Part shown: piece after piece, positions 1 to 64,000 of the stretch | Position numbering within the stretch: the stretch's first letter is position 1 | Layout of the letters: each line of letters starts with the position of its first letter | Source: an uncultured Acidimicrobiaceae bacterium | GTDB lineage: Bacteria > Actinomycetota > Acidimicrobiia > Spongiisociales > UBA5794 | Reading direction: 5' to 3' | Length of the DNA stretch: 64,000 nt | Assembly (NCBI GenBank): GCA_964387145.1 | Contig: CAYLVM010000002.1 | Coordinates: 31,763 to 95,762 of the forward strand | Program-made: the position numbers and the translations under genes | Notes under the pieces: model-generated | The model's input: the letters and a program-made list of their open reading frames with translations, nothing else | The model's database searches: none | What the model was told of the DNA's origin: nothing

Positions 1-838
1 CGATCTTGGAGGTGATTCGGTCGCGAGATACCTGGTATGGAATCTCCGACACGATGATCGCTATACGGCCCTTGCGGATCTCGATGACATCTGTCACAGA
101 ACGCATTCTGATGGAACCGCGCCCGGTCATCAGGGCATCGTGAACGCCCTTGTTCCCGAGGATGTAGGCGCCTGTCGGGAAGTCCGGGCCCTTGACGAAC
201 TCCATGAGATCGTCGACTGTTGCCTCTGAGTGATCGAGTGCATAGAGAACTGCGTCGATCACCTCACCGAGGTTGTGCGGAGCCATGTTCGTCGCCATGC
301 CCACGGCGATACCAGTTGAACCGTTGACCAGCAGGTTCGGGAAACGTGAAGGCAACGCCGTTGGTTCCTCACGCTCGCCGGAGTAGTTGTCACGGAAGTC
401 GACGGTGTCCTCGTCGATGCCGTCGAGCATGTGTGCGGAGAGTTTCGCAAGGCGAGCCTCTGTGTACCTCATCGCTGCCGGTGGGTCATCCACCGTCCCG
501 AAGTTGCCCTGAGGGTCGACGAGTGGATGCCGTGAAGCGAAGTCCTGACCGAGGCGAACCAACGAGTCGTAGACGGCTTCGGGTGCGTGGGGGTGGAACC
601 AGCCGACAACGTCACCGACGACGCGGGAGCACTTGCGGTACGGGGTCCCTGGACGGATACCGCTGTCCCACATCGAGTAGAGCACTCTGCGGTGGACGGG
701 TTTCAGGCCGTCTCGCACATCGGGGAGGGCACGCGACACGATGACGGACATTGCGTACTCGAGGAACGAGTCGCGCATCTCCTTCTCGATATCGATGTGT
801 TCGAATACTTCTTGTGGGTTCTGATCTTCGTTGGACAT
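1..838 (-). CDS. gyrA: DNA gyrase subunit A, N-terminal 279 codons (3' end beyond window start)
   Basis: Reverse-strand translation from ATG at 838 gives [54 protein letters not shown]..., a typical GyrA N-terminus; open to the window edge and lies directly downstream of gyrB. Confidence 0.9.
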
Positions 839-853
839 GGTCGCTCGCTCGCC

Positions 854-2860
<2,007 letters not shown>

Positions 2861-2902
2861 TCAGGGCTGAAAACCCCTTGTCTACCGGCACGAATAGGTG
2901 AT

Positions 2903-3229
2903 TCAGGGGGACCCGATCTGTAGTCGAATCGACTGCACCAGGTCGTCACCGTACTCGCGTGAAATCACCGCGAGAAGGGCCTCGGTCTGGTACCTCAGCA
3001 GGGACCCGATCGTCCCATCGGGAACTGCTACGAGGAGCACGCCATCGCGCACGCCGATCGGTTCCCCGGCCTTCCAGTCGCCCGGCGCAAACGAACTCCA
3101 GGTATCGATCATCTCGGCCTGGCGAACATCGACACCGGCGGCAGCACCCTCGATCACCGATCCGAGGACCTGGCTGATCTCGGTGAGTTGTTTCTGTGGT
3201 CCATTGGTGAGGTACTTGGCTCGCATCAC
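2903..3229 (-). CDS. DUF721 / DciA-like protein (Rv0004-like)
   Basis: 108 aa ORF between recF and gyrB, the conserved position of the DUF721 protein in actinobacterial oriC regions. Confidence 0.55.
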   Translation of the reverse strand: MMRAKYLTNGPQKQLTEISQVLGSVIEGAAAGVDVRQAEMIDTWSSFAPGDWKAGEPIGVRDGVLLVAVPDGTIGSLLRYQTEALLAVISREYGDDLVQSIRLQIGSP

Positions 3230-4314
3230 ACTACTTCTCCATCTCTGACCGACCAGCGGCGTCCTTCGATCGGTACTTCATCTTCGCGTGCGGTTGTGAC
3301 AAATACCTGACCCGCGGGCATGAGCGACAGGACCCGTCTCGCTCGATCGATGTCGAGTTCGGAGAAGACGTCATCGAGGAGAAGGATCGGAGTCTGATTG
3401 CGGATCGTCTCGATCAGTCGGTACGCCCCGACCCGAAGAGCGAGAGCGACCGTGCGTTGTTCACCCTGGGACGCTCTCGTTCGCGTTTGGCGTCCATCGA
3501 GGAGGAGGTCCGGTTCGTCCCGATGGGGGCCCACCGTCGTCGTTCTGATCTCGAGGTCCCTGTGTCGTCGCTCCTGAAGGCTCGATCGCAACGCTTCGAC
3601 GAGTTCCGTCAGGTCTGACTCGCCATCCGATACCCACCCAGAGCGGTACTCCCATCTCAATACGCCACTTCCACCCACGACGTGATAGGCCTCCATCATC
3701 TCGTCCTGGAGTTCGGCGGTCACGGACCGCCGGTGTATCAGAACCCTGGCGCCGGCATCGGCAAGGCGCTCATCCCATACGTCGAGAGAAACGGGATCTG
3801 TGTGTCTTCCTCCCTGCTTGATGAGCGAGTTGCGTTGTCGAAGCGCCCGCTCGTAGTCACTCAGATCCGCCCCTGCTTGCGGCCACAGTCGCGATGCCAG
3901 GTCGTCGAGATAGTCACGACGCATGCCGGGACCACGCTTGACCACGTCGAGGTCGTCGGGAAGGAACGCCACGACGGGGACACTCAGCAGCACGTCTCTG
4001 ACTCGCTTTGGACGCTTTCCATTCACCAGGATCGTGCGACGACCCTTGGCTGGGATCTCGACCTCGACCGTCAGCTCGGTCGCCCCGCCCCCGACTCCTC
4101 CGCGCAGGACCGCTGCATCAGTCCCGTCTCGTACGAGCGCCGTGTCGGGTACGGATCGAAACGATCGCATCGTTCCGAAGTATCCGATCGCCTCGAGGAC
4201 CGACGTCTTGCCGGCTCCGTTGTCACCCACGAGGACGTTGACTCCTGGCACCGGTTCGAAGCGAAGGGTCTCGTAGGAGCGGAGATCCTTGAGCTCCATC
4301 CAGACGAGGTGCAT
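3226..4314 (-). CDS. recF: DNA replication and repair protein RecF
   Basis: 362 aa; Walker A GDNGAGKTSVLEAI; position after dnaN. Confidence 0.9.
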   Translation of the reverse strand: MHLVWMELKDLRSYETLRFEPVPGVNVLVGDNGAGKTSVLEAIGYFGTMRSFRSVPDTALVRDGTDAAVLRGGVGGGATELTVEVEIPAKGRRTILVNGKRPKRVRDVLLSVPVVAFLPDDLDVVKRGPGMRRDYLDDLASRLWPQAGADLSDYERALRQRNSLIKQGGRHTDPVSLDVWDERLADAGARVLIHRRSVTAELQDEMMEAYHVVGGSGVLRWEYRSGWVSDGESDLTELVEALRSSLQERRHRDLEIRTTTVGPHRDEPDLLLDGRQTRTRASQGEQRTVALALRVGAYRLIETIRNQTPILLLDDVFSELDIDRARRVLSLMPAGQVFVTTAREDEVPIEGRRWSVRDGEVV

Positions 4315-4321
4315 ACCCCGC

Positions 4322-5401
4322 TCAGAGGCGCACGGGCATCAACAGATACCGGAAATCGACCTTGTCTGCTCCGTGAATGAGTCCTGGCTTGAGTGGATCA
4401 CTCGTCTCGATCACGATCCGTTCGTCGTCGACGGCAGTGATGCCATCGGTCAGGTACCTCGTGTTGAACGCGATCGTCATGTCCTCGCCGCTGTACTCAC
4501 CTTCGAGAAGTTCGGTTGCCTCTCCCACTTCCTGGCGAATGACACTCAACTCGACACCGCCGCTGTGCATTGCAAGACGAACGGGGATGTGATCCTCGGC
4601 GACGAGTGCCGCACGGCCGACTGCATCGAGCAGCGCTGCCTTCTCGAGAACGAGCCTGTTCGAGTGTCCCTCCGGGAGGAGTTGCCGGTAATTCGGGAAC
4701 GTCGCATCGATCACACGGACGGTCAAGCGACCGTGATCGGTCACGAAAGTCGCCTCGCGCTCCCCGAGCGCAACCTTCATCTTGCCAACGCCGACGGTCT
4801 TGCCGAGCTCCCGAAGGGCACGGTACGGCACCAGCCGAGACCTCTCCGTCGTCACACCGGGAACATCCTTGACGGCGAGGCGGTACGAGTCCGTCGCAAC
4901 GAGACGCAGTGCGTCGTCGTTCGCCTCGAACAGCACACCGGTGAGCGTCGGACGGGCATCGTCGGAGGACGCAGCAACACCGACCTGGCTCAGGGCACGG
5001 GTGAGATCTCCACCATCGACGGTCACCGCATCGGTGATATCGGCATCGGTGATCTTGGGGTAATCGTCGACTGCCATCTCACGAAGCTTGAACCGCGGAC
5101 CACTTCCCGTGATCTCGACCTCTCCCTCGTTCGATGCAAGCGTCACCGCTCCCGGCGGGAGCTTGCGCACAGCCTCAGCTGCCAACTTTGCTGGGATGAC
5201 CGTCTTGCCCTCGTCGGTCACCTCTACTTCGAGATACGTCCGAACCGTGATCTCGTTGTCCGTACCCGTCACGGTCAGTTTTCCGCCGACGACGTCGCAC
5301 AGAACACCCTGGAGAATCGGGAGTGGTGATCTCGTGCCGACCGCTCGTGCTGCTCTCACGAGCACGTCGGCCAGATCGTCTCGTTCCGCTCTGATTCGCA
5401 C
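4322..5401 (-). CDS. dnaN: DNA polymerase III beta sliding clamp
   Basis: 359 aa; beta-clamp-like sequence; canonical position downstream of dnaA. Confidence 0.93.
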   Translation of the reverse strand: MRIRAERDDLADVLVRAARAVGTRSPLPILQGVLCDVVGGKLTVTGTDNEITVRTYLEVEVTDEGKTVIPAKLAAEAVRKLPPGAVTLASNEGEVEITGSGPRFKLREMAVDDYPKITDADITDAVTVDGGDLTRALSQVGVAASSDDARPTLTGVLFEANDDALRLVATDSYRLAVKDVPGVTTERSRLVPYRALRELGKTVGVGKMKVALGEREATFVTDHGRLTVRVIDATFPNYRQLLPEGHSNRLVLEKAALLDAVGRAALVAEDHIPVRLAMHSGGVELSVIRQEVGEATELLEGEYSGEDMTIAFNTRYLTDGITAVDDERIVIETSDPLKPGLIHGADKVDFRYLLMPVRL

Positions 5402-5588
5402 TTTGTTCTTCCTCTGCTGTTGCTGCTGTTTGTATATCTAAAGAGTAGAAGTAGTAGTAGGGGCTGTGGATTGTGGAGATCTCCAGGAAACCGTTGGTAT
5501 TGCTACATCTCTCATCCACAGGGGGTGTGGATAGATGACACGATATCCACTGTTGTGAAACCATGCCCAGCCGACCTGTGGAAGAATC
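5402..5588. promoter_or_regulatory. oriC-like dnaA-dnaN intergenic region: AT-rich stretch plus several DnaA-box-like 9-mers
   Basis: Sequence shows TGTGGATTGTGGAG, TCATCCACAGGGGGTGTGGATAG, ATATCCACT, TGTGGAAG (TTATCCACA-like boxes in both orientations) next to an AT-rich tract at 5405-5460. Confidence 0.6.
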
Positions 5589-6968
5589 TCATCTTGTCCC
5601 CAGCTGTTGAGTGATGTCGGTGACCTGGTCGTAGACATCCTTGTCGGTCTGAAGGAGACCCTTGATCTTGTCGACGGCGTGCATCACGGTCGTGTGATCT
5701 CTGCCACCGAACGCCTGGCCGATCCGGGGAAGCGACAGCCCTGTGTGTTCCCGACAAACGTACATGGCGATCTGCCTCTGCCTGGCGAGAGGTTGGCGCC
5801 GCGAACTGCCGGTGAGCTCGGATCGAGGTATCTCGTAGTACTGCCCTACCGAGGAGATGATGATGTCGGCCGTCAGAGGTTCCTCGGACTGAAGACGGAC
5901 AACGTCTCTCAGAACCGACGAGGCGAGTTCGAGGGTGACGCGTTCGTGTGTCAACGTCGAGAATGCGGTGACACGGGTCAAGGCCCCCTCGAGCTCACGG
6001 ATGTTGTCCGCAACGTTCTGGGCGATGAACTCGAGGACGGTATCGGGAACCGGCGTCGTCGTTTCCGAAGCGTTCTTTCGCAGGATCGCCAGCCGCGTCT
6101 CTATGTCAGGACTCTGGATGTCGGTGGTGAGCCCCCACTCGAAGCGGCTCCGCAACCTGTTCTCGAGTGTGCGGAGGTCGCGAGGAGAGCGATCCGAAGA
6201 GATGACGAGCTGGTTCCCAGCCTCGTAGAGCGAGTTGAACGTGTGGAAGAACTCCTCGAGCACCTGCTCCTTGCCTTCGAAGAACTGCACGTCGTCGAGG
6301 AGCAGCAGGTTCACCTTGCGGTAGCGATCCTTGAAGTTCTCCATCCGCTTGCGCCGGATCGAGTTGATGAAATCGTTGAAGAACGCCTCCGAAGTCACAT
6401 ACCTCACCGTTGCCGTCGGATCGAGTTCGAGACGGTGTTGGCCGACGGCGTGGAGAAGGTGCGTTTTTCCGAGGCCAGCGCTCGCGTAGATGAAGAGGGG
6501 GTTGTAGTGGCGTCCGGGCTGCTCTGCGACGGCCTGGGCTGCAGCATGTGCGAAGCGGTTGGACTGCCCGACGACGAAGTTCTCGAACGAGTATCGGGCA
6601 ACGAGGTTGGTCGTGACGGGGAAGCCGCCGTCGCCGGGAGGTGTCGTGTTGAACGTCGCTTGGAATGGGGCCGGCTCATCGGTTGCTACCGGAACCGGTG
6701 GAGCCGGGGCGACCTCGATCGATATCTCGAGCGGTTCGGCCCACACGGAGGCCGCGATCTCGTTGAGTTGATGTGTGTAGTTGTCCTCGACCCATGTGGC
6801 GTTGAAGCGGTTCGGCGCCACGAGTATCAGGGTCCCGTCATCGACGGACGCGGTCAGCGGCCGGATCCAGGTTTCCCACTTCGCAATACCGATGACGTCT
6901 CTCAGGCGACTGTGAAAAAGCTCAATTTGAGCGTCCACGGCCCCACGAGGTGTCTGTGTGACTCCCAC
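5589..6968 (-). CDS. dnaA: Chromosomal replication initiator DnaA
   Basis: 459 aa; AAA+ motifs (LFIYASAGLGKTHLLHA, LLLDDVQF) and C-terminal DNA-binding domain. Confidence 0.95.
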   Translation of the reverse strand: MGVTQTPRGAVDAQIELFHSRLRDVIGIAKWETWIRPLTASVDDGTLILVAPNRFNATWVEDNYTHQLNEIAASVWAEPLEISIEVAPAPPVPVATDEPAPFQATFNTTPPGDGGFPVTTNLVARYSFENFVVGQSNRFAHAAAQAVAEQPGRHYNPLFIYASAGLGKTHLLHAVGQHRLELDPTATVRYVTSEAFFNDFINSIRRKRMENFKDRYRKVNLLLLDDVQFFEGKEQVLEEFFHTFNSLYEAGNQLVISSDRSPRDLRTLENRLRSRFEWGLTTDIQSPDIETRLAILRKNASETTTPVPDTVLEFIAQNVADNIRELEGALTRVTAFSTLTHERVTLELASSVLRDVVRLQSEEPLTADIIISSVGQYYEIPRSELTGSSRRQPLARQRQIAMYVCREHTGLSLPRIGQAFGGRDHTTVMHAVDKIKGLLQTDKDVYDQVTDITQQLGTR

Positions 6969-7060
6969 GACTCATACTCCTTGTCAGGCTCACGCCCAGC
7001 CCGTAAAACTGTCCACACATCTATCCACAGGGTGTGGAGAAGACGTACCACGGTCACTGA
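6969..7060. promoter_or_regulatory. DnaA-box cluster upstream of dnaA (rpmH-dnaA intergenic)
   Basis: CTGTCCACACATCTATCCACAGGGTGTGGAGAAG at ~7010-7045. Confidence 0.5.
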
Positions 7061-7418
7061 CCGACCGTACTCCGTGGGGGAAGAGCGGACATCCGCCAAT
7101 GGAGCGAAGGCGAGCATAGGAACGCTTTCCCCGACACATCAAGAGCGGCAAATCCGCGGGTACCTTCGACGAGAGGCGAACGAGCGACTCTCCAAAACCT
7201 CCGTTGTCACAAGGGTTTTCGGGGGTCGGTGCGGCCGCCGTCTTCGTGCCCATTTCGGGAGATTCCACTGAAAATGCCCTCTCCTGTGTTTCGCGACCCC
7301 TCCGTAGTTTTCGCGTCCTATCGCGGAGGTGTCGTTTCGGTGCGGACGTCCCTAGAATATCCCCGTTCCGTGGCTGTACGGATGTACCGCGACTCCCCCC
7401 AACCAGGGATTACCTCAA

Positions 7419-7553
7419 ATGAAGCGTACCTATCAACCAAACAACCGCCGCCGCAAGCGCAAGCACGGTTTCCGTTCGCGCATGCGCACACGTTCGGGAC
7501 GGGCGCTACTACGGCGCCGTCGTTCCAAGGGCCGTCACGAACTCTCCGCGTAG
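7419..7553 (+). CDS. rpmH: 50S ribosomal protein L34
   Basis: 44 aa [44 protein letters not shown]; absent from the ORF track because it is shorter than 60 aa. Confidence 0.88.
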
Positions 7554-7560
7554 GGTTCTC

Positions 7561-7896
7561 TTGTACGTCTCCCTGCGTCCGGGATCGAGATTCGGACCCG
7601 TCTACCGTACGGGGTCGAGGCGCCGCAGTGGCGGGGTCGTCGTATTCCAGGCTCCTGGTGAGCACGTTGAACCAGAGACGGGGTTTGTTGCAGGGAAGAA
7701 GGTAGGCAATGCAGTTGCACGAAATAGATCCAAGCGCAGGATGCGCGAGGCTGCTCGCAGAATCGACCTCGCACCCGCAACAGCGTACGTCTTCGTCGCG
7801 ACGCGAGCGGTCCTCGACGCCCCGTTTGGGACGCTCGTCGAGTGGATGCAACAGGCCGTACTCGACGGAGCGACCGCTTTGGACGTGAGGGCGTAG
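7561..7896 (+). CDS. rnpA: Ribonuclease P protein component
   Basis: 111 aa basic protein immediately after rpmH; [19 protein letters not shown] motif. Confidence 0.85.
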
Positions 7897-7897
7897 T

Positions 7898-8185
7898 GTG
7901 ACCGATCGATCAGATGAACCTGTCTCGCCCGTCTCCCGGGTCGTGCTTGGGACGATCCGGCTGTACCAGAAGCTGATATCGCCTCTGCTGACGAGCAACT
8001 GTCGCTACCACCCGAGCTGTTCTCACTACACATATGAAGCTATCGAGATCCACGGCGCCGGCAAGGGCTCCTGGCTCGGCATCAAACGCATCGGTCGTTG
8101 TCACCCTTTCCATAAGGGTGGGGTGGATCCGGTTCCCGGATCTCCTGGAAGCATGGCTGAGACGACGAAAGGGAGCCCTTCGTGA
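7898..8185 (+). CDS. yidD: Membrane protein insertion efficiency factor YidD
   Basis: 95 aa with the conserved YQKLISPLL...[10 protein letters not shown] motif. Confidence 0.85.
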
Positions 8186-9120
8186 ATCCGTGGCAACTGC
8201 TGCTCGACCTCCTCGGGAGCATTCTGTCGTTCTACTACGACCTCATTCCAGAATATGGAATATCCATCATTCTTCTCACCCTGACGGTGAGCCTCCTGCT
8301 GTTCCCCCTGACGCTCAAGCAGACGAAGTCCATGCGAGCGATGCAGGAGATCCAACCAGAGGTCAAGCGCTTGCAGAAGGAGTACAAGGGAGAGAAGGAG
8401 GAGCTGAACAAGCGACTCATGGCCCTGTATCAGGAACGCGGTGTCAACCCCGCTGCAGGGTGTCTCCCCCTCGTCATCCAGATGCCTATATGGTTCGCTC
8501 TCTACCGGGTCCTGTGGCGTGGCAACGGCATCCCCTCTGGCTCGGTGCTCAGCTCGGTGATCGAGACGGCGAACAACGCCCTCTACACCGTGGATGCCTC
8601 CGGGGATCTGACAACAACGCTGAAGGCGGGTGTCGACATCGCCTCGAAGCAGTTCGACCATGTCACGTTCCTCGGCATGAACCTGATGGTTCGGCCTTCC
8701 CAGGCCGTCGACTTCGGCAATCCACTGGGTGCTCTCCCCTACCTCATCCTGATCGCCATCATCGTTGTCGCCGGGTTCTATCAGCAGGTTCAGACGACCC
8801 GCAAACGGAAGAACGCACCCGATACCGACGCTCCACAGAACTCGCAGATGCAGGGGATGCAGAACGCCATGAAGATCATGCCCGTGGTCTTCGGCTTCAT
8901 CTCCTGGAACTTCGTTGCAGGCCTCGGTCTGTACTTCGCCACATCGAACGCTTTCCGAGTAGGTCAGCAGGCCATCATCCTGCGCCAACACGGTGACGAC
9001 AACGGCGATACGAAGGGGAAGGGTGCCGAAACCGGCACCGATGAACCGTCCGACGAGCCGGAGGGCAGCGGTCCATCACCCAATGCGAGTAAGAAGCGCA
9101 ACCGCAGAAGAAGGAAGTAG
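8182..9120 (+). CDS. yidC: Membrane protein insertase YidC
   Basis: 312 aa; YidC/Oxa1 family sequence ([16 protein letters not shown]); basic C-terminal tail. Confidence 0.9.
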
Positions 9121-9124
9121 CCCG

Positions 9125-10006
9125 ATGGAGTGGGTCGAAGTACAGGGGAAGACCGTCGAGCTCGCCGTAGAAGTGGCGCTCGGCGAACTCGGTATCGAAT
9201 CGAAGGACGATGCACAGATCGAGGTGATCCAGGATCCTAAACCCGGGTTTCTCGGTATGGGAGGCCGCGAAGCCATCGTGAAGGTGACGCGTGCACCCAA
9301 ACAACGTCGCAAACGTCGTCGGAGTCGCGGGTCAAAGGGCTCGGACAAATCCGATGGAGCAGGCCAGCAGGGGAACGGAGCCAAGAAGCCGTCCCAGGAA
9401 CGATCCGGAAAGGATCAGAAGGGTCCGCAGAAGTCGAAGCCCAAGCAACAGCAGAAGAACAATGAGAAGCGACGTCAGGAGAAGAAGGTGTCGGAACCAA
9501 ACACAGCGTCGCAGCAGCCGCGCGATGATCGCCCGGAACAAGCACCCATCGAGGAACAAGCAGAGGTAGCCGCTGCCTTTGTCCGAGGGCTCCTCGGCGC
9601 CTTCGGCCTCGAGGGAGAAGTGGTGACTCGTATCGAGGACGAGGTCCTCTACCTCGACGTCAGCGGGGAACAGACAGAAGCACTCATCGGGCCGAAAGGG
9701 TCGGTGATGCACTCCGTTCTCGAGTTGACGCGAACCGTCGTCCAGCGCAAGACGTACGGCGCACCTCGTATGAGAATCGATATCGGTGGCTACCTCGAAC
9801 GGCGCCGCGAAGCCCTCAAGATCTACGCAGGCAAACTTGCCGAGCAGGTGATCGAGGACAAGAACGAGATCATGCTTGAACCGATGAACGCAGCCGACCG
9901 TAAGGTGGTCCACGACGCCGTCGCGGAGATCGAGGGCGTTCGGTCCTACTCCGAAGGGGAGGATCCCCGTCGTGCGGTCGTACTGGCATACAACGGCGAC
10001 GAGTAA
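9125..10006 (+). CDS. jag: Jag/KhpB-like RNA-binding protein (Jag_N, KH, R3H)
   Basis: MEWVEVQGKTVELAVEVALGELG N-terminus typical of Jag; lysine-rich linker; R3H-like C-terminus; conserved position after yidC. Confidence 0.8.
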   Translation: MEWVEVQGKTVELAVEVALGELGIESKDDAQIEVIQDPKPGFLGMGGREAIVKVTRAPKQRRKRRRSRGSKGSDKSDGAGQQGNGAKKPSQERSGKDQKGPQKSKPKQQQKNNEKRRQEKKVSEPNTASQQPRDDRPEQAPIEEQAEVAAAFVRGLLGAFGLEGEVVTRIEDEVLYLDVSGEQTEALIGPKGSVMHSVLELTRTVVQRKTYGAPRMRIDIGGYLERRREALKIYAGKLAEQVIEDKNEIMLEPMNAADRKVVHDAVAEIEGVRSYSEGEDPRRAVVLAYNGDE

Positions 10007-10011
10007 CGACA

Positions 10012-10027
10012 GGTTTCACGTGAAACG
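10012..10027. promoter_or_regulatory. parS site 1 (GTTTCACGTGAAAC core)
   Basis: Perfect 14-bp palindrome matching the parS consensus tGTTTCACGTGAAACa. Confidence 0.8.
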
Positions 10028-10052
10028 GCATTTGGCCTGATTCCAGGTGCGA

Positions 10053-10068
10053 GGTTTCACGTGAAACG
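10053..10068. promoter_or_regulatory. parS site 2 (GTTTCACGTGAAAC core), overlaps the rsmG start codon
   Basis: Second identical palindrome 40 bp after the first. Confidence 0.8.
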
Positions 10069-10687
10069 GTCCGACGCCGCATTCGAGCGAGTGGCCCGCT
10101 GGTTGGAGATCCCACTGGATCTCAACCAGCGGGCCTTGCTTGTGCGGTATGAGGAGTGGTTGGGGACGGAGGCGGTCAGTGCTGGAGGTATCGGACCGCA
10201 CGAGGTCGATCGATTGTTCGACCGGCACATCCTCGACTCACTCGCCTATCTCAGAGGTTGTCCGATGGAGGCCTCCACGCTACTCGACGTTGGCGGCGGG
10301 GTGGGCCTGCCGTCGATCCCGATCGCTGTTGCACGACCCGATCTTGCAGTGACGATGGTCGACAGGTCGGAGAACAGATCGCGACTCGCGCGACGCGCTC
10401 TTCGCATCCTCGGAATCACGAACGTCGAGGTGGCCACGGTGGATGTGGATGCTCTGTCGGATCGGTTCGACACGGTGACGTTCCGGGCCTCGTTGAGGAT
10501 CGAGGACGCTGCCCGGGCCACGGTCAAGCTGACGGGGCCCCAGGGCGTTGGAGTATTCGGGGTGTCGCGGCGTCCCGAGGAGCCGACGATCCCTAGCGCG
10601 CCGGCGGGTGTTACCTTCACCCTGTCATCCGAGGGCAGCGGGGTCCTTGACTCGCCGTTCTGGCTCCTTAGGATGCAACGTACCTGA
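10061..10687 (+). CDS. rsmG: 16S rRNA (guanine527-N7)-methyltransferase RsmG/GidB
   Basis: 208 aa; SAM methyltransferase motif LLDVGGGVGLPSIPIA; conserved position before parAB. Confidence 0.85.
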   Translation: MKRSDAAFERVARWLEIPLDLNQRALLVRYEEWLGTEAVSAGGIGPHEVDRLFDRHILDSLAYLRGCPMEASTLLDVGGGVGLPSIPIAVARPDLAVTMVDRSENRSRLARRALRILGITNVEVATVDVDALSDRFDTVTFRASLRIEDAARATVKLTGPQGVGVFGVSRRPEEPTIPSAPAGVTFTLSSEGSGVLDSPFWLLRMQRT

Positions 10688-10714
10688 CCGATTTACCGAG
10701 GAGCACACCCGACG

Positions 10715-11491
10715 ATGTCTCAGGGAAAGATCGTGGCGATCGCCAACCAGAAGGGTGGTGTGGGCAAGTCCACAACCGCCATCAACCTGGGGGCGGGCCT
10801 CGCCTTCCAGGATGAGCGGATCCTGATCGTCGACCTGGATCCCCAGGGGAATACGACTTCGGGACTCGGCATCGATCGAAACTCCATCGATCAGTCGATG
10901 TACGACGTCCTCGTGGAGGGTACGGGCATGGAGGATGTCCTTGAGCCGACATCGGTGAAGGACCTCCACGTCGTGCCGGCGACGATCGAGTTGGCGGGAG
11001 CCGAGATCGAACTCGTCTCGATGATGTCGAGAGAGCAGCGACTCAAACAGGCCATTGCCCGGGTGATCGACGAGTACGATTTCATCCTCATCGACTGTCC
11101 ACCGTCTCTTGGTCTGTTGACGATCAACGGCCTGGCAGCTGCGGATGAGGTCATGATCCCGATCCAGTGCGAGTACTACGCCCTCGAGGGAGTCAGTCAG
11201 TTGACACGGAATATCGGTTTGGTCCAGGCGAACCTCAACCCTCAGCTTGAGGTTGAAGGTATCGTTCTGACGATGTTCGATGGAAGGACCACTCTTGCCA
11301 GCGACGTTGTGGCGCAGGTGAGGGAGCATTTCGGGGAGACGACGTACAAGACGGTGATACCGCGAACGGTTCGCCTGAGTGAAGCCCCGTCGTATGGAGA
11401 GCCGATCGAGGCGTACGACTCGATGTCACGAGGAGCCATCGCCTACCGGGAGTTGGCACGAGAGTTCAGGAGGCGTCATGGCCGCACGTAA
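10715..11491 (+). CDS. parA: Chromosome partitioning ATPase ParA/Soj
   Basis: 258 aa; deviant Walker A KGGVGKSTTAINLGA. Confidence 0.92.
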   Translation: MSQGKIVAIANQKGGVGKSTTAINLGAGLAFQDERILIVDLDPQGNTTSGLGIDRNSIDQSMYDVLVEGTGMEDVLEPTSVKDLHVVPATIELAGAEIELVSMMSREQRLKQAIARVIDEYDFILIDCPPSLGLLTINGLAAADEVMIPIQCEYYALEGVSQLTRNIGLVQANLNPQLEVEGIVLTMFDGRTTLASDVVAQVREHFGETTYKTVIPRTVRLSEAPSYGEPIEAYDSMSRGAIAYRELAREFRRRHGRT

Positions 11492-12335
11492 GAGTGGTTT
11501 GGGCAGGGGCCTCGATGCCCTGATCCCCCAGGAGCATCCGGAGTCCGGGTATGCGGAGATCTCGATCGATGCGATCCGTCCGAACCCGGATCAACCCCGT
11601 AGAGACTTCGACCAGGAGGCTCTCGATGCACTCGCAGCTTCTATCGCTGCGGTCGGCCTGTTGCAACCGATCGTCGTGCGTCCAGATGGTGAAGGGTATC
11701 TGCTCGTTGCTGGGGAGCGACGTTTACGCGCTTCCAAGCAGACTGGCATGGCGAGAATTCCAGCAGTCATCCGAGGTGGGTCCGAGAGTCGCTCGAACGT
11801 TACAGAGGCGTTGATCGAGAACCTTCAACGCGAGGACCTCTCCGTGCTCGAGGAGGCTGCCGCCTACGAACAGTTACTGGAAGAATATGGTATGACGCAC
11901 GAAGAGGTTGGTCACATCGTCGGAAAGAGTCGCAGTGCGGTCTCCAACACGGTTCGGCTTCTGGTACTTCCCGGCGCGATCCAGTCGATGCTGGTCGCGG
12001 GGCAGCTCACGGCGGGCCATGCAAGGGCGCTCCTTGGCACAGATGACGAGGCGTACGCGATGCACATCGCCAAGCGGGCAGTTGCAGAGGGTTGGACCGT
12101 TCGGCGCGTCGAGGAGGCGATCCGCCTGCGTTCGACGCAGACTGCTAGGTCGGGGGGATCCACCGGTTCCGTTCGGCCTGCTGCGATCATCGAACTCGAG
12201 CACAGGCTCCAGGATCGCCTTGAAACGAAGGTCAAGATCGACCACCGAGCCAAGGGCGGCAAGATCACGATCAAGTACACCTCGTCGCAGGACCTCGAGC
12301 GGATCTACCGCTACCTCTTCGACCCGTCGGGCTGA
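11478..12335 (+). CDS. parB: Chromosome partitioning protein ParB/Spo0J
   Basis: Start MAARKSGLGRGLDALIP overlaps the parA end; ParB box GERRLRAS; HTH region. Confidence 0.9.
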   Translation: MAARKSGLGRGLDALIPQEHPESGYAEISIDAIRPNPDQPRRDFDQEALDALAASIAAVGLLQPIVVRPDGEGYLLVAGERRLRASKQTGMARIPAVIRGGSESRSNVTEALIENLQREDLSVLEEAAAYEQLLEEYGMTHEEVGHIVGKSRSAVSNTVRLLVLPGAIQSMLVAGQLTAGHARALLGTDDEAYAMHIAKRAVAEGWTVRRVEEAIRLRSTQTARSGGSTGSVRPAAIIELEHRLQDRLETKVKIDHRAKGGKITIKYTSSQDLERIYRYLFDPSG

Positions 12336-13297
12336 GAGAGGACACCGTCTTCATACAGTGAGGCGATCACGTTGGCAACGACGCGGCCGACGCGACGGTT
12401 CATGGCGCGAACCGACACGACGATCGCAGGTGATCGCGTGTTCTTGAGGATCGGCATCGTGCGGCCGGCAGAGGAGAGGCCGAGCCGCTCACCAACGAGG
12501 TCGGCGACGGCCATTCCTGCTTCGGACCGGCTGTGTTCCGAGCTGAAGTAGAACACCGCCTCCTCGCCGTCCTGGGGGAGGAAGAACCCGATCACCATAT
12601 CGACGTTGAGCCGGTTCGCTCGTTGAGCGCGTATCGACGGCGGCGGGGACGTGTCGATGCTGTGGCTTATGATCGGATGCCCTCCGAGCAGTTGGATCGC
12701 TGCACTGGCCTCCATCGCCGCGTTCCACGTGGCACCGGACTCATCGTCTGTTCTGCACTCCGGATCGATGTAGATGCGTTGCCCTGTGATCGAATCGGGA
12801 AGGGTTTGGAGCCACTGTCGCTCGCGAACGGCTTCTCTCCCAGGCTTCTGCGTGGCACGCCCTACGAGCCGCAACTCGCTTGCAACGAGATCTCCGGCTA
12901 TACCGTCTTCGGCGAGGCTTCGATTGCGTTGAAAATCGAGAAGACCATGCAACGTGGCAGGGCCGAAGATGCCGTCGACCTTGTCGGTGTCGAATCCAAG
13001 AGAGTTCAAGCGCGCTTGGAGTTCCGCGACATCATCACCGCGCATCATCGGGACCCGGTGGTAGAGCATGCGGTCACCGAGCCGATATCCAGCATCTACC
13101 AGTGAGCGCCACGTGTCGGGACCGACGATCCCGTCCGTTGGAAGTCCACGGTCGGCCTGAAATCCGGCTACTGCGCGCTGTGTTCCCTCGTCGAACACGC
13201 CAGACGCGTCGTCTCCGGTATCGAATCCGAGTGCTGTGAGCCGGTCCTGGATATCACGTACGGGCTCACCGCGATCGCCTTGGTGAAAGAGCCTCAC
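12311..13297 (-). CDS. cwlM: N-acetylmuramoyl-L-alanine amidase, CwlM-like (2x peptidoglycan-binding domains plus Amidase_3)
   Basis: 328 aa; two PG_binding_1 repeats (RGEPVRDIQDRLTALGF, DDVAELQARLNSLGF) then an amidase_3-like domain; mycobacterial cwlM synteny next to trxA/trxB and parB. Confidence 0.75.
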   Translation of the reverse strand: MRLFHQGDRGEPVRDIQDRLTALGFDTGDDASGVFDEGTQRAVAGFQADRGLPTDGIVGPDTWRSLVDAGYRLGDRMLYHRVPMMRGDDVAELQARLNSLGFDTDKVDGIFGPATLHGLLDFQRNRSLAEDGIAGDLVASELRLVGRATQKPGREAVRERQWLQTLPDSITGQRIYIDPECRTDDESGATWNAAMEASAAIQLLGGHPIISHSIDTSPPPSIRAQRANRLNVDMVIGFFLPQDGEEAVFYFSSEHSRSEAGMAVADLVGERLGLSSAGRTMPILKNTRSPAIVVSVRAMNRRVGRVVANVIASLYEDGVLSQPDGSKR

Positions 13298-13323
13298 GAA
13301 CTCAATCGTGCCAGATTCGTGTG

Positions 13324-13650
13324 CTAGTTGACGAAGTCGGCAAGTTCTACCTGCAGTTGGCCTTTGCTCCGCGCACCGACGAAGCGACGCTTCTCCTCGC
13401 CGTCCTGGAAGACGATGAGGGTCGGGATGCTCATGACGGAGTAGGTGCTCATCGTTGCCGGGTTCTCGTCGACGTTGAGTTTCGCAACGGTGAGCTTGCC
13501 CGAGAGCTCCCCTGCGAGCTCATCGAGGGGGGTGTCCATCATCTTGCACGGGCCGCACCACTCGGCCCAGAAGTCCACGAGTGTTGGGGTTTCGGATGCA
13601 ATGATCGATGCGAAGTCTGCATCCGTCGCTGTGATTGTATTCTGACCCAT
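13324..13650 (-). CDS. trxA: Thioredoxin
   Basis: 108 aa; WCGPC active site. Confidence 0.92.
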   Translation of the reverse strand: MGQNTITATDADFASIIASETPTLVDFWAEWCGPCKMMDTPLDELAGELSGKLTVAKLNVDENPATMSTYSVMSIPTLIVFQDGEEKRRFVGARSKGQLQVELADFVN

Positions 13651-13706
13651 GTCGTCTCCTCTCAGTCTGTTCCCGTGTCAGAGACCCGGGAACAGTTCGG
13701 ATCTGT

Positions 13707-14627
13707 TCAGTCTTGTGCGTCGAGCCAGCGTTCGGTGTCGAGCGCTGCCTGGCACCCGAGACCTGCTGCCGTCACTGCTTGTCGGTACACCTTGTCTGTG
13801 ACATCGCCCGCGGCGTAGACACCTTCTACAGAAGTGCGTGTTTGGCCTGGTGGCGTAACGATGTAGCCGGCGTCGTCGAGTTCGAGGTGCCCCTCGAACA
13901 CGGAGGTATTGGGAGAGTGCCCGATGGCTACGAAGACACCGTCTGTAGACAACTCCTTGGTTTCATCGGTGAGCGTGTCTCGGAGCACGACTCCTGTGAC
14001 GAACTCGTCACCGAGGATCTCGTCGACCGTGGTGTTCCAGGCGACCTCGATCTTGGGATGGTTGATCACACGCTCTGACATGATGGTCGACGCCCGGAAC
14101 TCGTCGCGGCGATGGACCACGGTGAGCTTCGAGGCGAACTTCGTCAGGAAGATGGCTTCCTCCATGGCGGTGTCGCCGCCACCGACGACGACGAGTTCCT
14201 TGTCCCTGAAGAAGAACCCGTCACATGTGGCGCAGGCTGAAACGCCGTAGCCGCGGAGCCGCTCTTCGCCGGGAACGCCGAGCCACCGAGCAGAGGCACC
14301 GGTGGTGATGATGATCGAATCTGCCCGGTACTCGTCCTTATCCACCGACACCGTGAAGGGTCTCTTGGAGAAGTCGACATCGGTGACATTGGAACTGATG
14401 ATGCGGGTTCCGAAACGTTCGGCCTGTTTGCGAATCTGGTCCATGAGGTCTGGACCCATGATGCCGTCTGGGAAGCCGGGGAAGTTCTCGACGTCCGTTG
14501 TGATCATGAGTTGACCACCCCGCTCCATCCCCTCGATCATGAGGGGTTCGAGTCCGGCACGAGCGGCGTAGATGGCTGCGGTCAGGCCTGCGGGGCCTGA
14601 GCCGATGATGAGGACCTGCTCGGTCAT
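13707..14627 (-). CDS. trxB: Thioredoxin-disulfide reductase
   Basis: Start MTEQVLIIGSGPAGLTAAIYAARAG; redox CATCDG motif; the longer upstream extension in the ORF track is unlikely. Confidence 0.9.
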   Translation of the reverse strand: MTEQVLIIGSGPAGLTAAIYAARAGLEPLMIEGMERGGQLMITTDVENFPGFPDGIMGPDLMDQIRKQAERFGTRIISSNVTDVDFSKRPFTVSVDKDEYRADSIIITTGASARWLGVPGEERLRGYGVSACATCDGFFFRDKELVVVGGGDTAMEEAIFLTKFASKLTVVHRRDEFRASTIMSERVINHPKIEVAWNTTVDEILGDEFVTGVVLRDTLTDETKELSTDGVFVAIGHSPNTSVFEGHLELDDAGYIVTPPGQTRTSVEGVYAAGDVTDKVYRQAVTAAGLGCQAALDTERWLDAQD

Positions 14628-14629
14628 GC

Positions 14630-14935
14630 TCACTCCTGTTGTGGATCTCGGTCTTGGGGAAACCGCCGCGACCAGATGAAGGCTCCTACGAGGATCAGGA
14701 TCAGGCCCACAGCGGCATACGCTGTTTCCGTACCGATCAGCGTTCCGAGAGCCCGAAATATTCCAACGAGTAGCCAGAAGATGCCCATCACCGAGGTGAC
14801 GACGAGGATGAGGCCGATCGCTGCCCACGTGATGCCGGTTGCAGCCTTATCTACGGACAGCTCACGGATTCGGCTCGCCACCATCTCGAGGAAGTCGGCG
14901 ATACGGGCGGAAAGGGGAGGACTGGGTTCGACCAT
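14630..14935 (-). CDS. Small hypothetical membrane protein (2 TM)
   Basis: 101 aa hydrophobic ORF whose stop overlaps the trxB start. Confidence 0.4.
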   Translation of the reverse strand: MVEPSPPLSARIADFLEMVASRIRELSVDKAATGITWAAIGLILVVTSVMGIFWLLVGIFRALGTLIGTETAYAAVGLILILVGAFIWSRRFPQDRDPQQE

Positions 14936-14975
14936 AGACCCACAGAGTAGCCGGTCAACGGCTGTCGATGTCAGG

Positions 14976-15791
14976 TCAAGGGAGTGTGGCGGTCACCCGA
15001 CACGTCTCGAGGTCGAGACTGATGACGCTCGTCACCGTTCCCTCTATTCCGACACCGAGGTGAACAACCTGTGCCCCCTCTGTCGTAGTCGCCGCCAACG
15101 GTGTGAGCTCATCGTCGGGAAGGGAGTCCCCGAGCCGGTCGATACAGTCCTCGAGGACAGCGACTTCGACAGTGGTCATCGCTGCCTCGTCCTCGACGAA
15201 CTTCTGCATATCAGCACTCGTCGTATCGAGCTCTCGGAGTGAAGTGAGGAGGAGACCGACGTCCGACGTTGGTATCTCGGTGAGGGCCAGGAACTCGATG
15301 CCGACATCACCAGCGGGAGCGGAGGTCACGGTTGGTGCCGACTCGGCTGTGCCGCCGTCGCCGCCGTCGGCAAGACCGGTGATCTCCTGAGTGCTGAGGG
15401 AGTCGGTTGCCACGAGGGCGACATCTTCAGCGGCATCGTTGCCGGACAACAGACCCGGGACCGCAACGAAGGCAACGGCGACCGCGGCGACCGCGGCGAG
15501 CCCCGCCACCGGCTTCCACCACCGAGACCGGGGCTGGGGAGCAGGCGTAGCTGTGGCTGTGGGTTCGAGATGGAGTTGTGTCACGAGATTCGATCGCAAC
15601 GTCGACCGCTCCAAGGCATTCAGCGTGACGGCGGGGAGATCATCGAGTGCCTCGATGACGGTGATCTGTGCTGCGAGTTCGCTGGCGAGCTCCTGGTCGG
15701 AAGCGACCAGCGCTCGGGCGCGCTCTTCATCTTCTCCGCTGAGAGCTCCCTGTGCCAGGGCGAGGACGATCTCGATGTCGCTGTCTTTCAT
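14976..15791 (-). CDS. Putative anti-sigma factor (RsmA-like), membrane-anchored
   Basis: 271 aa; start overlaps the stop of the upstream ECF sigma gene (translational coupling); central TM segment; acidic N-terminus. Confidence 0.55.
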   Translation of the reverse strand: MKDSDIEIVLALAQGALSGEDEERARALVASDQELASELAAQITVIEALDDLPAVTLNALERSTLRSNLVTQLHLEPTATATPAPQPRSRWWKPVAGLAAVAAVAVAFVAVPGLLSGNDAAEDVALVATDSLSTQEITGLADGGDGGTAESAPTVTSAPAGDVGIEFLALTEIPTSDVGLLLTSLRELDTTSADMQKFVEDEAAMTTVEVAVLEDCIDRLGDSLPDDELTPLAATTTEGAQVVHLGVGIEGTVTSVISLDLETCRVTATLP

Positions 15792-16372
15792 GATTCTCCG
15801 CTGTCCCCGTTTGGATGCTTATCGGGGGGCCTCAGGTTCCCGAGACTTTGAGATAGTTGTTTGCGGGCCCGGAACAATCGACTCTTGATGGTTCCGACCG
15901 GTACTTCGAGGGTATCGCTTGCCTGCTCAAGCGACATGCCCTGAAGGTCGACGAGCACGATCGCAGCCCTGAAGTCGGCACTGAGGTCGGCGAGGGCCTC
16001 CTCGATGTCGGGGCGCACCTCGACGGCTTCGAGCAGGCTCTCCGTCGAGGGGTCCGGGCTGTCGTGTCCCTCTGGGATACTGGTCGTGCGCTTTCGCTTC
16101 GCCCGACGGAGATGGTCGTAGCAGGTGTTGACGGCCACCCGGTAGAGCCAGGTGGAGAAGGCAGCCTTCGCCTGGTACCGGTCCGCCTTGCGGAAGACCG
16201 TCAGGAAGGTGTCTTGCGTTGCGTCGAGCGCTGCCTCCCTGTCACGCAACATGCGCAGACATACAGCGAACACACGGTCTTCGTGGGCATCCATGAGTTC
16301 GTTGAATGCATCGATGTCACCTTTGAGATAGCGATCGATCAACTCGATGTCGAGGTGGGCCCTGTCGGTCAT
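15788..16372 (-). CDS. ECF-family RNA polymerase sigma factor (SigM-like)
   Basis: 194 aa; sigma-70 region 2 (FTVFRKADRY..WLYRVAVN) and region 4 (EQASDTLEVPVGTIKSRLFRARKQL). Confidence 0.85.
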   Translation of the reverse strand: MTDRAHLDIELIDRYLKGDIDAFNELMDAHEDRVFAVCLRMLRDREAALDATQDTFLTVFRKADRYQAKAAFSTWLYRVAVNTCYDHLRRAKRKRTTSIPEGHDSPDPSTESLLEAVEVRPDIEEALADLSADFRAAIVLVDLQGMSLEQASDTLEVPVGTIKSRLFRARKQLSQSLGNLRPPDKHPNGDSGES

Positions 16373-16411
16373 GTTCCCGAGAGCGTAGGGAGATACATGT
16401 CTGGAGGTGTA

Positions 16412-17698
16412 TCAGGGGGTGAAGGAGACGTCGCGGATCTCAGCGCGGTACGACCCGTCCTGCTGCTCGGGAAGGTCGGTGAGCCACAGGCGCCAAAGAC
16501 CTCCCCCACGGAGAGGAAGTTGCATGCGCACCTCGGCCGCCTGGAGTGTTCCTCTCGCAATGTGGCTCCAATCCCGGGGATCGTCGGGTACTGCTTCGGA
16601 CCAGCCGATCAGATACGTCGTGCCGGCCGTGCCTGTGATGTAGATGGCACCCGGAGTACCGGCGACGTCGAGGACGATCCCCACACCTTCCTTGATGTCG
16701 CGTATCGGCCGTGAGTACGCCTCGGTCGACCACGACGTGGACCGGTCCCCATCGATGGTGTTGTCGACCGTGTCGTCGCTCTCGGTGCCATCTCCGAGGG
16801 GGTCGTAGACGAGTGCAGTCGCCGGTAGTGCGTCCGTCCCCTCGGGTTCCTCGACGACGATCGGAGCGGTGACAGAAGGAGATGGTTGCTCGCCGGCGAC
16901 CGGGTAGAGGAAGGGAGAGTTCGGGTCGAAGTCGGTTGCAAGACCGATGGCAGCGAGGAGGGAGATCGCCACAGCGATTGCAGCGAACATCGCGAGCATC
17001 TTCCACGGTTTGGCCGGTTCGGGCTCTTCGGGAGGATGATACTCCGTCGATGCGAGGGCGTTCGCGAGGCCCGCAGCGTCGAGGGTGCCTGCGATCCCAG
17101 CCGAAAGGGCATCGTCGACCGCTTCAGGGAGGCCATCGATGACCGTCGAAGGCATCGTTCCAGCGTCGTGGGACCCGGTGATGGCCGCCCGAAGGACCTC
17201 GGCGAGGGCTCTCGTGTCCTCGGACTGCTCACTCCACCGGGGCCTGCGTCCGAACGCACCGAGCTTGACGGGGTGTGCAGCGGAGTAGTGAATGGCGGAC
17301 GCGTCGATGGCCCCATGGAGTCCGCCGGCTTCGTGGTACTTCCCAAGTGCCAAGCACAGGCCGGCGGCATTGGGAAGGAGTTCGTCCATAGGAAGTGCCT
17401 CTCCGGCGGCGATCCTGTCTTCGATCGTGACGCCGCCGTCCCACTCCGAGACCGAGTAAGCGGATGCTGCTGTATCTCCAGCGGCGAAGACGCGCTGGAG
17501 ATGAATCTCGGTGAGGGCGGCTGCAGACCGGACCTTGTCGAGGAACGACTCCCGACGCTCGGGAGAGGATTCAGGGGCAAGGTATCGGATCAGTACAGGG
17601 CGGTCGAGACGCTCGTCTTTGGCAAGCCACTCCTCGATGTCCCCGTCGCTCCCAAGCCGGATGTTCAGCCGGTATCGGTCGGGGAGTCTCGGGGGCAC
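16412..17698 (-). CDS. Membrane protein with a Ser/Thr kinase-like (probably catalytically dead) domain and C-terminal extracytoplasmic domain
   Basis: 428 aa; kinase N-lobe-like N-terminus, but HRD is replaced by HGA and DFG by AFG; single TM (LAMFAAIAVAISLLAAIGLA); resembles the mycobacterial MviN/MurJ C-terminal pseudokinase module without the flippase domain. Confidence 0.55.
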   Translation of the reverse strand: MPPRLPDRYRLNIRLGSDGDIEEWLAKDERLDRPVLIRYLAPESSPERRESFLDKVRSAAALTEIHLQRVFAAGDTAASAYSVSEWDGGVTIEDRIAAGEALPMDELLPNAAGLCLALGKYHEAGGLHGAIDASAIHYSAAHPVKLGAFGRRPRWSEQSEDTRALAEVLRAAITGSHDAGTMPSTVIDGLPEAVDDALSAGIAGTLDAAGLANALASTEYHPPEEPEPAKPWKMLAMFAAIAVAISLLAAIGLATDFDPNSPFLYPVAGEQPSPSVTAPIVVEEPEGTDALPATALVYDPLGDGTESDDTVDNTIDGDRSTSWSTEAYSRPIRDIKEGVGIVLDVAGTPGAIYITGTAGTTYLIGWSEAVPDDPRDWSHIARGTLQAAEVRMQLPLRGGGLWRLWLTDLPEQQDGSYRAEIRDVSFTP

Positions 17699-17700
17699 GT

Positions 17701-18435
17701 CTACCCCGCTTTGAGGACGGCGAGGGACTCAGGGAGCTGGACGTATCCCTCGGACTCGTAGAGAGCGAGGGCAGGGTCGTTGTCGCGTTGCGTGTTGAGG
17801 AGCAGCGCCTTGGATCCATGCCTTCGTGCACTGCGGGATGCGGCCCGCACGAGGCTTCGACCCATCCCTTGTCCTTGCCACACAGGATCGACGGCGACCC
17901 TCTGGAGATAGGAGATGGCGTGGCCGTATCCAACGACGGCGTACCCCGTGATACCGAGGTCACCGTCACGGATCACGAAGACGGATGATCGCGAGGTTGC
18001 CTGGGTGGACTCGACGAGAGATGTGCGGTCGAATCGCCAGAATGGGTCGAACGCTGCCTGATCGATCGAGAGCATCTGATCGATGTCGTAGTCATCGTTT
18101 CGCACGACAAGGTGGCGAGGGGCAGGAACGGGCGCTTCGAGTCCGAGACGCATGAGGGCGAGTTCGAGGAACTCGACGAACCCAGCAGCCTCCCACGGCT
18201 TCCGTGCGGAAGGTGCAAGAGGAGAGGAGAACACCGAGGGTGCCCCAAGGTGTGTGAGGCGTTGGACACAGGCATCGATGAAACCGGTTCCGCCCCTCAC
18301 GAGGCGCAGTGTGGCGTCCTCGACGGCGTCGTTCCATGGGCGAGCTTCGGCTCGTGCCCAACCGCGCCGAAGCGAGATGGGGCCCGGCCATACTCCTCTT
18401 TGAAATACACGATGTGGGGTGTCGGCTAACGCCAT
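17701..18435 (-). CDS. GNAT family N-acetyltransferase
   Basis: Acetyl-CoA binding motif RVAVDPVWQGQGMGRSLV; start chosen at MALADTP. Confidence 0.7.
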   Translation of the reverse strand: MALADTPHRVFQRGVWPGPISLRRGWARAEARPWNDAVEDATLRLVRGGTGFIDACVQRLTHLGAPSVFSSPLAPSARKPWEAAGFVEFLELALMRLGLEAPVPAPRHLVVRNDDYDIDQMLSIDQAAFDPFWRFDRTSLVESTQATSRSSVFVIRDGDLGITGYAVVGYGHAISYLQRVAVDPVWQGQGMGRSLVRAASRSARRHGSKALLLNTQRDNDPALALYESEGYVQLPESLAVLKAG

Positions 18436-18514
18436 GACCTCTCCCGGAGTCCTGCCACGCACTCCGTAATGTACCCCCGATCGCGACGTGCCCGGCGCAT
18501 GGCAGAATCGGACC

Positions 18515-19528
18515 ATGACGCTCCTCCTTGTTTCCCACGAACTCGGCCTAGCTCATCGCGTCCCTCGCGGGCACCCTGAGCGAAGGGAACGCCTCACCGC
18601 AACCTTGAATGGCCTGCACCGCTTGACGTGTGGTGTGGTGGATAGGGAGGCCCCCAGAGTCGATCGGCGGTTGCTCGAAGAGATTCACGACGCCTCGTAC
18701 ATCGAGGAGGTACGTCGGTTCTGTGAGGAGGGAGGGGGATCGTTCGACCCGGACACGTACGCCGTCCCTGCATCGTTTGCTGCTGCCCTCCACGCAGCGG
18801 GAGCAGGACCGTACGCCGTCGACGCCCTCATACGAGGCGAGGCGAAGACCGGGTTCGTCGCTGTCCGCCCCCCAGGCCATCACGCCGAGCGCCATCAGGC
18901 GATGGGTTTCTGCCTCTTCAACAACATCGCGGTGACCGCATCGTATCTGCGACGTGAGGGCCATCGGGTAGCGATCGTGGACTGGGATGTCCACCATGGC
19001 AACGGCACACAGAACTCGTTCTGGTTGGAACCCGACGTTCTCTACGTGTCCCTTCACGAGTTTCCCTTCTACCCGGGGACAGGGTGGTTGAGCGAGACCG
19101 GGGTAGGAGAGGGAGCGGGAGCCACCGTGAACATTCCACTCCCCGGCGGGACCTCGAGCAATGACTATCTGGCAGCATTCGCGCGGATCGTTGTTCCCGT
19201 TGTGCGACAGTTCGCGCCCGACTGGATACTGGTGAGCGCAGGCTACGACGCACACGTGTCAGATCCTCTTGGCGGTCTCTGCCTCGAATCGAGCGACTAT
19301 CGAGCGATGGCAGGGGCGCTCGCCGAGATCGTTCCCCCGCAACGGATCGTTGCCTTTCTCGAGGGCGGCTACGATCTCGATGCCCTTGCAACGTCCTCCC
19401 AAGCAACGGTCGAGGGGGTGCTCAACGGTGCGCAGCAGTTTCCGTGGCCGAGCGTCATCGATGGGTCGGCCGCCAGGATCATCGATCTTGTCGTGGAGGG
19501 TGTTGGACGCTACTGGGACCTCGACTAG
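18515..19528 (+). CDS. Histone deacetylase superfamily protein (AcuC/acetoin utilization / acetylpolyamine amidohydrolase-like)
   Basis: Arginase/deacetylase fold motifs VDWDVHHGNGTQ and SAGYDAH. Confidence 0.8.
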   Translation: MTLLLVSHELGLAHRVPRGHPERRERLTATLNGLHRLTCGVVDREAPRVDRRLLEEIHDASYIEEVRRFCEEGGGSFDPDTYAVPASFAAALHAAGAGPYAVDALIRGEAKTGFVAVRPPGHHAERHQAMGFCLFNNIAVTASYLRREGHRVAIVDWDVHHGNGTQNSFWLEPDVLYVSLHEFPFYPGTGWLSETGVGEGAGATVNIPLPGGTSSNDYLAAFARIVVPVVRQFAPDWILVSAGYDAHVSDPLGGLCLESSDYRAMAGALAEIVPPQRIVAFLEGGYDLDALATSSQATVEGVLNGAQQFPWPSVIDGSAARIIDLVVEGVGRYWDLD

Positions 19529-19598
19529 CGGGGACCCACACACGAGGAGAGAGCGATAGAGGTCAAGGGAGTTCGCGGACCGGCCGATACCTGTTCTG

Positions 19599-20711
19599 GT
19601 GAGTCGAACCGGAGGACACGTGCCAGACCAGATACCGACGCTTGGGGAACTCCTTGGAAAACTCGTGGAGATACACGGTTCCGACCTGCATCTCAAAGTG
19701 GGATCACCCCCTGCGTACCGGATCGACGGAGCGCTGCACCTCGCCGAACTTCCACCGCTCACCCCGGAACAAACCGAAGCCCTGCTCAGCGACCTCCTTC
19801 CGAGCCACCTTCAAGGGAGAGCATCTGAGACAGCGGACCTCGATTTCGCCTACGGCGAAGCGGGCCTCGGCCGGTTCCGTGTCAACAGCTACCGTCAGCG
19901 TGGTTCGATCAATCTCGTCGTTCGGTCTGTTGCCCCGGCCTCAACGGCCTTTCCCGACCTTGGACTCCCTGAAGGTGTCGTGAGAGCGTGTGACGAACGT
20001 GACGGGCTGATCCTCGTCACGGGTCCGACCGGTGCAGGAAAGACGACGACATGTGCAGCGATGATCGACCACATCAACGAGAGCCGTCGTGTGAACATCA
20101 TCACGATCGAGGACCCGATCGAAGTTCTCCACAGGGACAAGAGAGCGATCGTGTCACAGCGGGAGGTCGGCGTTGACACGCCCTCGTACGCCGAGGGGAT
20201 GGCATCGGTCATACGGCAGGATCCCGACGTCATCTACGTCGGCGAACTGCGTGACGCAGAGACGATGCAGGCTGCACTCATCGCGGCAGAGACGGGCCAC
20301 CTCGTGATCTCGACGATGTACACGATCGATGCAGTCGAGACTGTTCATCGAATCCTCGACAGCTTCCCCCCGTACCTCGAACGGAGGGTTCGTCAGATGC
20401 TCGGTACGACGCTTCGTGCCATCGTGTCCCAGCGGCTCATCCCCAAGATAGAGGGCCCCGGAAGGGTCCTTGCCGCCGAGTTGCTGTTCAACACCGAAGC
20501 CGTTCGTGAGCATCTCGTCGATGCAGACAAGATGCCAGAACTGTTCGAGACGATCGCCGAGGGGGCGTTCTACGGCATGAAGACGTTCGACCAGGCGATC
20601 ACCGAGAGGTATGAGGCGGGAGACATCTCGTTCTCCGATGCCCTCTCATTCGTCACCTCTCCGAGGGACTTCAAGCTGGCGACTGGAGTGGCGACCACAC
20701 CCGGCCTGTGA
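19599..20711 (+). CDS. pilT: Type IV pilus twitching-motility ATPase PilT family
   Basis: 370 aa; Walker A GPTGAGKTTT; PilT-specific sequence. Confidence 0.82.
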   Translation: MSRTGGHVPDQIPTLGELLGKLVEIHGSDLHLKVGSPPAYRIDGALHLAELPPLTPEQTEALLSDLLPSHLQGRASETADLDFAYGEAGLGRFRVNSYRQRGSINLVVRSVAPASTAFPDLGLPEGVVRACDERDGLILVTGPTGAGKTTTCAAMIDHINESRRVNIITIEDPIEVLHRDKRAIVSQREVGVDTPSYAEGMASVIRQDPDVIYVGELRDAETMQAALIAAETGHLVISTMYTIDAVETVHRILDSFPPYLERRVRQMLGTTLRAIVSQRLIPKIEGPGRVLAAELLFNTEAVREHLVDADKMPELFETIAEGAFYGMKTFDQAITERYEAGDISFSDALSFVTSPRDFKLATGVATTPGL

Positions 20712-20805
20712 GCTTCGCAACCCCGACACGACAACAGAGAGACCAGACAGACCCCTTCTGACACCTGACACCTGTTGTCTGTTGTCTGTTGTCTACTGTT
20801 CCCTC

Positions 20806-21399
20806 ATGCCAGACTTCACCTGCACACGCTGTGACGAGAGATTCTCGCTCGCGCCTGCTCTCCTCGATCGATTCCCTGGATGGGTCCCCAAGCTGTGCCT
20901 TGCGTGCAAGGATGAACGAGGTGCAGCCTCGCGGCCGTCGACCTCGAAACCGGTCTCTGCTGCCGACCCGTCGTCCGGCGTGTTCACCGACGGAAGCGCA
21001 GTTCCCAACCCGGGTCCTGGTGGGTGGGGAACTGTGTACGTCATCGACGACGAGATCGTTGCAGAGGCCTACGGCTACGGCGGAGAGACCACGAACAACC
21101 GTATGGAGTTGATGGCACTCATCAACGCCGTTGACCTCGTTCCTGTGGGAACACAAGTAACTGTGTACTCGGACTCGAACCTCGCTGTGCGCACCATCAA
21201 CGAGTGGGCAGCAGGATGGGAACGCCGCGGCTGGAAGCGCAAGACAGGCCCCGTCGAGAACCTCGATCTCGTCAAGGAGGCGTACGCCGCGTTCAGGGCG
21301 AGGCCTGAACTGTCACTCGAGTGGATACGGGCACACGTCGGGTACCGCTGGAACGAGTACGCAGACGAACTGGCCAACCGGGGAAGGATGGAGAGGTGA
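20806..21399 (+). CDS. rnhA: Ribonuclease HI with an N-terminal Cys-rich (zinc-ribbon-like) extension
   Basis: RNase H core TDGSAVPNPGPGGWG...TNNRMELMALINAV...YSDSNL..; N-terminal CTRCDE...CLACKDE. Confidence 0.8.
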   Translation: MPDFTCTRCDERFSLAPALLDRFPGWVPKLCLACKDERGAASRPSTSKPVSAADPSSGVFTDGSAVPNPGPGGWGTVYVIDDEIVAEAYGYGGETTNNRMELMALINAVDLVPVGTQVTVYSDSNLAVRTINEWAAGWERRGWKRKTGPVENLDLVKEAYAAFRARPELSLEWIRAHVGYRWNEYADELANRGRMER

Positions 21400-22802
21400 T
21401 GGTGATTCCCGATCGCCTTCGCGCCGTTCTCACCGACGACGTCGTTGCTCTGTCCCGGCTCTTCGAGGCCGAGGGTCACGACCTGTTCCTCGTCGGAGGA
21501 TCGGTTCGAGACGCCTTACTCGGACGGGAGATCGCAGACCTCGACTTCACGACGGACACCCACCCGGACGAGATCGAGCGGATCGCAGGGCCCTGGGCAG
21601 ACTCCATGTACCTGGCAGGCAAGGAGTTCGGCACGATCGGTTTGGTTCACTCAGGTGAGACGTATGAGGTCACCACGCTGCGTTCGGAGATCTACCGGGA
21701 CGACTCGCGCAAGCCCGTCGTCACGTTCAGTGACAGCATCGACGAGGACCTGTCTCGGCGTGATTTCACGGTCAACTCCATGGCGCTGAAAGTTCCGACC
21801 ACACGAGATGCCACTCCCGAGATGATCGATCCGTACGGGGGCCTCATCGACCTCGCGGGCCAACGCCTGCGCACACCACTCGATGCACACGTGTCGTTCG
21901 GTGACGACCCATTGCGGATGCTTCGGCTCTTCAGGTTCATGTCGACCATCGGGTTCATCCCCGACGAGGGCGCCATCGACGCCGTTGTCGAGATGAAGGA
22001 ACGTCTTGGGATCATCTCGGCGGAGCGGATCAGGGCGGAGCTCGACAAGCTCCTCACCGGTGAGCATGTGGTCGTTGCACTCACTGCGTTGGTCGAATCC
22101 GGTCTTGCCAATGAGTTCATCCCCGAACTTCCCGCGCTCGCCGTGGAACAAGACCCCCTGCACAAGCACAAGGACGTTCTTGCGCACACGATCGCGGTCG
22201 TGGGGAGCACGAATCCCCGGTTGCGCCTGCGTCTTGCTGCGCTCCTCCACGATATTGGAAAGCCTGAGACGAGGGAGTTCGGTGCGGGTGGTGTCTCGTT
22301 CCACCATCACGAGGTCGTCGGTGCCAGGATGGCCAGGAAGCGGATGAAGCAGTTGCGCTACCCGAAGGACCTCACCGAGGAGGTGTCCCAACTCGTGTTC
22401 CTCCACATGCGGCCCCACACATACAAGATGGGATGGACCGACTCGGCAGTGCGACGCTACGTTCGCGATGCAGGACCGCTGCTCGAAGATCTCAATGAAC
22501 TCGTTCGCTGTGACGTGACGACTCGCAACAAGCGTCGGGCCCGCACCATCTCGAACCGCATCGATGATCTCGAGGAGAGGATCGCCGACCTGTCAGAACG
22601 CGAGGAACTCGACAGGCTCCGGCCGCCGATCGACGGTAACGACGTCATGGAGTACCTCGGTCTTTCACCCTCGCGTGAGGTGGGGACCATCATGAGGATG
22701 CTGCTCGAGAAGCGCATCGAGGACGGCCCATACTCACAGGAGGATGCATACGCCTTCCTCGACGAGTGGCGAGAGGCCAGACGTTCGTCGGTCGCCGACT
22801 GA
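21399..22802 (+). CDS. cca: CCA tRNA nucleotidyltransferase (class II, HD domain)
   Basis: LVGGSVRDALLGR...DLDFTT head motif; HD domain LLHDIGKP. Confidence 0.85.
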   Translation: MVIPDRLRAVLTDDVVALSRLFEAEGHDLFLVGGSVRDALLGREIADLDFTTDTHPDEIERIAGPWADSMYLAGKEFGTIGLVHSGETYEVTTLRSEIYRDDSRKPVVTFSDSIDEDLSRRDFTVNSMALKVPTTRDATPEMIDPYGGLIDLAGQRLRTPLDAHVSFGDDPLRMLRLFRFMSTIGFIPDEGAIDAVVEMKERLGIISAERIRAELDKLLTGEHVVVALTALVESGLANEFIPELPALAVEQDPLHKHKDVLAHTIAVVGSTNPRLRLRLAALLHDIGKPETREFGAGGVSFHHHEVVGARMARKRMKQLRYPKDLTEEVSQLVFLHMRPHTYKMGWTDSAVRRYVRDAGPLLEDLNELVRCDVTTRNKRRARTISNRIDDLEERIADLSEREELDRLRPPIDGNDVMEYLGLSPSREVGTIMRMLLEKRIEDGPYSQEDAYAFLDEWREARRSSVAD

Positions 22803-22827
22803 CACCCTACTTCGATCACAAGAAGTC

Positions 22828-22856
22828 AACGCATATATAAACGTATATGCGTATAC
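22828..22856. promoter_or_regulatory. Candidate ARG box / ArgR operator upstream of argC
   Basis: AT-rich inverted repeat CGCATATA-N6-TATATGCG within AACGCATATATAAACGTATATGCGTATAC, 25 bp upstream of the argC start, in an otherwise 65% GC genome. Confidence 0.45.
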
Positions 22857-22878
22857 TCTTGCCTTCTGGAGGCGAGAG

Positions 22879-23907
22879 ATGTACACAACAGCAGTGCTCG
22901 GGGCGTCGGGGTACGCAGGCGGTGAGCTCATTCGGTTCATCGACGGTCACCCGGGCTTCGAGATATCGTTCCTCGGGGCTCACTCGAGAGCAGGCGAACG
23001 CCTCGGATCGGTGCATCCACACCTGACGGGCGGGGACCGAATGCTCGAGACGTTCGACGCCGATCGTGTCGCGTCGCTCGACGCCGTGTTCATGGCGCTG
23101 CCCCACGGGGCCTCGGGTGCCCCAGCAATGGAACTCGCAGGTGCCAACGCCAGGATCATCGACCTCGGGAGTGATTTCCGTCTCGACACACCCCAGCGAT
23201 ACCTCGATGCGTACGGCGTGGACCACCCGTACCCGGATCAACTCGGTGCATGGCCCTACGGCATCCCCGAACTGTTTGGCGACGAGATCGCTTCGGCCGA
23301 CCGGGTCGCAGCTCCCGGCTGTTATCCGACGTCGGTCGTGATACCCCTTGCACCACTCCTCGAAGCAGGGCTCATCGAGCCGACGGGGATCATTGCAGAC
23401 TCGATGAGTGGCGCATCGGGCGCAGGACGCGGGGGCGGCGATACATTGCAGTTCGGTGCGATCGACGAGTCCGTCGCTGCATACAAGGTGTTCACCCATC
23501 GACATCGGCCCGAGATGGAACGGGCTCTCGAACCGATCGCAGGATCTGGCGTCTCTATCGTGTTCACGCCTCATCTCGTCCCGATGCAGCGCGGGATCCT
23601 GTCGACCATCTACGCAACACCGACCCGGGGGACGACGGTCGACGACGTGCACGGTGCGTTCGACGACATGTACCACGATGCCGGCTTCGTGCAGAGAGTC
23701 GACGCGCCTCCCCACACCCGTTGGGTCGTCGGATCCAACAACCTCCTTGCGTCGTTCCATCTCGACGAAGAGAGCAACACGCTCGTTGCACTGTCGGCGA
23801 TCGACAACCTCGTGAAGGGGGCGGCGGGCCAGGCCGTGCAGTGCGCCAACATCATGTTCGGACTCGACGAGATGCTCGGGCTCCCGAGAGAGGGGTGGAT
23901 GCCGTGA
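22879..23907 (+). CDS. argC: N-acetyl-gamma-glutamyl-phosphate reductase
   Basis: Start MYTTAVLGASGYAGGELIR; catalytic Cys in PGCYPTS. Confidence 0.9.
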   Translation: MYTTAVLGASGYAGGELIRFIDGHPGFEISFLGAHSRAGERLGSVHPHLTGGDRMLETFDADRVASLDAVFMALPHGASGAPAMELAGANARIIDLGSDFRLDTPQRYLDAYGVDHPYPDQLGAWPYGIPELFGDEIASADRVAAPGCYPTSVVIPLAPLLEAGLIEPTGIIADSMSGASGAGRGGGDTLQFGAIDESVAAYKVFTHRHRPEMERALEPIAGSGVSIVFTPHLVPMQRGILSTIYATPTRGTTVDDVHGAFDDMYHDAGFVQRVDAPPHTRWVVGSNNLLASFHLDEESNTLVALSAIDNLVKGAAGQAVQCANIMFGLDEMLGLPREGWMP

Positions 23908-24809
23908 ACACGGGACACACGACGCCGACTCCTGCCAAGCCGCGGATCGCATCGACGATGGGCAAGGCAGCGATCTTCTCTGAGGCGCTTCCCTTCATTC
24001 GACGGTTCCGGGGCACGACGATCGTCATCAAATACGGCGGTTCGGCAATGGTCGACGACGACATCCGCGAGACCTTTGCGGACGACGTCGCGATGCTCCA
24101 CTACGTGGGGATCAACCCGATCATCGTCCATGGCGGTGGCCCACAGATCTCAAGGGCCATGGGCCAGCGCGGTATCGAACCTCAGTTCTTCGAGGGACTT
24201 CGAGTCACCGATGAGGAGACGATCCGTGTCGTGCAGTCGACGCTCGTCGGGGAGATCAACCCCGACATCGTGCGGCTCGTCAACAATCATGGGTCGGTGG
24301 CGGCGGGGGTTTCGGGTCTCGATGCGAACCTGTTCGAAGCGGAACCGTACGACGAGCGACTCGGCTTCGTCGGGAGGGTGACCGCAGTCAACACCAGGAT
24401 CGTCGAGAGCATGCAAGCGAACGGGTACGTGCCGATCATCGCCCCGATCGCCAGAGGGAACGACGGCAAGACGTACAACTTGAACGCCGACACCGCAGCC
24501 GGGGAGCTCGCCTCTGCCCTCGGGGCATCCAAACTCGTTTTCCTGACGGACGTCGAGGGGCTCTACCGGGACCTCGGTGACCAGAACAGCCTGATCTCGA
24601 AGATCTCGTCGAAGGAACTCGTCGAACTCCTCGACTCCGGCTCGGTCTCGGCAGGGATGCTGCCCAAGCTCCGTGCCTGTGTGACGGCCGTCGACGGAGG
24701 TGTCGGACAGGCGCATATCCTCGATGGCCGAATCCAGCACTCGCTTCTCCTCGAGGTCTTCACGCCGGAGGGCATCGGGACGATGATCACCCGCGGGACG
24801 ACATCGTGA
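23904..24809 (+). CDS. argB: Acetylglutamate kinase
   Basis: VIKYGGSAM; amino-acid kinase fold; GTG at 23904 overlaps the argC stop (alternative ATG at 23958). Confidence 0.9.
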   Translation: MNTGHTTPTPAKPRIASTMGKAAIFSEALPFIRRFRGTTIVIKYGGSAMVDDDIRETFADDVAMLHYVGINPIIVHGGGPQISRAMGQRGIEPQFFEGLRVTDEETIRVVQSTLVGEINPDIVRLVNNHGSVAAGVSGLDANLFEAEPYDERLGFVGRVTAVNTRIVESMQANGYVPIIAPIARGNDGKTYNLNADTAAGELASALGASKLVFLTDVEGLYRDLGDQNSLISKISSKELVELLDSGSVSAGMLPKLRACVTAVDGGVGQAHILDGRIQHSLLLEVFTPEGIGTMITRGTTS

Positions 24810-25264
24810 GAGCCACAACCGAAGCACGGAGACGACTGATGAGATCCTTACTCGAAGGATCCGACGTCTCGAGTCAGGCCGAGCTCCGAGATGCGCTTGC
24901 GACTCAGGGTTTCGAGGTGACCCAGGCGACCGTGTCGCGTGACCTCGATGCGATCGGCGCGGTGCGGATCAAGGCCAAAGGAACCGTCACCTACCGGATC
25001 GGAGCCGGGGACGTTGCCCCCGAACGGATAGCCCTGTTCCAGGCAGTGGACGAGTTCGTCGAGTCGGTGGCGACGTCCGGCAACATCGTGATCCTCAAGG
25101 TGCCGCCGGGAGCAGCCCAGTTCGTTGCGAGCAGGATCGATGCTGCCGGCGTCGAAGGCGTCCTGGGAACGATTGCAGGGGACGACACCATCATGGTGAT
25201 CGCCGATGAAGCCGCGGGTGCAGAAGAAGTTTCGAAACGTGTACAGGGAACGGAGCGTTCATGA
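24806..25264 (+). CDS. argR: Arginine repressor
   Basis: 152 aa; winged HTH, then ArgR C-terminal domain ([12 protein letters not shown]). Confidence 0.85.
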
Positions 25265-26478
25265 GTAAGGACATCAAGAAGGTCGTGCTGGCATACAGCG
25301 GCGGGCTCGACACGTCGGTCATCCTCCGCTGGATCATCGAGGAGTACGGGGCGGAGGTCGTTGCGTACACCGCCGACGTCGGCCAGGGAGAGGAGACAGA
25401 AGAGGCGCGGGTCAAAGCGCTCGAGACGGGTGCCGTCGAGGCGATCTGTGAGGATCTTCGCGAGGAGTTCGTCGAGGAGTATGTGTTCCCGGCCTTCCGG
25501 GCGTCGTCTCTGTACGAGGGGTACTACCTGATGGGGACCTCGCTCGCGCGTCCGGTGATCTCAAAGGGTCTCGTTCGGGCGGCCATCGAAACGGGCGCCG
25601 ATGCGATCGCCCATGGTGCGACGGGCAAGGGGAACGATCAGGTCCGGTTCGAGCTTTCGGCGTACGCCCTCAAGCCAGACATCAAGGTCATCGCTCCGTG
25701 GAGGGAGTGGGATCTCAAGGGAAGGGCAGACTGCGTTGCCTACGCAGAGAAGTACGACATCCCGATATCGGTGACCCCGGACAGGCCGTACTCGATGGAT
25801 GCCAATCTCCTGCACATCTCCTACGAGGGTGGCGTCCTCGAGGACCCGTGGATCGGCCCATCGGCGGACATGTTCAAGATGACGACGGATCCCATAGATG
25901 CACCCGATGAGCCCGAGATCATCACCATCGGGTACGAGGCGGGCGATCCTGTCTCGATCAACGGAGAGCGACTTGCTCCCGTCGATCTGCTGACGAAGCT
26001 GAACCAGATTGGTGGTAAACACGGCGTGGGTCGGGTCGACATCGTCGAGAACCGGTTCGTGGGGATGAAGAGCCGCGGTGTGTACGAGACACCCGGTGGG
26101 ACGATCCTCTATCACGCCCACCGGGCAGTCGAGTCACTCACCCTCGACCGCGAGGTGGCACACCTGCGCGACGAGCTGTCGAACAAATACGCAGAGATGG
26201 TCTACAACGGGTTCTGGTTCGCACCCGAGCGTGAGGCCCTGCAACACTTCATGGATGATGTCCAGAAGCCGGTCACGGGTGAGGCACGCCTCAAGCTGTA
26301 CAAGGGTCAGGCCATCGTCGAGGGTCGTCGCTCAGACAGCCATGCACTCTACGATGAGGCGACGGTCACCTTCGAGGCTGACGATGTGTACGACCAGTCC
26401 GATGCTGAGGGCTTCATCCGCCTCCAGTCGCTCCGTCTCCGTACCTTTGCAGAGAAGCGTCTCGGTGGAGGGGAGTGA
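25261..26478 (+). CDS. argG: Argininosuccinate synthase
   Basis: 405 aa; [11 protein letters not shown]-loop. Confidence 0.95.
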
Positions 26479-26484
26479 GGAAGA

Positions 26485-26623
26485 GGTATCTGGTACTTGG
26501 TACTTGGTATCTGGTACTTGGCATTTCGTATCGAAGAGGGAACGGATGAGTTCATGACAGAACGTCGAGATCACCCGCTATATGTGTGCGCGCTCCAAGT
26601 ACCAAGTACCGAGTACCGAGTAC
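26485..26623. repeat. Inverted pair of tandem heptamer arrays (GGTACTT/GGTATCT x5 ... CCAAGTA/CCGAGTA x4) in the argG-argH intergenic region
   Basis: 26485-26522 GGTATCTGGTACTTGGTACTTGGTATCTGGTACTTGG and 26595-26623 CCAAGTACCAAGTACCGAGTACCGAGTAC are reverse complements of each other; predicted long hairpin with a ~72-nt loop. Confidence 0.6.
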
Positions 26624-26645
26624 AGCGAGCAACGCGAGCACTGCA

Positions 26646-28022
26646 ATGACCCTGTGGTCGGGAGGTCGCTTCGATGAAGGGCCGGCAGAAGCGCTCTGGC
26701 GGTTCACCGTCGATACGTCCGACCGCCGCATGCTCGGTGTTGACGTTCGCGGATCCCTGGCTCACGTCGCGATGCTCGGAGACGTCGGGTTGCTCGCTGG
26801 TGGAGAAGTCGAGGCGATCACCGAGGGTCTCGAGACCGTCGCGGGCGAGGCTGCAGGCGGATCGTTCGCCTTCCTCGATTCGGACGAGGACGTGCACAGC
26901 GCAGTCGAGCGCAGGCTCGGAGAGCTGATCGGCGATCTAGCAGGCAAGCTTCATACGGGACGGTCACGAAACGATCAGGTCGCGCTCGACCTGCGGCTCT
27001 ACCTGCTCGATGCGGTGGATGCGAGGTTGATCCAGATCGACAACCTGATCCGTGTCCTCATCGGGCAGGCCAAGGACGTCGGCGATGTCGTCGTTCCGAG
27101 CTACACCCACGTTCAACAGGCCCAGGCGGTCCCCCTCGCGCACCATCTCCTCGCGTATGCATGGATGCTGGTGCGCGATGCAGGCCGCTTCAGGGACGCC
27201 AGGGGGCGTATCGATGTGAGTCCGCTCGGCGCTGGAGCATCGGGAGGGTCGTCTCTCCCCCTCGACCCTGAGGCATCGGCCCGCCATCTCGAGATGAGCG
27301 CTGTCTTTGCGAACTCGATGGACGCGGTTGGTTCACGGGACTTCGCCGCGGAGTACGTCTGGTGCACGACCCAGACGATGGTCCATCTGTCTCGCTTCGC
27401 AGAGGAGCTGATCTTGTGGTGTACGAGCGAGTTCGGATGGGTCACCTTCTCGGACGCGTACACGACGGGATCGTCGGCGATGCCACACAAGAAGAACCCA
27501 GACATCGCCGAGCTCGTTCGGGGTAAGGCGTCGACGGTCATAGGTGACCTGACCGCGATCATGTCGATGCAGAAGGGTCTTCCCATGACGTACAACCGTG
27601 ATCTTCAGGAGGACAAGCGGTCGGTGTTCCACGCCGACGACACGCTCTCGGGAGCACTCGCAGCTCTTGCTGGGATGGTCGCTACGGCGAAGTTCCATCC
27701 GCCGGCTCCGTCTGCGTGGGTCACGGCGCTCGATCTCGCAGAGGTCCTCGTGGAGCGGGGGGTTCCCTTCCGGGAGGCTCACCACATCGTCGGCCGTCTC
27801 GTGTCGACGCTGGTCGCCACAGAGAGAAGTATCACCGATCTCACCGGCGTTGAACTCGTAGAGTTCGATGAGCGTTTCCTGTCCGCCGATGTTGAACGCC
27901 TCGACCCTGTTGGCTCGGTTGCCTATCGCAGGACTGCCGGCGGAGGGTCGATGGAGTCGGTTGTCGCACAGATATCCGACCTCGAGCGACTCCTTGTGCA
28001 GACGTCTGGATCGACTTCCTAG
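26646..28022 (+). CDS. argH: Argininosuccinate lyase
   Basis: Start MTLWSGGRF; fumarate lyase signature GSSAMPHKKNPD. Confidence 0.92.
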   Translation: MTLWSGGRFDEGPAEALWRFTVDTSDRRMLGVDVRGSLAHVAMLGDVGLLAGGEVEAITEGLETVAGEAAGGSFAFLDSDEDVHSAVERRLGELIGDLAGKLHTGRSRNDQVALDLRLYLLDAVDARLIQIDNLIRVLIGQAKDVGDVVVPSYTHVQQAQAVPLAHHLLAYAWMLVRDAGRFRDARGRIDVSPLGAGASGGSSLPLDPEASARHLEMSAVFANSMDAVGSRDFAAEYVWCTTQTMVHLSRFAEELILWCTSEFGWVTFSDAYTTGSSAMPHKKNPDIAELVRGKASTVIGDLTAIMSMQKGLPMTYNRDLQEDKRSVFHADDTLSGALAALAGMVATAKFHPPAPSAWVTALDLAEVLVERGVPFREAHHIVGRLVSTLVATERSITDLTGVELVEFDERFLSADVERLDPVGSVAYRRTAGGGSMESVVAQISDLERLLVQTSGSTS

Positions 28023-28287
28023 TTTCCTCGGCGTCGGTCAGGCAGCCCTTGCCGGTTCCCGACCGAAACATGCAGCACATGCAGCGCCGTCACAGTGGGG
28101 GACCACGCTCACCTTGAGGCCTGCTGCGGAGAAGAACGTCTCTATAGCGACGTTGCTGAGTGTGGTCAGATCGGTTGGAGTTGGGTTGGGTACCAGTTGC
28201 ATCGTGTTCATACCTGTACCGTATCGAGGGGGTATGACAGGAACGGATGGTGGCGGACAGTGCGTGACCGAAAGCTACTCTTGAGGT

Positions 28288-28635
28288 ATGGAACTCAAGA
28301 GATACGCAGACGCTGTCCCCTTCGAGTTCGGCGACTTCGAGTTGAGAGAGTTGACGCCGTCGGTGTTCAAGCTCGCTTCGTTCGCTGAAGTCATCGTGCC
28401 GATCGGAGTGGAGCGTCCCGCACGAGAGTCCGGCAAGGACCACCGCATGTACGTCTGTCTGCAGGGCGACCTCGAGTTCACCGTCGAGGAGGAGACGTTC
28501 CGGGTCACCAAGGGCGATGTGCTTCACATCGACAAGGGCGAGACGTACGGATTCCACAACGGTGGGTACGAGGAGGGCAGGCTCCTGTTGTTGCGTGTTC
28601 CTGGACCGGTGTTGCCTGGGGCGGGACAGCCCTGA
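28288..28635 (+). CDS. Cupin domain protein
   Basis: 115 aa; cupin motifs (YVCLQGDLEF, GDVLHIDKGETYGF). Confidence 0.55.
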   Translation: MELKRYADAVPFEFGDFELRELTPSVFKLASFAEVIVPIGVERPARESGKDHRMYVCLQGDLEFTVEEETFRVTKGDVLHIDKGETYGFHNGGYEEGRLLLLRVPGPVLPGAGQP

Positions 28636-28646
28636 GAACCTGTCCG

Positions 28647-29375
28647 TTACGCTGAGAGTGGCAGAACGTAGCGCCAGACGACGATGAAGTGCAACGCGGT
28701 GGCGGTCACGACCATGATGTGGAACACCTCATGGTAGGAAAAGACCCTGGGCCACAGGCGTGGGCGGTTCGTGATCAACAGCACCATGCCGATCGAGTAG
28801 ATAGCACCACCGGCAAGTGCAAGGCCCGACGCGACCCATCCGAGTTCGGCAACGAACTTCCACGCGACAAAGATGCCGAGCCACCCCATCGAGATGGCCA
28901 GGATCATGGAAAATGTCTGCTCTTCGCGAGGGAAGAACGTGTGTTGGATGATGCCGACCCCGACGGTGCCCCATGCGATAGCGAGGACGATCCAGCGCAG
29001 GGAGCCGTCGAGCGTCGCGATGACTACCGGCGTGTAGGTCCCTGCGATGAGCACGAGGATCATCGAGTGGTCGAGTCGCTGCATGCGCTTCTTCCAGGCT
29101 TCACGCCACGGGATCGCGTGGTACAGGGAACTGGTCGTGTAGAGGGCGACCATCGCGAGTCCGAAGACGATGGCCCCGACCCGGATGCCCCAGTTCGGTG
29201 CCTGCCATGCAAGGAAGACGGTTCCGAAGACGGCGAGGATCGCTGCGGCACCGTGCAGGAAACCCCGGATGGGGTTCTGCATCTTGCCGAGGGACCATCG
29301 TTGCGCTTCCATGACACCTGAGCGTACCCGATACTTCGCCAACCACACATGTCGGTCGAACGCGGTGAGGATCAC
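28647..29375 (-). CDS. Hemolysin III / PAQR family channel protein
   Basis: 7-TM protein with HlyIII-like motifs (HGAAAIL, LYHA, DHSMILVLIAGTYTP, SYHEVFH). Confidence 0.8.
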   Translation of the reverse strand: MILTAFDRHVWLAKYRVRSGVMEAQRWSLGKMQNPIRGFLHGAAAILAVFGTVFLAWQAPNWGIRVGAIVFGLAMVALYTTSSLYHAIPWREAWKKRMQRLDHSMILVLIAGTYTPVVIATLDGSLRWIVLAIAWGTVGVGIIQHTFFPREEQTFSMILAISMGWLGIFVAWKFVAELGWVASGLALAGGAIYSIGMVLLITNRPRLWPRVFSYHEVFHIMVVTATALHFIVVWRYVLPLSA

Positions 29376-29455
29376 CGGTGGTGTTCGTTGCGTTGTCCTA
29401 GGCTACAAAGGCAAAGGGGGCGCTGGGCCCCTGTGTTGAAAGAACGGAGACAGGT

Positions 29456-30238
29456 GTGACGCTGAAACAGCGTGCACTCCGACCGCTATACCGCCTGTAC
29501 GAAGAGAGGCTGTCGTCACGACTCGACAGTGATCGACTGCCGAGCCACATCGGTGTCATCCACGATGGGCACCGCAGGTATGCCAGGCAAGAGGGCCTCC
29601 CCGACTACGAGGCGTCCTACAGGGTCGGTATGGACAAGTTCGTCGAGTTCCTCGAGTGGACCGCCGACCTCGAGATCGACACGGTGACGTGCTGGTTGTT
29701 GTCGACGGAGAACCTCGCGCGTCCTGCCGATGAGTTGCGGCCGTACTACACGGTGTTGATCGATCTCTTCAACCGCATCCCCGAGACACCTGCCGGGCAT
29801 GATGTCCGGGTGAAGTTCATCGGTTCGCTCGACCTCCTTCCCTCCGACCTCGTCGAAGCTGCGAAACGTCTGGAGGAGAGGTGTTCCGCTGGTTCGCGCC
29901 GCGTCACGATCGCCCTCGCCTACGGTGGCCGCCAGGAGATCGTCGACGCCGTCAAGGATCTTGTGAGCGACCTTGCGGGTCGCGGGATGAGCGCCGTCGA
30001 GATAGCCGACCACATCGACCGCGACGCCATGTCGGCACGCATGTACGCATCGGATCTCCCCGATCCCGACCTCGTTCTGCGTACCTCAGGTGAAGCCAGG
30101 CTCAGCGGCTTCATGCTCTGGCAGGCAGCGTATGCGGAGTACTCGTTCGTCGATGTCTACTGGCCTGCATTCCGCAGGGTCGACTTCCTGCGCGCCATGC
30201 GTGAGTACACCCACCGCGAACGCCGCTACGGCAAATAA
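29456..30238 (+). CDS. uppS: Isoprenyl (undecaprenyl/decaprenyl) diphosphate synthase, cis-IPPS family
   Basis: HIGVIHDGHRRYA...ENL... and LVLRTSGEARLSGFMLWQAAYAEYSF motifs. Confidence 0.85.
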   Translation: MTLKQRALRPLYRLYEERLSSRLDSDRLPSHIGVIHDGHRRYARQEGLPDYEASYRVGMDKFVEFLEWTADLEIDTVTCWLLSTENLARPADELRPYYTVLIDLFNRIPETPAGHDVRVKFIGSLDLLPSDLVEAAKRLEERCSAGSRRVTIALAYGGRQEIVDAVKDLVSDLAGRGMSAVEIADHIDRDAMSARMYASDLPDPDLVLRTSGEARLSGFMLWQAAYAEYSFVDVYWPAFRRVDFLRAMREYTHRERRYGK

Positions 30239-30245
30239 CCCAGGC

Positions 30246-30291
30246 GTCTGGCGCCGATACAGCCCGTATGTGAGCCGTTTCAGCGCCAGAG
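30246..30291. repeat. REP-like 46-bp palindromic element, copy 0 (variant)
   Basis: GTCTGGCGCCGATACAGCCCGTATGTGAGCCGTTTCAGCGCCAGAG between convergent uppS and a phosphatase gene. Confidence 0.7.
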
Positions 30292-30296
30292 TCCTG

Positions 30297-31025
30297 TCAG
30301 CGGCTGCGTTTGTCCATCGGGATGTGGTCCTGGTCGTTGAAGGTGCGCAGACTTGGGACGTGGGCACCGGCGAGCGGAATCATCTTCACCCTCGAGAACG
30401 ATGCATGGAACAGGACGAACTTCTCCCACTCCCATGGCGCTGGTGGGATGCCGAGAAGGTGGGTGAGGCACACCGAGTTGGTCCCTCCATGGGCGACGAT
30501 CACAAGACGCCCGGGGTCGCGCTCGACGTGCCAGAGACTCGAATCGTCGGGATCACGCACCATCCCCCGCTCGGCGAGGAGTGCATCGAGCGCCGTGGTC
30601 ACGCGGTCGTGGAAGTCGCGAAACGACTCTCCGCCGGCAAGACCGTCCCACCACTCATCGGGTGTCCGGTTCTTCGCGCTCTTGAAGATCTCGATGACAA
30701 CCTCTTCGGTCACCCCTTCCCAGTTGGGCATCTTGACCTCGACGAGGTTCTCGATCGTCGCGATCTCGAGCCCCGTCTTCTCGGCGATCGGGGCAGCGGT
30801 CTCCTGAGAGCGCAGCGCTGGCGAGACGATGAGTTCGGTGACGGGCTTGCGGTCCGTTGCGATCCGTTGGGCAGCGAACACAGCCTGTTCGTGTCCGAGC
30901 TCCGTGAGATGTGGGTTCGGCTGGGTGATGCCGTCGATGGCCCATTGGGGTTGGCCGTGCCTGACGAAAACGATGTCCATCGTCACGAGGTTACCCGTCC
31001 CGAGAGCCTCGATCGCTTCGGCCAT
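30297..31025 (-). CDS. Histidine phosphatase family (phosphoglycerate mutase-like) protein
   Basis: VFVRHGQ motif; alternative start at 30980 (MDIVFVRHGQ). Confidence 0.7.
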   Translation of the reverse strand: MAEAIEALGTGNLVTMDIVFVRHGQPQWAIDGITQPNPHLTELGHEQAVFAAQRIATDRKPVTELIVSPALRSQETAAPIAEKTGLEIATIENLVEVKMPNWEGVTEEVVIEIFKSAKNRTPDEWWDGLAGGESFRDFHDRVTTALDALLAERGMVRDPDDSSLWHVERDPGRLVIVAHGGTNSVCLTHLLGIPPAPWEWEKFVLFHASFSRVKMIPLAGAHVPSLRTFNDQDHIPMDKRSR

Positions 31026-31154
31026 CACGCACAGTCTCGTGCGATTGGGGTTCCGCAGTCTGGCACTAATGTTCTGTGTGCCCGGGCCAGTGTGTCCGGC
31101 CGGGCAGCTACAGGCTTGCCCGGTGAGTTGGATCCGACAACGAAGGAGCAACCG

Positions 31155-32420
31155 ATGAGACAAGGCAAGCGCTCGGTTCGTCTGCTCATGTTGCTCGTGG
31201 TGTTCGCCCTTGTGGCCGCCGCGTGTAGCAGTTCGAGCGAAGAGACGACGACCACAGCCGCCAGTGGCGATGAGGGAACGACGACCACAGCGGCGGCCAT
31301 GCCCGGCGAGGGGTTCAAGTTCGGGATGATCCTCGTGGGCCCTGAGAACGACCGTGGCTGGTCACAGGCTCACTACGAGGCAGGCAAGTACATCGAGGAG
31401 ATGACCGGTGCCGAGATGATCTCTCTCGACACCGTGAACCCCGCCGACCGTCCCGAGACGTCGGTGGAGCAGGTTGTCAGCGACATGATCGATCAGGGCG
31501 CGCAACTCATCTTCGCGACATCCGACGACATGAAGGACGGCATCGAAGCTGCTGCCGCTGAGCACCCCGACGTACCGATGATCTGGTCCTCCGGTGACAG
31601 TGCCTGGGAGCAAGGTGAGGCGTACCGCGCTGATCTCTCGAATCTTGGAAACATCATGGGCAGAATGACCATCGGCAAGGCGATCGCAGGCTGCGCCGCA
31701 GCGCTGACGTCCAGCACGGGCAACATCGCCTACCTCGGACCGCTGATCAACGATGAGACCCGTAGATTGGCCAGTTCTGTGTACCTCGGTGCCCAGGCCT
31801 GTTGGGAGCTTGCAGGGAACAACCCCGACAACCTCAACATGGAAGTCAACTGGATCGGCTTCTGGTTCAACATCCCAGGTGTGACGCTCGATCCGACCGA
31901 AGTCACGAACGCCTTCTTCGATGGCGGCGTCGACGTCGTCATCTCCGGTATCGACACGACCGAAGCACTCGTCGTGACAGGCCAGCGTGCAGCAGCAGGT
32001 GAGGACGTATGGGCGATCCCGTACGACTACGTCGGCGCGTGCTCGGAAGCACCGGAAGTCTGTCTCGGCGTCCCCTACTTCAACTGGGGACCCTCGTACC
32101 TCGACGTTGCAACGTCGGTCATGAACGGTACGTACGAACGCCAGTTCCAGTGGATCGGCCCGGACTGGACAGACATCAACAACCCGGACACATCGATGAT
32201 CGGCTGGGTGACCGGCGATGCACTGTCACCAGATGATGCTGCCACTCTCGATACGTTCATCGAGGGTCTCGGCGATGGCTCGATCGACCTGTTCGTCGGT
32301 CCCTTGAACTACCAGGACGGCACACCCTTCCTCGCCGACGGCGAGAAGGGATCGGACGTCCAGATCTGGTACATGAAGCAACTGCTCGAAGGCATGGAGG
32401 GCGCAAGCTCCTCCGGCTGA
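31155..32420 (+). CDS. BMP-family (PnrA/Med-like) ABC transporter substrate-binding lipoprotein
   Basis: Lipoprotein signal LLMLLVVFALVAAACSS; BMP-family sequence; followed by ABC ATPase and two permeases. Confidence 0.85.
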   Translation: MRQGKRSVRLLMLLVVFALVAAACSSSSEETTTTAASGDEGTTTTAAAMPGEGFKFGMILVGPENDRGWSQAHYEAGKYIEEMTGAEMISLDTVNPADRPETSVEQVVSDMIDQGAQLIFATSDDMKDGIEAAAAEHPDVPMIWSSGDSAWEQGEAYRADLSNLGNIMGRMTIGKAIAGCAAALTSSTGNIAYLGPLINDETRRLASSVYLGAQACWELAGNNPDNLNMEVNWIGFWFNIPGVTLDPTEVTNAFFDGGVDVVISGIDTTEALVVTGQRAAAGEDVWAIPYDYVGACSEAPEVCLGVPYFNWGPSYLDVATSVMNGTYERQFQWIGPDWTDINNPDTSMIGWVTGDALSPDDAATLDTFIEGLGDGSIDLFVGPLNYQDGTPFLADGEKGSDVQIWYMKQLLEGMEGASSSG

Positions 32421-32446
32421 GCGAGACCACACACGATGGAAGGGGG

Positions 32447-32480
32447 AGGTTCGTGAGAACCTCCCCCTTCCGCCATCTGA
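32447..32480 (+). terminator. Stem-loop after the BMP lipoprotein gene
   Basis: GGAAGGGGGAGGTTC-gtgag-AACCTCCCCCTTCC, perfect 15-bp stem, 27 bp after the stop. Confidence 0.6.
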
Positions 32481-32495
32481 GCCCCACCTGGTTCT

Positions 32496-32524
32496 AGATA
32501 CCAGATACCAAGTACCGAGTACCC
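32496..32524. repeat. CCRRGTA heptamer array (copy B)
   Basis: AGATACCAGATACCAAGTACCGAGTACCC. Confidence 0.5.
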
Positions 32525-32532
32525 TTCTCCCC

Positions 32533-33999
32533 ATGGCGCTCGAGATTCGGGACATCCACAAGTACTTCGGTCCTGTGCGTGCCAGTGATGGAGTCTCGTT
32601 CACCATCGAGTCGGGAACGCTTCACGGTGTTCTCGGTGAGAACGGTGCGGGCAAGTCCACGTTGATGAAGATCCTCTCGGGGTTCTACGAAGCGGACTCC
32701 GGTGAAGTCGTTCTCGATGGGGAGGTCCTGGATCTCCGTTCACCGGCAGACGCGATCAAGGTCGGCATCGGCATGCTGCATCAGGATCCACTTGTCTTCC
32801 TCCCGTTCTCCGTACTCGACAACTTCGTGTTGGGCGCACCCGGTGGACTCCGCCTCGACCGCTCCGAAGCACAGAGCGAACTCGCACGAGTGAGCACCGA
32901 CCTCGGTTTCCACTTCGACCCCACGGTCGCCGCCGGTGACCTGACGGTCGGAGAGCGCCAGCAGCTGGCTATCACGCGCCTCATGTGGCTCGGAGCCAAG
33001 GTGCTCATCTTCGATGAGCCGACCACCGGCATCTCAGCGACACAGCGTGCGCAGCTGTTCGCGACGCTCAAGCGTCTTGCACAGGACGGGCTGATCGTGC
33101 TGTTCGTTTCACACAAGCTCGAAGAGGTCGAAGAGTTGTGCGACTCGGTGACGGTCATCCGACAGGGAAAGGTCGTATACGAGGCAGATATGCCGGTGTC
33201 GTCCGAGACGCTTGTCGCCGAGATGTTCGGCAAGATCTTCGTTCAAGAGGACCACCCATCCATCGAGACGGGCGCCCCACTCCTGGTGTGCCGTGACCTC
33301 GTGCTCGATGAAGGAATGACCCACATCGAGACCCTCGACTTCGAGATCGCTTCGGGGGAGGTCGTCGGCCTCGCAGGCCTCGAGGGCAGTGGCCAGAGGA
33401 CCCTGTTGCGAGCCTGTGCAGGACTCATCGATCCGACCGAGGGGACGCTCACCGTCGACGGGGCCAACCTCACCGGGGCCTCATACCGGGACCACCTGCA
33501 AGCAGGCGTGCACTATCTCCCAGCGGGCCGTCTCGAGGAAGGCCTGGTCGAAGGTATCTCGATCGCCGAGCACCTCGTCCTCGTCTCGGATGACACGAGC
33601 TTCTTCATCGACTGGAAGAAAGCGGACGACGTGGCAGCAAGGGAGATCGGCGAGTACTCGATCAAGGGACGCCCTGATTCCAACGCCGAGACCCTCTCGG
33701 GTGGGAACCAGCAGCGGCTGCTCCTTGCAATGATCCCGGATGCAGTGCGATTGCTTCTTCTCGAGCATCCCACGCGTGGGCTCGATGTCGAGTCTGCCGC
33801 CTACGTGTGGACGCGGCTGCTCGAGCGCCGGGGCAGCGGCACGTCGATCATGTTCGCCTCAGCAGACCTCGACGAGTTGCTGCGTTACAGCGACCGGATC
33901 GTCGTGTTCTTCGGGGGTGACGTCTTTGCCACGCGAGACGCTGCCGAGACGGATGGTGAGGAACTCGGCTACCTCATCGGCGGAAAGGAGCGGGTGTGA
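32533..33999 (+). CDS. ABC transporter ATP-binding protein, duplicated ABC domains (nucleoside/sugar type)
   Basis: Two Walker A boxes (GENGAGKST; GLEGSGQRT) and two signature motifs (LTVGERQQLAI; LSGGNQQRLLLA). Confidence 0.9.
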   Translation: MALEIRDIHKYFGPVRASDGVSFTIESGTLHGVLGENGAGKSTLMKILSGFYEADSGEVVLDGEVLDLRSPADAIKVGIGMLHQDPLVFLPFSVLDNFVLGAPGGLRLDRSEAQSELARVSTDLGFHFDPTVAAGDLTVGERQQLAITRLMWLGAKVLIFDEPTTGISATQRAQLFATLKRLAQDGLIVLFVSHKLEEVEELCDSVTVIRQGKVVYEADMPVSSETLVAEMFGKIFVQEDHPSIETGAPLLVCRDLVLDEGMTHIETLDFEIASGEVVGLAGLEGSGQRTLLRACAGLIDPTEGTLTVDGANLTGASYRDHLQAGVHYLPAGRLEEGLVEGISIAEHLVLVSDDTSFFIDWKKADDVAAREIGEYSIKGRPDSNAETLSGGNQQRLLLAMIPDAVRLLLLEHPTRGLDVESAAYVWTRLLERRGSGTSIMFASADLDELLRYSDRIVVFFGGDVFATRDAAETDGEELGYLIGGKERV

Positions 34000-35045
34000 C
34001 CAGGCTCCGTCTCGCCGTCCCGACACTGGTTTCGCTTGCTGCAGCACTTACGTTTGGGATCCTGCTGCTCGTGGCTGTCGGTGCTCCGCCGTTCAAGGCA
34101 CTCAGCCTTCTCGTGGAGGGTTCGTTCGGATCCGCCTCGAAGATCTCCGCGACGCTCCTGGCGTGGTCACCACTACTCCTTGCATCCGCCGGACTCGTGA
34201 TCACGTTCGCAGCAGGACTCTGGAACATCGGCGTGGAGGGCCAGGTCATCATGGGGGCGATCGCTGCGAGCTGGGTTGCACGCGTTGTTCCCGGACCGGG
34301 GTGGGTCGTGGTGCCGGGAACGATCCTCGCCGGTGCGATCGGCGGTGCCGTGTGGGCACTCCTTGCAGGTTTCCTGAAGACGCACGGCGGTGTACACGAG
34401 ATCTTCGGAGGCCTCGGTCTGGACTTCGTCGCCGCGGGGATCGCAACCTATCTCGTCATTGGGCCGTGGAAGCGTGCGGGTGTCGCATCGACGAGCGGAA
34501 CCGACATCTTCCGGCAGGAAGCATGGATGCCCGAGTTCCAGGCGTTCGGTGTCGGTTGGCCCGTCATACCGGTGCTGTTGGGCCTTGCAAGCGTCGCGCT
34601 CGTCTGGGTGCTGCTGCGCGGCACACTGTTCGGACTCCGGCTCAAGTCGGTCGGGAGTAACTCGTACAGTTCGTTCCTCCTGGGGATCCCCACGAACCGG
34701 TACCTCCTCGGAGCGTTCGCCCTCGGTGGAGCGCTGGCAGGGATCGCAGGAACCGTGCAGGTCACGGCGTTCCACCACAAGCTGGTTCCGGCGATATCGG
34801 GTGGCTACGGGTTCCTTGCCATCCTCGTTGTCCTCCTCGCCGGGTTCTCTGCTGCACTCGTTGCACCGATCGCCCTGTTCTTCGTCGCAATCTCCGTCGG
34901 GAGCACACAACTCGATCTTCGCCTTGGCCTCGACTCGGCCTTCGGAGGAGTTCTCCAGGGAGTCATCGTGCTGTTCGTCATGTTCGGCGGTGCCTTTGCA
35001 GCACGGCGGGTGTCGTGGTCCCGATCGACCCAAGAGGAGCCCTGA
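33996..35045 (+). CDS. ABC transporter permease
   Basis: 349 aa polytopic membrane protein, overlaps the ATPase stop. Confidence 0.85.
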   Translation: MTRLRLAVPTLVSLAAALTFGILLLVAVGAPPFKALSLLVEGSFGSASKISATLLAWSPLLLASAGLVITFAAGLWNIGVEGQVIMGAIAASWVARVVPGPGWVVVPGTILAGAIGGAVWALLAGFLKTHGGVHEIFGGLGLDFVAAGIATYLVIGPWKRAGVASTSGTDIFRQEAWMPEFQAFGVGWPVIPVLLGLASVALVWVLLRGTLFGLRLKSVGSNSYSSFLLGIPTNRYLLGAFALGGALAGIAGTVQVTAFHHKLVPAISGGYGFLAILVVLLAGFSAALVAPIALFFVAISVGSTQLDLRLGLDSAFGGVLQGVIVLFVMFGGAFAARRVSWSRSTQEEP

Positions 35046-35047
35046 TC

Positions 35048-35989
35048 GTGGAAGCTACCTTCAACTCGATCATCGCGGCAGCTGCACCGCTCATCATCGC
35101 ATCGATGGGCGAGACCATCACTGAGAAGTCCGGTGTCATCAACCTCTCTCTCGAGGGCAGCATTCGCCTGTCCGCTATGACCGCGTTCGCCGTGGCGTTC
35201 TGGGTCGGGAACGCCCTTGCTGGGTTCGCCGTTGCGGCGATCGTCGGCGCGGTCATCGCCGCGATCATCGCGTACTCGAGCATCGGCCTGAAGCTCAACC
35301 AGATCGCGATCGGGTTCGTCCTCACGCTCCTCGCGATCGACCTTGCATCGTTCCTCGGCGACTCATTCGTCGGTGAACGCGGCCCACGGGTGCCACCACT
35401 GCCGATCCCGTTCCTCTCCGACATCCCGTTCTTCGGCAAGGTGCTCTTCGATCACAACCTGGTGGTGTACGCCAGCTACGTCGCGATCGGGGCAACGTGG
35501 TGGTTCTTCTACCGCACGAAGCCCGGCCTGACACTCCAGGGAATCGGCGAGCGGCCCGAGGCGGCGTTCGCCAGGGGGATCGCCGTCAACAAGCTGCGTT
35601 TCTGGTACACCGTGCTCGGCGGGGCGATGGTCGGCATCGCCGGAGCCGCATACTCACTCGACGTCAAGTTGGGTTGGAGGGAGACCTTGACGTTGAACCT
35701 CGGGTGGATCGCCCTTGCCATGGTGATCTTCGGAGGTTGGCATCCATTGCGTGTCGCGTTCGGGGCGTACCTGTTCGGAGCGTTACAGGTGCTGGCCTTC
35801 CAACTCCAGGACGTGTTCCCCGGGGTGTCCCAGGTGCTGCCGATCGCACCGTTCCCGTTGATGATCCTCGCACTCGTGTTCGTCTACTCGCCGTGGTTCC
35901 GACAACTCGGGAGCAAGTTCCCTCGAATGCGTAACCTCCTCGGAAGCGAAGCACCGGCAGCGATCGGCACCGTGTTCGAACGCGAGTGA
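35048..35989 (+). CDS. ABC transporter permease (second)
   Basis: Polytopic membrane protein; GTG 3 bp after the previous stop. Confidence 0.8.
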   Translation: MEATFNSIIAAAAPLIIASMGETITEKSGVINLSLEGSIRLSAMTAFAVAFWVGNALAGFAVAAIVGAVIAAIIAYSSIGLKLNQIAIGFVLTLLAIDLASFLGDSFVGERGPRVPPLPIPFLSDIPFFGKVLFDHNLVVYASYVAIGATWWFFYRTKPGLTLQGIGERPEAAFARGIAVNKLRFWYTVLGGAMVGIAGAAYSLDVKLGWRETLTLNLGWIALAMVIFGGWHPLRVAFGAYLFGALQVLAFQLQDVFPGVSQVLPIAPFPLMILALVFVYSPWFRQLGSKFPRMRNLLGSEAPAAIGTVFERE

Positions 35990-35992
35990 CGT

Positions 35993-37000
35993 TCAGGATG
36001 CGGCGGCGACATCGAGTTCTTCGAGGAAGCGATCCTTGTCCTCATCGGGGAGGAAGCTCGCTGTGATCGAGTTTCGTGCGAGTTGTACGAGATCGTCTCG
36101 GGTGAGGTCGAGTGCCCTGGCGATTGCGACGTAGTTGTCGAGTATGTATCCGCCGAAGTACGCGGGATCGTCCGAGTTGACCGTCACCATCACGCCACGT
36201 TCGAGCAGTCGCCCGAGGTTGTGGTCCTCCAGACGTGGGAATACCCGAAGCTTGATGTTGGACAGAGGACACATCGTGAGCGGCACGCCTTCGGTGGCAA
36301 GACGCTCGACGAGCGAGGGATCGTCCTCACAGTGGACGCCGTGGTCGATCCGTTGCACGCCGAGAACGTCGAGGGCTTTGGTGATGTACTCGGGGGGCCC
36401 CTCCTCCCCGGCGTGGGCAACGGTGTGGAGGCCTGCATCTTTGGCCATCGTGAACACTTCGGCGAACCGCTCAGGAGGGATCCCGACCTCGGAGGAGTCG
36501 AGGCCGACACCGAGGAGTTGGTCGGCGTACGGCTTTGCCTCATACCAGGTTGCTACGGCAGCCTCGGGCGGGAGGTGGCGCAGGAAGCACATGATCAACC
36601 CGGCCGAGATGCCCATGGACTGTCGTGCATCTGAGATCGCCCGGGTGAACCCGTCGAGGAACACCGGGAACTCGATCCCACGTTCGGTGTGTGTCTGGGG
36701 GTCGAAGAAGATCTCTGCTCGGACCACGCCGTCTTCGTGCGCTCGTAGAAGGTACGCCATCATCAGGTCGTAGAAGTCCTGCTCGGTGACGAGGACGGCG
36801 GCCCCCTGGTAGTAGATGTCGAGGAACGACTGGAGATCGGAGAACTCGTAGGCGGCGCGAACATCTTCTGCGGATGCGAAAGGAAGTTCGATGCCGTTGC
36901 GTGCGGCGAGGTCGAACATCATCTCGGGTTCGAGAGTGCCCTCGATGTGGACGTGGAGCTCGGCCTTGGGAAGTCGACGGATGAAGGTTTCGTTTTCCAT
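35993..37000 (-). CDS. add: Adenosine deaminase
   Basis: Start MENETFIRRLPKAELHVHIEG; metal-dependent hydrolase motifs (HAGE, SDDP). Confidence 0.85.
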   Translation of the reverse strand: MENETFIRRLPKAELHVHIEGTLEPEMMFDLAARNGIELPFASAEDVRAAYEFSDLQSFLDIYYQGAAVLVTEQDFYDLMMAYLLRAHEDGVVRAEIFFDPQTHTERGIEFPVFLDGFTRAISDARQSMGISAGLIMCFLRHLPPEAAVATWYEAKPYADQLLGVGLDSSEVGIPPERFAEVFTMAKDAGLHTVAHAGEEGPPEYITKALDVLGVQRIDHGVHCEDDPSLVERLATEGVPLTMCPLSNIKLRVFPRLEDHNLGRLLERGVMVTVNSDDPAYFGGYILDNYVAIARALDLTRDDLVQLARNSITASFLPDEDKDRFLEELDVAAAS

Positions 37001-37185
37001 TCGACCATTCAACCCCAATCCGGGGAGACCTGCGAGTCGATTCCCGTCCGAATCGGAGACGAACCGGAGCCTCGAGACACCGACTCAGAGCGCATATAGC
37101 CCAAAGTGGACCGGTCATGGCCCACATTGGGTCACAGGGAGGGGGTGTGTGGGGTCGATGCGGCGATCGACTCCGGGCGAACCAA

Positions 37186-37206
37186 AGGCCGCCGATTCGG
37201 CGGCCT
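37186..37206. other. Perfect 21-nt hairpin AGGCCGCCGATTCGGCGGCCT in the add-pyrE divergent intergenic region
   Basis: Seen in sequence; no U-tract follows; lies upstream of both flanking genes. Confidence 0.5.
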
Positions 37207-37292
37207 CAGGTTCGGGCTTAGACGGGAGGTTAGGAAGGCATCCTGTCTGATTACGGTATCGTCACCAGTCAGAGAGAACTTGAGAGGTTTCC

Positions 37293-37853
37293 TTGGATTT
37301 TCCCCAGGACCCAAAAAGGGCACTCGTCGAGCACCTGACCACGCACGCGGTCCGGACCGACGGGCCGTTCGTCCTCCGATCCGGAGAGACGTCGAGTTGG
37401 TACATCGATGCCCGTCAGACGACGTTCTCCGGTGAGGGCGCTCTCAGGGTGGGTGCTGCGGTGCTCCCCCTCATCCCCGAAGACGTCGATGCTGTTGGTG
37501 GGATGACGATGGGGGCAGACCCCATCGCCGTTGCCACAGCGATGGTCGCTGCCGAGGCAGGGAGACAGCTCTCCGCGTTCTCCATCCGCAAGCAAGCCAA
37601 GGACCACGGAACGGGTGGTCGGATCGTCGGTCCGATAGGTGCAGGTTCACGTGTTGTCGTCCTCGAGGACACGACCACGACCGGTGGGGCGTTGAGTGAC
37701 GCGATCGACGCTCTGCGCGAAGAGGACGTCGAGATCGTGCTCGCTGTGTCGCTCATAGATAGATCGGCTGGAGCGACTGCTCGACGTATGAGCGAGCTCG
37801 GCATCGAGTACCTGGCACTCATCACTCCGACCGATCTCGGGGTGATGGCCTGA
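37293..37853 (+). CDS. pyrE: Orotate phosphoribosyltransferase
   Basis: 186 aa; PRPP-binding VVVLEDTTTTGGA. Confidence 0.75.
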   Translation: MDFPQDPKRALVEHLTTHAVRTDGPFVLRSGETSSWYIDARQTTFSGEGALRVGAAVLPLIPEDVDAVGGMTMGADPIAVATAMVAAEAGRQLSAFSIRKQAKDHGTGGRIVGPIGAGSRVVVLEDTTTTGGALSDAIDALREEDVEIVLAVSLIDRSAGATARRMSELGIEYLALITPTDLGVMA

Positions 37854-38497
37854 TGCGGGTGTACCGATCCCCACTTCGCCTGTTCATGTTCGGTGTGCTC
37901 GGCCTGTTACTGATGATCGCCGCAGTCGACGTGATGTTCGCACACAGTGTTTCGACGGAGCCGGACAACAACGATGGCGTTCTCACGACGAGAGGCCAGG
38001 CGCAACAGCGTGGCGACTTCGTCTGGGGAGCGGCCATGATCGCGGCGGGGACACTGATGTTCGGCATCGGTGTCACCGAGTTGGTTCGGCGTACACCGCT
38101 CCTGGAAGTGGGTGAGGATGGCATCTCGGCAGCGATCGGCACCACGACACGCGACGTGATGATCCCATGGAGCCAGATCGAGTCCATTTCGAGCGCCGTA
38201 GTGAGGGACCCCTTCGACGGTGGTAGGAGGGAGCGGCTCTTCCTGGAGCTCAACGAACCGGGCGAAGTGCCAAGGGAAGTCGTTGGAGCGATCTGGGAGG
38301 GGAGGACGTTGAGCATCGATGCACACGACTGGACGAAGCCCGTGACCGAGGTGATGCTCGCATCTCAGGGTGCTCTCGACTACAACCGGCGCGTCGAGGC
38401 GATCAGCCAGATGGAGCCACCGTCGCTCACGTGGGAGGTCAAGGTCCCTCTTGGGGACGCAGGCCTGGAGTCGACGACCGAAGAGGAGCCGGAGTGA
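37853..38497 (+). CDS. Hypothetical membrane protein
   Basis: 214 aa; two N-terminal TM segments, acidic C-terminus. Confidence 0.4.
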   Translation: MRVYRSPLRLFMFGVLGLLLMIAAVDVMFAHSVSTEPDNNDGVLTTRGQAQQRGDFVWGAAMIAAGTLMFGIGVTELVRRTPLLEVGEDGISAAIGTTTRDVMIPWSQIESISSAVVRDPFDGGRRERLFLELNEPGEVPREVVGAIWEGRTLSIDAHDWTKPVTEVMLASQGALDYNRRVEAISQMEPPSLTWEVKVPLGDAGLESTTEEEPE

Positions 38498-39252
38498 TCC
38501 TCGGTGCCCATGTGAGCTCGAAGGCTCCACTTGCCGAAGCGGCCGTGCGTGGAGCCGCCGCCGTCCAGATCTTCATGTCGAGTCCCCAGCAGTGGAAGGC
38601 ACCGATACCGAGAGACGACGCCAACGACCTCATGGCGTCGCCCATCGAGTTCTATGTCCACGCGCCGTACCTGGTGAATCTTGCATCGCCGAACAACAAG
38701 GTGCGGATCCCGTCACGCAAGATCCTCGCCCAGACGGTTGCTGCAGCCGAGTCGATCGGTGCCAAAGGAGTGATCGTCCACGGCGGCAGCGTGGGGGGCG
38801 ACGAGGATGTGTCCGTTGGCTTCGAGCGCTGGCGCAAGGCCCTCGACTCGTTCGACGTCACCGTGCCGGTACTTGTGGAGAACACAGCCGGCAAGGGCAA
38901 CACCGTCATGCAGAATCTGGGCAACTACGGCCCACTGTGGGAGGCGATCGGTGGTTACAACGTCGGGGTGTGCCTTGATACGTGCCACACCTGGGCAGCC
39001 GGTGCCGACATGGAGACCGCCGTCGATCTCGTCGCCGGCTTCACCGGGGGGATCGCACTTATCCATGCCAACGACTCGAGGGATGAGGCTGGCTCACATC
39101 GCGATCGTCACGCAAACTTCGGTGAGGGCCTGATCCCTGCCGACCTCCTCCTCGGCATGATCCGTGCCGCCGACGCTCCCATCATCGTGGAAACCCCCGG
39201 CGACGCCGCGGGTCAAACCCCCGACATCACCTACCTCCGCACCCACCTCTAG
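38494..39252 (+). CDS. nfo: Endonuclease IV (AP endonuclease family 2)
   Basis: TIM-barrel xylose isomerase-like sequence (AHAPYLVNLASPN, VIVHGGS, ENTAGKG, LDTCH). Confidence 0.8.
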   Translation: MILGAHVSSKAPLAEAAVRGAAAVQIFMSSPQQWKAPIPRDDANDLMASPIEFYVHAPYLVNLASPNNKVRIPSRKILAQTVAAAESIGAKGVIVHGGSVGGDEDVSVGFERWRKALDSFDVTVPVLVENTAGKGNTVMQNLGNYGPLWEAIGGYNVGVCLDTCHTWAAGADMETAVDLVAGFTGGIALIHANDSRDEAGSHRDRHANFGEGLIPADLLLGMIRAADAPIIVETPGDAAGQTPDITYLRTHL

Positions 39253-39254
39253 GT

Positions 39255-39300
39255 GTCTGGCGCTAGAACAGCTCGTATACGAGCCATATCAGCGCCAGAG
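39255..39300. repeat. REP-like palindromic element, copy 1
   Basis: GTCTGGCGCTAGAACAGCTCGTATACGAGCCATATCAGCGCCAGAG. Confidence 0.8.
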
Positions 39301-39302
39301 TC

Positions 39303-39842
39303 CTAGTACCACCAGTTGTGGAAGGGGACGGGTGGGCCGACGGGGGTCGCCCGCGACGATGGGCGTGCGGGGAACCATGCGAGTTCGCGTCCCGTGCCGT
39401 CCGCCGTTGCCGCCGACAGGGCATGAACGCCTCGCAGACCGAGGCCGTGCACGAAGGCACCGATGGGCTGGCAGGTCTCATGGGGGACACGATCGCCTGC
39501 ATCGTCGAGCGGGTAGGACACGGGTAGGCCGAGCGCTTCGAGTCCATCCCCCGTCAACGCGTCGGCGACCCTCTGGCGCGACGGCAGTGTCACGGAGATC
39601 AACACGAGAGGTGCGTCGAGGTCTTCGGGGCGTACCGGCGAGCCCTCGAGCATGCGGTAGATCTGAGAACGGGCCGTGTCGAGATCCTCGTTGAGGTAGA
39701 GCGTGGGAAACGACGCCGGCGGGTTCCACCGCCCACCGTGGTGCTGGGCGTACGAGGGGTCGAGGGGATCGTCCCAGTTGGTGTCCGCGACACGAAGCCA
39801 TGTCTGGCCGTCACGGAGGCCTTCCGCTATCGGATCGATCAT
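39303..39842 (-). CDS. RES domain toxin (MbcT/Res-like NAD+-targeting toxin)
   Basis: 179 aa; RES-domain-like motifs GGRWNPPASFPTLYLNEDLDTA...E. Confidence 0.75.
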   Translation of the reverse strand: MIDPIAEGLRDGQTWLRVADTNWDDPLDPSYAQHHGGRWNPPASFPTLYLNEDLDTARSQIYRMLEGSPVRPEDLDAPLVLISVTLPSRQRVADALTGDGLEALGLPVSYPLDDAGDRVPHETCQPIGAFVHGLGLRGVHALSAATADGTGRELAWFPARPSSRATPVGPPVPFHNWWY

Positions 39843-40276
39843 GGCTGAATTCGGCGCAGATCGAACATCGAAGCTACGGCGTCTGCGACGGCCGCGGTGT
39901 TGCCTTGTGCCGCCACATCGAGGAGTGACCTATCCCCGAGCATCGGAGCATCCCTGCGGACGACGGCGGGGATACGGTCTCTCTTGACGTACCGATCGAG
40001 GAGGTCTGTCGCTGCGGAGAGGTCTGCGATCGCCGATGCCCGTGCCGAAGGCGGTCCCGACCGAAGCCACTTCGAGAACGCCTGGCGTGAAACTCCGAAG
40101 ATCTTGGCTGCGGCTGCGTTCGACAGACCCCACAGTTCAATGAACCGCTCGAGCGGATCGGTACGCACTGCCCGGTCGAGTTCGTCGACGAACCTGCGCG
40201 TCCACTCTGCATCGGCCCGGTCTGCCACGACGGCTGCTGCCGCCTCGGGTTCCATATCCATCCATACGAGTGCCAT
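39839..40276 (-). CDS. Xre/MbcA-like antitoxin (DUF2384) of the RES-Xre TA system
   Basis: 145 aa; 4-bp overlap with the downstream RES gene; HTH-like AAKIFGVSRQAFSKW. Confidence 0.7.
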   Translation of the reverse strand: MALVWMDMEPEAAAAVVADRADAEWTRRFVDELDRAVRTDPLERFIELWGLSNAAAAKIFGVSRQAFSKWLRSGPPSARASAIADLSAATDLLDRYVKRDRIPAVVRRDAPMLGDRSLLDVAAQGNTAAVADAVASMFDLRRIQP

Positions 40277-40330
40277 ACGTCAACCATATGACAACCGCAA
40301 CTATTCGTCAACCCTCAGCACCTCCGACGA

Positions 40331-41824
40331 TCATCTCGCTAGGCCCTCGCTGGTCACGTTCCAGGTGGTCGTGGTCGTCGCCGCGGCGAGCGCATCGTCG
40401 TGGGTGATGAGGAGGATCGCTCCTTCGAATGCGCTCAGCGCCGTCTCGAGGCGTTCGATCGACGGAAGGTCGAGATGGTTCGTTGGCTCGTCGAGGACCA
40501 GCAACCACTTGGGAGTCCCGAGGCCGAGTGCAAGGGCGATCTTGCGAGTCTCCCCGGGTGATGGCTGATCCGACGAAAGGAGAGCACCGGGGTCCGAACC
40601 GAGCGAGGCCACGATCGACATCATCCGTCCCCGATCCGCAGGCGGGAGTCCGGCAACCACCTTGAGCCAGACACGTCCTTGATCGGCAGTCGTTTCCTGC
40701 GGGAGGGAGAGGAGTCGATCGAAAGGTATAGCGGCAGCTGTGACCAGATGTTCGAGAAGCGTCGTCTTGCCGATTCCGTTCGGGCCGGCGATGCGGATTC
40801 GTTCGGACCTCCGGACGGCGACGTCGACATCGAACAGATGGCGGTCACCCGCATGGATCGGTCCCGAGCACCGGATGAGGAACTCCTTGTTCGCCCGAGC
40901 GAAGCCGAATCTGATGACTCCGCCAAGGTCCTTTTCGGCGCGAGCGGCGTCGATGACCGTTGCGAGCTTGCTCATCGAGTTCGAGATCGTCTCAACCGTC
41001 TGTGCCCCAGTCTTCTGACCCCGCTCGTGCTTGTAGGAGGCAGCGCTCCCTCTGGTGTCGAGATCGTGTTTACCTGCAGCTCGTCGCTCGCGGATGCGCT
41101 TGGCATCTTGCTGTTCACTCTTGCGGTGCTGCTCGTCGAGACGACGGGCGAGCTTCTTGCGCTCCGCCTTCGCCTTGTCGAGTCGCTCGGTCTCGAGCGC
41201 GGCCCTCGCCATCCACTCGCGGTGAGCCACGTCGTAGGACCCGTTCCACAACTCGATGAGGGAACCCGATATGCGCATCGTTCTCGATGTCAGACCGTTC
41301 AGTAGTGAGCGGTCGTGTGACACGACCACACCACAACCTCGGTAGGTGGTGAGCTCGGCGACAAGGAGATCCCGCGCTTGTGAGTCGAGGTGGTTGGTAG
41401 GTTCGTCCAGAAGGAGCACTTCTGGATCGCCAGCGAGGGATGCGCCGATCTGCCACCGTTTTCTCTCACCCGGAGACAGTGTCGTCCACCGTTCGAGATC
41501 GGCCGGCTCGAGGCGCAGGGAGGCTCTCAGGCGAACCGCGTCGCGGACCCACGCTGATGCGAATCGGGTGATCGCCTCGGTGAGGTCGTCGATACGCTGC
41601 GCACAGAGCACGGGGTCCAACCCCGAGGGCTCGATGGTCACCAACCCCGTATCGGGTGCGCGGACACGCGTGATGAGTGATAGGAGGGTGGACTTTCCTG
41701 CGCCGTTGGCGCCGACGAGTCCGGTCCAGCCGGGGCCGAGGTCGAAGGCCGCATCTTCGATGATCGGAACGGCGGATGAGTACGAGAAAGAAACGTGTGA
41801 GAAGTGAACGGCGGGCATGGGCAA
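40331..41824 (-). CDS. ABC-F family ATPase (tandem ABC domains, no TM)
   Basis: Two Walker A boxes (GANGAGKSTLL; GPNGIGKTTLL) and two signatures (LSPGERKRWQI; PSPGETRKIAL) with a charged linker. Confidence 0.8.
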   Translation of the reverse strand: MPMPAVHFSHVSFSYSSAVPIIEDAAFDLGPGWTGLVGANGAGKSTLLSLITRVRAPDTGLVTIEPSGLDPVLCAQRIDDLTEAITRFASAWVRDAVRLRASLRLEPADLERWTTLSPGERKRWQIGASLAGDPEVLLLDEPTNHLDSQARDLLVAELTTYRGCGVVVSHDRSLLNGLTSRTMRISGSLIELWNGSYDVAHREWMARAALETERLDKAKAERKKLARRLDEQHRKSEQQDAKRIRERRAAGKHDLDTRGSAASYKHERGQKTGAQTVETISNSMSKLATVIDAARAEKDLGGVIRFGFARANKEFLIRCSGPIHAGDRHLFDVDVAVRRSERIRIAGPNGIGKTTLLEHLVTAAAIPFDRLLSLPQETTADQGRVWLKVVAGLPPADRGRMMSIVASLGSDPGALLSSDQPSPGETRKIALALGLGTPKWLLVLDEPTNHLDLPSIERLETALSAFEGAILLITHDDALAAATTTTTWNVTSEGLAR

Positions 41825-41933
41825 CTCCCTGAGTAGGGCGGGCTCGGGGCCCGGAGGTGTTGGTTCCTCAGTTGATCCTTGTCATCACGTTCCGTTCGGC
41901 GATGTCCCAAGTGTACAACACGGTGTTGAGCGC

Positions 41934-41979
41934 GTCTGGCGCTGATACAACTCGTATACGAGCTGTATCAGCGCCAGAC
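41934..41979. repeat. REP-like palindromic element, copy 2 (perfect palindrome)
   Basis: GTCTGGCGCTGATACAACTCGTATACGAGCTGTATCAGCGCCAGAC. Confidence 0.85.
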
Positions 41980-41988
41980 ACCTGTAGA

Positions 41989-43071
41989 TCAGGTGGTGAG
42001 GTCTTCGCCGGCGATGAACGCCTCGACGTTGTCGTGGGCGACGCTGTCGTGGTACTGCACCGACGGGGACTTCATGAAGTACGACGACGGGGCGAGCAGC
42101 GGACCGGCCATGCCGCGGTCCAGTGCAAGCTTGGCGCAACGCACGGCATCGATGATGACACCTGCCGAGTTCGGTGAGTCCCAGACCTCGAGCTTCATCT
42201 CGACGTTGAGGGGAACATCACCGAACGACGTGCCCTCGAGGCGGATGTACGCCCACTTGCGGTCTGTGAGCCACGGAACGTGATCCGACGGGCCGATGTG
42301 GACGTTCTCCGAGTTGATCTTGTCCTCGATCTGGCTGGTAACCGACTGGGTCTTGGAGATCTTCTTGGATATGAGACGCTCACGCTCGAGCATGTTCATG
42401 AAATCCATGTTCCCACCGAAGTTCAGCTGGTAGGTGTTGTCGATATGGACACCGCGGTCCTCGAAGAGGCGAGCGAGTTGACGGTGGACGATCGTTGCGC
42501 CGACCTGGGACTTGATGTCGTCACCGATGATCGGTAGCCCGGCATCGACGAACTTCTGCGCCCACTCGGGGTCAGAAGCGATAAAGACGGGGATGGCGTT
42601 GACGAACGCGACCCCGGCGTCGAGTGCTGCCTGCGCGTAGAACTTCGTCGCTTGTTCGGATCCCACGGGGAGGTAGGAGACGAGGACGTCGGTCTCTGCA
42701 TCCTTGAGAACCTGAACGACGTCGACCGGCTCGGCCGGTGACTCCTCGACCTGGTCGACGTAGTACTTGCCGAGACCGTCGAGCGTTGGACCGCGGAGTA
42801 CCTCGACGCCGAGATCAGAGACCTCTGCAAACTGGATGGTGTTGTTCTGGCCACCCCACATCCCCTTTGCGATGTCCTGGCCGACCTTCGTTGCATCGAC
42901 GTCGAACGCCGCGACGAACTCGATGTCCCCGATGTGATATCCACCGAGGTCGACGTGCATCAGGCCTGGGATGTTGAGATCCTTGTCGGCGTCCTTGTAG
43001 TACTCGACTCCTTGGATGAGTGAGTTGGCGCAGTTACCGAGTCCTGCGATGGCGAGACGTACCTTGGACAT
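41989..43071 (-). CDS. ino1: Inositol-3-phosphate synthase
   Basis: 360 aa; actinobacterial Ino1-like sequence (Rossmann GLGNCANSL); adjacent PadR as in the mycobacterial Rv0046c/Rv0047c pair. Confidence 0.9.
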
Positions 43072-43088
43072 ATGTCCTCCTGTGGTTC

Positions 43089-43607
43089 CTAGTTCTGTGA
43101 GGCAACGCCACGTTCGGCTGCGACGAGACCGTCGAGCCAGGCGATGTCCGATTCTGCGGTCGCCATGGCGTGCTCCATCAGCGCGAGCCGGTAGCGGTCC
43201 TGGTTCTCTGTGTTCGAGCGGGCGTCGATGAGGATCTCGCGGGACGCCTTGAGATGGTGTGAGAGTGTTGCCCTGCGGTTCTCGAGGACCTGCACTCGCC
43301 GGTTCGTGGGAAGGTGGCCGAGGAAGGCGAGCCGGATCTGGAACGCCCGGTCGGTCTCGCTTGCGTCGGGATCGGCTTTGAGGAGCGTGTCGAATATCTC
43401 GCGGCCTTCATCGGTGACCTGGTACGCCTTGCGACGGCCGGTACCGCTCACAGCAGAGATCGCCCCGCGCTTTTCGAGGCGGCGCAACGCCGGGTACAGC
43501 GACCCGAACGACACCTTCCAGAACCCGAGTTCACCCAGGGCGCGCTTGAGCTCGTACCCGTGGCGGGCACGCTCCATCAAGAGACCGAGAACGGCGAAGT
43601 CCAACAT
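43089..43607 (-). CDS. PadR family transcriptional regulator
   Basis: 172 aa; winged HTH ([33 protein letters not shown]). Confidence 0.8.
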
Positions 43608-43617
43608 CGTGGAGCCA

Positions 43618-43658
43618 GTCTATATCGATTCGATACATACGTCTATATCGAACCGATA
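43618..43658. promoter_or_regulatory. Candidate PadR operator: two 18-bp direct repeats, each an internal palindrome
   Basis: GTCTATATCGATTCGATA cataC GTCTATATCGAACCGATA, AT-rich, immediately upstream of the padR start. Confidence 0.45.
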
Positions 43659-43806
43659 TACGACTTTCGCGTTCTCGTCGAGTCTTGCCGAGCGTCATCG
43701 AGGGTCCAGTCGGTCCACCGAGGCCATGAGTAGCGCACAGACCTGGCGTGATGACGCACAGAAGAGGTGAAGTGACATGCTGTGTTCGAGCAGGACGTAC
43801 CTGCTG

Positions 43807-43837
43807 CCAAGTACCAGGTACCGAGTACCAGGTACCG
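43807..43837. repeat. CCRRGTA heptamer array (copy C)
   Basis: CCAAGTACCAGGTACCGAGTACCAGGTACCG. Confidence 0.5.
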
Positions 43838-43859
43838 CTCAGCCCCCAGGGCGGAGCGG

Positions 43860-45548
43860 CTAACTCAGCCCAACAACGTTGCCATCTGCGTCGATGTCGA
43901 TCGAGTGGGCTGCAGGATGGAGGCCGAGCCCGGGCATGCGGTTGATCGAGCCCGTCAACGGAAGGACGAACCCGGCGCCGGCAACGAGCTGCACCTCACG
44001 CACCGGAAGCGTCCACCCCGTCGGGGCACCGAGCAACGCAGGGTTGTGACTGAAGGAGTACTGCGTCTTGGCCATACAGATCGGGAGATTGCCGTATCCG
44101 TGCGCCTCGTAGTCGGCGAGCTGACGTTTCGCCTTGATGTCGTACTCGACGCCATCTGCACCGTAGACCTTCGTGGCGATCGTCTCGATCTTTTCGGTGA
44201 GCGTCATGTCGGGCGTATAGAGGGGCGCAAAGTTCGATCCGTGCTCGGCAGCCTCTCGTACGGCCTCTGCAAGGGCAACCATGCCCTCTGCACCCCTGCT
44301 GAAGGGCTCGGCGATAGCCCACGCAGCGCCCTCCTCCTCGGCGATGGCACCGATCGCTGCATGCTCGGATGCGTGATCGGTCGGGAAGCTGTTGACGGCG
44401 ATGACCGGGATCACCCCGTGCTGGCGAATGTTGGCGATGTGCCTTCGCAGGTTCGCTGCTCCCGCCATGACGTCTTCGGGACTTTCGGCGACCATCTCTT
44501 CGGGAAGCGGCTTGCCTGCTTTGACCTGGAACTTCCCCGAGTTCAGCTTCAATGCGCGAACGGTTGCAACGATGACCGCGACATCGGGTGACATGCCCGA
44601 CGCTGCACACTTGAGATTGAAGAACTTCTCAGCACCGACATCGGACCCGAAGCCGGCCTCGGTGATGAGGTAGCTGCCGCTGCGGATTCCGACCTGGTCC
44701 GCAACGATGGACGAGTTTCCGTGCGCGATGTTGGCGAACGGTCCGGTGTGGACGAGCGCTGGTGTTCCCTCGAGGGTCTGCATGAGGTTCGGGTTGAGCG
44801 CATCCTTGAGAAGCACCGTCATCGCCCCTGCGCCCTTGATCTGCTCAGCGGTGACCGGGTTCTTGTGCCGGTCGTAGCCGATGACGATCCGACCCAGACG
44901 CTCGCGGAGATCCTGCAGGCTCGTTGCGAGACCGAGGACGGCCATCAGCTCAGAAGCTGCCGTGATATCGAAACCGCCCTCACGGGGGATGCCGTCGAGT
45001 GTCGTTCCGAGGCCGACCACGATGTTGCGCAGTGCCCGGTCGTTGACATCCATGACACGACGCCACGAAACGCGCTTGATGTTGATCGACAGCTGGTTGC
45101 CCTGGTAGATGTGGTTGTCGATCAGAGCGGCGAGGAGGTTGTTGGCTGCAGTCACAGCGTGGAAGTCACCGGTGAGGTGGAGGTTGAGTTCCTCCATCGG
45201 GACGAGCTGGGAGTATCCGCCGCCGGCGGCGCCACCCTTGATCCCGAACGTCGGGCCGAGGGAAGGCTGACGCAAGGTCAGGATCGCCTGCTCGTCGAGC
45301 AGCTTGAAGCCCTGGGCGAGGCCGACCGACACCGTGGTCTTACCTTCACCGAACGGCGTTGGATTCACCGCGGTCACCAGCACGTACTTGGCGCGAGGCT
45401 CCCCCATGTGCTCAAGAGCTTCGAGCTTGATCTTCGCGAGTCCGTGGCCACGTTGTTCGACGAACTCATCCGGAATGCCCATGTCCTCGGCAATGTCATG
45501 GATCGGGCGAAGTTCTACTGATCTGGCGATTTCTAGGTCGGTACGCAT
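43860..45548 (-). CDS. fhs: Formate--tetrahydrofolate ligase
   Basis: 562 aa; FTHFS family sequence (TPFGEGKTT). Confidence 0.95.
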   Translation of the reverse strand: MRTDLEIARSVELRPIHDIAEDMGIPDEFVEQRGHGLAKIKLEALEHMGEPRAKYVLVTAVNPTPFGEGKTTVSVGLAQGFKLLDEQAILTLRQPSLGPTFGIKGGAAGGGYSQLVPMEELNLHLTGDFHAVTAANNLLAALIDNHIYQGNQLSINIKRVSWRRVMDVNDRALRNIVVGLGTTLDGIPREGGFDITAASELMAVLGLATSLQDLRERLGRIVIGYDRHKNPVTAEQIKGAGAMTVLLKDALNPNLMQTLEGTPALVHTGPFANIAHGNSSIVADQVGIRSGSYLITEAGFGSDVGAEKFFNLKCAASGMSPDVAVIVATVRALKLNSGKFQVKAGKPLPEEMVAESPEDVMAGAANLRRHIANIRQHGVIPVIAVNSFPTDHASEHAAIGAIAEEEGAAWAIAEPFSRGAEGMVALAEAVREAAEHGSNFAPLYTPDMTLTEKIETIATKVYGADGVEYDIKAKRQLADYEAHGYGNLPICMAKTQYSFSHNPALLGAPTGWTLPVREVQLVAGAGFVLPLTGSINRMPGLGLHPAAHSIDIDADGNVVGLS

Positions 45549-45631
45549 GACGTCAACGGTAACGCTTCCCGATACCGTAGAACCCGTCGAGCGACGCCGC
45601 GTTTGCGTCGGGATGAAGCGACAATGGGGTC

Positions 45632-46213
45632 ATGATCTCTCACACACTCGGTGTCGTACTAGCCGGTGGCAAGAGCCGTCGCATGGGAATCGACAAGGCT
45701 TCGATCGAGGTAGGTGGAACGTCGATGCTCGCGCTGGCCGTTGCAACCCTGTCGGGCCTGTTCGACGATGTCGTCGTCGCCGGGGGATCGGAGACTCCCC
45801 CGGGTTGTGTGCTGTTGGCCGACACACTCCCTGGAGCCGGTCCTCTTGCGGGCCTCGACGCTGCGTACGGCATTGCCCGAGACAGGGCCGTGTTCCTCAT
45901 GGCCCTCGACATGCCGTTCGTCGACGATGCGACCGTGCGCTCCATCGTCGAACCCACCGTTGATGCAATGGCCGCAAGAGTGCCTATCAGCGGGAACCGG
46001 CGCCATCCGCTGTGTGCCGTCTACGGAGCGAATCTCGGCCCACTCGTGACCGAGCGCCTTGTGAGGGAGGACCGCTCGATGGCGGCATTCATCGCCGGTA
46101 TCGACGGGGTCGAGTACATCAGGGTCGAGGAGCGACCCATGGTGAACGTGAACACCATCGAGGATCTCGAGGTAGCGCTCAGAGAATCCGGTCCGCCCCG
46201 CAGTACACGTTGA
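45632..46213 (+). CDS. mobA: Molybdenum cofactor guanylyltransferase
   Basis: 193 aa; GVVLAGGKSRRMG motif. Confidence 0.8.
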   Translation: MISHTLGVVLAGGKSRRMGIDKASIEVGGTSMLALAVATLSGLFDDVVVAGGSETPPGCVLLADTLPGAGPLAGLDAAYGIARDRAVFLMALDMPFVDDATVRSIVEPTVDAMAARVPISGNRRHPLCAVYGANLGPLVTERLVREDRSMAAFIAGIDGVEYIRVEERPMVNVNTIEDLEVALRESGPPRSTR

Positions 46214-47000
46214 AGCCACCATCGCGAACGAAACCGAGGACCGTCATGTTCAGTTCCTCGCCGAGGTCGACTGCCAGGTCGGATGCTCCCGACACCCCGC
46301 CGATCACCGGGATCCCTGCAACCGCTGCCTTCTGAACGATCTCGAAGCTGATCCGTCCCGACACGAAGAGGATGACGTGGTTGAGTGGCCACCGTGTCGT
46401 TGCCAGATGGCCGATGAGTTTGTCGACGGCGTTGTGTCTCCCGATGTCCTCGAATACGGCGATGAGCTCACCCGATGGTGAGAAAGCGGCGGCGGCGTGG
46501 ATGCTCCCCGTCGTATCGAAGGTCCGTTGCCGTTCTCGCATGGCACCGGACAGCGTCGAGATGGTCCCTGCGGGGATCATGGGCCCCGGTGCCATCGAAC
46601 GCGCCGCTACCCGCACTGCATCGATCGATGCCTTGCCACACACGCCGCACGACGACGACGTGAAGAAGTTCCTCCGGAACTGCTCGGGGTCGACCGTAAC
46701 TCCCTCGGCGAGCACCATGCGGTAGCGATCACCCTCAGCGGTTCCCTCGACTCGCTTGATCGAATCGACTTCGTGTGGGCCGAGAACGATCCCCTCGGTC
46801 AATGCGAATCCGAGACCGAGAACCTCGTCGTCACCCGGGGTGCGCATCAGCACTGCGATCGGGACGTCATGCAAACGGAACTCGACAGGCGATTCAGAGA
46901 CGAGGTGGTCCGCGGCACTTGTCGCTACACCATCGTGGTATCGAACGATCGGTCTACTCATGGGGTGATGTTCCGCTTGCTGCGACGCGGGAGCACGCAC
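46179..47000 (-). CDS. fdhD: Formate dehydrogenase accessory sulfurtransferase FdhD
   Basis: 273 aa; FdhD family sequence with the conserved SSCGVCG motif. Confidence 0.85.
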   Translation of the reverse strand: MRAPASQQAEHHPMSRPIVRYHDGVATSAADHLVSESPVEFRLHDVPIAVLMRTPGDDEVLGLGFALTEGIVLGPHEVDSIKRVEGTAEGDRYRMVLAEGVTVDPEQFRRNFFTSSSCGVCGKASIDAVRVAARSMAPGPMIPAGTISTLSGAMRERQRTFDTTGSIHAAAAFSPSGELIAVFEDIGRHNAVDKLIGHLATTRWPLNHVILFVSGRISFEIVQKAAVAGIPVIGGVSGASDLAVDLGEELNMTVLGFVRDGGFNVYCGADRIL

Positions 47001-47020
47001 TACGTCGTACGTACTTCGTT

Positions 47021-47884
47021 CTACGCATCTTCACTCTGGACATAGGCGTAGCCGAAGCGGCCTTTGATGCAGAGGTGGCCACTGGTGACGTCGTGGTCGA
47101 GTGGCGACGTGACCTTGACGATGCGGTTGTCCTGGACATGCAGGTCGAGGTTGCAGCCGACACCGCAGTAGCTACACACCGTCCTTGCGACGTGTTGTGC
47201 AGACTCATCCCACGTCCCTGCCTCGCGCATGCGGTACTCGGAGGTGAACATGAGCGCACCCGTGGGACAGACGCCGACGCAGTTTCCGCAGTACACGCAC
47301 GCCGATTCGGGCAGCGTGATGTCGAACTCGGTGGTGATGGTCGCAGCGAGTCCTCGGCCCCCAACATCGATGGCGAAGGTGTTCTGTGCATCGGGACCAC
47401 ACGCCGCGACGCAGCGGAAGCACATGATGCACTTGTCGTAGTCCCGTATGTAGAGGTCGTCCTCGATCTTGACCTCGCGTCTCGGGCGGGCCCACGAACC
47501 CCACCGATCGGGGTCGACGCCATACCGTTCCATGAACCCTTTCGTCGTGTCCTCGACGAGGGACATGTCGACGGTCGATGCGAGCAGTTCGTAGACCGTC
47601 TTGCGGACGGCCTTCACTCTCGAGGATTCGGTCACAACTGCCATGCCGGGGGTGATCTCCCGGGAGCACGCAGGCACGAGGTTGCGCGAGCCTTCGACCT
47701 CAACGACACAGACACGGCACGAGTTGAACGGTGCAAGTGTCTCGATATAGCACAGGGTCGGCACGGTGACATCGATCGAAGCGCACGCCTCGAGGATCGT
47801 CGTCCCGGTAGATGCCGTGATCTGGCGACCGTCGATCGTGATCTCGATGAGCGATTCGGTGGCCTGGGTGGTCACGACGACCCC
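47021..47884 (-). CDS. Formate dehydrogenase Fe-S subunit: 2Fe-2S ferredoxin plus 2x[4Fe-4S] plus Mo-domain 4Fe-4S motif (NuoG N-terminal-like), without a molybdopterin domain
   Basis: C-terminus ends in CSYCGVGCNLDLHV...GHLCIKGRFGYAY, the N-terminal cluster motif of molybdopterin oxidoreductases; start placed at the VVVTTQATESLIEITIDGRQI GTG overlapping the upstream gene. Confidence 0.7.
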   Translation of the reverse strand, partial: GVVVTTQATESLIEITIDGRQITASTGTTILEACASIDVTVPTLCYIETLAPFNSCRVCVVEVEGSRNLVPACSREITPGMAVVTESSRVKAVRKTVYELLASTVDMSLVEDTTKGFMERYGVDPDRWGSWARPRREVKIEDDLYIRDYDKCIMCFRCVAACGPDAQNTFAIDVGGRGLAATITTEFDITLPESACVYCGNCVGVCPTGALMFTSEYRMREAGTWDESAQHVARTVCSYCGVGCNLDLHVQDNRIVKVTSPLDHDVTSGHLCIKGRFGYAYVQSEDA

Positions 47885-49680
47885 CCGATGATGCCGATCG
47901 CAAGCGCAGACTGCACAGCGGCGGACGCTGCCTGTCCGAGGCCACAGATCGAAGCGTCCCGCAGGACATGGTCGAGATCGCTGAGCAGTGTCAGCTCCGT
48001 ATCTACGTCCGTCGATCCCGTCCTGATCCGCAGAAGCGTCTCTTCCTGGCGGACCGTCCCTGCTCGGCACGGCACACAGACGCCACAGGACTCCTCGGCG
48101 AAGAAATGGGCGATCCGCGACACGATGTCGGGAAGGTCGGTATCGGTGTTGAAGACCAGTACGACACCCGAGCCGAGTCCGATGCCGTGTTCCCGGGTGT
48201 CCTCGAACGTCAGTGGCAGATCGAAGTCGGCCTCGGTGATGAACGCACCGGCTGCGCCCCCGATGAGGACGGCAGCCACCTCCCCGTCGACTCCCCCTGC
48301 GAGTTCGATCAACTCACCGGTGGTCGCCCCGAACGGCACCTCGTAGACCCCGGGGTCCTTGACGTTGCCTGATACACAGAACAGCTTTGGACCCTTGGAG
48401 TCCTCGGTTCCGATGGCGGAGAACGCTTCGCCACCGTCGAGAACGATGGTGGGGACGTTCATGAGCGACTCGACGTTGTTGACGAGTGTCGGGCACCCGA
48501 AGACACCTGCCTGGGTGGGGAAGGGTGGCTTCTGGCGTGGCTCGCCTCTGAAGCCTTCGATCGAGTTGAACAGGGCGGTCTCCTCGCCACAGATGTAGGC
48601 ACCCGCTCCCTTGCGGAGTTCGATGTCGAACGTGAACCCGCTTCCGGCGACGTCCTCGCCGAGGTACCCGGCTGCGCGAGCCTCATCGATCGCCTCGGCC
48701 AGGCGCGCATGTGCGATCGGATACTCGCCGCGGATGTAGATGTAGCCGCGACGTGCGCCGACGGCATACCCGGCGATCGTCAACGCCTCGATGAGACCGA
48801 ACGGATCCGTCTCCATCAGGACCCGGTCCTTGAAGGTGCCTGGCTCGCTCTCGTCGGCGTTGCAGATGACGAACTTGTCGCCTTCCTCTCCTGCGACCGC
48901 ATTCCACTTGATTCCTGCGGGGAACGCTGCACCGCCACGTCCGCGCAGACCACTCGTGGTGATCTCAGAGAGGATCTGCTCGGGGCCGATGGCGATCGAA
49001 TGAGAAAGGGCCGCGTATCCACCGTTCTTCTCGAAGGCTTCGAGAGACGTGGCCTGTCGGGACAGGAGTGTGGTGCCGGGGGTCGGGTCCGTCGGCTCAA
49101 CTATGGATGTGGGCTCGTCGATGGAGAGGATCTCGATGACCTGATCCACCGTGACGGGTGCGATGACGACATCGTCGCCGCCGGCAACCTGAACGAACGC
49201 TGCCGAGCCCTTCTCGCACTGCCCGAGACACGGTGAGTGTCTCCACATGCCTTCGTCGATCGTCTGTCCCGCGTCGCCGAAGCGTTGGGTGAGGTCAGCG
49301 AGGAGACCGTCGACACCTGTTGCCTTGCATGCAATGTCGTCGCACAGGTGGGCGACCCGCCTGGGTCGTTCATCGGTCGCGATGAGGTCGTAGAACGTCG
49401 CAACGCCGTACGCCTCTGCCGGGGATACGGGGATACGCTCGGAGATGTAGTTGAGGGCGCCGTGGCTGACCCACCCGACGTCACCCTGAACACCGTGGAG
49501 AGCAGGCAGGAGGAGGTGCCGGCGATCCTGGGATGCGCGGAACCCGCCATAGGCGACGTGATCGTCGACAGCGGATCGTTCCTCGGCTCCAGCCCACACC
49601 GAGTCTGGCTCACCGAGTACACGATCGACTGCCGCTCGTTCTTCGGCGGTTGGTGCATCGGGGGTGGTTCTGTAGTCCAT
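47872..49680 (-). CDS. NAD-dependent formate dehydrogenase diaphorase subunit, fused NuoE-like (2Fe-2S) plus NuoF-like (FMN/NADH/4Fe-4S)
   Basis: 602 aa; NuoE thioredoxin-like Cys pattern, then NuoF motifs (GRGGAAFPAG, ESCGVCVPCR). Confidence 0.85.
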   Translation of the reverse strand: MDYRTTPDAPTAEERAAVDRVLGEPDSVWAGAEERSAVDDHVAYGGFRASQDRRHLLLPALHGVQGDVGWVSHGALNYISERIPVSPAEAYGVATFYDLIATDERPRRVAHLCDDIACKATGVDGLLADLTQRFGDAGQTIDEGMWRHSPCLGQCEKGSAAFVQVAGGDDVVIAPVTVDQVIEILSIDEPTSIVEPTDPTPGTTLLSRQATSLEAFEKNGGYAALSHSIAIGPEQILSEITTSGLRGRGGAAFPAGIKWNAVAGEEGDKFVICNADESEPGTFKDRVLMETDPFGLIEALTIAGYAVGARRGYIYIRGEYPIAHARLAEAIDEARAAGYLGEDVAGSGFTFDIELRKGAGAYICGEETALFNSIEGFRGEPRQKPPFPTQAGVFGCPTLVNNVESLMNVPTIVLDGGEAFSAIGTEDSKGPKLFCVSGNVKDPGVYEVPFGATTGELIELAGGVDGEVAAVLIGGAAGAFITEADFDLPLTFEDTREHGIGLGSGVVLVFNTDTDLPDIVSRIAHFFAEESCGVCVPCRAGTVRQEETLLRIRTGSTDVDTELTLLSDLDHVLRDASICGLGQAASAAVQSALAIGIIGGSS

Positions 49681-49687
49681 GGTCGCC

Positions 49688-51574
49688 TCAGTTTGCCGTG
49701 AGCGGTTCGATCCGCACTGCGGTCGCCTTGAACTCTGCGGTCCCGGATTTGGGATCCCACGCGTCGAGCGTGAGGATGTTGACGTCTACGTCGTCGGGCG
49801 AGTGGATCGCCATGAAGACGAGGCCCTTGCGTAGTCCCGAACTGATCCGTACCGGGACGTCGATCGATCCCCGACGTGACGTGACCCTGACGACCTCACC
49901 TTCCTCGACTCGAAGCGCGGTTGCTTCTTGCGGTGATACGTCGATGACGGCACCGTGGCGGATCGGTGATCGGAAGCCGCCAGACTGGACGCCGGTGTTG
50001 TAGCCGTCGAGCCGCCTGCCCGTCGTGAGGCGGATCGGGAAGTCGTCATCGAGGGGATCGACGGGGGGTACCCAGTCGACCTTCGAGAACGCTGCAGGCT
50101 CGCGTGGCATGGGGTCTTCCCACAGCCAGGCGTGGAGGAACAGCGTCCCTGGATGGTCCTCGGATGGGCATGGCCATTGGAGGCCACCGAGGGTTTCGAG
50201 CCGCTCATACGTCATGCCGGTGTGCATCGGGCTCAGAGCCCGTAGCTCGTCCCAGATCTCTTCGGCGGAGCGATGTGGCCAGTCGTTGCCCAACTGTCGT
50301 GCCAACAGCGTGAGGATCTCGATGTCGTCCTTGGCGTCGGCCGGCGGTTCGAGTGCTTTGTGTACGCGCTGCACGCGCCGTTCGCTCGAGGTCACGGTTC
50401 CGTCGGTTTCTGCCCATCCGACCGCGGCCGGGAGCACGACGTCGGCCATCTCCGCTGTTTTCGTGAGGAAGATGTCCTGGACGACGAGATGGTCGAGTCC
50501 GGCGAGAAGGTCGATGGTGCGACCCGTATCGGCCTCAGATTGTGCCGGATTCTCTCCGAGGATGTACATGGCGGTGAGATCGCCGCTCTCCATGGCATCG
50601 AACATCTGGGTGACGTGCCAGCCGTTCTCTGACGGGATCGAAGTGCCCCACATCGACTCGAACTTCGAGCGGAGTTCGGGGTCGGTCACGTTCTGGAACC
50701 CGGGGAGCTTGTTGGGGAGGGCTCCCATGTCGCCACCGCCCTGGACGTTGTTCTGCCCGCGGATCGGCACGAGCCCCGAGCCGTAACGGCCGAGATGTCC
50801 GGTGAGAAGTGACAGGTTGATGAGGGCGAGCACGTTGTCGGTCGCGTTGTGATGCTCGGTGATACCCAGTGTCCAGCACAGTTGTGCAGTGCGTGCCTTT
50901 GCGTAGTCGTGGGCAAGGGAGCGGATCGCATCGGCGGGCACACCGGTGGTCGCCTCTGCATACTCGAGGGTGTAGGGCTCGACGTGGTCGGTGAACTCTT
51001 CGAAGCCGGAGGTGGAGTGCGCGACGAACTCGGTGTTGACGAGGCCTGCATGGATGATCTCACGTGCAACGGCGTTGGCGAGGGCGATGTCGGAGCCGGT
51101 GTCGATCCCGAGCCAGATATCTGCCCACTCTGCGGACTCTGAGCGACGTGGATCAACGGCGTACATCTTGGCTCCGTTGCGCATACCTTTGGCGAGATGG
51201 TGGAAGAAGATAGGGTGGGCATTACGCGCGTTGGACCCCCACAGGATGATGAGGTCCGTGGTCTCGATCTCTTCATAGGACGACGTTCCGCCGCCTGCTC
51301 CCAGGACTGCCGCCAGACCGGCGACGCTAGGAGCGTGTCAAGTTCGGTTGCAGCTGTCGACGTTGTTCGTGTGAAGCACCGTGCGTGCGAACTTCTGTGC
51401 CACGAAGTTCATCTCGTTCGTCGCCTTCGAACACGAGAACATGCCCGTAGCGTCGGGAGTGTTGCGTTGGAACCCGGCCGCTGCCCTCTCGAGGGCGACA
51501 TCCCAGCTTGCCTCGGTGAGCCGTCCGTCCTCGCGGACCATCGGCGTCGTCAGGCGTTCGTATCGTTTACCCAT
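49688..51574 (-). CDS. fdhA: Formate dehydrogenase molybdopterin catalytic subunit, predicted selenoprotein with in-frame UGA at 51338-51340 (complement)
   Basis: Continuous frame ...VDSCNRT-UGA-HAPSVAGLAAVLGAGG...; Sec aligns with the conserved Sec/Cys of formate dehydrogenases (E. coli FdhF ...RV-U-HGPSVAGL); RBS GGGAGGTG before ATG 51574. Confidence 0.7.
51311..51323 (-). promoter_or_regulatory. Candidate SECIS apical hairpin CGCC-GGUCU-GGCG, 18 nt 3' of the fdhA UGA
   Basis: Same loop (GGUCU, the Gly-Leu codons) and same UGA-to-loop distance as the E. coli fdhF SECIS. Confidence 0.5.
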
Positions 51575-51667
51575 CTCACCTCCCTTCACAGGACGCCAGC
51601 GTAACAAAGCGGCACCGTCGAGAAATCGGGACACAGCGTCCGATGCCGGCGAGTCGCCAGATGGTGC

Positions 51668-52363
51668 TCAGAACAGGATCGCGATGGCGTCCCCGAGGAG
51701 CGACACACCGAAGACGAGCAACAGCACCGCCATAACGACGGAGTTGTTCTGGATGAGCCAATCCTTCGCATTCGAGAACGCGTCGTCGGCGCGCTCACCG
51801 ACGATGAGGTACCCGATCACCGGGATGGCCACCGTGCTGGCTGCGATCGCAATGAATATCAAGAGAGCGATCATCTCTTCGCTGAACGCCATACCGGCCC
51901 CGGCAATCGATACTGCAGCGCCTGCGGTCAGCAGGAGATTCTTCGGATTCACTGCGGACAGGAGGAAACCCATTCCGAGCGACTTACCGAGACCGAACTG
52001 ATCGATGGCCGCCATCCACTTCGGTGCCTCGGCCGTCTCGCCGGTGCCGGGCCGCTTCTGCCACGCCCCCCAGGCCACGGCGAACATTCCGAGACCGAGC
52101 AGACCTTTGATGATGCCCGTCGTGGTCGAGGGTTCGCCCTCGCTCGGCCCAAAGCCCGGGATCAAGAGGACGATCGTCCCGACGACCAGCAGACCGGCGA
52201 TCCAGCCGAACATGAACATCGGCCCGTTGGTCCTCGCTTTTGGAGTGAACAGCATCACGATCGCCGCAGCGATCGGTACGGGGCTCACCGCAACACCTAC
52301 CGCGAATGGAAGGATCTCACCGAACACGTCGCCCATGGCTACTCCCCTGATCGCGTTGGCCAC
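51668..52363 (-). CDS. GAP-family polytopic membrane protein (DUF2910-like)
   Basis: 231 aa; six hydrophobic segments. Confidence 0.45.
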   Translation of the reverse strand: MANAIRGVAMGDVFGEILPFAVGVAVSPVPIAAAIVMLFTPKARTNGPMFMFGWIAGLLVVGTIVLLIPGFGPSEGEPSTTTGIIKGLLGLGMFAVAWGAWQKRPGTGETAEAPKWMAAIDQFGLGKSLGMGFLLSAVNPKNLLLTAGAAVSIAGAGMAFSEEMIALLIFIAIAASTVAIPVIGYLIVGERADDAFSNAKDWLIQNNSVVMAVLLLVFGVSLLGDAIAILF

Positions 52364-52424
52364 TGCAGCTCAACGCATCGCAGAATGGTACCGCACCGCC
52401 CACACCCCCTCCCCGCTCCCAGGA

Positions 52425-52470
52425 CTCTGGCGCTGATACAGCTCATATACGGTTCGATTCAACGCCAGAC
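52425..52470. repeat. REP-like palindromic element, copy 3 (degenerate right arm)
   Basis: CTCTGGCGCTGATACAGCTCATATACGGTTCGATTCAACGCCAGAC. Confidence 0.7.
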
Positions 52471-52472
52471 GC

Positions 52473-53291
52473 CTAGAAGAAGAGCCTTTTGGCAGCGTCG
52501 GTGAAGATGGCGAGGACGAGGAACCAGGCTCCGACGAGGATCAGGATGCGGCCACCCCACCTTTTCACCGCCGGACCGGCCGTCTTGAACCGGCTGAGGG
52601 TCGATGCCTGTGCAAATGTGGCACCGAGAGCGGCCAGGAACATCAGGATCACGATCATCGCGGCAGCGACCGTGAACGTGAACACCGACGTCGCGACGCT
52701 TCCGGCGATGAGGGACTGTGCGGCCAGACCGGCCAGCAGCGGTCCCGTTCAGGAGAACCCCGCCGCCAGGTAGCCGAAACCGTACAGGACGTGGCTCGAG
52801 AAGCGGGTCTCGTCGCCGATCGCTGCGCGTCTGCGGTCGATGGGCTCGGCGATTCTCGTCATGGCCGAGAAGTGCAGATCGACGACGCGTAGCTGAACAA
52901 GACCCATGACGATCAGAACGATGCCGACCACGACTCGCAGGATCCTTCCCTGGGCCGAGTCGAAGGAGAACAGGCGGGCGATGGCACCACCACCGAGGGA
53001 GAGCAGGAGACCGAAACCCACGATGAAGGCAACGGCCCCGACAGATGCTCCGGTCGCGAATCGAAGGGTATCGCGCGCCCGATGCTCCGGCGATGTCGTT
53101 GCCCGGCGGGCGAGTGTGGTCAGGAGGAGAGGGAACGAACAGGGCGAGAAGAACGCGGCGATACCGACCGTCGCGGCGACCACAACGAGTCCAACGCCGG
53201 TCGCTCCGCCGACGTCGAAGGAGCGGAACAGCCGGAACCCGACGTAGCCGGCGAAGCCGACGACGAGCGTGATGATGACGAGGAGCGCCAT
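52473..53291 (-). CDS. CcdA/DsbD-family thiol-disulfide transporter homolog with in-frame UGA (complement 52749-52751) replacing the second conserved Cys; predicted selenoprotein
   Basis: Reads MALLVII...AAFFSPCSFPLL...YGFGYLAAGFS-UGA-TGPLLAGLAAQSLIAG...RWGGRILILVGAWFLVLA; both segments are in one frame; the UGA aligns with Cys of the CcdA TM4 motif (AAGWTPCIGPILG); GGCC-GGUCU-GGCC hairpin 18 nt downstream. Confidence 0.6.
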
Positions 53292-53372
53292 ACGCGTCCG
53301 CAGCCTGGACTGCTTCAACTCGTCTCTGTCGGTCGTCACGGTTCTCCTGTGGTGTGGTGTGACTACCCTAAA

Positions 53373-53392
53373 CCTTGAAGTCGACTTCAAGG
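53373..53392. promoter_or_regulatory. Perfect 20-bp palindrome CCTTGAAGTCGACTTCAAGG between divergent merR and ccdA-like genes (MerR-type operator candidate)
   Basis: Seen in sequence; resembles the SoxR box (CCTCAAGTTAACTTGAGG) in architecture. Confidence 0.5.
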
Positions 53393-53404
53393 TCAAGAGG
53401 GATC

Positions 53405-53800
53405 GTGCAGATAGGAGAACTCGCCGGGGCGAACACCGTATCGACCGCAACGGTGCGGTATTACGAGCAGATCGGGCTTCTCGATCCCCCGAAGCGGACG
53501 GCGTCGGGGTACCGGGACTACGACCAAGATGCTTCAGCGAGACTCGGCTTCATTCGGGCTGCCCAGGGAGCAGGCCTCAGCCTGGAGGAGATCCGCACGA
53601 TCCTCGAGATATCGAACGCCGGAGATGCCCCGTGCGGTCACGTTGCAGGGTTGATAGATGAAAAGGTGAAGACGATCGCTACGAAGATCGCAGCACTTCA
53701 GGTGGCGAAGGCCGATCTCGAGGCGCTCTCCGCTCGAGCCCGAACCCTCACCGGAACCCCCTGCCCCGAAGGCTCCATCTGCCACATCCTCGCCCCATAG
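53405..53800 (+). CDS. MerR family transcriptional regulator with C-terminal Cys/His cluster (metal-responsive type)
   Basis: MerR HTH (IGELAGANTVSTATVRYYEQIGLL), coiled-coil linker, C-terminal PCGH...PCPEGSICH. Confidence 0.8.
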   Translation: MQIGELAGANTVSTATVRYYEQIGLLDPPKRTASGYRDYDQDASARLGFIRAAQGAGLSLEEIRTILEISNAGDAPCGHVAGLIDEKVKTIATKIAALQVAKADLEALSARARTLTGTPCPEGSICHILAP

Positions 53801-53802
53801 GA

Positions 53803-53848
53803 CTCTGGCGCTGAAACAGCTCATATACGAGCGGTAGCAGCGCCAGAC
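53803..53848. repeat. REP-like palindromic element, copy 4
   Basis: CTCTGGCGCTGAAACAGCTCATATACGAGCGGTAGCAGCGCCAGAC between convergent merR and PPOX genes. Confidence 0.8.
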
Positions 53849-53856
53849 GCCTGGGT

Positions 53857-54336
53857 TCAGTAGGCGCCGGCGAGTTTGCGGTGGTCCCAGCTCGTCACCT
53901 TGATGGGTTCGACGATGACCGCGGTGTTCTTGGAGGCGAACCGGCCGAAGGCAGCATCGAGTTCCTCTGGTGAAAGCGCCTGGGGTTCGGTGCCCGAGAA
54001 CGGGTAGCGGGCGGCGAGCTTGCCGTAGATCTCGAGTACGTAGTCGGGATCCGTGACCAGTTTTGCCGTTCCCTTGATCATGACGCCCTGGAGCTCGGCG
54101 TAGAAATCGCCGGTCTCTACGAGCACCGTGAGGCGCGGATCGCGCATCAGGTTGACGATCTTCTGGGACTTGGTGAAGGACCGGAACACGATCCGCCCAT
54201 CGTCCAACGTGAACCACATCGGAGCGAGGTGCGGGGTGCCGTCCTTGTTGATCGATGCGACCTCGAGGATCCTGGCGCCGGATCCGAGGAACTCCTGGAT
54301 CTCGGCATCGTTCATGGTGATGTCTTTTCGTGCCAT
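53857..54336 (-). CDS. PPOX-class (pyridoxamine 5'-phosphate oxidase-like) F420/FMN-binding protein
   Basis: Start MARKDITMNDAEIQEFLGSGARILEVASINKDGTPHLAPMWFTLDDGRIVF typical of PPOX split-barrel proteins. Confidence 0.7.
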   Translation of the reverse strand: MARKDITMNDAEIQEFLGSGARILEVASINKDGTPHLAPMWFTLDDGRIVFRSFTKSQKIVNLMRDPRLTVLVETGDFYAELQGVMIKGTAKLVTDPDYVLEIYGKLAARYPFSGTEPQALSPEELDAAFGRFASKNTAVIVEPIKVTSWDHRKLAGAY

Positions 54337-54360
54337 GGAGCCAATGTAGCGACACCAGGA

Positions 54361-54406
54361 CTCTGGCGCCGAATCGGCTCGGATGCGAGCTGTTCCAGCG
54401 CCAGAC
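54361..54406. repeat. REP-like palindromic element, copy 5 (in a divergent promoter region)
   Basis: CTCTGGCGCCGAATCGGCTCGGATGCGAGCTGTTCCAGCGCCAGAC. Confidence 0.75.
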
Positions 54407-54565
54407 GCCAAAAGCCGACTGGTCGGAATGTTCCGGGGTCGTCTAGCCTTGTTCATAGAGAACGGGGCACGGGCGACCTTCGGGCGGCTGAGGTCCACGA
54501 CGTTCACAGAACGGAACGACCCGCTATGTCCTCCAACCCCTTGGGTGGAGAGAAGGGACCTCACG

Positions 54566-55462
54566 ATGGCCGACGAATCTCGCCGACCCATGACCGCACC
54601 GGCGGTGCGCGCCCGCAAGGGTGGCGCGAAGCTGAAGATGGTCACCGCCTACGACGCACCCACGGCTCGCATCGCCGACCGTGCAGGTACCGACATCATC
54701 CTCGTGGGTGACTCGCTCGCCAACGTGGTGCTCGGGTACGACAACACGCTCAAGGTCTCGATGGACGTCATGATCCACCACACCGCTGCTGTCACGCGAG
54801 CCAAGCCGAAGGCTCTCGTCGTCGGCGACATGCCGTGGCTCTCCTATCACACATCGACCGACGAAACGGTCAAGAACGCAGGCCGCTTCATCCGTGAGGG
54901 TGGTGCAAGCGCCGTGAAACTCGAAGGTGGACGCAAGCGTCTTCCGATGATCGAAGCCGTTCTCGATGCAGAGATCCCCGTCCTTGGCCATCTCGGACTC
55001 ACCCCCCAGTCGGTGAATACGATGGGTGGATACAAGGTGCAGGGAAAGCACGCTCAGGATGCGTACGAGATGATCTCAGATGCCCACGCCATCGCCGACG
55101 CCGGCGTGTTTGCCATCGTCCTCGAAGGTGTCCCCGACGTCGTTGCAGAGATCGTGACCAGCGAGGTTGCGGTCCCGACCATCGGTATCGGTGCAGGGAT
55201 CCACTGCGACGGCCAGGTCCTGGTGTTCCACGATGTCACAGGCCTCGGGGCAGGCGAGTACATCCCGAAGTTCGTCCGCACCTATGCCAACCTCGCCGAC
55301 GATGCGGTAGCCGCCCTCGAACAGTTCTACGCCGACATCGATTCGGGTGCGTTCCCGTCTGAGGCCGAGACCTATCACATGCCTGCTGAGTCTGAGGAGA
55401 TCCTTCGCCATCTCGCCGATCCGTCAGACCACCTGATGGCCGACGAGGCGATGGAGGGCTGA
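54566..55462 (+). CDS. panB: 3-methyl-2-oxobutanoate hydroxymethyltransferase
   Basis: KMVTAYDAPTARIADRAGTDIILVGDSLANVVLGYDNT motif. Confidence 0.9.
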   Translation: MADESRRPMTAPAVRARKGGAKLKMVTAYDAPTARIADRAGTDIILVGDSLANVVLGYDNTLKVSMDVMIHHTAAVTRAKPKALVVGDMPWLSYHTSTDETVKNAGRFIREGGASAVKLEGGRKRLPMIEAVLDAEIPVLGHLGLTPQSVNTMGGYKVQGKHAQDAYEMISDAHAIADAGVFAIVLEGVPDVVAEIVTSEVAVPTIGIGAGIHCDGQVLVFHDVTGLGAGEYIPKFVRTYANLADDAVAALEQFYADIDSGAFPSEAETYHMPAESEEILRHLADPSDHLMADEAMEG

Positions 55463-55549
55463 GTACCGATCCTCCACGGGCCCGGCGCGCCCACCGAGGT
55501 AAGACCGGCACCAGATCAGGCGCTCCGTCGGGGTGGCTAGCCTCGCGAC

Positions 55550-56455
55550 ATGCGCTTGGCGAGCATCTTCCTCGACATCCTTCTCCCGGTGTTCCTCATC
55601 GTGGGCGCGGGAGCCGTTGCCGGTCGCACGCTCGAACTCGATACGAAGTCGCTGTCGCGTCTCGTCTACTGGGTTGTTGGTCCGGTGTTCGTGTACTCCA
55701 TCCTTGCCACGGCAGACCTCTCGGCCGGACTGGTCGGGCGGATCCTTGCTGCCACGATGCTCGCCGTGCTTGGGTCCGGGATCGTCGCATGGCTCTCTGG
55801 CCGGGTGCTTGGCCGTCCGGTGAGGACTCGGTCTGCCGGTGTGCTGTCGTCCGTGTACGGCAACGTGGGCAACTTCGGGCTTGCGATCATCGCCTTCACC
55901 TTCGGTGCCTCGGCACTCGGATTCGCCGGGGTGGTCCTCGTAGCGGTCAACGTCACCGGTGTGTTCGTCGGGGTCGCTGCGGCACAGTGGCACGAGCGCG
56001 GGGCGTTGCGGGCTCTGGGGGCGGCGTTCATCGCTCCGATGACCCTTGCGGTGATTCCCGCCGCGATAGTCAACGGAGGAAACATTACCTTGCCGCTCTG
56101 GCTCGATCGTCCGCTGACGCTGGTCGCCGGAGCGCTGATCCCCGTGATGCTGCTGACCCTGGGAGCTCAGCTCGGCCAGATGACGAAACCCCACGTGAGC
56201 GTCGACGTTGTCCGTGTCCTCGTGGTGAAACTGGTCGTTGCGCCCCTCGTTGCAGCCGGTACGGTGATGCTTGTCGGTCTCGCTGGTGTGCCTGCAGGGG
56301 TTGTCATCCTCCAGTTCGCCATGCCACCGGCGGTGTTCACGTCGATCATCGCGCTCGAGCACGACCTGGAACCCGACCTCGTCACGACGACGGTGCTCGT
56401 CGGCACGCTCGTGTCGATCGTCACGATCCCCGTCGTGATCGCGCTCGTGAGCTGA
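55550..56455 (+). CDS. AEC (auxin efflux carrier) family transporter
   Basis: 301 aa, ~10 TM, AEC-family profile. Confidence 0.75.
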   Translation: MRLASIFLDILLPVFLIVGAGAVAGRTLELDTKSLSRLVYWVVGPVFVYSILATADLSAGLVGRILAATMLAVLGSGIVAWLSGRVLGRPVRTRSAGVLSSVYGNVGNFGLAIIAFTFGASALGFAGVVLVAVNVTGVFVGVAAAQWHERGALRALGAAFIAPMTLAVIPAAIVNGGNITLPLWLDRPLTLVAGALIPVMLLTLGAQLGQMTKPHVSVDVVRVLVVKLVVAPLVAAGTVMLVGLAGVPAGVVILQFAMPPAVFTSIIALEHDLEPDLVTTTVLVGTLVSIVTIPVVIALVS

Positions 56456-56489
56456 GAGCGAGATCGCAGGTATCGGTGTCGCAGCCCCC

Positions 56490-57008
56490 CTACGACGTCG
56501 AGTACAGGAGTTTGACGACACCGTTGGAGAACGCACGTGACTGCACGAGGCTCAACCTGGTCGCGAGGGGTCTCGTGAAGAGGGGTACGCCGGTACCGAG
56601 TACCTTGGGTATCACGTAGATCTCAAGGGTGTCGATGGCTCCCTGGTCGAGCCCATCGGTGATGACTTGCCCGCCCCCCATGACCCAGAGCCGCGTGTCG
56701 ATCGTCACGGCGTACTCCCTCACCGCAGCAGCGGTCGCGGTCGATGCGAACGTGATGTCGGCACCTTCGAGGATCGGGAGATCCCGTGAGGTCAGCACCA
56801 GTGCAGGGGTATCCCCGTAGGGCCAACCCCAATCGAGGATCTGCTCGTACGTCTTGGATCCCATGACGAGGCCACCGACGCCGGCGAGGAACCCGTCGAA
56901 GTCGTACTCCTCAGATCCGAAGTCGTCGAGGAATCCGACCGAGCCGCCCTCTTCCGCGATGTAGCCGTCGAGGGAGACGGCGACGTACGCGACAACATCT
57001 GATGCCAT
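56490..57008 (-). CDS. Dihydrofolate reductase-like (RibD C-terminal domain) family protein
   Basis: 172 aa; YVAVSLDGYIA...LVMGSKTY...GGG motif pattern. Confidence 0.7.
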   Translation of the reverse strand: MASDVVAYVAVSLDGYIAEEGGSVGFLDDFGSEEYDFDGFLAGVGGLVMGSKTYEQILDWGWPYGDTPALVLTSRDLPILEGADITFASTATAAAVREYAVTIDTRLWVMGGGQVITDGLDQGAIDTLEIYVIPKVLGTGVPLFTRPLATRLSLVQSRAFSNGVVKLLYSTS

Positions 57009-57090
57009 TGGAAGAGGGTATCAGGAGACTTGATGGCCGGCCACTGCGACCGATGTTGCCCACCCGGCGTGTGGCCCGTAGCCTTGCCGT

Positions 57091-57813
57091 ATGCGTTGGG
57101 CCGGGTTCGTGATAGCGATCGTCGTCGGGGGTTTGGTTTCCCTGTGGGCTGTGCGTGACCATCTGAACTCTGGATCCATTGTTTTACTCGTTTCTGTTAT
57201 TGCGCTCGGTCTGGCATGGCTCGCGTGGGTGACGGTGTCGGACACTCTGTCCTCGCGATGGTTTGCATGGCATCGGGAGTGGGCAGTGGTGGCCTCCCAT
57301 CCTGTCGCCGTGTCGTTCGCATTGTTCTCCATCGGTATCACCGGATGGATGGCGAGCGGGATGGTCCCATCGTTTCCGATTGGCGCCGCTGTGGTCCTTG
57401 TCGGTTCGCTCGGGTTCCTCGCGTCGCTGGTGGATCATCGACTCCCTGCGCTCCTCGTAGCGACCGTCGCTTTGTTCGGCGTTGCAAGCGTCGCGGGTGT
57501 CGGTCTCTCGGCGCATGAGTCTGTGTCGGTCGAAACGGCGATCGTCGTGGGTGTCGTCCTCTTCACGACCGCCGTCGTTGCCCTCCTGATCTCAGGGTCG
57601 GTCTTTCGATGGTTCATGGTTGCGGTGGGGAGCCTCGCTGCCGGTTACGTTTGGAGCGGGATCGCCGTGCTGCAGTTCGTTCCCCTGTCGGTGCCGTTCA
57701 AGAGAGTCGCCATTGCTGGGGTTCTCGGTGCATCGATCGTCGCGCTCATCCTGTCCCTGGTTGCCCATCGGCTGGATCGCGGCACTCGCGAGGTATCCAG
57801 AATCGGGGGGTAG
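57091..57813 (+). CDS. Hypothetical polytopic membrane protein
   Basis: 240 aa, ~7 hydrophobic segments. Confidence 0.4.
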   Translation: MRWAGFVIAIVVGGLVSLWAVRDHLNSGSIVLLVSVIALGLAWLAWVTVSDTLSSRWFAWHREWAVVASHPVAVSFALFSIGITGWMASGMVPSFPIGAAVVLVGSLGFLASLVDHRLPALLVATVALFGVASVAGVGLSAHESVSVETAIVVGVVLFTTAVVALLISGSVFRWFMVAVGSLAAGYVWSGIAVLQFVPLSVPFKRVAIAGVLGASIVALILSLVAHRLDRGTREVSRIGG

Positions 57814-57822
57814 GTTCCTGGC

Positions 57823-58332
57823 ATGCAAACGATCCCCGTCATCCTCATCGCCCTCGTGCTGTCGGCGTGTACCGCCGCGGTCGATTCTGGCGACGCGGTG
57901 TCTCCCGACGCACCGGATACCACGACCTCATCGGCCACTCTGGCCATGCCTCCCCAGATCGCCGACTTCCGGGTCAAGGAGGTCCAGGTGGGCGGCAGAC
58001 TGCTGACGCTTGCGATCGCCGACAACCCGTCACTGCGGTCCCAGGGTCTCATGGAGGTCACCGACCTCGAGGATCTCGACGGGATGCTCTTCTTCTGGCG
58101 TCACGACGGGGACCCGTTCTGGATGAAGGACACGCTGATCCCGCTCGACATCGTGTGGTTCAACGAGGACGGGACGTACAAGGACCGAGCTTCGATGGTG
58201 CCCTGCACCGAGGACCCCTGCGAGCGGTACTTCCCTGCCGACGGTCTCGAGTTCCGCTACGCCATCGAGGCCGCCCCCGGCACCCTCGACTACATCACCG
58301 AATCCTCCACCATCCAGTACACCGACGACTGA
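57823..58332 (+). CDS. DUF192-domain lipoprotein
   Basis: Signal peptide with lipobox LVLSAC; DUF192-like core (LAIADNPSLRSQGLM...LDIVWF). Confidence 0.6.
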   Translation: MQTIPVILIALVLSACTAAVDSGDAVSPDAPDTTTSSATLAMPPQIADFRVKEVQVGGRLLTLAIADNPSLRSQGLMEVTDLEDLDGMLFFWRHDGDPFWMKDTLIPLDIVWFNEDGTYKDRASMVPCTEDPCERYFPADGLEFRYAIEAAPGTLDYITESSTIQYTDD

Positions 58333-58349
58333 CCCACCCCCCCTCAGGA

Positions 58350-58394
58350 GTCTGGCGCTGAAACAGCTCGGATACGAGCCGTACCGGCGCCAGA
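58350..58394. repeat. REP-like palindromic element, copy 6
   Basis: GTCTGGCGCTGAAACAGCTCGGATACGAGCCGTACCGGCGCCAGAG. Confidence 0.8.
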
Positions 58395-58425
58395 GTGAGT
58401 GCAGACGGCTGGTACCTTCCTCGCC

Positions 58426-58974
58426 ATGACGCAGATCTACTTCACCGAAGCGACCGACGCCAACACCCTGCTCGCAGAGAACCACTTCGCGCTCCTCGTA
58501 GGGATGACGCTCTACCAGCAGATCCCCGTCGAGAAGGCTTTCGCCGGACCGTACGAGCTCGAGCAGCGTCTCGGTAAGCCGATCGATGCGCAGCTGATCG
58601 CATCGATGGATCCCGATGAGCTCGAGGTCGTTTTCCGTGAAAAGCCCGCTCTCCACCGGTTCCCGGCCAACATGGCGAAACGGACCCAGGCTGTGGCGAA
58701 CTTCATCGTCGATGAGTACGGCGGTGATCCAACCGGGTTGTGGGAGGGTGTCGAGACCCATGCCGAGCTGATCAAGCGGATCAAGGCGATGCCCGGCTTC
58801 GGCGACTACAAGGCCAGGGTCTACTCGGCGGTCCTCGCCAGACAGTTCGACGTCAAGCCTGCGGGGTGGGATGCAAAGCTCCCCGAGTGGCCCAACATCT
58901 CTGAGGTCGACTCTGCCGAGGGCCGCACCGAGATGAAGGCCCGCAAGAAAGCCTGGAAAGCCGCCCAGTCCTAG
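58426..58974 (+). CDS. HhH-GPD-type base-excision repair family protein (putative)
   Basis: 182 aa; resembles the small actinobacterial HhH-GPD family; uncertain. Confidence 0.45.
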   Translation: MTQIYFTEATDANTLLAENHFALLVGMTLYQQIPVEKAFAGPYELEQRLGKPIDAQLIASMDPDELEVVFREKPALHRFPANMAKRTQAVANFIVDEYGGDPTGLWEGVETHAELIKRIKAMPGFGDYKARVYSAVLARQFDVKPAGWDAKLPEWPNISEVDSAEGRTEMKARKKAWKAAQS

Positions 58975-58976
58975 GC

Positions 58977-59022
58977 GTCTGGCGCTGATACGGCTCGCAT
59001 ACGAGCGCTGCCGGCGCCAGGG
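58977..59022. repeat. REP-like palindromic element, copy 7
   Basis: GTCTGGCGCTGATACGGCTCGCATACGAGCGCTGCCGGCGCCAGGG. Confidence 0.75.
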
Positions 59023-59108
59023 TCCGAGCGTCATGGCAAAGTGGATTTCGGCGTAGGCTGAGGGGGCGGCACCTGCACCATGCGTGTCGCTTTCACAAGG
59101 GGTGGATC

Positions 59109-60449
59109 ATGACGTACGACGACACACTGAGTCACGATGAGGTAGCGGCGATAGCAGAAGAGGCGTATGTCTTGTTCTTCCCGATGCTCATGGGGTACCG
59201 GTACGCGTTCGGGTCGTTCCTCGTCCCCTCGTTGCCGTCCTACCGCGTGCCGTTGAACGTCCTCGGCGGAGAACCGGTGACGCTCGACCACACCTTCAAG
59301 GACGTCATCACCCCGAACGCCGACACCCCCTACTCGATGGCCGGACTCGATCTGCGGGCCGAACCGATGGTGCTGTCGGTCCCGGCGGTGAAGGACCGCT
59401 ACTACGTCATGCAGTTCGAGGACCTCTTCGGGATGAACGAACACTTCGTCGGTACCCGTGCCACGGGCACCGATCCAGGCACCTATCTCATCGCCGGGCC
59501 GAACTGGGACGGGGAGACGCCCGAAGGGATCGACGCGGTCCTTCGCAACGAGACCGACCTCGTCTTCCTCATCGGGCGCACGCAGATCTTCGGGCCGCAC
59601 GACGTCGAGGCCACCGGCCGGGTGATGTCCGCCTACGATCTGCGTCCCCTCTCGGTCTATCTCGGTGGCGAGCCTGTGGCGGCACTGCCGTATGACTGGC
59701 CCGTGTGGAACGATGATGCATCGAGAGACGAGCGCTTCATCACATACGCCAACGGTCTGCTCCCACTGTGCCAGCCGACACATCCCGATGAGGTGGAGAT
59801 CATGGCTCGCTTCGCCCGGATCGGCCTGGCCCCGGGTGAGCCGTTCGACGTCGATGCCCTCGACCAGGGTGCGCGAGCAGCGCTGAAGGCCGGAGTGGAT
59901 GCGGCTCGCACCCGCCTGGCAGAGATGTCCGAGAATATCGGGGAGAAGGTCAACGGTTGGACGAACACCGATCCGTTCGGTGACCGAGAGTTCTACGCGG
60001 GTGACTACATGCTGCGTGCCGTCGGAGCGATGGTCGGATGGGGAGGCAACGACAAAGTCGAGGCGTTCTATCCGATGGCGCGCACGGATGCAGACGGCGC
60101 CCCCTTCGACGGTACGAAGCGGTACCGGTTGACCTTCGACACGCTTCCACCTGCAAAGGCGTTCTGGTCGGTGACGATGTACAACACGGAGTACGACGGT
60201 ACGGCCGGGTTCTTCGTCGAGAACCCGATCGGGCGGTACCTCATCAACTCGACGACCGAGGGCCTCGTGTACGGGGAAGACGGTGCGCTTGCGATCACGA
60301 TCCAGCACGACGAGCCCACCGACCCGGCCGAGCGCGCCAACTGGCTCCCCGCTCCCGACGACGCGTTCTACCTGGCTCTGCGCCTCTACTCCCCCGCCCA
60401 GTCTGCCCTGGATAGCACCTGGACCCCACCCCCCGTCATCCGTCTCTAG
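59109..60449 (+). CDS. DUF1254/DUF1214 domain protein
   Basis: 446 aa; conserved hypothetical family common in actinobacteria; the overlapping 425-aa minus-strand ORF is judged spurious. Confidence 0.7.
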   Translation: MTYDDTLSHDEVAAIAEEAYVLFFPMLMGYRYAFGSFLVPSLPSYRVPLNVLGGEPVTLDHTFKDVITPNADTPYSMAGLDLRAEPMVLSVPAVKDRYYVMQFEDLFGMNEHFVGTRATGTDPGTYLIAGPNWDGETPEGIDAVLRNETDLVFLIGRTQIFGPHDVEATGRVMSAYDLRPLSVYLGGEPVAALPYDWPVWNDDASRDERFITYANGLLPLCQPTHPDEVEIMARFARIGLAPGEPFDVDALDQGARAALKAGVDAARTRLAEMSENIGEKVNGWTNTDPFGDREFYAGDYMLRAVGAMVGWGGNDKVEAFYPMARTDADGAPFDGTKRYRLTFDTLPPAKAFWSVTMYNTEYDGTAGFFVENPIGRYLINSTTEGLVYGEDGALAITIQHDEPTDPAERANWLPAPDDAFYLALRLYSPAQSALDSTWTPPPVIRL

Positions 60450-60452
60450 GCG

Positions 60453-60498
60453 TCTGGCGCTGAATCAGCTCATATCCGAGCCGTGGCAGCGCCAGAGT
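60453..60498. repeat. REP-like palindromic element, copy 8
   Basis: GTCTGGCGCTGAATCAGCTCATATCCGAGCCGTGGCAGCGCCAGAG between convergent genes. Confidence 0.8.
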
Positions 60499-60499
60499 C

Positions 60500-62095
60500 C
60501 TAAGGGAGTGTGCAGACTTCGGCGGCAAGGGCTCGGGTGTACGACAGGGGTGTGTCGGGACCAACGGAGAAACCCGTGTCGAGGCAGAAGAACCACGACG
60601 CGTCGGGGGTAACGAACACGGCTCGGGAACCGGCGAGGTCGATCGTCGTGTCGGGGCCGAGCATTGCGGTCGCCTCCGGGGCGGGGTAGAAGGTGACCCA
60701 CGGCCAGGTGCCGTCGTCGGCGACGACGGGGATCTGGTTGGGGGCAGGCTCGGTCTCACCTACCCAGTCGGTCGCCACGAAGGGGCCGTTGAGTCGCCCG
60801 TCGGCGTTACGGAGGATGGAGCGCATGAACGAGAGATGCCTCGCTTCGTACGACAGGAGACCGTCGGGGTAGCCACGGTGCGTCTCCCACGTCGCGATGA
60901 TGGTGTCGAGCGTCCGGCGGAGGTCGTCGATATCGGCCTCGAGCGGCGGTGGCTCGGTCGGGTTCTCGATATCTCCCTGGGAGACGCGCGAAGAGACACC
61001 GAGTTGCACCGAGTACCTGCCGTTCGAACCGGCGAGGCCTTCCATGTACCCGTAGTGAAGCGGTTCGTACCCCCACTCGTCCCGAGTCTCCCCCGACCCC
61101 TCCTGGATGATGAGGTGATAGGTGTGTTCGTTCGACGGGTCGTAGAGCGAGAGCTCCGTGCGTCGCCAGTCGTCGTCGCCGCTTTCGAGGAGCCGGAGAT
61201 ACGGTATGAGCTGCCGGCCCATGGCGTCCCACGCGAGCTTCTGTGCGGTCGACATGGCAGGTCTTCGCTGTGGTGATGCGAGCGCCGCGTCGACGAACCC
61301 CTGGTCGCCGAGTTCGAAGTCGGCGCTGCGGTACAGCCAGTTGCCGGTCACGTCGCTGAAGATCTCGTAGATCGGCTCCGGCGGTGGACCGTCCGGGTCG
61401 GACCACAGGTGCACGGTCGCGCCATCGACGGTGTACGCATCGGATGGGAGCGCCGCGTCGACGGTCCCCGTCGGGTCGCCGTGCACGACGACGTCGGCTG
61501 CCCCCGCTACGTGTGCGTTGGACACCGCTACGGGAACCATCTGGCCGATGAGGGCAGGGTCGGCCCGCCACGGCAAGGTGGCGATCTCCTCCTCGAACGG
61601 CTCCACGATCGTCAGGGAACCGACGGCGACGACCCGGTCACCCAGGGTCGCCGTGACGCGATGATCCCCGGTTTCCACAGCGGTGCGGGTCGTTCTCGAT
61701 CCGATTCGCTCGACGAACGTCGTGGGAAGGGTGAACGCCCAACAGGTTGCGATCTCCCCGGCCTGGGTGATGGACACCTGGCCGATCGTCATGGAGTGGG
61801 CGGAGTCCTCAGTCTCGAAGGCGATTACCGGATCGGTGTCGCCGGTGATCGCAGCGCAGATCTCGACGCGTTTGCCGACAGCCTGGGCGGGCGGGTACGC
61901 GACCAGGTCGACCGGCTCACCGAACAGTGCGGTCGTGGTCCTCGGCTGTGTGGTTGCCGTTGTGGAGGTCGGCGGGGCCGTTGTCGTCGACGTCGTTGTG
62001 AGCGTGGACGGTGGCGGCTCGGTGGACGGCGCCGGGCTGCAGGCAGCCGCGATCACCCCGATCGCCACGCCGACGATCGCGACCCGGTACATCAT
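60500..62095 (-). CDS. Hypothetical secreted lipoprotein with Thr/Pro-rich linker
   Basis: Start MMYRVAIVGVAIGVIAAACS (lipobox), then a TTTSTTTAPPTSTTATT linker and a ~450-aa domain of unknown function. Confidence 0.5.
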   Translation of the reverse strand: MMYRVAIVGVAIGVIAAACSPAPSTEPPPSTLTTTSTTTAPPTSTTATTQPRTTTALFGEPVDLVAYPPAQAVGKRVEICAAITGDTDPVIAFETEDSAHSMTIGQVSITQAGEIATCWAFTLPTTFVERIGSRTTRTAVETGDHRVTATLGDRVVAVGSLTIVEPFEEEIATLPWRADPALIGQMVPVAVSNAHVAGAADVVVHGDPTGTVDAALPSDAYTVDGATVHLWSDPDGPPPEPIYEIFSDVTGNWLYRSADFELGDQGFVDAALASPQRRPAMSTAQKLAWDAMGRQLIPYLRLLESGDDDWRRTELSLYDPSNEHTYHLIIQEGSGETRDEWGYEPLHYGYMEGLAGSNGRYSVQLGVSSRVSQGDIENPTEPPPLEADIDDLRRTLDTIIATWETHRGYPDGLLSYEARHLSFMRSILRNADGRLNGPFVATDWVGETEPAPNQIPVVADDGTWPWVTFYPAPEATAMLGPDTTIDLAGSRAVFVTPDASWFFCLDTGFSVGPDTPLSYTRALAAEVCTLP

Positions 62096-62140
62096 ATCCA
62101 ACCCCTCTCGACCGTACCCCACAGGCTAGATGCAATAGGT

Positions 62141-62186
62141 GTCTGGCGCTGAATCAACTCGTATTCGAGCTGTATCGGCGCCAGAC
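62141..62186. repeat. REP-like palindromic element, copy 9
   Basis: GTCTGGCGCTGAATCAACTCGTATTCGAGCTGTATCGGCGCCAGAC. Confidence 0.8.
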
Positions 62187-62262
62187 ACCTGGGCACCGCG
62201 ACAGACCTCTTCCATTCACCGGCTCGGCGTGGCACGGTGGCGGTGTGGAGGATCGTGAACGC

Positions 62263-63219
62263 ATGCTCAACACCATCGCCCGCGAGCAGCGGGGTGTGTT
62301 CACCATGCCCCAGGCCCTTGCATGTGGATTCCCAAGAGCAACGATCACGGGAAGGGTCGCCCGCGGTCTCTACGAGGGCATTCACCCCGGCGTATACGGC
62401 TTGGCCGGTTCGGAGGAGTCGTGGCATCGGGAGGTCCTGGCGGCCGTGCTTTCTGCAGCGGCTCCGTCGGCAGCCTCGCACCGCACGGCAGCGTACCTGT
62501 GGGGGATGATGTCGAAGCGTCCCGACATCACGGAGATCACGACACACCGACATCACAGATGTGACCGCTTCTCGTTCACGGTTCACGAGTCGAAGGATCT
62601 TCGGGCCTCCGACATCGTCGATGTCGACGGGGTACCGACCACGACGGCAGTGCGCACGGTGGTCGATCTCGGTGCATCGGCTCCCTCATGGCTCGTCGAA
62701 CGCTGCCTCGATTCGGGTCTTCGCAAGGAACTCTTCACCGCGTGGGAGGTCCGGTGCTTCATCGCCCGCGTCGCCCGTCCGGGACGCACCGGTATCGGTA
62801 CGATCCGGCCTCTCGTGACCGAGCGAATCGTCTGGAACAGCATCACAGAGTCGGATCTCGAGGACCTCTTTCGGGCGGTCGTCTCCCACCTCTCATATCC
62901 GATGCCGGATCCCCAGTTCAAGCTGTTCGAACCCAACGGCGAGTTCGTCGGGCGGTTCGACTTCGTCTACCGAGCGAGGCGAGCACTGATCGAAACCGAC
63001 AGCGAGCGGTGGCACATGGACCCGATCTCGTTCCGCAGAGATCGGGACAAGCAGAACCGTGCCCACGCCCTCGGATGGACGGTCTACCGGTTCACCTGGC
63101 GCCAACTCGTCGACGACCCAGCTTCCGTCCGCTCCACCATCACCGCCATCTGGACCGACCGACAGGACTCTGGCGCTGAAACAGCTCGGATACGAGCCGT
63201 ATCGGCGCCAGACGCCTAG
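62263..63219 (+). CDS. DUF559 (endonuclease-fold) protein with N-terminal AbiEi-like domain
   Basis: C-terminal DUF559-like motifs (GRFDFVYRARRALIETDSERWH..DRDKQNRAHALGWTVYRF); last 16 codons are encoded by REP copy 10. Confidence 0.6.
   Translation: MLNTIAREQRGVFTMPQALACGFPRATITGRVARGLYEGIHPGVYGLAGSEESWHREVLAAVLSAAAPSAASHRTAAYLWGMMSKRPDITEITTHRHHRCDRFSFTVHESKDLRASDIVDVDGVPTTTAVRTVVDLGASAPSWLVERCLDSGLRKELFTAWEVRCFIARVARPGRTGIGTIRPLVTERIVWNSITESDLEDLFRAVVSHLSYPMPDPQFKLFEPNGEFVGRFDFVYRARRALIETDSERWHMDPISFRRDRDKQNRAHALGWTVYRFTWRQLVDDPASVRSTITAIWTDRQDSGAETARIRAVSAPDA
63168..63213. repeat. REP-like palindromic element, copy 10
   Basis: CTCTGGCGCTGAAACAGCTCGGATACGAGCCGTATCGGCGCCAGAC. Confidence 0.8.
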
Positions 63220-64000
63220 GTGAAGAGGGGGAGGGGTTCGAACTCCGCGGCGAGGATGGTGGCGGAGTCGGCGGAGAGCCAGTCGTCGAGGACCGTGGCG
63301 TACAGCGAGCGGTAGTCCACGGTGTGGATCAGGTTGCCCCGGGTGTCCAGGTTGGTGAGCGACGGCGGCTCGCCGTAGCGGCCCCCCGCCACACCCGATC
63401 CGATGACGAAGTGCGCGCCTGCGGTCCCGTGGTCGGTGCCCGACCCGTTGTAGGCGGGCCGTCTCCCGAACTCCGAGGTGGTCATCACGATCACGTCATC
63501 GGATACCCCGGCGGCGTCGATCGCAGCAAAGAAGCCGGACACGCCGTCGTTGAGGGCCGTCATCATGTCTCCGTGTCGCGACTCCTGGCCCTCGTGAGTG
63601 TCGAAGTCGCCCCAACCGTGCACGTAGATGACCCGTGGCGGGTTCGGACTCGTGACGAGTGCGGCGGCGACGGACAGGAACGAACCGAGGTCGCCACGAC
63701 GACCGCCCCGCCCACCTTCTTCGGATGCCTGGTCCTCCACGTCGGACCCGTCGAGGATGTCGGAGAGGTCGTCGGCTGCCGTGACGGTGGCATCGATCGC
63801 GGCGCGGACCTGGTCGAGGAGGACGGCACCGTCGAAGGCAGCGGGGGCGAACCCCTGCCACATCGACATCAGCTCGTCGGTGGAGTCGACCCACGGGGGC
63901 ACGATCGGGGCGAGGCCCGTGATGTCCTGTACCGAGACGACGAAGGCCTTGTCGGCGAGCAGCGCCGGGGTCGGCCCGGGGCCGATCGACACACCGGCAA
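63216..64000 (-). CDS. DUF1501 (sulfatase-like) domain protein, C-terminal part; gene continues past the window end
   Basis: DUF1501-like C-terminal motifs (VIVMTTSEFGRRPAYNGSGTDHGTAGAHFVIGSGVAGGRYGEPPSL); full-length family members are >400 aa. Confidence 0.65.
   Translation of the reverse strand, partial: AGVSIGPGPTPALLADKAFVVSVQDITGLAPIVPPWVDSTDELMSMWQGFAPAAFDGAVLLDQVRAAIDATVTAADDLSDILDGSDVEDQASEEGGRGGRRGDLGSFLSVAAALVTSPNPPRVIYVHGWGDFDTHEGQESRHGDMMTALNDGVSGFFAAIDAAGVSDDVIVMTTSEFGRRPAYNGSGTDHGTAGAHFVIGSGVAGGRYGEPPSLTNLDTRGNLIHTVDYRSLYATVLDDWLSADSATILAAEFEPLPLFT

Follow-up and report, generated by a model that had tools for sequence, protein, structure and literature searches.

The gene on the minus strand at positions 16412..17698 of the window, the whole 64-kb stretch of DNA analysed here, encodes a 428-aa bitopic membrane protein that its motifs identify as a pseudokinase. 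This protein is, in our judgement, probably a free-standing form of the MurJ-associated pseudokinase module of actinobacteria, working in trans as a membrane scaffold or sensor. The circuit formed by the MviN pseudokinase, FhaA, PknB and CwlM serves as a model for the control of peptidoglycan precursor export in mycobacteria, and has been treated as specific to the mycolata. We present below the features of the gene and of its product, their conservation in Acidimicrobiia and other Actinobacteria, and the explanations that compete to account for them.

The open reading frame, stop codon included, begins at a GTG codon that we take as confirmed, because every homolog starts at the same MPPRLP N-terminus. 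Its GC3 (0.74) is typical of coding ORFs in this window of 62% GC. More than 500 database proteins match the 428-aa sequence, and the best 120 of them, which come from uncultured Acidimicrobiia metagenome-assembled genomes, are 60-99% identical to it and nearly all 428-429 aa long. This conserved length and the shared MPPRLP show that the ORF is a genuine gene, conserved among relatives and clearly defined at its start.

The cytoplasmic pseudokinase domain spans residues 1-216 (17051..17698, minus strand), as delimited by the alignment with PknB, the AlphaFold2 (AF2) model, and the family profile. The initial annotation had allotted some 270 aa to it; the smaller size of ~216 aa reflects a deleted activation loop. 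The profile search proposed there as a check returned a match of the single sequence to the NCBIfam model PknB_PASTA_kin (E 1.4e-10), and a score of 12.2 bits for Pfam PK_Tyr_Ser-Thr, under the cut-off of 23.1. A search of the PDB with the same sequence retrieved the kinase domain of Mycobacterium tuberculosis PknB (E 4.5e-10) and failed to detect 3OTV, the pseudokinase of M. tuberculosis MviN. The similarity to kinases is thus weak for the single sequence but strong for the family, since a profile of 41 full-length relatives matched PknB (1.9e-47), PknA (5e-37), and the kinase-homology domain of Rv3910 (MviN; 6e-21, collinear over 7-223), and 34 of these relatives have Pfam matches to PK_Tyr_Ser-Thr or Pkinase. 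The domain has the bilobal fold of the Hanks-type superfamily, and PknB is its best match both by sequence and by structure.

The alignment with PknB bears out the claim of a dead kinase fold with HGA in place of HRD and AFG in place of DFG. The VAVK motif is replaced by VLIR, with R38 facing the beta3 lysine (K40 of PknB), and HRDVKPAN by HGAIDASA, where H128-G129-A130 substitute for HRD and A135 for the catalytic Asn; in the AFG motif, A148 holds the position of the Asp. The activation loop is deleted, because only ~12 residues separate AFG from the Asp of the alphaF helix (D161). All 41 full-length relatives have an H-G motif in the place of HRD, no DFG Asp, and a short loop; the beta3 position is occupied by R, K, E or A, depending on the relative. 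With R38, A130, A135 and A148 at the catalytic positions, the protein is to be classed as a pseudokinase rather than as an active member of the superfamily: all four catalytic residues are lost and it is predicted to be inactive. The reading of the gene as an active kinase was rejected on these motif grounds, from the PknB alignment and the 41 relatives. Exchanging the beta3 lysine for arginine is a conservative change, and R38 may leave some residual nucleotide binding.

Conservation is unevenly distributed along the protein. Within the close family, the N-lobe (residues 1-90) has a mean identity of 83% to the query and 56 invariant columns out of 90, and the C-lobe and the ectodomain have 64-67%. 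Among the 41 relatives, which range from 22 to 78% identity, the invariant residues of the kinase domain are D28, L31, R33, E85 and G89. Two positions stand out in the PknB alignment: R10 of PknB corresponds to the conserved R8, and L33 to the invariant L31. Both PknB residues reportedly belong to the back-to-back dimer interface, in work by Lombana et al. dated 2010. The salt-bridge partner of R10 in PknB, D76, corresponds to Ala72, so the back-to-back interface would not be identical to that of PknB. The constraints on the family of ActPs3/MviN have also been placed at the N-lobe dimer interface (PMC12599244).

The juxtamembrane linker (residues 217-231, 17006..17050, minus strand) occupies the place of the tail that carries pThr947 in M. 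tuberculosis MviN (PMC10166564, PMC6180346). It is the least conserved region of the protein (39% identity in the close family): the window protein carries T218, but the alignment of the tail shows no conserved Thr column, and Thr is missing altogether from residues 214-231 in 8 of 23 family members. It is followed by a single transmembrane helix (residues 232-255, 16934..17005, minus strand), in accordance with the initial annotation; the protein has no other hydrophobic segment, and its Kyte-Doolittle profile peaks at 234-254, where AF2 also models a helix (232-254). By the positive-inside rule, K230 and K233 suggest that the N-terminus lies inside the cell. The part beyond the membrane, announced as having ~170 aa, has 173, of which residues 293-428 make up the folded domain. 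Between the two lies a Pro/Ser-rich extracellular linker (residues 256-292, 16823..16933, minus strand) that AF2 models with low confidence (pLDDT < 50 at 271-286).

The extracytoplasmic domain (residues 293-428, 16415..16822, minus strand) is predicted, from AF2 and from its homologs, to be a beta-sandwich of the F5/8 type C (discoidin) or carbohydrate-binding module (CBM) type. The model is all-beta in this segment, with pLDDT 90-97; it was built from a broad alignment (A2), as a shallow one (A1) gave a pLDDT of 65.7. Pfam has no match for the ectodomain of the query itself. Among the 41 relatives, it matches F5_F8_type_C (PF00754) in seven (best E 2.7e-7), the NedA-like galactose-binding domain (PF22633) in five, and CBM_AftD in four. 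Seven residues of the ectodomain are invariant among relatives of 22-78% identity (P300, D316, T321, W323, G338, G340 and W405), which argues for a conserved ligand site.

The surroundings of the gene, all on the minus strand from the GNAT gene to the cwlM homolog, are those of the sigM-rsmA-trxB-trxA-cwlM neighborhood proposed from the letters, as the Pfam and NCBIfam matches of the neighbor genes attest. Upstream is a GNAT acetyltransferase gene (17701..18516), whose stop codon is 2 nt away from the start of the pseudokinase gene; translation of this GNAT probably begins ~27 codons after the listed ATG. Downstream, after 39 nt, comes an ECF sigma factor (15788..16372) with SigM as its best NCBIfam match (179.8 bits, just below the cut-off of 190), and then a putative anti-sigma factor (14976..15791) that overlaps the sigma gene by 4 nt. 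These are followed by the thioredoxin reductase gene trxB (13707..14828), which probably starts later than listed because its homologs are called at 306-310 aa, by the thioredoxin gene trxA/trxC (13324..13650), and by a CwlM homolog (12311..13297) with two PG_binding_1 domains and a degenerate Amidase_3 region. Beyond cwlM, the window continues with parB-parA-rsmG-jag-yidC-dnaA, and divergently from GNAT lie genes for an HDAC-family deacetylase, a PilT-like ATPase, RNase H, and pcnA. Hence, the pseudokinase gene is upstream of sigM, the anti-sigma gene, trxB, trxC and cwlM, between pcnA and parB. A scan for promoters and terminators found nothing above background inside the operon. The 2-nt gap to GNAT and the lack of terminator-like sites between GNAT and the anti-sigma gene support a putative co-transcription of the pseudokinase gene with GNAT upstream and with sigM, the anti-sigma gene, trxB, trxA and cwlM downstream.

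The window contains neither murJ (tblastn with three MurJ domains, best E 0.9) nor DUF6049 (tblastn, best E 0.07). The FHA-domain partner gene that one might have looked for is also lacking, and so are PknB and PASTA genes, in a Pfam search of the ~50 ORFs that comprise most predicted genes of the window above ~200 aa.

Scanning one genome per GTDB species for the pseudokinase gave 37 loci, all in uncultured Acidimicrobiia-type metagenome-assembled genomes. Together with three further contigs, they provided ~40 independent assemblies, which we compared over 10 kb on either side of the pseudokinase gene. The order of genes is invariant wherever sequence is available: pcnA, RNase H, pilT-like and HDAC genes in one orientation, then GNAT, the pseudokinase, sigma, anti-sigma, trxB, trxA and cwlM-like genes in the other, and then parB. 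GNAT is directly upstream of the pseudokinase wherever the upstream sequence exists (40 close Acidimicrobiia loci), and no murJ was found within 10 kb in any of the ~40 assemblies. A more distant relative (45% identity) has the order GNAT, DegV, pseudokinase and sigma, with no murJ nearby. A search for homologs of the MurJ of one actinobacterial locus (L005) matched proteins of the lineage of this locus only, and no murJ of the Acidimicrobiia clade. Since the same order recurs in ~40 independent assemblies, truncation or mis-assembly is excluded; together with the tblastn result, this rules out a murJ ORF concealed by an assembly or frameshift artefact. The pseudokinase thus stands alone, as had been proposed, with neither murJ nor a remnant of it in the window or around its close relatives. 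GNAT holds the place that murJ has in other Actinobacteria. The loss of murJ from the locus and the gain of GNAT are a novelty of this clade and are conserved across the whole of it.

Both fused and split forms of the system exist in other Actinobacteria. The family profile retrieved a protein of 1116 aa (P0237) with Pfam matches to MurJ (39-495), to F5_F8_type_C, and weakly to Pkinase, which is also a pseudokinase (motifs VLVH, HER and GFG). The Acidimicrobiia family aligns collinearly with this fusion (hhalign 99.4%, E 6e-22, 5-425 against 599-1113), and BLASTP of the query detects both its ectodomain (2e-14; 36% identity to its F5_F8_type_C segment) and its kinase domain (6e-14). With the Rv3910 match of the family profile, this substantiates the proposed likeness to the C-terminal module of MurJ. 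The fusion is encoded between pcnA and an Rv3909-like gene on one side and an ECF sigma gene on the other, with trxB and trxA further along. In the complete genome of Acidothermus cellulolyticus 11B (CP000481), murJ (559 aa) and two small genes precede a free-standing pseudokinase, Acel_2145 (473 aa), followed by an ECF sigma gene, an RsmA-like anti-sigma gene, trxB, trxA and cwlM. Thermopolyspora flexuosa has DUF6049, murJ (539 aa), the pseudokinase (509 aa), sigma and RsmA-like genes, trxB and trxA, and a split murJ followed by the pseudokinase and the sigM cluster is also found in one Acidothermus and one Actinomycetota metagenome-assembled genome. In a contig of a soil metagenome (L045), murJ and the pseudokinase gene are 13 nt apart, and neither a sigma nor an anti-sigma gene lies between the latter and trxB. 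In three loci (L005, L043 and L044), the stop of the pseudokinase gene overlaps the start of the sigma gene by 4-8 nt. The same type of ectodomain also occurs in active kinases (P0205 and P0221, Pkinase E ~1e-47).

The gene of the window thus sits where other Actinobacteria have either the free or the fused form, and stand-alone genes of this kind are common in Actinobacteria outside the mycobacteria. This contradicts the view of a detached module peculiar to one genome, since murJ and pseudokinase are separate genes in Acidothermus, in Thermopolyspora, and in lineages known from metagenomes. The free form is found in several orders as well as in the deep-branching Acidimicrobiia, and the simplest interpretation of this distribution is that the MurJ fusion of mycobacteria is derived and the split arrangement older. 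Our search of the literature found no discussion of free-standing copies adjoining murJ.

The system with which the protein is best compared is M. tuberculosis MviN/MurJ (Rv3910), where pseudokinase and MurJ form a single polypeptide and the pseudokinase binds FhaA (PMC10166564, PMC6180346), and where non-phosphorylated CwlM binds the essential MurJ linker E541-F680 (PMC6180346). The two share a dead Hanks fold that has lost the VAIK-Lys, the HRD-Asp, the DFG-Asp and a large part of the activation loop, then one transmembrane helix C-terminal to it (TM15 in M. tuberculosis), and an extracellular domain that is, in the window protein, predicted to be of CBM or discoidin type (PDB 3OTV, 3OUN and 3UQC for the kinase-homology domain of Rv3910). 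They also share a position directly upstream of sigM-rsmA-trxB-trxC-cwlM near oriC. However, the window protein is not covalently fused to the 14-TM MurJ flippase (it starts at MPPRLP and GNAT lies upstream), its locus has no murJ, its identity to the Rv3910 module is ~20%, and its motifs are VLIR/HGA/AFG where M. tuberculosis has VALT/LSI/Y-- (PMC12599244). In addition, the CwlM-binding MurJ linker has no counterpart in it, and the equivalent of pThr947 is not conserved. The actinobacterial pseudokinase family ActPs3, which contains MviN of M. tuberculosis, is described as devoid of the catalytic triad, with a deletion of ~40 residues in the activation loop and a transmembrane segment often C-terminal to the domain (10.1101/2025.01.12.632604; PMC12599244). 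Compared with this published description, the predicted features of the window protein fit every one listed.

The closest parallels in organization are the free forms adjacent to murJ (Acel_2145, Thermopolyspora flexuosa, Nonomuraea), which give a single collinear HMM match over 5-427 (E ~1e-25), have the H-G motif, have lost the catalytic Asp residues, and are placed upstream of sigM. They differ by lying 0-2 genes downstream of murJ and DUF6049, both absent from the window where GNAT precedes, by their length (445-650 aa, against 428 aa in Acidimicrobiia), and by an identity of 22-29%. Relatives from cultured organisms already carry the NCBI label 'protein kinase family protein', and those adjacent to murJ are probably the ActPs3 of the bacterial STK atlas. 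As for PknB (Rv0014c), it shares the conserved N-lobe, including the equivalents of R10 and L33, but it is an active enzyme, with K40, D138, N143 and D156 intact and a phosphorylatable activation loop, and its ectodomain is made of PASTA domains instead of a discoidin-type one.

If the protein is indeed a free-standing form of the MurJ-associated module, it would phosphorylate nothing, and its role would be that of a scaffold or sensor in the membrane. Its ectodomain would bind cell-wall glycan, and the dead kinase domain would use its conserved N-lobe to dimerize or to engage a partner such as a PknB-type kinase. Acting in trans, it could tune the supply and export of peptidoglycan precursors through MurJ and CwlM, the envelope response of SigM, or both. 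As murJ moved away from the locus in the Acidimicrobiia clade, any control of MurJ would have to be intermolecular. The checkable sequence evidence does not favor a conserved FhaA mechanism, because the tail equivalent to that of pThr947 is so variable and because no FHA, PknB or PASTA gene was found among the ~50 ORFs searched in the window. A counter-point to this account is that the family is, by sequence, nearer to the active PknB than to the MviN pseudokinase, and the single sequence left 3OTV undetected. The case for orthology with the MviN module would therefore depend on synteny and a single fused intermediate. The absence of murJ from the window, and from the 10 kb around the gene in ~40 relatives, also makes a functional tie to MurJ no more than putative here.

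Several other accounts are consistent with part of these observations. The true partner might be SigM and its anti-sigma factor, instead of MurJ. The pseudokinase would then act as an extracytoplasmic sensor and modulate the sigma factor encoded directly downstream, e.g., by binding the anti-sigma factor, and the proximity of murJ in other lineages would be historical. The free or fused pseudokinase lies directly upstream of an ECF sigma gene in most lineages that we examined, the two genes overlap in L005, L043 and L044, and ~40 Acidimicrobiia genomes keep this link with murJ gone. Yet, the soil contig L045 keeps murJ next to the pseudokinase without the sigma pair, and so the link with murJ can persist without sigM; in M. 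tuberculosis, moreover, the domain is fused to MurJ and binds FhaA (PMC10166564, PMC6180346). We regard this account as rather unlikely. It is less likely still that the protein is a decoy or an allosteric partner of a PknB-like receptor kinase, acting by back-to-back heterodimerization of the N-lobes and derived from an active discoidin-bearing kinase independently of MurJ. PknB as best match, the conserved equivalents of R10 and L33, and the existence of active kinases with the same ectodomain (P0205, P0221) would fit such an origin. On the other side stand the Ala72 that faces the salt-bridge partner of R10, and the synteny with pseudokinases adjacent or fused to murJ, which speaks for a shared ancestry with the MviN module. 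Pairing with PknB also overlaps with the scaffold or sensor that we prefer, instead of excluding it.

That the protein is an atypical active kinase, or another nucleotide-dependent enzyme in which R38 and further residues stand in for the canonical triad, seems very improbable. The conservative nature of the Lys to Arg change and the two glycines that remain in the G-loop speak for it, as do the pseudokinases with the same change (ActPs2, KSR1, EphB6) that can still bind ATP (PMC12599244). But the HRD-Asp, the Asn of the catalytic loop and the DFG-Asp are lost together with the activation loop. The PknB alignment further places L36 at the Ala of the C-spine, E23 at the Val of beta2, and the acidic D18 and D20 in the G-loop, and the M. 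tuberculosis homolog binds neither ATP nor Mg (PMC12599244). Finally, a broader account deserves mention, which we hold as tentative: the pseudokinase with its CBM may be an ancient autonomous sensor of the envelope, whose constant partner is the set SigM/anti-SigM-TrxB-TrxC-CwlM and not MurJ. The fusion to MurJ would then be late, and Acidimicrobiia would have rewired the sensor to a co-transcribed GNAT, with no adjacent flippase. This account contradicts the statement that the C-terminal extension exists only in organisms bearing arabinogalactan (PMC10166564).

Among these accounts, a free-standing module acting in trans remains our preferred reading. At the level of the source genome, it allows the gene to be annotated more aptly than as 'hypothetical protein' or 'serine/threonine kinase'. 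More broadly, Acidimicrobiia, Acidothermus, Thermopolyspora and Nonomuraea all encode the module separately at this locus, which suggests that it has a longer history and more independence than its fusion to MurJ would imply. These bacteria offer natural 'split' systems, in which the interactions of the pseudokinase with the flippase, with CwlM, and with SigM can be tested in trans.

The pseudokinase is immediately preceded by a GNAT acetyltransferase gene (17701-18516, minus strand), which ends 2 nt upstream of the pseudokinase start and whose product is extended by about 130 aa at its N-terminus. This pair is kept in all of the approximately 40 Acidimicrobiia loci that we compared, wherever upstream sequence was available (L001-L043). 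Three GTDB representative MAGs with the typical Acidimicrobiia locus (L032, L034 and L038) carry the record-title labels Kiloniellales, Acidobacteria and Armatimonadetes, discordances that are likely to reflect binning contamination or mislabelled bins.

Divergently from the GNAT gene runs a gene encoding an HDAC-family deacetylase (18488-19528, plus strand). As listed, the two ORFs share 29 nt at their starts, and one start or both must therefore probably be placed differently; annotated homologs have 244 aa. A PilT/PilU-family ATPase (19599-20711, plus strand; TIGR01420, 398 bits) is encoded between the deacetylase and RNase H/pcnA, with no other pilus genes nearby. A homolog likewise adjoins pcnA in a distant Actinomycetota MAG (L005).

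The window also contains the chromosomal origin region (854-12335), with gyrB (854-2797), dnaN (4322-5401) and dnaA (5589-6968) on the minus strand, and a yidC-like gene (8182-9120), jag (8993-10006), rsmG (10061-10687), parA (10715-11491) and parB (11379-12335) on the plus strand. Elsewhere are found uppS, for undecaprenyl-diphosphate synthase (29456-30238, plus strand), a RES-domain protein (39303-39842, minus strand; Pfam RES, E 5.8e-10) that probably serves as toxin in a RES-Xre toxin-antitoxin pair, and a myo-inositol-1-phosphate synthase (41989-43071, minus strand), whose gene adjoins pcnA in a soil metagenome contig (L045). Three long ORFs had no Pfam match. The GC3 of the one at 60500-62122 (minus strand) is very high (0.84), and this ORF may be a genuine gene whose family is unknown. 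Those at 587-2923 (plus strand) and 59031-60308 (minus strand) overlap, on the opposite strand, the better-supported gyrB and DUF1254/DUF1214 genes, respectively, and are probably shadow ORFs.

The CwlM homolog (12311-13297, minus strand) has two PG_binding_1 domains, and its amidase region aligns with Acidothermus CwlM at 33% identity (E 1e-40). Judging from its sequence, this region looks degenerate, because it has no Pfam match to Amidase_3 and shows IDPECRTDD in place of the zinc-ligand motif LDPGHGG. At 328 aa, the protein is shorter than its counterparts in other Actinobacteria (378-389 aa), and that of a deeper relative (L043) has only 258 aa.

In the window, 39 nt separate the pseudokinase from the downstream ECF sigma gene. 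In contrast, the stop codon of the pseudokinase, free or fused to MurJ, runs into the start of the sigma gene, with an overlap of 4-8 nt, in L005 (9331-9338), L043 (11305-11308) and the fusion locus L044 (13348-13351), which suggests that translation of the two genes is coupled in these lineages.

Follow-up and report, generated by a model that had tools for sequence, protein, structure and literature searches.

The window analysed here, 64,000 nt of DNA from an uncultured Acidimicrobiaceae bacterium, exhibits tandem arrays of heptanucleotides in five places. Four arrays, at three loci, belong to one family with the unit CCRRRTA, and the remaining array is made of other units. The flanking genes, assigned by Pfam, include all those that an initial annotation of this sequence had named: argG, argH, the gene of a Bmp-family binding protein, an ABC ATPase gene, fhs and padR. 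The arrays and their neighbours are located as follows.

20758-20799, plus strand: heptamer array with units of a different family, (CTGACAC)2 (CTGTTGT)3 CTACTGT
20806-21399: RNase H gene
25261-26478: argG
26485-26521, minus strand: heptamer array, reading GGTATCT GGTACTT GGTACTT GGTATCT GGTACTT GG on the plus (mRNA) strand
26522-26594, plus strand: 73-nt spacer separating the two inverted argG-argH arrays
26595-26623, plus strand: heptamer array, CCAAGTA CCAAGTA CCGAGTA CCGAGTA C
26646-28022: argH
31188-32420: Bmp gene
32438-32471, plus strand: G+C-rich hairpin 3' of the Bmp gene, GGAAGGGGGAGG / CCTCCCCCTTCC, without a T tract
32494-32524, plus strand: heptamer array, CTAGATA CCAGATA CCAAGTA CCGAGTA CC
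32533-33999: ABC ATPase gene
43089-43607, minus strand: padR
43807-43837, plus strand: heptamer array, CCAAGTA CCAGGTA CCGAGTA CCAGGTA CC
43860-45548, minus strand: fhs

All five arrays are intergenic, and their flanking genes are co-directional. The array downstream of argG consists of five CCRRRTA units on the minus strand, its first base being 7 nt past the argG stop (26478). Its partner lies just upstream of the argH start, as had been claimed, with the ATG (26646) 22 nt beyond the array. The array 32494-32524, preceded by the Bmp-gene hairpin that is conserved in relatives, is followed by the pyrimidine-rich CTTCTCCCC and by the ABC ATPase ATG at 32533, 8 nt beyond the array and without a Shine-Dalgarno (SD) motif. 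The array 43807-43837, which reads GGTACCT GGTACTC GGTACCT GGTACTT GG on the transcribed (minus) strand, is located 22 nt past the fhs stop codon and about 200 nt upstream of padR, between two small hairpins. Between the array of other units and the RNase H ATG (20806) lie 6 nt, TCCCTC.

The two-unit pattern CCRRRTACCRRRTACC (at most one mismatch) exhibits 13 overlapping matches in the window, all within the four CCRRRTA arrays, against 0.04 in shuffled sequences. TRF detected period-7 arrays at the same places. The CCRRGTA arrays reported initially are thus real and dispersed. Scanned without a predefined pattern for self-similarity at a lag of 7, the window yielded five arrays, against 0.4 in shuffles; the four loci listed in the initial annotation are all among them, and the fifth array (20758-20799, with different units) had been missed. 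The same scan of the window revealed no arrays at periods 4, 5, 6, 8, 10, 11 and 13, and a few of the coding type at periods 9 and 12. Apart from multiples of three, 7 is the only period represented by arrays in the window. Two smaller points of the earlier description need revision: the G+C content of the window is 62.3% rather than 65%, and the GGTACC palindromes, present at 43817 and 43831, are a mere consequence of CCAGGTA units.

Variation among the units is strongly confined. In 35 units of the CCRRGTA family, 28 of 105 bases at the three purine positions vary, always between A and G, and the C-C...T-A core (TACC) deviates at four of 140 positions. Exact matches to the ArgG protein were found only on short metagenome contigs (n = 6), and four of these six independent contigs end inside one of the two argG-argH arrays, as expected of a repeat present in many genomic copies. 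An exact look-up of the ArgH protein returned no record. The nearest ArgH relatives are 79-80% identical, besides one 100% match in another metagenome assembly, and the named homologues are from Acidimicrobiia or Actinomycetota metagenome-assembled genomes. A 19-mer from the argG-argH spacer, searched against metagenomes, gave only chance matches to unrelated coding DNA. Both argH and the RNase H gene exhibit spurious in-frame upstream start codons that read through the arrays. The arrays described here fragment metagenome assemblies and can mislead the calling of start codons.

Because the arrays lie between co-directional genes and close to stop or start codons, they very probably belong to mRNAs and are co-transcribed with their neighbours. 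Promoter and terminator scans detected nothing at the arrays, actinobacterial promoters being poorly covered by the scan. An intrinsic terminator was rejected as an identity for the arrays, given that no terminator-like site coincides with any of them and that the inverted arms are 73 nt apart. Three of the five window arrays, together with their counterparts in relatives, precede starts without an SD motif, and two window arrays follow stop codons. An SD-like motif is present in none of eight array-led starts, compared with 43 of 109 other starts (p = 0.026, the eight not being all independent). A pyrimidine-rich stretch stands before the array-led ATGs, namely CTTCTCCCC and TCCCTC in the window and CTGCTCCGC, TCTCCGTCC, CTCTCCCC and CCTTCCTCCC in relatives. 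Within the lineage, TACC arrays located before starts have the CCRRGUA sense in four of five cases, and those located after stops have the GGUAYYU sense in three of three. We discarded the idea that the arrays make leaders less structured, as the folding energies exhibit no difference (about -13.6 kcal/mol, versus -14.7 kcal/mol for other genes).

The two argG-argH arrays are inverted relative to each other. Segments 26493-26521 and 26595-26623 are complementary over 29 nt (86% Watson-Crick pairs) and 73 nt apart. The long hairpin proposed in the initial annotation is therefore possible, with arms of 29 nt instead of ~38 bp. The RNA fold of the inverted pair has an energy of -62.4 kcal/mol (z = -4.1). 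The fold is more stable on the sense than on the antisense strand in the window (-62.4 versus -55.1 kcal/mol), and the order is reversed in a syntenic relative, L127 (-52.1 versus -54.5 kcal/mol); a sense-strand preference of the hairpin through G-U pairs is thus not consistent. Rfam gave no match at the gathering score in the window, and none at E ≤ 10 in 26400-26700. With no consistent strand preference and no Rfam match, the structured RNA element initially suggested is plausible for the inverted pair only.

The inverted-pair architecture recurs in the argG-argH spacer of L127 with a different sequence. The spacer as a whole is only 49% identical between the window and L127, and its central 73 nt (26522-26594) exhibit no similarity to the L127 counterpart. 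The L127 pair consists of GACAGAC-type heptamers on the left and GTCTGKT/ATCTGGT-type heptamers on the right, and its fold spans the whole interval between the stop and start codons. In L314 the spacer is 315 nt long and packed with GTTCACA, ATACGGA and GCGGATG arrays; it also contains a tandemly duplicated module of ~82 nt. The L130 spacer holds only a short palindrome, and L317 has essentially no spacer between the two genes. Two side observations were made here. In L316 (8713-9928), on a long-read-style contig, argG is called as three overlapping ORFs, which indicates frameshifts due to a pseudogene or an assembly error. A short repeat based on GCGAGC with 8-9 nt spacing (AGCGAGCAACGCGAGCA; GCGAGCCTGCGAGCGAGG...CTGCGAGCCTGCGAGCC) occurs at 26624-26645 of the window, at 1130-1175 of L129 and in L087, and such repeats adjoin or replace heptamer arrays in several Acidimicrobiia.

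We compared seven syntenic relatives with the window, and the fhs-padR region with L151 and L154. Arrays recur at orthologous positions in some relatives, which was the check proposed with the initial annotation: they are kept before the ABC ATPase gene, before the RNase H gene and after fhs. The Bmp-ABC spacer of L127 reads CCAGATT CCAAGTA CCAAGTA CCGAGTA CC, followed by CTGCTCCGC and ATG, nearly as in the window. In L129 and L315 this spacer contains no array. A lone ACCGAGTA unit is found there, likewise 11 nt from the ABC ATPase ATG, and represents either the seed or the remnant of an array. The RNase H leader is 86% identical to that of L127, the array differing by unit changes and an insertion; it contains other heptamers in L314 and none in L315-L317. 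The fhs-padR array of L151 and L154 is 13-14 nt shorter and has altered units (GGTACTC GGTACCT GGTATCG GGTATGT). L130 carries CCAAGTA-family arrays elsewhere, in other spacers, including one that lies 9 nt before the cupin ATG.

A scan of the syntenic regions found no heptamer arrays in L129, L315 and L316, and array density across the relatives ranges from 0 in 21 kb (L315, L316) to 11 in 15 kb (L314). The arrays found in the relatives likewise have a period of 7, none occurring at other periods not divisible by three. The 11 arrays of L314 (925-14180; JGI 3300021514) belong to three other families (GTTCACA, GCGGATG, ATACGGA). That contig also exhibits inverted pairs upstream of its RNase H and cupin genes, and the gene caller placed its RNase H and argH starts inside arrays. 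This lineage provides a clean comparative series, the one gene order (RNase H, argC-B-R-G-H, cupin, Bmp-ABC) occurring without arrays, next to a lone seed unit, with arrays of four units, with inverted pairs, or with a burst comprising 11 arrays from other families. Such a series makes it testable whether the birth of arrays is purely mutational, whether a habit of four units depends on G-quadruplexes, as it does not here, and whether arrays substitute for Shine-Dalgarno sequences.

Between the window and L127, identity is 74-86% in the leaders of the ABC ATPase and RNase H genes, and 41-52% at four-fold degenerate sites, which are near saturation. The arrays are thus conserved above the neutral rate when compared with four-fold sites, but not when compared with other spacers, which are 76-91% identical between L001 and L127. 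Since the arrays are conserved no better than these spacers, persistence alone is no proof of selection on the arrays. The contrast between the L001-L127 spacers and their flanking four-fold sites (only 41-52% identical) is an observation in its own right; the spacers of this lineage seem unusually constrained, or the synonymous sites composition-driven. Within the species the arrays prove stable: five assemblies share an identical Bmp-ABC spacer and six an identical fhs-padR spacer, and the argG-argH spacer of L001 departs by a single G-to-A substitution, located in one unit. Array copy number is identical across the 5-6 assemblies, a small set that comes from different samples.

Several other features were noticed near the arrays. 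A palindromic ATATGCGTATAC (window 22845-22856) occurs once in the window, ~25 nt ahead of the argC start. It is also conserved in L127, L001 and L130 (catatgcgtata) and is probably the ArgR operator of the argC-B-R-G-H cluster. Upstream of padR, two 18-nt direct repeats GTCTATATCGAWYCGATA (window 43618-43660) overlap with a 20-nt inverted repeat and are 100% conserved in 10 of 10 contigs; they are probably the PadR autoregulatory operator. In the comparison of window 43089-43860 with L151 and L154, divergence shifts sharply within the fhs-padR spacer: padR is 99% identical at the nucleotide level (0.97 at four-fold sites) and the adjacent fhs 86% (0.53 at four-fold sites). This step suggests that recombination or transfer occurred recently, with the breakpoint falling between the array 43807-43837 and the putative padR operator. 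Finally, an antisense ORF of 57 residues, without a Pfam match, lies just downstream of argH (window 28022-28290 region). It is conserved in all syntenic relatives (L001 5707-5880, L127 11393-11566), and its start context is leaderless-looking (tacggtacgggtATG).

A scan of GTDB genomes for four TACC-anchored units yielded at least 120 loci, about 0.3 being expected in random sequence by our own estimate. The matches listed are from Acidimicrobiia (19 loci), Gemmatimonadota, Planctomycetota, Chloroflexota, Acidobacteriota, Bacteroidota, Patescibacteria and others. Within 843 kb of TACC-bearing sequence from these listed matches, we identified 301 period-7 arrays of 124 unit families, compared with 26 period-8 arrays and nine or fewer at any other period. 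TACC-bearing genomes are therefore rich in heptamers in general. As a control in viral contigs, we used three permutations of the core with unchanged composition; they occurred at 46, 76 and 34 loci, and TACC at 11. With permuted cores commoner in viral contigs and 124 families co-occurring, the TACC family was rejected as a special cross-phylum element. An inverted partner array within 300 nt accompanies 17 of 128 arrays from many phyla among the matches listed, and inverted partners also occur in L314. Across phyla, the listed matches exhibit no orientation bias relative to flanking genes, and the distances of 224 arrays to start codons revealed only the enrichment expected for short spacers. 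As an aside, three viral contigs of ~2.5 kb (L281, L288, L305), from several samples of one project, carry long (AACCTAA)n at both ends in the same orientation; these contigs could represent circular or tandem elements, or result from faulty assembly.

To our knowledge, intergenic heptanucleotide repeats have no established function or mechanism. We consider it moderately probable that the arrays described here are a lineage-specific family of heptanucleotide repeats born by slippage and kept in operon spacers, where they may play a modest cis-acting role as RNA. Duplication and deletion of units, by replication slippage or template switching, would create, resize and invert arrays, 7-nt units being favoured and the inverted copies arising through template switching. 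Birth by gain and loss of units fits the unit-sized differences among relatives, the single-unit seed or remnant, and the lineage-specific bursts with different units. Arrays would survive only where they are harmless, that is, in operon spacers. They would be transcribed within mRNAs, and any effect would be exerted in cis at the RNA level, independently of the particular unit sequence. Single arrays could provide a leader before SD-less starts with a pyrimidine-rich stretch ahead of the ATG. Inverted pairs, such as that between argG and argH, could form long intercistronic hairpins affecting mRNA stability, processing or downstream initiation. A function of the arrays, if any, is probably at the RNA level. 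Several observations argue against this explanation. The arrays are conserved no better than other spacers, the hairpin exhibits no consistent preference for the sense strand, local folding at array-led starts is the same as at other genes, and the confinement of variation to purines is a factor-like pattern that simple slippage does not predict.

Another reading, that the arrays are neutral microsatellites without function and merely tolerated in spacers, has a sizeable but minor chance of being correct. Neutrality agrees with an array density that varies from 0 to 11 per 15-21 kb among related genera, with the replacement of unit families between relatives, with the commonness of any heptamer family in viral contigs (permuted cores at 34-76 loci, TACC at 11), and with a conservation no higher than that of other spacers. 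It does not readily account for heterogeneous four-unit arrays that keep their unit order while four-fold sites are near saturation. The invariant core with its restricted variable positions, the recurrence of an inverted pair of different sequence at the same spacer, and the association with starts lacking an SD-like motif also argue for something more than tolerance.

The same invariant core is the best argument for a factor that reads it. In one such reading, which we regard as possible but doubtful, the arrays serve as a post-transcriptional platform. Four or five UACC (or GGUA) cores in a 7-nt register would bind a single-strand RNA-binding protein, one per heptamer, and this protein, for example of the cold-shock-domain or S1-type OB fold, would control initiation at SD-less starts. 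MacGregor made an equivalent proposal for TAACTGA repeats, with S1, cold-shock or CsrA proteins as the binders, and B. subtilis CspB is reported to occupy heptamer repeats with one protein per heptamer (PMC4679880). A platform of this kind is consistent with a constant core interrupted by three variable spacer purines, with three of the five window arrays and their counterparts in relatives ending 6-22 nt before starts without an SD-like motif, and with the orientations seen in the lineage (CCRRGUA in four of five pre-start arrays, GGUAYYU in three of three post-stop arrays). It is at odds with the unrelated unit families within one genome (three in L314, two in the window), the different units in the same spacer of relatives, and the lack of orientation bias among the listed matches across phyla. 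Close relatives, moreover, lack arrays at the same genes and presumably still express them. Several unit families per genome and the replacement of one family by another at a single spacer are evidence against any dedicated binding factor.

A more flexible version would avoid a fixed unit sequence, and we hold it to be unlikely. An OB-fold protein (cold-shock-domain or S1) with a 7-nt footprint would coat the array in register and thereby open or close the adjacent SD-less start, the inverted partner acting as a competing "off" hairpin. If correct, such a device would be the first functional reason for the preference for 7-nt units (STRR, TAACTGA, GGGNATC, CCRRGTA).

The main idea of the initial annotation was an array of DNA binding sites, which in general terms would be recognised by a nucleoid protein or a transcription factor. 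Similar cases are known: ToxR binds TTTTGAT heptads, and SARP regulators bind direct repeats of heptamers. Tandem direct repeats with a conserved core are suited to such sites, and three units make 21 bp, or two helical turns, a period that TRF also detected. The arrays lie, however, inside co-directional clusters at stops and starts, no promoter-like sites were found there, and the adjoining genes are unrelated housekeeping genes. A factor specific for CCRRGTA is further disfavoured by a second unit family in the same genome, by unrelated heptamers replacing the family in the same spacers of relatives, and by more than 100 other heptamer families co-occurring in genomes with TACC arrays. We consider binding sites of this kind quite improbable.

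Mobile-element ends or remnants (MITE- or REP-like) and hypermutable phase-variation switches are the least credible readings and very improbable, since the dispersed copies, the contigs that break inside them and the inverted pairs flanking a spacer are outweighed by the lack of any flanking or spacer sequence common to the four loci, the absence of visible target-site duplications, identical copy number in 5-6 assemblies (a small sample), and neighbours that are housekeeping genes (argG/argH, ABC transporter, fhs, RNase H) rather than surface or restriction-modification genes. REP/BIME or MITE elements were rejected on flanks and spacers that are unrelated between loci and between relatives, a phase-variable contingency SSR on the same copy-number and neighbour evidence, and a CRISPR-like reading was rejected as well.

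The initial interpretation as a whole is partly supported. Its statement that nothing in standard annotation explains the arrays does not hold, as dispersed intergenic tandem repeats of heptanucleotides are a described bacterial class (PMC4679880, PMC4692102). The arrays exhibit the marks of this class: 4-5 head-to-tail units in each of five arrays, several dispersed arrays that share a unit family (four in 64 kb, contig breaks, and L130), an excess of period 7 with restriction to non-coding DNA, and unit numbers and sequences that vary among relatives at the same spacer. According to Mrazek 2007, as summarised in PMC4679880 and PMC4692102, heptanucleotides dominate among long SSRs with units of 5-11 nt, and in many bacterial genomes, including those of Actinobacteria, no other long SSR is as abundant; polymerase slippage is suggested as the cause. 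The long SSRs outlined in these summaries resemble the window arrays in their tandem 7-nt units, many dispersed copies, non-coding excess, preference for period 7 and sporadic phylogenetic distribution that includes Actinobacteria. Neither the CCRRGTA family nor Acidimicrobiia is named in the summaries of long SSRs given by the two papers.

A close resemblance is to the GGGAATC repeats of Xanthomonas and the GGGGAYT repeats of Nostoc (Rehm et al. 2015, PMC4692102). There are ~180 GGGANTN arrays per Xanthomonas genome, with four units preferred (PMC4692102). Like those in the window, the Xanthomonas and Nostoc repeats are dispersed and made of about four heterogeneous units in which some positions are conserved and others vary; they are found between co-oriented ORFs, no more than 50 bp from a start or stop, form some inverted pairs, and occur at the same gene pairs in related species with varying length and sequence (PMC4692102). 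They differ in being G-rich and forming G-quadruplexes in vitro (PMC4692102). The CCRRGTA / TACYYGG units hold no GGG, so the arrays are not G-quadruplex-type heptamers (GGGNATC), and quadruplex formation cannot explain the habit of four units here.

TAACTGA repeats, known from marine Beggiatoaceae, cyanobacteria and some Bacteroidetes, number 169 sets in one Beggiatoaceae genome, mostly just before starts without ribosome-binding sites (MacGregor 2015, PMC4679880). They share with the window arrays a size of 2-6 units, a mostly intergenic location and downstream genes of unrelated function (PMC4679880). The unit is different, which rules out membership of the TAACTGA network for CCRRGTA; the window arrays precede a start in about three of five cases and occur in both orientations. 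Inverted pairs, frequent among the arrays described here, are represented once among 170 TAACTGA sets (PMC4679880). Three tandem heptamers are also known in Calothrix, according to the account in PMC4692102. The CCRRGTA arrays are thus a new unit family within the known class of intergenic 7-nucleotide tandem repeats. They are a new example from a little-studied class of Actinomycetota, the Acidimicrobiia, and not the site of a newly found specific factor. Cyanobacterial STRR heptamers, with units CCCCAGT, TTGGTCA and CAACAGT, were reportedly described by Mazel et al. in 1990. They are likewise said to be tandem heptanucleotides with several unit families per genome, in about a hundred copies, and differ from the window arrays in their units and phylum.

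Follow-up and report, generated by a model that had tools for sequence, protein, structure and literature searches.

A clade-specific family of REP-like intergenic palindromes in uncultured marine Acidimicrobiia

Introduction

REP-like repeats are, to our knowledge, well studied in Proteobacteria, barely described in Actinomycetota and undescribed in uncultured marine Acidimicrobiia. REPINs are REP doublets of Gammaproteobacteria that form hairpins and are mobilised by RAYT transposases. The RAYT is an HUH/Y1 transposase; its gene is present once in a genome that carries the repeats and usually has them at its borders, and a GTAG tetranucleotide at the 5' end of the REP is its cleavage site. 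We know of no REPIN-RAYT system described in the actinobacterial class of the host considered here, nor of any report of CGTC-tagged REPs from Actinobacteria.

REPs lie mostly downstream of genes, and their dimers make long hairpins (PMC3733652). Those carrying a terminal CGTC tag, or TGTC/CCTC, have no dedicated transposase and include dRS3 of Neisseria and RPE-4/6 of Rickettsia (Di Nocera et al. 2013, PMC3733652). For REPINs, very long vertical persistence and within-family diversity have been described (bioRxiv 10.1101/2021.07.10.451892). The window analysed here, a whole stretch of 64,000 nt, carries 11 copies of a near-palindrome that is a new REP-like family for its lineage, within a category already known and not a new kind of system.

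Results

Copies of the element in the window

Each of the 11 sites listed in the original prediction carries the repeat, against 0 copies expected by chance. The anchored pattern TCTGGCGC-N24-34-GCGCCAG matched ten of them (0 matches expected in the window), the copy at 52425 having one anchor mismatch, and an HMM built from 67 family members recovered exactly the 11 known copies. There are 23 occurrences of TCTGGCGC in the window, with 3.9 expected, and 20 of the 23 fall within elements; neither the HMM search nor the TCTGGCGC scan revealed degenerate or half copies, or solo arms, in the window. Ten of the 11 copies are located between 39 and 63 kb, as had been claimed. Rfam gave no match at the gathering threshold over the whole window and none at E<=1 over 58.2–63.4 kb. 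The copies (1-based numbering, no strand assigned) and the variable gene flanked by two of them are as follows, with RNA folding energies where given.

30242..30295, element copy 1, -28.7 kcal/mol: between tandem genes, with the UppS stop TAA 3 nt upstream and then a Bmp-like lipoprotein gene; arm state CG upstream and AC downstream.
39251..39304, element copy 2, -33.1 kcal/mol: between convergent AP_endonuc_2 (+) and RES toxin (-) genes; both TAG stops overlap its outer T|AGG edges, so that the element is the entire intergenic spacer.
41930..41983, element copy 3, -38.5 kcal/mol: the nearest to consensus, left outer AGG missing; tandem minus-strand genes, with the Ino1 stop 5 nt before and the ABC ATPase start 105 nt beyond.
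52421..52474, element copy 4, -20.3 kcal/mol: the most degenerate (8 mismatches), 57 nt upstream of the SfLAP (-) start.
53799..53852, element copy 5: between convergent genes, the MerR (+) TAG overlapping the left edge and the PNPOx (-) stop 4 nt off the right edge.
54357..54410, element copy 6: in the spacer of a divergent gene pair, between the starts of PNPOx (-) and PanB (+).
58346..58399, element copy 7: between tandem genes, 13 nt after the DUF192 stop and with its right edge overlapped by the GTG start codon of HhH-GPD; GAG in place of the right outer CCT.
58973..59026, element copy 8: between tandem genes, the HhH-GPD TAG overlapping the left edge and the DUF1254/DUF1214 gene starting 82 nt downstream.
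60448..60501, element copy 9: between the convergent DUF1254/1214 (+) and lipoprotein-like (-) genes, both stops overlapping element edges.
60500..62122, minus strand, variable gene for a 540-aa secreted or lipoprotein-like protein without a Pfam match, flanked by copies 9 and 10.
62137..62190, element copy 10, -43.6 kcal/mol: in the divergent spacer between the lipoprotein-like (-) and AbiEi/DUF559-like (+) starts; extended stem fully paired.
63164..63217, element copy 11, -39.0 kcal/mol: wholly within the final 18 codons of the AbiEi_4 + DUF559-like gene (~62200-63219, +); the far edge carries the TAG of that gene and is overlapped by the convergent DUF1501 (-) stop.

Several details of the original prediction had to be revised. 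It described perfectly palindromic elements of 46 bp, but none of the 11 copies is perfect, and the one offered as a perfect example (41934-41979) is self-complementary at 44 of 46 positions, with one mismatch to the consensus then proposed. That site alone lies within <=3 mismatches of that consensus, the other copies being 4–9 bases off it. The unit is 54 bp long, including the outer AGG/CCT, plus ~10 nt of flank, and the start given as 60453 was off by one. The copies had been placed mostly between convergent gene ends, but the surrounding genes are convergent at 4 copies, tandem at 4 and divergent at 2–3. The 0-based numbering used there was sound ('copy 2' is indeed the one at 41934), and its copies 5 and 9 (54361 and 62141) do lie in divergent regions; likewise, one copy is within the 3' end of a DUF559 ORF, which is AbiEi/DUF559-like. 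As for the ORF tail LALNQLVYELYQRQTP attributed to the repeat, one frame of the element does encode it, but the sole real tail in the window is read from another frame (ending in SGAETARIRAVSAPDA and a stop).

Anatomy of the element

The 54-bp unit is a near-palindrome of fixed geometry, yAGG-nn-TCTGGCGC-28 nt-GCGCCAGA-nn-CCTr, with C-rich/G-rich flanks of ~10 nt each. Going inward, the outer AGG/CCT is followed by a 2-nt variable step, the invariant 8-bp stem TCTGGCGC/GCGCCAGA, a 2x2 A/T position, a GCYCR stem and a NATN centre, and either arm conforms to the half-site consensus TCTGGCGC-Y-G-R-W-W-C-R-G-C-Y-C-R-K-A. The 8-mers TCTGGCGC and GCGCCAGA are essentially invariant in the 67 copies and their orthologs, and positions 11 and 12 are A or T only; a protein that recognises the sequence would explain these two features no less well than a hairpin.

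The termini AGGnnTCTGGCGC are conserved and the entire unit is an inverted repeat. They read yAGG-(CG/AC/AG/TG)-TCTGG, with no conserved GTAG tetranucleotide at the 5' end; the first tetranucleotide of the 134 arms is CGTC in 64 (~48%), ACTC in 45 (~34%), AGTC in 13 (~10%) and TGTC in 8 (~6%). The elements form a single size class, all 79 close terminus pairs (79/79) having a 44-nt spacing. Flank position -5 is A in 61/67 left flanks and T in 60/67 right flanks, the two sides being related as inverted and not direct repeats. No target-site duplication was found around the copies, and flank positions beyond -6 showed no significant match.

Distribution of the family

The family comprises 67 non-redundant copies, with unrelated flanks, from 45 metagenome contigs and 2 MAGs, and it occurs in independent assemblies from several projects. 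The carriers are uncultured marine Acidimicrobiia, among them the clade of the window, the loci L017 and L031, and the MAGs BMS9Abin20 and MAG044. No element was present in eight related loci of sister lineages (L051–L058) or in viral contigs. The copies are diverse and not near-identical, and some are shared at orthologous sites with relatives of 75–91% identity. These observations support a dispersed REP-like family, as first suggested from the letters of the window, and not a local duplication. The element appears restricted to only one group of uncultured marine Acidimicrobiia, and its dispersal in this lineage, if not already over, must be slow, the sister clades being without it.

Position relative to genes

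The copies lie directly after stop codons, at a median of ~7 nt. On 81 of the 129 classified sides, a gene reads into the element; ~90% of these 81 stops are within 17 nt of it, and on 36 of the 81 sides (~44%) the stop overlaps the T|AGG edge and is a TAG formed there. Candidate starts on read-out sides are at a median of ~35 nt, and the element often makes up the whole intergenic spacer. All copies are extragenic except a few that are read through as ORF tails, with at least 4 family members inside reading frames. Arm state is associated with transcription, CG being enriched on the side from which a gene reads in and AC on the read-out side (Fisher p=0.007). The 2–3 copies in divergent promoter regions are not where an mRNA would be expected to end, and they speak against a role as a 3'-end hairpin.

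Folding, variation and constraint

All 11 window copies fold, at -20 to -44 kcal/mol (z-scores -1.2 to -8.2), into a stem of ~22–25 bp that begins with TCTGGCGC and ends at the 4-nt centre, with no CCA tail. A T-tract was found on neither side of any copy, and a terminator scan of 50–64 kb returned five terminator-like sites, none of them an element.

Changes at stem positions 8, 10, 14, 17 and 19 are almost all transitions, so that purine-pyrimidine geometry is kept. Among canonical copies we detected no compensatory changes: the two arms have near-identical allele frequencies and vary independently, without cross-arm covariation, and none of the polymorphic pairs departs in its Watson-Crick frequency from that expected after shuffling. 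Nor did the arms give a signal of internal pairing, no covariation of positions 8 and 14 being among the 25 strongest column pairs. The bias of sense-strand G.U over A.C is weak (32 to 19, p=0.09). The rare sub-variants L001, L041 and L003_4393, with different interiors, are still palindromic and give positive covariation at positions 13, 16 and 18. Such independence of the arms is unlike the usual strongly selected RNA helix, and is a point against a 3'-end hairpin role.

Orthologous copies allowed rates of change to be compared. Against L019, 4/170 conserved and 17/100 variable positions differ, with 21–32% at third codon positions; against L017/L031, the figures are 10/170 and 34/100, with 28–50%. 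In these orthologous copies, about 34 of the 54 positions change at a rate 5–10 times below that of synonymous sites, and they are maintained by purifying selection or concerted evolution. Orthologous sites still carry copies at nucleotide divergences of 25% or more.

Recombination, indels and mobility genes

Synteny with L052/L054 showed that the elements are concentrated in that half of the window which varies, the half originally called accessory-looking. The genes that follow DUF192 (HhH-GPD, DUF1254/1214, lipoprotein-like, AbiEi-DUF559 and DUF1501) are missing in relatives, and copies 7–11 are interspersed among them. Locus L019 lacks window positions 60502–62136, that is, the lipoprotein-like gene plus the equivalent of one element, and keeps a single chimeric copy whose left arm comes from copy 9 and whose right arm comes from copy 10; to judge from the arms of this survivor, the case shows that copies recombine with each other. 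Copy 4 is kept at the orthologous site in L031, and copy 5 in L019, L017 and L031, a deletion of the merR ORF in the latter two ending precisely at the edge of copy 5. The PNPOx-PanB spacer, occupied by copy 6 in the window, contains a radical-SAM gene in L051 and a 194-aa gene in L055, and is empty in L052–L054. Synteny breakpoints coincide with elements in 20/44 cases, an enrichment inflated because the loci were picked for their element content and because whole-gene indels must end in tiny, element-filled spacers; one of these cases is a plain microhomology deletion.

No gene for a RAYT, transposase, integrase or IS200-like protein was found in 497 kb (the window plus loci); for the RAYT, the search comprised a motif scan, phmmer (queries: IS200 TnpA and the E. 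coli RAYT) and Pfam on the window genes. The earlier statement that the window contains no RAYT is thus borne out. In the same 497 kb there is no longer parent element with the same termini, longer terminus pairs being neighbouring elements on either side of ordinary genes. No candidate protein recurs beside the elements.

Discussion

The best explanation, to which we give a probability of roughly 0.6, is that of clade-specific, REP/REPIN-like dispersed intergenic palindromes of uncultured marine Acidimicrobiia, acting as transcribed hairpins and recombination hotspots. The element would form the last part of the upstream gene's mRNA, or lie within operon transcripts, and would then fold into a very stable hairpin, which we infer to be a 3'-end barrier, stabiliser or insulator and not a canonical terminator. 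As DNA, the repeats would serve as recombination hotspots bordering variable genes; the element is thus probably both an mRNA 3'-end hairpin and such a hotspot. Mobilisation by a RAYT is speculation, and membership of the REPIN class is unproven because no RAYT was found in the 497 kb.

A different role, possible although we regard it as unlikely, is that of a double-stranded or cruciform site for a symmetric host protein, for instance a nucleoid-associated protein, gyrase, or a domesticated recombinase or nuclease, in which case conservation would reflect protein contacts and not RNA structure. Arms that look like independent draws from one degenerate half-site, without cross-arm covariation, would be expected then, as would invariant 8-mers, A/T-only positions 11 and 12 resembling minor-groove readout, strictly fixed spacing and copies in divergent promoter spacers. 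Nevertheless, strict extragenic placement hugging stop codons is unexpected for a generic DNA-binding site, half-sites never occur alone, sub-variants with different interiors stay palindromic, arm state correlates with the direction of transcription and no recurring candidate protein accompanies the elements. In another proposal, which we find very improbable, the elements would be site-specific recombination sites (attC-, dif- or lox-like) bounding exchangeable gene cassettes, and a circle of a gene and one element might cross over, at the centre of the element, with a copy in the chromosome. This would account for the indel that separates the window from L019, precisely a gene and a single element, with its chimeric survivor, for the string of lineage-specific genes bounded by copies 7–11, and for the invariant 8-bp arms and their independence; several further indels also abut an element, and the gene found in a given spacer differs from lineage to lineage. 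Against it, no integrase or recombinase is encoded in the window or the 497 kb of loci, the bracketed genes point in both directions and housekeeping genes (uppS, ino1, panB) are flanked too, most indels have an element at just one of their ends, the excess of breakpoints at elements is confounded, elements persist for long at orthologous sites, and ordinary homologous recombination of two copies explains the chimera equally well. We likewise give a very low probability to a host-maintained, protein-recognised gene-exchange site of this kind, with integron- or dif-like cassettes in Acidimicrobiia, a putative recombinase and crossover at the centre.

Bidirectional intrinsic termination, the function originally suggested, is very improbable in its canonical form. 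All copies have a strong GC-rich hairpin, 4/11 have convergent neighbours and a stop codon precedes most members of the family, but no copy has a T-tract on either side and the terminator scan flags none. Moreover, four window copies separate co-directional genes in spacers too small for a promoter, candidate read-out starts at a median of ~35 nt are too close for one, 2–3 copies are in divergent regions, one window copy is within a CDS and at least 4 family members lie in reading frames. Recently active, neutrally evolving selfish MITEs, or a local duplication or assembly artefact, are largely refuted: the whole unit is a terminal inverted repeat and its distribution is patchy among close lineages (present in L017/L031, absent from L051–L058), but target-site duplications are absent (position -5 being A in left flanks but T in right ones, an inverted relation), the 497 kb hold no longer parent element with shared termini, the copies are diverse, conserved positions are strongly constrained, orthologous-site copies are found at 75% identity and the assemblies are independent and from several projects.

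The REP-like family of Acidimicrobiia opens no new field, the REP category being known, but it is a clean case for asking what maintains such repeats: the copies are old and position-stable with ~34/54 positions constrained, yet compensatory evolution is absent from the canonical copies and the 497 kb revealed no RAYT. In metagenomes it also provides a sharply defined sequence marker of one Acidimicrobiia clade, and it is a warning for annotation, as the repeat supplies stop codons and occasional 18-codon C-terminal tails in genomes of this clade.

Comparison with known systems

Like an integron attC, the element is imperfectly palindromic and lies at gene 3' ends, and a unit of a gene plus one site differs between relatives. 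Whereas attC sites vary in length and go with co-oriented, promoterless cassettes and an adjacent intI, it lacks the GTTRRRY/RYYYAAC cores, has a fixed length and flanks genes on both strands, housekeeping genes among them, with no intI in the window. With MITEs (Correia/NEMIS, ERIC, RUP) it shares being a short, non-coding, intergenic inverted repeat that folds in mRNA, may provide adjacent genes with a stop codon or a C-terminal tail and marks recombination and variable-gene borders. It differs from them in having neither target-site duplication nor, within the 497 kb, a parent insertion sequence, in being much shorter and palindromic throughout, and in being old and constrained instead of recently transposed.

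The likeness to REPINs lies in the symmetric doublet of two ~27 nt inverted arms that forms one long hairpin, in the many diverged, extragenic copies per genome, and in long vertical persistence at orthologous sites with a clade-specific sequence and a conserved, master-like core. However, no RAYT or IS200-like gene was found in the 497 kb, the GTAG tag is absent, the arms do not appear to be small stem-loops themselves, as REP units are, singlet (half) copies, which in decayed form accompany REP doublets, are lacking, and variation is two-allele at fixed positions whereas that of REPINs is a mutational cloud. The CGTC-tagged REPs have 8–9-bp stems that start from A/T pairs, 4–5-nt loops and a CCA tail, whereas the element is one hairpin of ~22–25 bp with fixed 54-bp geometry, and ~35% of its arms begin with ACTC and not CGTC. 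About half of the arms begin with CGTC (aggCGTCTGG), TGTC variants occur in both, no dedicated transposase is known for either, and both are mostly dimeric and downstream of genes, with occasional intragenic copies.

Structure of the Repeat Unit and Its Copies in the Window

The 54-bp near-palindromic element forms a genuine family of REP-like repeats, dispersed and specific to one clade. All 11 sites named in the original prediction carry related sequence, and its remarks on individual copies are correct when its copy numbers are taken as 0-based (ours are 1-based). The unit itself had to be redrawn. The predicted 46-mer consensus matched one site only at ≤3 mismatches, with the other copies off by 4–9 bases, and because of this single match the search with it was dropped and anchored patterns and an HMM were used instead. 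The matching site, 41934–41979, taken for a perfect palindrome, is self-complementary at 44 of its 46 positions. Exactly 28 nt lie between TCTGGCGC and GCGCCAGA at every window site. Two bases beyond the 8-mers comes a conserved AGG/CCT pair, so that the element measures 54 bp and not 46.

The anchored pattern matches 10 of the 11 sites (expectation from shuffles, 0), the remaining one showing a single anchor mismatch, and an HMM of 67 family members finds precisely the 11 window copies and no degenerate ones. TCTGGCGC occurs 23 times in the window versus 3.9 expected, 20 of them within elements; the three found elsewhere correspond to chance level, hence half-elements never occur alone. A further ~10 nt on each flank are C-rich at the left and G-rich at the right, independently of gene context. 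A stem of variable sequence extending past AGG was rejected, as position-wise z reached only 0.7–1.9 and what was left over was this compositional C-rich/G-rich flank; loci L034 and L030 are striking single cases of an apparent stem beyond AGG.

Gene Context of the Copies

Gene context of the 11 window copies
Convergent genes: copies 2 (39251–39304), 5 (53799–53852), 9 (60448–60501) and 11 (63164–63217)
Tandem genes: copies 1 (30242–30295), 3, 7 and 8
Divergent genes: copies 6 and 10 (62137–62190), possibly 4

With four convergent, four tandem and two or possibly three divergent sites, convergent gene pairs do not enclose the majority of copies, contrary to the prediction. At copies 2 and 9 the element takes up all of the intergenic spacer, since both neighbouring genes have a TAG stop that overlaps an outer T|AGG edge. 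Copy 11 lies wholly within the final 18 codons of a gene encoding AbiEi_4 and DUF559-like domains (tail ...QDSGAETARIRAVSAPDA*); the gene stops at the element's far edge. Across the family, a gene reads into the element on 81 of 129 classifiable sides; 36 of these 81 stops overlap the element edge and ~90% fall within 17 nt. On sides where the gene reads away, the first plausible start is found at a median of ~35 nt from the element, and ORFs read through the whole element at no fewer than four further loci.

Three candidate rules of context were discarded: a start codon abutting the element (true in just ~7 of 36 cases), a promoter within the element serving downstream genes (the arm shows no TANNNT-like −10 box and a sigma-70 scan came back negative) and a replication-strand bias of CG/AC orientation (5 versus 4 window copies on a single replichore).

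Other features of the window
6968–8182: 1.2-kb stretch without a called gene, from dnaA to yidC
10715–11874: parA
32438–32471: perfect 15-bp inverted repeat GGAAGGGGGAGGTTC/GAACCTCCCCCTTCC with a 4-nt loop, just 3' of the stop (32420) of a Bmp-like gene
39303–40276 (−): RES toxin and Xre-like antitoxin pair, adjoining copy 2
53372–53393: perfect 22-bp palindrome ACCTTGAAGTCGACTTCAAGGT, directly upstream of the merR start
54351–54424: divergent PNPOx–panB spacer, holding the element only
60502–62136: 540-aa lipoprotein-like gene and one element equivalent
~62200–63219 (+): AbiEi_4 and DUF559/MTES_1575-like endonuclease gene

The left part of the window corresponds to the chromosomal origin region, with gyrA, gyrB, dciA, recF, dnaN and dnaA, then yidC, rsmG and parA, and then biosynthetic genes. 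The gap between dnaA and yidC presumably holds oriC and the small rpmH and rnpA genes, and cumulative GC skew climbs from ~6 kb onwards. No recognisable parB follows parA, from which ~380 bp extend to the next, oppositely oriented ORF, itself without a Pfam match. The GGAAGGGGGAGGTTC/GAACCTCCCCCTTCC inverted repeat resembles a terminator hairpin and has no relation to the repeat family. The toxin–antitoxin pair beside copy 2 is also annotated in L049.

Distribution of the Family

The anchored pattern was run against one genome per species for 185,579 species, giving matches in three records only; two are true members, the Actinomycetota/Acidimicrobiia MAGs BMS9Abin20 and MAG044, and the third looks like a chance match. 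A metagenome collection yielded 45 contigs with the element, and these, together with the two MAGs, bear out the predicted dispersed family beyond the window. PanB homologs place the lineage in Acidimicrobiia. The non-redundant copies total 67 and form one size class, as 79 of 79 close terminus pairs are spaced 44 nt. The scanned viral contigs contained no element, and Rfam gave no match even at E ≤ 1.

No copy was present in eight related loci anchored on PanB (L051–L058; 80–90% amino-acid identity, ~100 kb in total), nor was an equivalent palindromic repeat found in these relatives. GCA_027494075.1 is a further Acidimicrobiia genome that lacks the element. Loci L017 and L031 carry copies though they are about as distant, which indicates a family that is clade-restricted and patchy within its clade. 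A filled-versus-empty comparison with L051–L058 was abandoned, since these loci gave no clean junction, being too diverged and having other inserts at the same spacers.

Variant elements with canonical termini (AGGCGTCTG...CCAGACGCC) and unrelated or decayed interiors were seen at L016 155–215, L003 4389–4442, L005 744–795 and L037 324–375; where L016 has its variant, the orthologous site of L045 holds a canonical copy. A short tandem array in L042 (4109–4397), consisting of several copies of a 54–83-bp segment, is unrelated to the palindromic element; L047, 96% identical to L042, has a single copy of that segment (2721–2803).

Folding, Arm Variation and Constraint

Hairpin energies of the window copies range from −20 to −44 kcal/mol. 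Every copy is devoid of a T-tract and the consensus terminator scan calls none, so the proposed bidirectional terminators were not borne out. The two arms vary independently at polymorphic positions, with Watson–Crick pairs as frequent as after shuffling (z about 0), and no covariation appeared in the alternative pairings checked; a cloverleaf fold with a GCYG-AWW-CRGC hairpin per arm was likewise rejected, as no covariation of positions 8 and 14 speaks for it. Stem positions 8, 10, 14, 17 and 19 show almost only transitions, so that a purine always stands opposite a pyrimidine, and positions 11 and 12 are A/T only. In rare sub-variants (L001, L041, L003_4393 and that of L016) the interior differs strongly yet is still a palindrome, and positions 13, 16 and 18 show weak positive covariation as a result.

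The dinucleotide beside the core is CG, AC, AG or TG, independently in each arm. Arms facing an incoming gene are enriched in the CG state, and those facing an outgoing gene in AC (Fisher p = 0.007), which ties the slight arm asymmetry to the direction of transcription. One speculative reason for this bias is that the AC state puts GAG 7–9 nt ahead of downstream starts. On the sense strand, G.U outnumbers A.C by 32 to 19 (p = 0.09), a trend only.

Substitutions in orthologous copies and in flanking genes
Window versus L019: variable positions changed, 17/100; conserved positions changed, 4/170; third codon positions of flanking genes, 21–32%
Window versus L017/L031: variable positions changed, 34/100; conserved positions changed, 10/170; third codon positions of flanking genes, 28–50%

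According to these counts, rates like those of non-synonymous sites hold for ~34 of the 54 positions; the others switch almost neutrally between the two states allowed to them. These are old, positionally stable copies, and what maintains them is either selection or conversion from one copy to another.

Recombination and Variable Genes around the Copies

Loci L038, L049 and L050 belong to the same strain as the window. Locus L019 (~91% identical) lacks window 60502–62136, where the start codon of the 540-aa gene is probably mis-called, and presents a single copy in place of copies 9 and 10, whose left flank and left arm are those of copy 9 and whose right arm and right flank are those of copy 10. 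The chimera records a clean event in which two copies recombined, whether homologously or site-specifically. In L017 and L031 the merR ORF is absent, the deletion running precisely up to the copy 5 edge.

The ACCTTGAAGTCGACTTCAAGGT palindrome upstream of merR looks like a putative MerR-type operator; in L017 and L031 a degenerate form of it survives beside a 233-aa divergent gene despite the precise merR deletion.

Synteny with L052 and L054 defines a conserved backbone of ino1-padR, then PNPOx and panB, RibD_C and DUF192, followed by rpsF-ssb-rpsR-rplI-dnaB, and in the same comparison the window genes past DUF192 are lineage-specific, each bounded by a copy. The products of the variable segments are unremarkable accessory proteins (hydrolase, permease, subtilase, DUF1254/1214), with no mobility function among them. 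Locus pairs ≥85% identical have 44 internal synteny breakpoints, 20 of them ≤10 nt from an element. As proof of cassette boundaries this count was largely discounted, because the loci had been picked for carrying an element, because the loss or gain of a whole gene necessarily ends in one of the very short spacers occupied by elements, and because a simple intragenic deletion at a microhomology explains one case.

The PNPOx–panB spacer is an insertion hotspot, occupied by a B12-binding radical-SAM gene in L051 (8352–9854), by a 194-aa gene in L055 (231–940) and by unrelated sequence of 119–400 bp in L052–L054. The AbiEi_4 and DUF559/MTES_1575-like gene failed the GC3 filter for typical host genes and, given this GC3, could have been acquired horizontally; its homologs in L032 and L033 (58–77% identity) likewise have their ends inside or at a copy of the element.

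Search for a Mobility Function

No transposase, integrase or RAYT (REP-associated tyrosine transposase) is encoded anywhere in the window, in agreement with the original prediction as regards RAYT. Over 497 kb, a motif scan and phmmer found no RAYT- or IS200-like gene, a weak negative; the best RAYT match (E = 0.05) was a shadow ORF without a Pfam domain. Clustering of 950 ORFs from element-bearing contigs revealed no recurrent enzyme or gene family, and no longer element sharing the same ends was found in the 497 kb. The element has no target-site duplication, since its flanks are inverted and not direct, which also rules out the TA, CTAG and CCWGG models.

Function of the Element and Comparison with Known Systems

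In the best-supported account, selection maintains the element, acting on a consensus that is symmetric and degenerate. From its position and stability, it would act as a hairpin at mRNA 3' ends or within operon transcripts. A serious rival is a binding site for a protein on double-stranded DNA, a reading that the independent variation of the arms favours. The copies may in addition be recombination hotspots at the borders of variable genes, with the L019 chimera as the one clean event and the other cases suggestive. A role in cassette exchange is improbable.

Regarding known systems, the element is not an attC site, and it is not an intrinsic terminator because the U-tract is missing. Neither is it a MITE in the strict sense, having no target-site duplication and, in the 497 kb covered, no parent IS. 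REPs tagged with CGTC lack a dedicated transposase, are mostly dimeric, lie downstream of genes and are unreported from Actinobacteria (PMC3733652); CGTC begins about half of the element arms, but the stem, loop and tail architecture of those REPs is not that of the element. Of the defining features of REPINs, a conserved GTAG tag is missing from the element, its arms gave no covariation signal for stem-loops of their own, the window has no singlets, and no cognate RAYT was found in the 497 kb covered. REPINs, which persist vertically over long periods (bioRxiv 10.1101/2021.07.10.451892), are nevertheless the closest in working, and the element has in common with them a symmetric doublet hairpin, an extragenic location, sequence diversity and long vertical persistence.

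Follow-up and report, generated by a model that had tools for sequence, protein, structure and literature searches.

A probable selenocysteine-dependent, NAD-linked formate dehydrogenase with its alpha subunit divided between two genes in reversed order around a NuoE-NuoF fusion

The closest described systems for the locus analysed here are the tungsten-containing formate dehydrogenase (FDH) FDH1 of Methylorubrum extorquens (FoDH1/MeFDH1, Fdh1A-Fdh1B; PDB 7E5Z, 7VW6, 8J83) and the FdsGBA(C)D enzymes of Rhodobacter capsulatus and Cupriavidus necator (PDB 6TG9/6TGA, 6VW7). In FoDH1 the alpha subunit is one chain of ~990 aa with Cys at the metal; Fds enzymes have FdsG and FdsB encoded separately, keep FdsA in one piece, follow the gene order G-B-A and likewise use Cys as ligand. 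Synteny of Sec-dependent FDH genes with NuoEFG-like genes has been noted for Sulfobacillus, and genome tables of these cultured bacteria already annotate the same neighbouring genes as those described below (Sulac_0971-0974, Sulth_1880-1882); the paper is silent on the reordering, on the cut site in alpha and on an FS0 cluster provided in trans (Justice et al. 2014, PMC4378227).

We analysed a 64,000-nucleotide stretch of contig CAYLVM010000002.1 from an uncultured Acidimicrobiaceae bacterium (the window), in which the open reading frames and their translations give the minus-strand order Mo-half, NuoE-NuoF fusion (NuoEF), FeS-half, fdhD (Table 1). These four genes very probably specify a single cytoplasmic, Sec-dependent and NAD(H)-linked Mo/W-bis-PGD FDH in which two polypeptides together make up the alpha subunit. 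The GTG start of the FeS-half overlaps the nuoEF stop as GTGA, and the overlapping start/stop coupling of the fdh genes described in an earlier note on this DNA is conserved among relatives. That note had seen a ribosome-binding site before the Mo-half ATG, where a Shine-Dalgarno-like sequence lies, and had placed the FeS-half start at 47884, where the codon is GGG and thus no start; the GTG at 47875 is used instead, in agreement with a 99% identical homologue (P0001) that likewise has 284 aa. The true start of fdhD is likely ATG 46961, the NF001943 alignment beginning at residue 16 of the ORF that starts at 47000. The mobA-like gene is a conserved neighbour in loci L001, L002, L005 and L006.

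Table 1. Features of the split FDH locus and its neighbours (positions in the window).
Feature	Position	Strand	Remarks
Mo-half (C-terminal part of FdhA)	49688..51574	-	628 codons, ATG 51574 to TGA 49688
Shine-Dalgarno-like GGGAGGTG	51577..51584	-	2 nt 5' of Mo-half ATG 51574; read from sequence
UGA + SECIS-like element	51309..51340	-	hairpin inside Mo-half gene
Fused NuoE-NuoF diaphorase subunit	47872..49680	-	602 aa
FeS-half (N-terminal part of FdhA)	47021..47875	-	284 aa, GTG start
fdhD, FDH Mo-cofactor sulfurtransferase/chaperone	46179..47000	-	PF02634, E 2.1e-64
mobA-like NTP transferase (MGD synthesis)	45632..46213	+	convergent with fdhD
fhs (formate-tetrahydrofolate ligase)	43860..45548	-	downstream neighbour, same strand as fdh genes

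The two halves tile cleanly onto undivided alpha subunits. Positions 1-52 of the Fdh-alpha profile TIGR01591 correspond to FeS-half residues 232-283 and positions 51-672 to Mo-half residues 5-622, and on unsplit relatives of ~900 aa FeS-half residues 5-283 fall onto residues 2-280 and Mo-half residues 6-623 onto residues 280-900, so that the halves overlap by at most two residues or profile columns in these comparisons. Among solved structures, the FeS-half matches residues 24-307 of R. capsulatus FdsA; for the Mo-half, the matches set in at residue 307 of FdsA, residue 61 of E. coli FdhH and residue 62 of T. kivui FdhF. This tiling bears out the natural split at the FS0/molybdopterin boundary proposed earlier. 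The accompanying idea that both halves keep a copy of a K-G-x-x-G-x-Y junction did not hold up, given an overlap of no more than two profile columns and an MGKRY N-terminus of the Mo-half that is not kept in relatives, among which RLTxP(L/M)(V/I)R alone is conserved.

Domain searches on each ORF, as the earlier note had advised, assigned complementary content to the two proteins. The FeS-half matches Fer2_4 (1.2e-20), ferredoxin-type Fer4 domains and, at residues 228-280, Molybdop_Fe4S4 (the FS0 domain; 5.5e-20), directly after which it terminates; the Mo-half matches Molybdopterin (E 1.9e-63) and Molydop_binding (3.8e-23), with no Pfam Molybdop_Fe4S4 match. These E-values and the conservation in more than 80 genomes put the match far beyond chance. 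In the FeS-half, the [2Fe-2S] ligands are C42, C53, C56 and C70, those of the two ferredoxin-type [4Fe-4S] clusters C149/152/155/159 and C193/196/199/203, and those of the FS0 [4Fe-4S] cluster C234, C237, C241 and C269, followed by Lys271; all 16 Cys and K271 are invariant in 57 FeS-halves. K271 is the counterpart of Lys44 of E. coli FdhH, the CxKG lysine that this enzyme needs both to retain FS0 and to be active (PMC12176258). With the FS0 cluster and this essential lysine on the FeS-half, the surroundings of the active site would therefore span two chains. The His-Cys3 [4Fe-4S] domain (PF10588), on which the earlier note was silent, is missing from the FeS-half in 84 of 84 loci. An AF2 model of the FeS-half, albeit a mediocre one (mean pLDDT 66; cluster-binding loops <50), can be superposed on the N-terminal third of each of FdsA, FoDH1 alpha and NuoG, with query-length-normalised TM-scores of 0.6-0.66.

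The Mo-half carries Sec79, His80 and Arg272 (in PIRGQNNVQG), and the motifs CNRT-U-HAPS and P(L/I)RGQNNVQG are invariant across 58 Mo-halves. Its homologues start at the same position as the window protein, and the FS0 motif, which the earlier note had considered the Mo-half might normally possess, was found in none of the Mo-halves compared. The NuoE-NuoF fusion contains 2Fe-2S_thioredx, Complex1_51K (FMN/NADH), SLBB and NADH_4Fe-4S domains.

The in-frame TGA is codon 79 of the Mo-half (51340-51338), between SCNRT and HAPSV, and SCNRT-UGA-HAPS is retained in 60 of 60 scorable Mo-halves. A SECIS-like hairpin follows after a 12-nt spacer, with a 6-bp stem GUCGCC/GGCGGC (51325-51320 with 51314-51309) and an apical loop GGUCU (51319-51315) that is invariant in 59 sequences. 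Across these, 98.9% of the stem cells are paired, and compensatory changes from CG to GC (3 sequences) and from CG via UG to UA (7 sequences) attest to covariation, in line with the intact Sec codon claimed earlier. The SECIS of E. coli fdhF presumably likewise begins 12 nt past the UGA and has a GGUCU-type apical loop. Rfam returned zero matches for the hairpin, and neither selA/B/D nor tRNA-Sec was found in the window or 60 scanned loci. Gene callers cut the Mo-half at the TGA, as in L002 (78 + 538 aa).

The arrangement belongs to a large family and is not unique to this genome. In 62 of the 67 GTDB species loci that were informative, Mo-half, NuoEF and FeS-half are contiguous in that order. 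These loci come from more than 10 phyla, among them Actinomycetota, Acidobacteriota, Chloroflexota, Eremiobacterota, Dormibacterota, Gemmatimonadota, Verrucomicrobiota, Bacillota and Binatota. L001-L004 have the order too, so the reversed order reported earlier recurs when genomes are compared. Both halves co-occur in 64/67. More than 360 FeS-half homologues are among the matches listed, nearly all of 274-344 aa and all ending in Molybdop_Fe4S4; two longer ones have N-terminal extensions (392 aa; 301-310 aa). The exceptions are a lone FeS-half (L079), two loci without an upstream Mo-half (L025 and L084) and two with insertions (L015 and L044). In neighbour-joining trees of each half the split clade is monophyletic, a provisional result because the unsplit outgroups were picked by FeS similarity alone; identity within the clade is at least 61% (Mo) and 48% (FeS), and the unsplit proteins that were sampled reach no more than 49.5% and 41%. 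An unsplit relative (L086) has the canonical order NuoE, NuoF, FdhA.

We propose that Mo-half, FeS-half and NuoEF would form one physical complex. The Mo-half would bind the pterin cofactor and contribute Sec79, His80 and Arg272, while the FeS-half would supply in trans the FS0 [4Fe-4S] cluster, the Lys bridging FS0 and the pterin, two ferredoxin-type [4Fe-4S] clusters and one [2Fe-2S] cluster, its N-terminal part docking onto NuoEF. By analogy with the established structures of complex I, FdsA and FoDH1, electrons from formate may pass from Mo/W to FS0, the two [4Fe-4S] clusters, the [2Fe-2S] cluster, the NuoF [4Fe-4S] cluster and FMN to what is presumably NAD+, the metal being predicted as either Mo or W. 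FdhD would sulfurate and insert the cofactor, with MGD made by MobA. The layout could have arisen most simply from a canonical NuoE-NuoF-FdhA operon, either by tandem operon duplication and loss of the outer parts, amounting to an operon-level circular permutation, or by a split of the FdhA gene and relocation of the Mo part upstream.

Beside fhs, the enzyme would likely oxidise formate released from formyl-THF (C1 oxidation), although the reverse direction is possible. That the same complex physiologically reduces CO2, delivering formate to Fhs for C1 assimilation, strikes us as rather unlikely: fhs adjoins the fdh genes in the window and L001-L006 (FTHFS 78-89% identical), is nearby in other Acidimicrobiia, and metal-dependent FDHs are reversible (PMC13397495), but NADH is a weak CO2 reductant, the hosts would, judging by lineage, mostly be aerobic heterotrophs, and the scanned parts of the window showed no further genes of the Wood-Ljungdahl or reductive-glycine pathways. 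Across the 80 genome loci, Fhs was found within 11. We give little credence to two separate enzymes, a HoxFU-like diaphorase or other reductase (NuoEF + FeS-half) and an FS0-less molybdoenzyme with another partner, a view for which stand-alone NuoG-N-terminal proteins (HoxU, 5xf9_B; 9mqx_A), the lone FeS-half and L084, where a NuoEF-FeS pair follows a Rieske oxygenase and a Mo subunit of the xanthine-oxidase family with no bis-MGD Mo-half, might speak. HoxU-type proteins stop short of FS0, whereas the FeS-half invariably keeps the FS0 domain with its pterin-facing Lys, which makes sense only beside a bis-PGD domain; moreover, the Mo-half sets in at the very point at which FS0 of unsplit enzymes stops, and the halves keep together in nearly all informative loci. 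It is very improbable that the Mo-half is another bis-PGD enzyme, such as a NasC/NasA-type assimilatory nitrate reductase served by NuoEF/FeS-half, as its NasC and NasA scores (407 and 375 bits) lie far under the cut-offs (1100 and 1000), whereas its TIGR01591 score (657.4) is only slightly below its own (666.25; within 9 bits), its closest solved chains are all FDHs, fdhD adjoins, and Sec-His and the RGQ arginine fit FDH catalytic motif classes (PMC8808070). Finally, an assembly error, local inversion or decaying FdsA-type pseudogene, as a split and reordering in a single contig and a gene broken at TGA might suggest, has virtually no chance and is refuted by cross-genome conservation, with the identical split point and order in independent NCBI, JGI, ENA and Logan assemblies and complete MAG chromosomes, no frameshifts, invariant cofactor ligands, preserved start/stop coupling and a TGA conserved jointly with its hairpin; the earlier note had likewise judged the locus not to be a pseudogene.

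The predicted split FDH shares with FoDH1 its NAD-linked Mo/W-bis-PGD chemistry and a fused NuoE-NuoF beta subunit, 7e5z_B alone among solved chains aligning with the NuoE and the NuoF part of the fusion (query 53-592); the N-terminal Fe-S region of FDH1 alpha aligns gap-free with FeS-half 9-280 and its Mo part with the Mo-half (399 bits). Unlike in FoDH1, alpha is encoded by two genes in reversed order, separated by the beta gene, and the ligand is Sec. Fds has the same cofactor logic (NuoE-like, NuoF-like, NuoG-like Fe-S region, FS0, bis-MGD) and an accessory FdhD/FdsC gene, and FdsA is the best sequence match of the FeS-half (149 bits); no FdsD homologue was seen. FdsA has a His-ligated [4Fe-4S] cluster that the FeS-half lacks (query gap 104-141 = FdsA 119-174), so the FdsA electron path is not transferable one-to-one. 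E. coli FdhH (fdhF; PDB 1AA6) aligns with the Mo-half to its end (466 bits) and shares Sec-His and Arg, but FdhH includes FS0 in its own chain (residues 1-60, with K44) and works within formate hydrogenlyase instead of with NuoEF. HoxU of NAD-reducing [NiFe] hydrogenases (5XF9 chain B) and 9MQX_A are, like the FeS-half, free [2Fe-2S] + [4Fe-4S] proteins (~240 aa; query 12-212 aligns), and HoxU partners a NuoE/F-type flavoprotein, yet it ends ahead of FS0, while Molybdop_Fe4S4 is present in full in the FeS-half, CxKG lysine included. A catalytic unit of the FDH lineage naturally spread over two polypeptides is known from the bis-PGD formylmethanofuran dehydrogenase FwdB/FwdD, cut at the opposite end: FS0 stays on FwdB and the C-terminal Molydop_binding domain is FwdD. 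The split FDH layout is barely described and routinely mis-annotated. In Sulfobacillus, an 'NAD-dependent FDH iron-sulfur protein', NuoF/51-kDa and an 'NAD-dependent FDH catalytic subunit', the last annotated in two pieces because of Sec, are consecutive in the FeS-EF-Mo neighbour order of the window (PMC4378227; listed annotations only), and with the same neighbours in these tables the arrangement is a widespread variant of NAD-linked FDH rather than a new kind.

The alpha subunit of the formate dehydrogenase (FDH) is encoded here by two genes with nuoEF, a fused NuoE-NuoF diaphorase gene, between them, and its NuoG-like Fe-S region is not contiguous with the Mo domain. Pfam and NCBIfam searches detected Molybdopterin (PF00384, E 1.9e-63) and Molydop_binding (PF01568, E 3.8e-23) and no other domain on the catalytic gene (Mo-half), while the separate Fe-S gene (FeS-half) encodes Fer2_4, two ferredoxin-type [4Fe-4S] motifs and a complete Molybdop_Fe4S4 domain (FS0, residues 228-280) and ends four residues past the latter. 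NuoEF carries 2Fe-2S_thioredx, Complex1_51K, SLBB and NADH_4Fe-4S, all four in one 602-aa fusion, and thus supplies a NuoF-like FMN/NADH-binding subunit with a [4Fe-4S] cluster and a NuoE-like [2Fe-2S] module. The Fdh-alpha equivalog profile TIGR01591 is divided between the two chains, with positions 1-52 on the FeS-half and 51-672 on the Mo-half; because the first ~50 positions sit on the FeS-half (where they score 55.3 bits), the Mo-half, at 657.4 bits, falls narrowly below the curated cut-off of 666.25. No FS0 motif (CxxCxxxC...CxKG) was found within or upstream of any Mo-half in the family loci.

Aligned to solved structures, the FeS-half covers residues 24-307 of FdsA (the R. capsulatus FDH alpha subunit) and the Mo-half begins at FdsA residue 307, E. 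coli FdhH residue 61 and T. kivui FdhF residue 62. Both halves are also colinear on unsplit metagenomic relatives of ~900 aa, where they join at one residue, as in P0233, whose residues 2-280 match FeS-half 5-283 and residues 280-900 Mo-half 6-623. This tiling on FdsA, FdhH, FdhF and the unsplit relatives places the cut in alpha precisely where the first FS0 segment gives way to the molybdopterin domain. An AF2 model of the FeS-half (pLDDT 66, moderate), used for fold-level confirmation only, superposes on the N-terminal third of FdsA, the alpha subunit of M. extorquens FDH1 (FoDH1), NuoG-type subunits and a HydA (TMq 0.6-0.66). Pfam/NCBIfam, the Fdh-alpha profile and the unsplit relatives therefore confirm what the earlier note had read from the sequence, an Fe-S half ending after FS0 and a separate molybdopterin half. 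The K-G-x-x-G-x-Y junction that it saw in both halves is a chance resemblance, since the halves overlap by at most 2 residues and the Mo-half N-terminus is not conserved: in relatives it is free to vary (MGKRY, MKKDY, MSKPY, PISSK and others), and only RLTxP(L/M)(V/I)R is conserved. Rejoining of the chains by a split intein was rejected, as there is no intein-sized insert and the FeS-half end (...VQSEDA) and the Mo-half start (MGKRY) offer no nucleophile.

Features of the FDH gene row and other reading frames in the window
Feature	Coordinates	Strand	Remarks
Mo-half	ATG 51574 to TGA 49688	-	628 codons
GGGAGGTG, preceding the Mo-half ATG	51584-51577	-	
In-frame TGA in Mo-half	51340-51338	-	codon 79; context NNVDSCNRT-TGA-HAPSVAGL
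NuoEF	49680-47872	-	602 codons; 7-nt spacer after Mo-half
FeS-half	GTG 47875 to TAG 47021	-	284 codons; start overlaps NuoEF stop as GTGA
fdhD	47000, more likely ATG 46961, to 46179	-	PF02634, E 2.1e-64
mobA	45632-46213	+	convergent
fhs	45548-43860	-	downstream of fdhD
RES-domain protein (putative RES-Xre toxin) with adjacent upstream ORF	39306-39842 and 39874-40311	-	
ORF	37853-38494	+	no Pfam match at E <= 1e-5; GC3 gene-like
ORF	52752-53450	-	no Pfam match at E <= 1e-5; GC3 gene-like; multi-pass membrane protein by look; overlaps 5' end of MerR-like ORF
MerR-like ORF	53375-53800	+	
ORF	57091-57810	+	no Pfam match at E <= 1e-5; GC3 gene-like
ORF	58399-58971	+	no Pfam match at E <= 1e-5; GC3 gene-like
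Region of raised GC	60000-64000		GC up to 0.66
ORF	60503-62122	-	540 aa; no Pfam match
AbiEi_4 / REase_MTES_1575 protein	62011-63216	+	
DUF1501 protein	63219-63992	-	

The FDH region has an ordinary base composition (GC ~0.62-0.64). A start of the FeS-half at 47884, as given in the earlier note, has to be corrected, as the codon there is GGG; the true start lies at 47875. P0001, a homologue of 99% identity, has the same length of 284 aa. A promoter/terminator consensus scan of 45.4-52.5 kb returned nothing exceeding shuffled expectation. The downstream genes at 40334-45548 (fhs, PadR, myo-inositol-1-phosphate synthase, ABC ATPase) are syntenic with 10682-16858 of the genome loci L002/L003, which come from aquatic metagenomes, placing the window in the same Acidimicrobiia lineage.

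FeS-half searches of NCBI, JGI, ENA and Logan with Acidimicrobiia (window), Bryobacterales and Bacillota seeds returned, for each of the three, 120 listed matches that all (120/120) end in Molybdop_Fe4S4; nearly all FeS-halves among the matches listed are 274-344 aa long, one reaching 392 aa. Around the homologues P0057, P0083 and P0122 (the last 52% identical), the genes run in the same order, Mo-half, NuoEF and FeS-half (then FdhD), with NuoEF/FeS-half overlaps of 1-8 nt. With one genome scanned per GTDB species, 80 loci were obtained (55-73% identity), of which 62 were contiguous for Mo-EF-FeS by tblastn mapping, 13 more lying on contigs too short to tell; 22 of the 80 include FdhD. The FeS ORF ends 0-74 residues past KGRFG in every locus. 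By record title, carriers include Acidimicrobiia and other Actinomycetota, Acidobacteriota (Terriglobia, Bryobacterales), Chloroflexota, Eremiobacterota, Dormibacterota, Gemmatimonadota, Verrucomicrobiota, Bacillota, Binatota and more, a few odd labels, Micrarchaeaceae and Saccharimonadales among them, being probably binning errors. This recurrence in many phyla upholds a natural split with reversed order around NuoEF. No split member was detected by tblastn among 72,556 plasmids, which gave only unsplit FdsA-type matches at ~35% identity. A representative-library search returned mostly fragmentary metagenome proteins, and its ~350-460-aa matches are unsplit Sec-FdhA cut short at the UGA, as with P0155, which ends in DNCSRA.

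The loci that depart from this order do so in several ways. Mo-half and NuoEF are separated by ~1.1 kb in L015 and by ~5 kb in L044 (1-8909), where genes for an ABC ATPase, a histidine kinase and a response regulator intervene. In L079 (7971-8981) the FeS-half stands alone, flanked by glycosyltransferase and 3-keto-disaccharide hydrolase genes, and L025 and L084 have no upstream Mo-half. In L084 (3720-8888; Acidimicrobiales MAG CAXXMX010000010.1), a 796-aa MoCo subunit of the xanthine-oxidase family (Ald_Xan_dh_C, MoCoBD_1, MoCoBD_2) precedes NuoEF and FeS-half in place of a bis-MGD Mo-half, with a Rieske oxygenase alpha subunit still further upstream; this could reflect a catalytic-module swap or mere adjacency. 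L004 (1614-5820; GCA_037931745.1) is a divergent operon of unchanged order with a 518-aa Mo-half lacking Molydop_binding, in which VDCGAGPGHSPGV replaces SCNRT-U-HAPSV and QRRNNAQG replaces RGQNNVQG; this Mo-half is probably degenerate or of new function.

Alignment of 57 FeS-halves revealed 16 invariant cysteines, C42/53/56/70 for the [2Fe-2S] cluster, C149/152/155/159 and C193/196/199/203 for two [4Fe-4S] clusters, and C234/237/241/269 for FS0, the last with a spacing (+3, +4, +28) that we take to be that of FdhH C8/11/15/42. Equally invariant is K271 in C-I-K-G, the counterpart of FdhH Lys44, which is essential to FS0 retention and activity (PMC12176258). The Mo-half holds Sec79, His80 and Arg272, and the motifs CNRT-U-HAPS and P(L/I)RGQNNVQG, invariant in 58 family members, provide the Sec-His metal-ligand pair and the catalytic Arg of the FDH motif classes (U/C-H ... 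R-G-Q; PMC8808070). With these residues on one chain and FS0 and K271 on the other, the active-site environment would be shared between two polypeptides. The His-ligated [4Fe-4S] domain (NADH-G_4Fe-4S_3, PF10588) had no Pfam match in the window FeS-half, and the H-x3-C-x2-C-x4-6-C motif is absent from 84/84 FeS-halves; residues 85-148 form a Cys-free linker (~60 residues) where FdsA/NuoG carry the His-Cys3 domain between the [2Fe-2S] and ferredoxin domains. This domain is also missing from some unsplit relatives (P0223). From the complex I and FdsA structures we assume that the His-ligated cluster is dispensable for the FMN-N3-[2Fe-2S]-[4Fe-4S] path, so that a complete chain should remain in the split FDH. 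In an Acidimicrobiia-type subgroup (L009, L010, L019, L036, L046, L052, L072), the FeS-half bears after FS0 a conserved ~20-aa tail, xLGDLAxTPIDxVLRRAR, absent in the window copy, that could be a docking peptide.

The Sec codon described in the earlier note is intact, and DSCNRT-TGA-HAPS is kept in 60/60 loci with a scorable site. A hairpin 12 nt past the UGA has a 6-bp stem (GUCGYC/GRCGRC) and an invariant GGUCU apical loop, its spacing and loop presumably resembling those of the E. coli fdhF SECIS. Across 59 distinct sequences, 98.9% of stem cells are paired, and two stem pairs show compensatory changes: one turns from C-G to G-C by two synonymous changes (L064, L069, L078), and the other from C-G through U-G to U-A, alongside Ala/Val and Ala/Thr substitutions. 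The Ala...Thr combination, which would set C opposite A and break the pair, does not occur in the 59 sequences. A lower stem was proposed as well, but with 78.8% pairing it is weak and was not relied on. An Rfam gathering scan of the whole window gave no match and hence no curated SECIS family, and neither the window nor 60 flanking loci contain selA, selB, selD or tRNA-Sec. In L077 (3174-3273), some 1 kb upstream from the FDH operon, ARAGORN calls a 'tRNA-Pro (tgg)' whose anticodon lies at position 39 and whose length (100 nt) is unusual in bacteria.

The best-supported reading is that Mo-half, NuoEF and FeS-half would form a three-protein, Sec-dependent, NAD-linked FDH matured by FdhD and MobA. 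Since fhs lies directly downstream of the FDH genes in the window and its closest relatives, a role in oxidising formate released from formyl-THF is suggested, although the enzyme might instead run in reverse, in the assimilatory direction. An electron-bifurcating HydB-type flavoprotein is unlikely, as NuoEF has no extra ferredoxin domains, and a NasC/NasA identity for the Mo-half was discarded on scores far under their cut-offs.

NJ trees of both halves, rooted at the midpoint, place the split sequences in a single clade, with identities of at least 61% (Mo) and 48% (FeS) within it and at most 49.5% (Mo) and 41% (FeS) to a small outgroup sample of ten unsplit proteins, including T. kivui FdhF. 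The simplest reading is a single ancient event behind the clade. The unsplit relative P0223 (locus L086) has a canonical NuoE, NuoF, FdhA operon, and a tandem duplication of such an EF-[FeS·Mo] unit, after which the outer EF-FeS and the outer Mo were lost, would yield Mo-EF-FeS directly; fission and translocation might have produced the same order. No evolutionary intermediates were found among the loci compared. The split FDH would offer a clean example of operon-level circular permutation in a multidomain redox enzyme.

That the cut is adaptive, tied to selenocysteine and modularity, seems to us rather improbable. With the Sec domain as its own first cistron and UGA at codon 79, failed decoding would release a harmless 78-aa peptide, whereas in an unsplit enzyme it would leave a ~360-aa Fe-S protein able to bind and poison the NuoEF diaphorase. 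With FS0 and the bridging Lys provided in trans, NuoEF and the FeS-half together could also become a portable NAD-linked electron module for other catalytic partners, as the xanthine-oxidase-family Mo subunit in the Mo-half's place in L084 hints. If so, Sec in 60/60 family members from mostly aerobic lineages would be the signature of an O2-compatible Sec-FDH design.

In databases, the FeS-half goes by generic or wrong names ('2Fe-2S iron-sulfur cluster-binding protein', 'YjgC', 'NADP-reducing hydrogenase subunit HndD'), and gene callers break the Mo-half at UGA. With a misnamed FeS-half and a broken, sub-cut-off Mo-half, the capacity for formate oxidation and the use of selenium are likely undercounted or mislabelled, affecting soil and marine Actinomycetota, Acidobacteriota, Chloroflexota, Eremiobacterota and others. 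In Mo/W-bis-PGD enzymes with FS0, the catalytic chain normally includes both the cluster and the pterin-facing lysine; here the chain is cut exactly at the FS0/catalytic boundary, and this is conserved across >10 phyla. The arrangement offers a natural template for modular FDH engineering, with a detachable catalytic head and an exchangeable electron module, for reducing CO2 or regenerating NADH.

Domain tiling, conserved gene order and the Sec codon thus bear out the initial observation and support its main interpretation. We found no description of an FDH with FS0 from a separate subunit in the literature searched, including a 2026 FDH review and the ForCE paper. The split FDH is nonetheless not a new kind of system, as its gene neighbours are already listed in genome papers. 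Sulfobacillus Sec-FDH catalytic subunits are syntenic with NuoEFG-like genes, and a supplementary table lists consecutively Sulac_0971 ('NAD-dependent FDH iron-sulfur protein'), Sulac_0972/0973 (NuoF/51 kDa) and Sulac_0974 ('catalytic subunit', in two pieces) (Justice et al. 2014, PMC4378227). The neighbour order in these cultured aerobes is that of the split FDH, their clade membership, compared by annotation only, being putative; as cultured carriers appear to exist, the questions raised here are directly testable. The stand-alone HoxU-type diaphorase subunit ends before any Molybdop_Fe4S4, whereas the FeS-half runs on into a full FS0, and the HoxU model covers only its residues 10-210 (141 bits, cut-off 333). 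The NuoE-NuoF fusion is shared with M. extorquens FDH1 beta (7e5z_B), which alone among solved chains aligns over both NuoEF parts, and fdhD likewise recalls the dedicated FdhD/FdsC sulfurtransferase gene in clusters of the FdsABG/FoDH1 type. In the alpha subunit of that type, however, the NuoG-like Fe-S region continues directly into the Mo domain and carries the His-ligated [4Fe-4S] cluster, neither of which holds for the split FDH. The split FDH is a large, conserved, essentially uncharacterised variant of NAD-linked metal-dependent FDH and not a one-genome curiosity.
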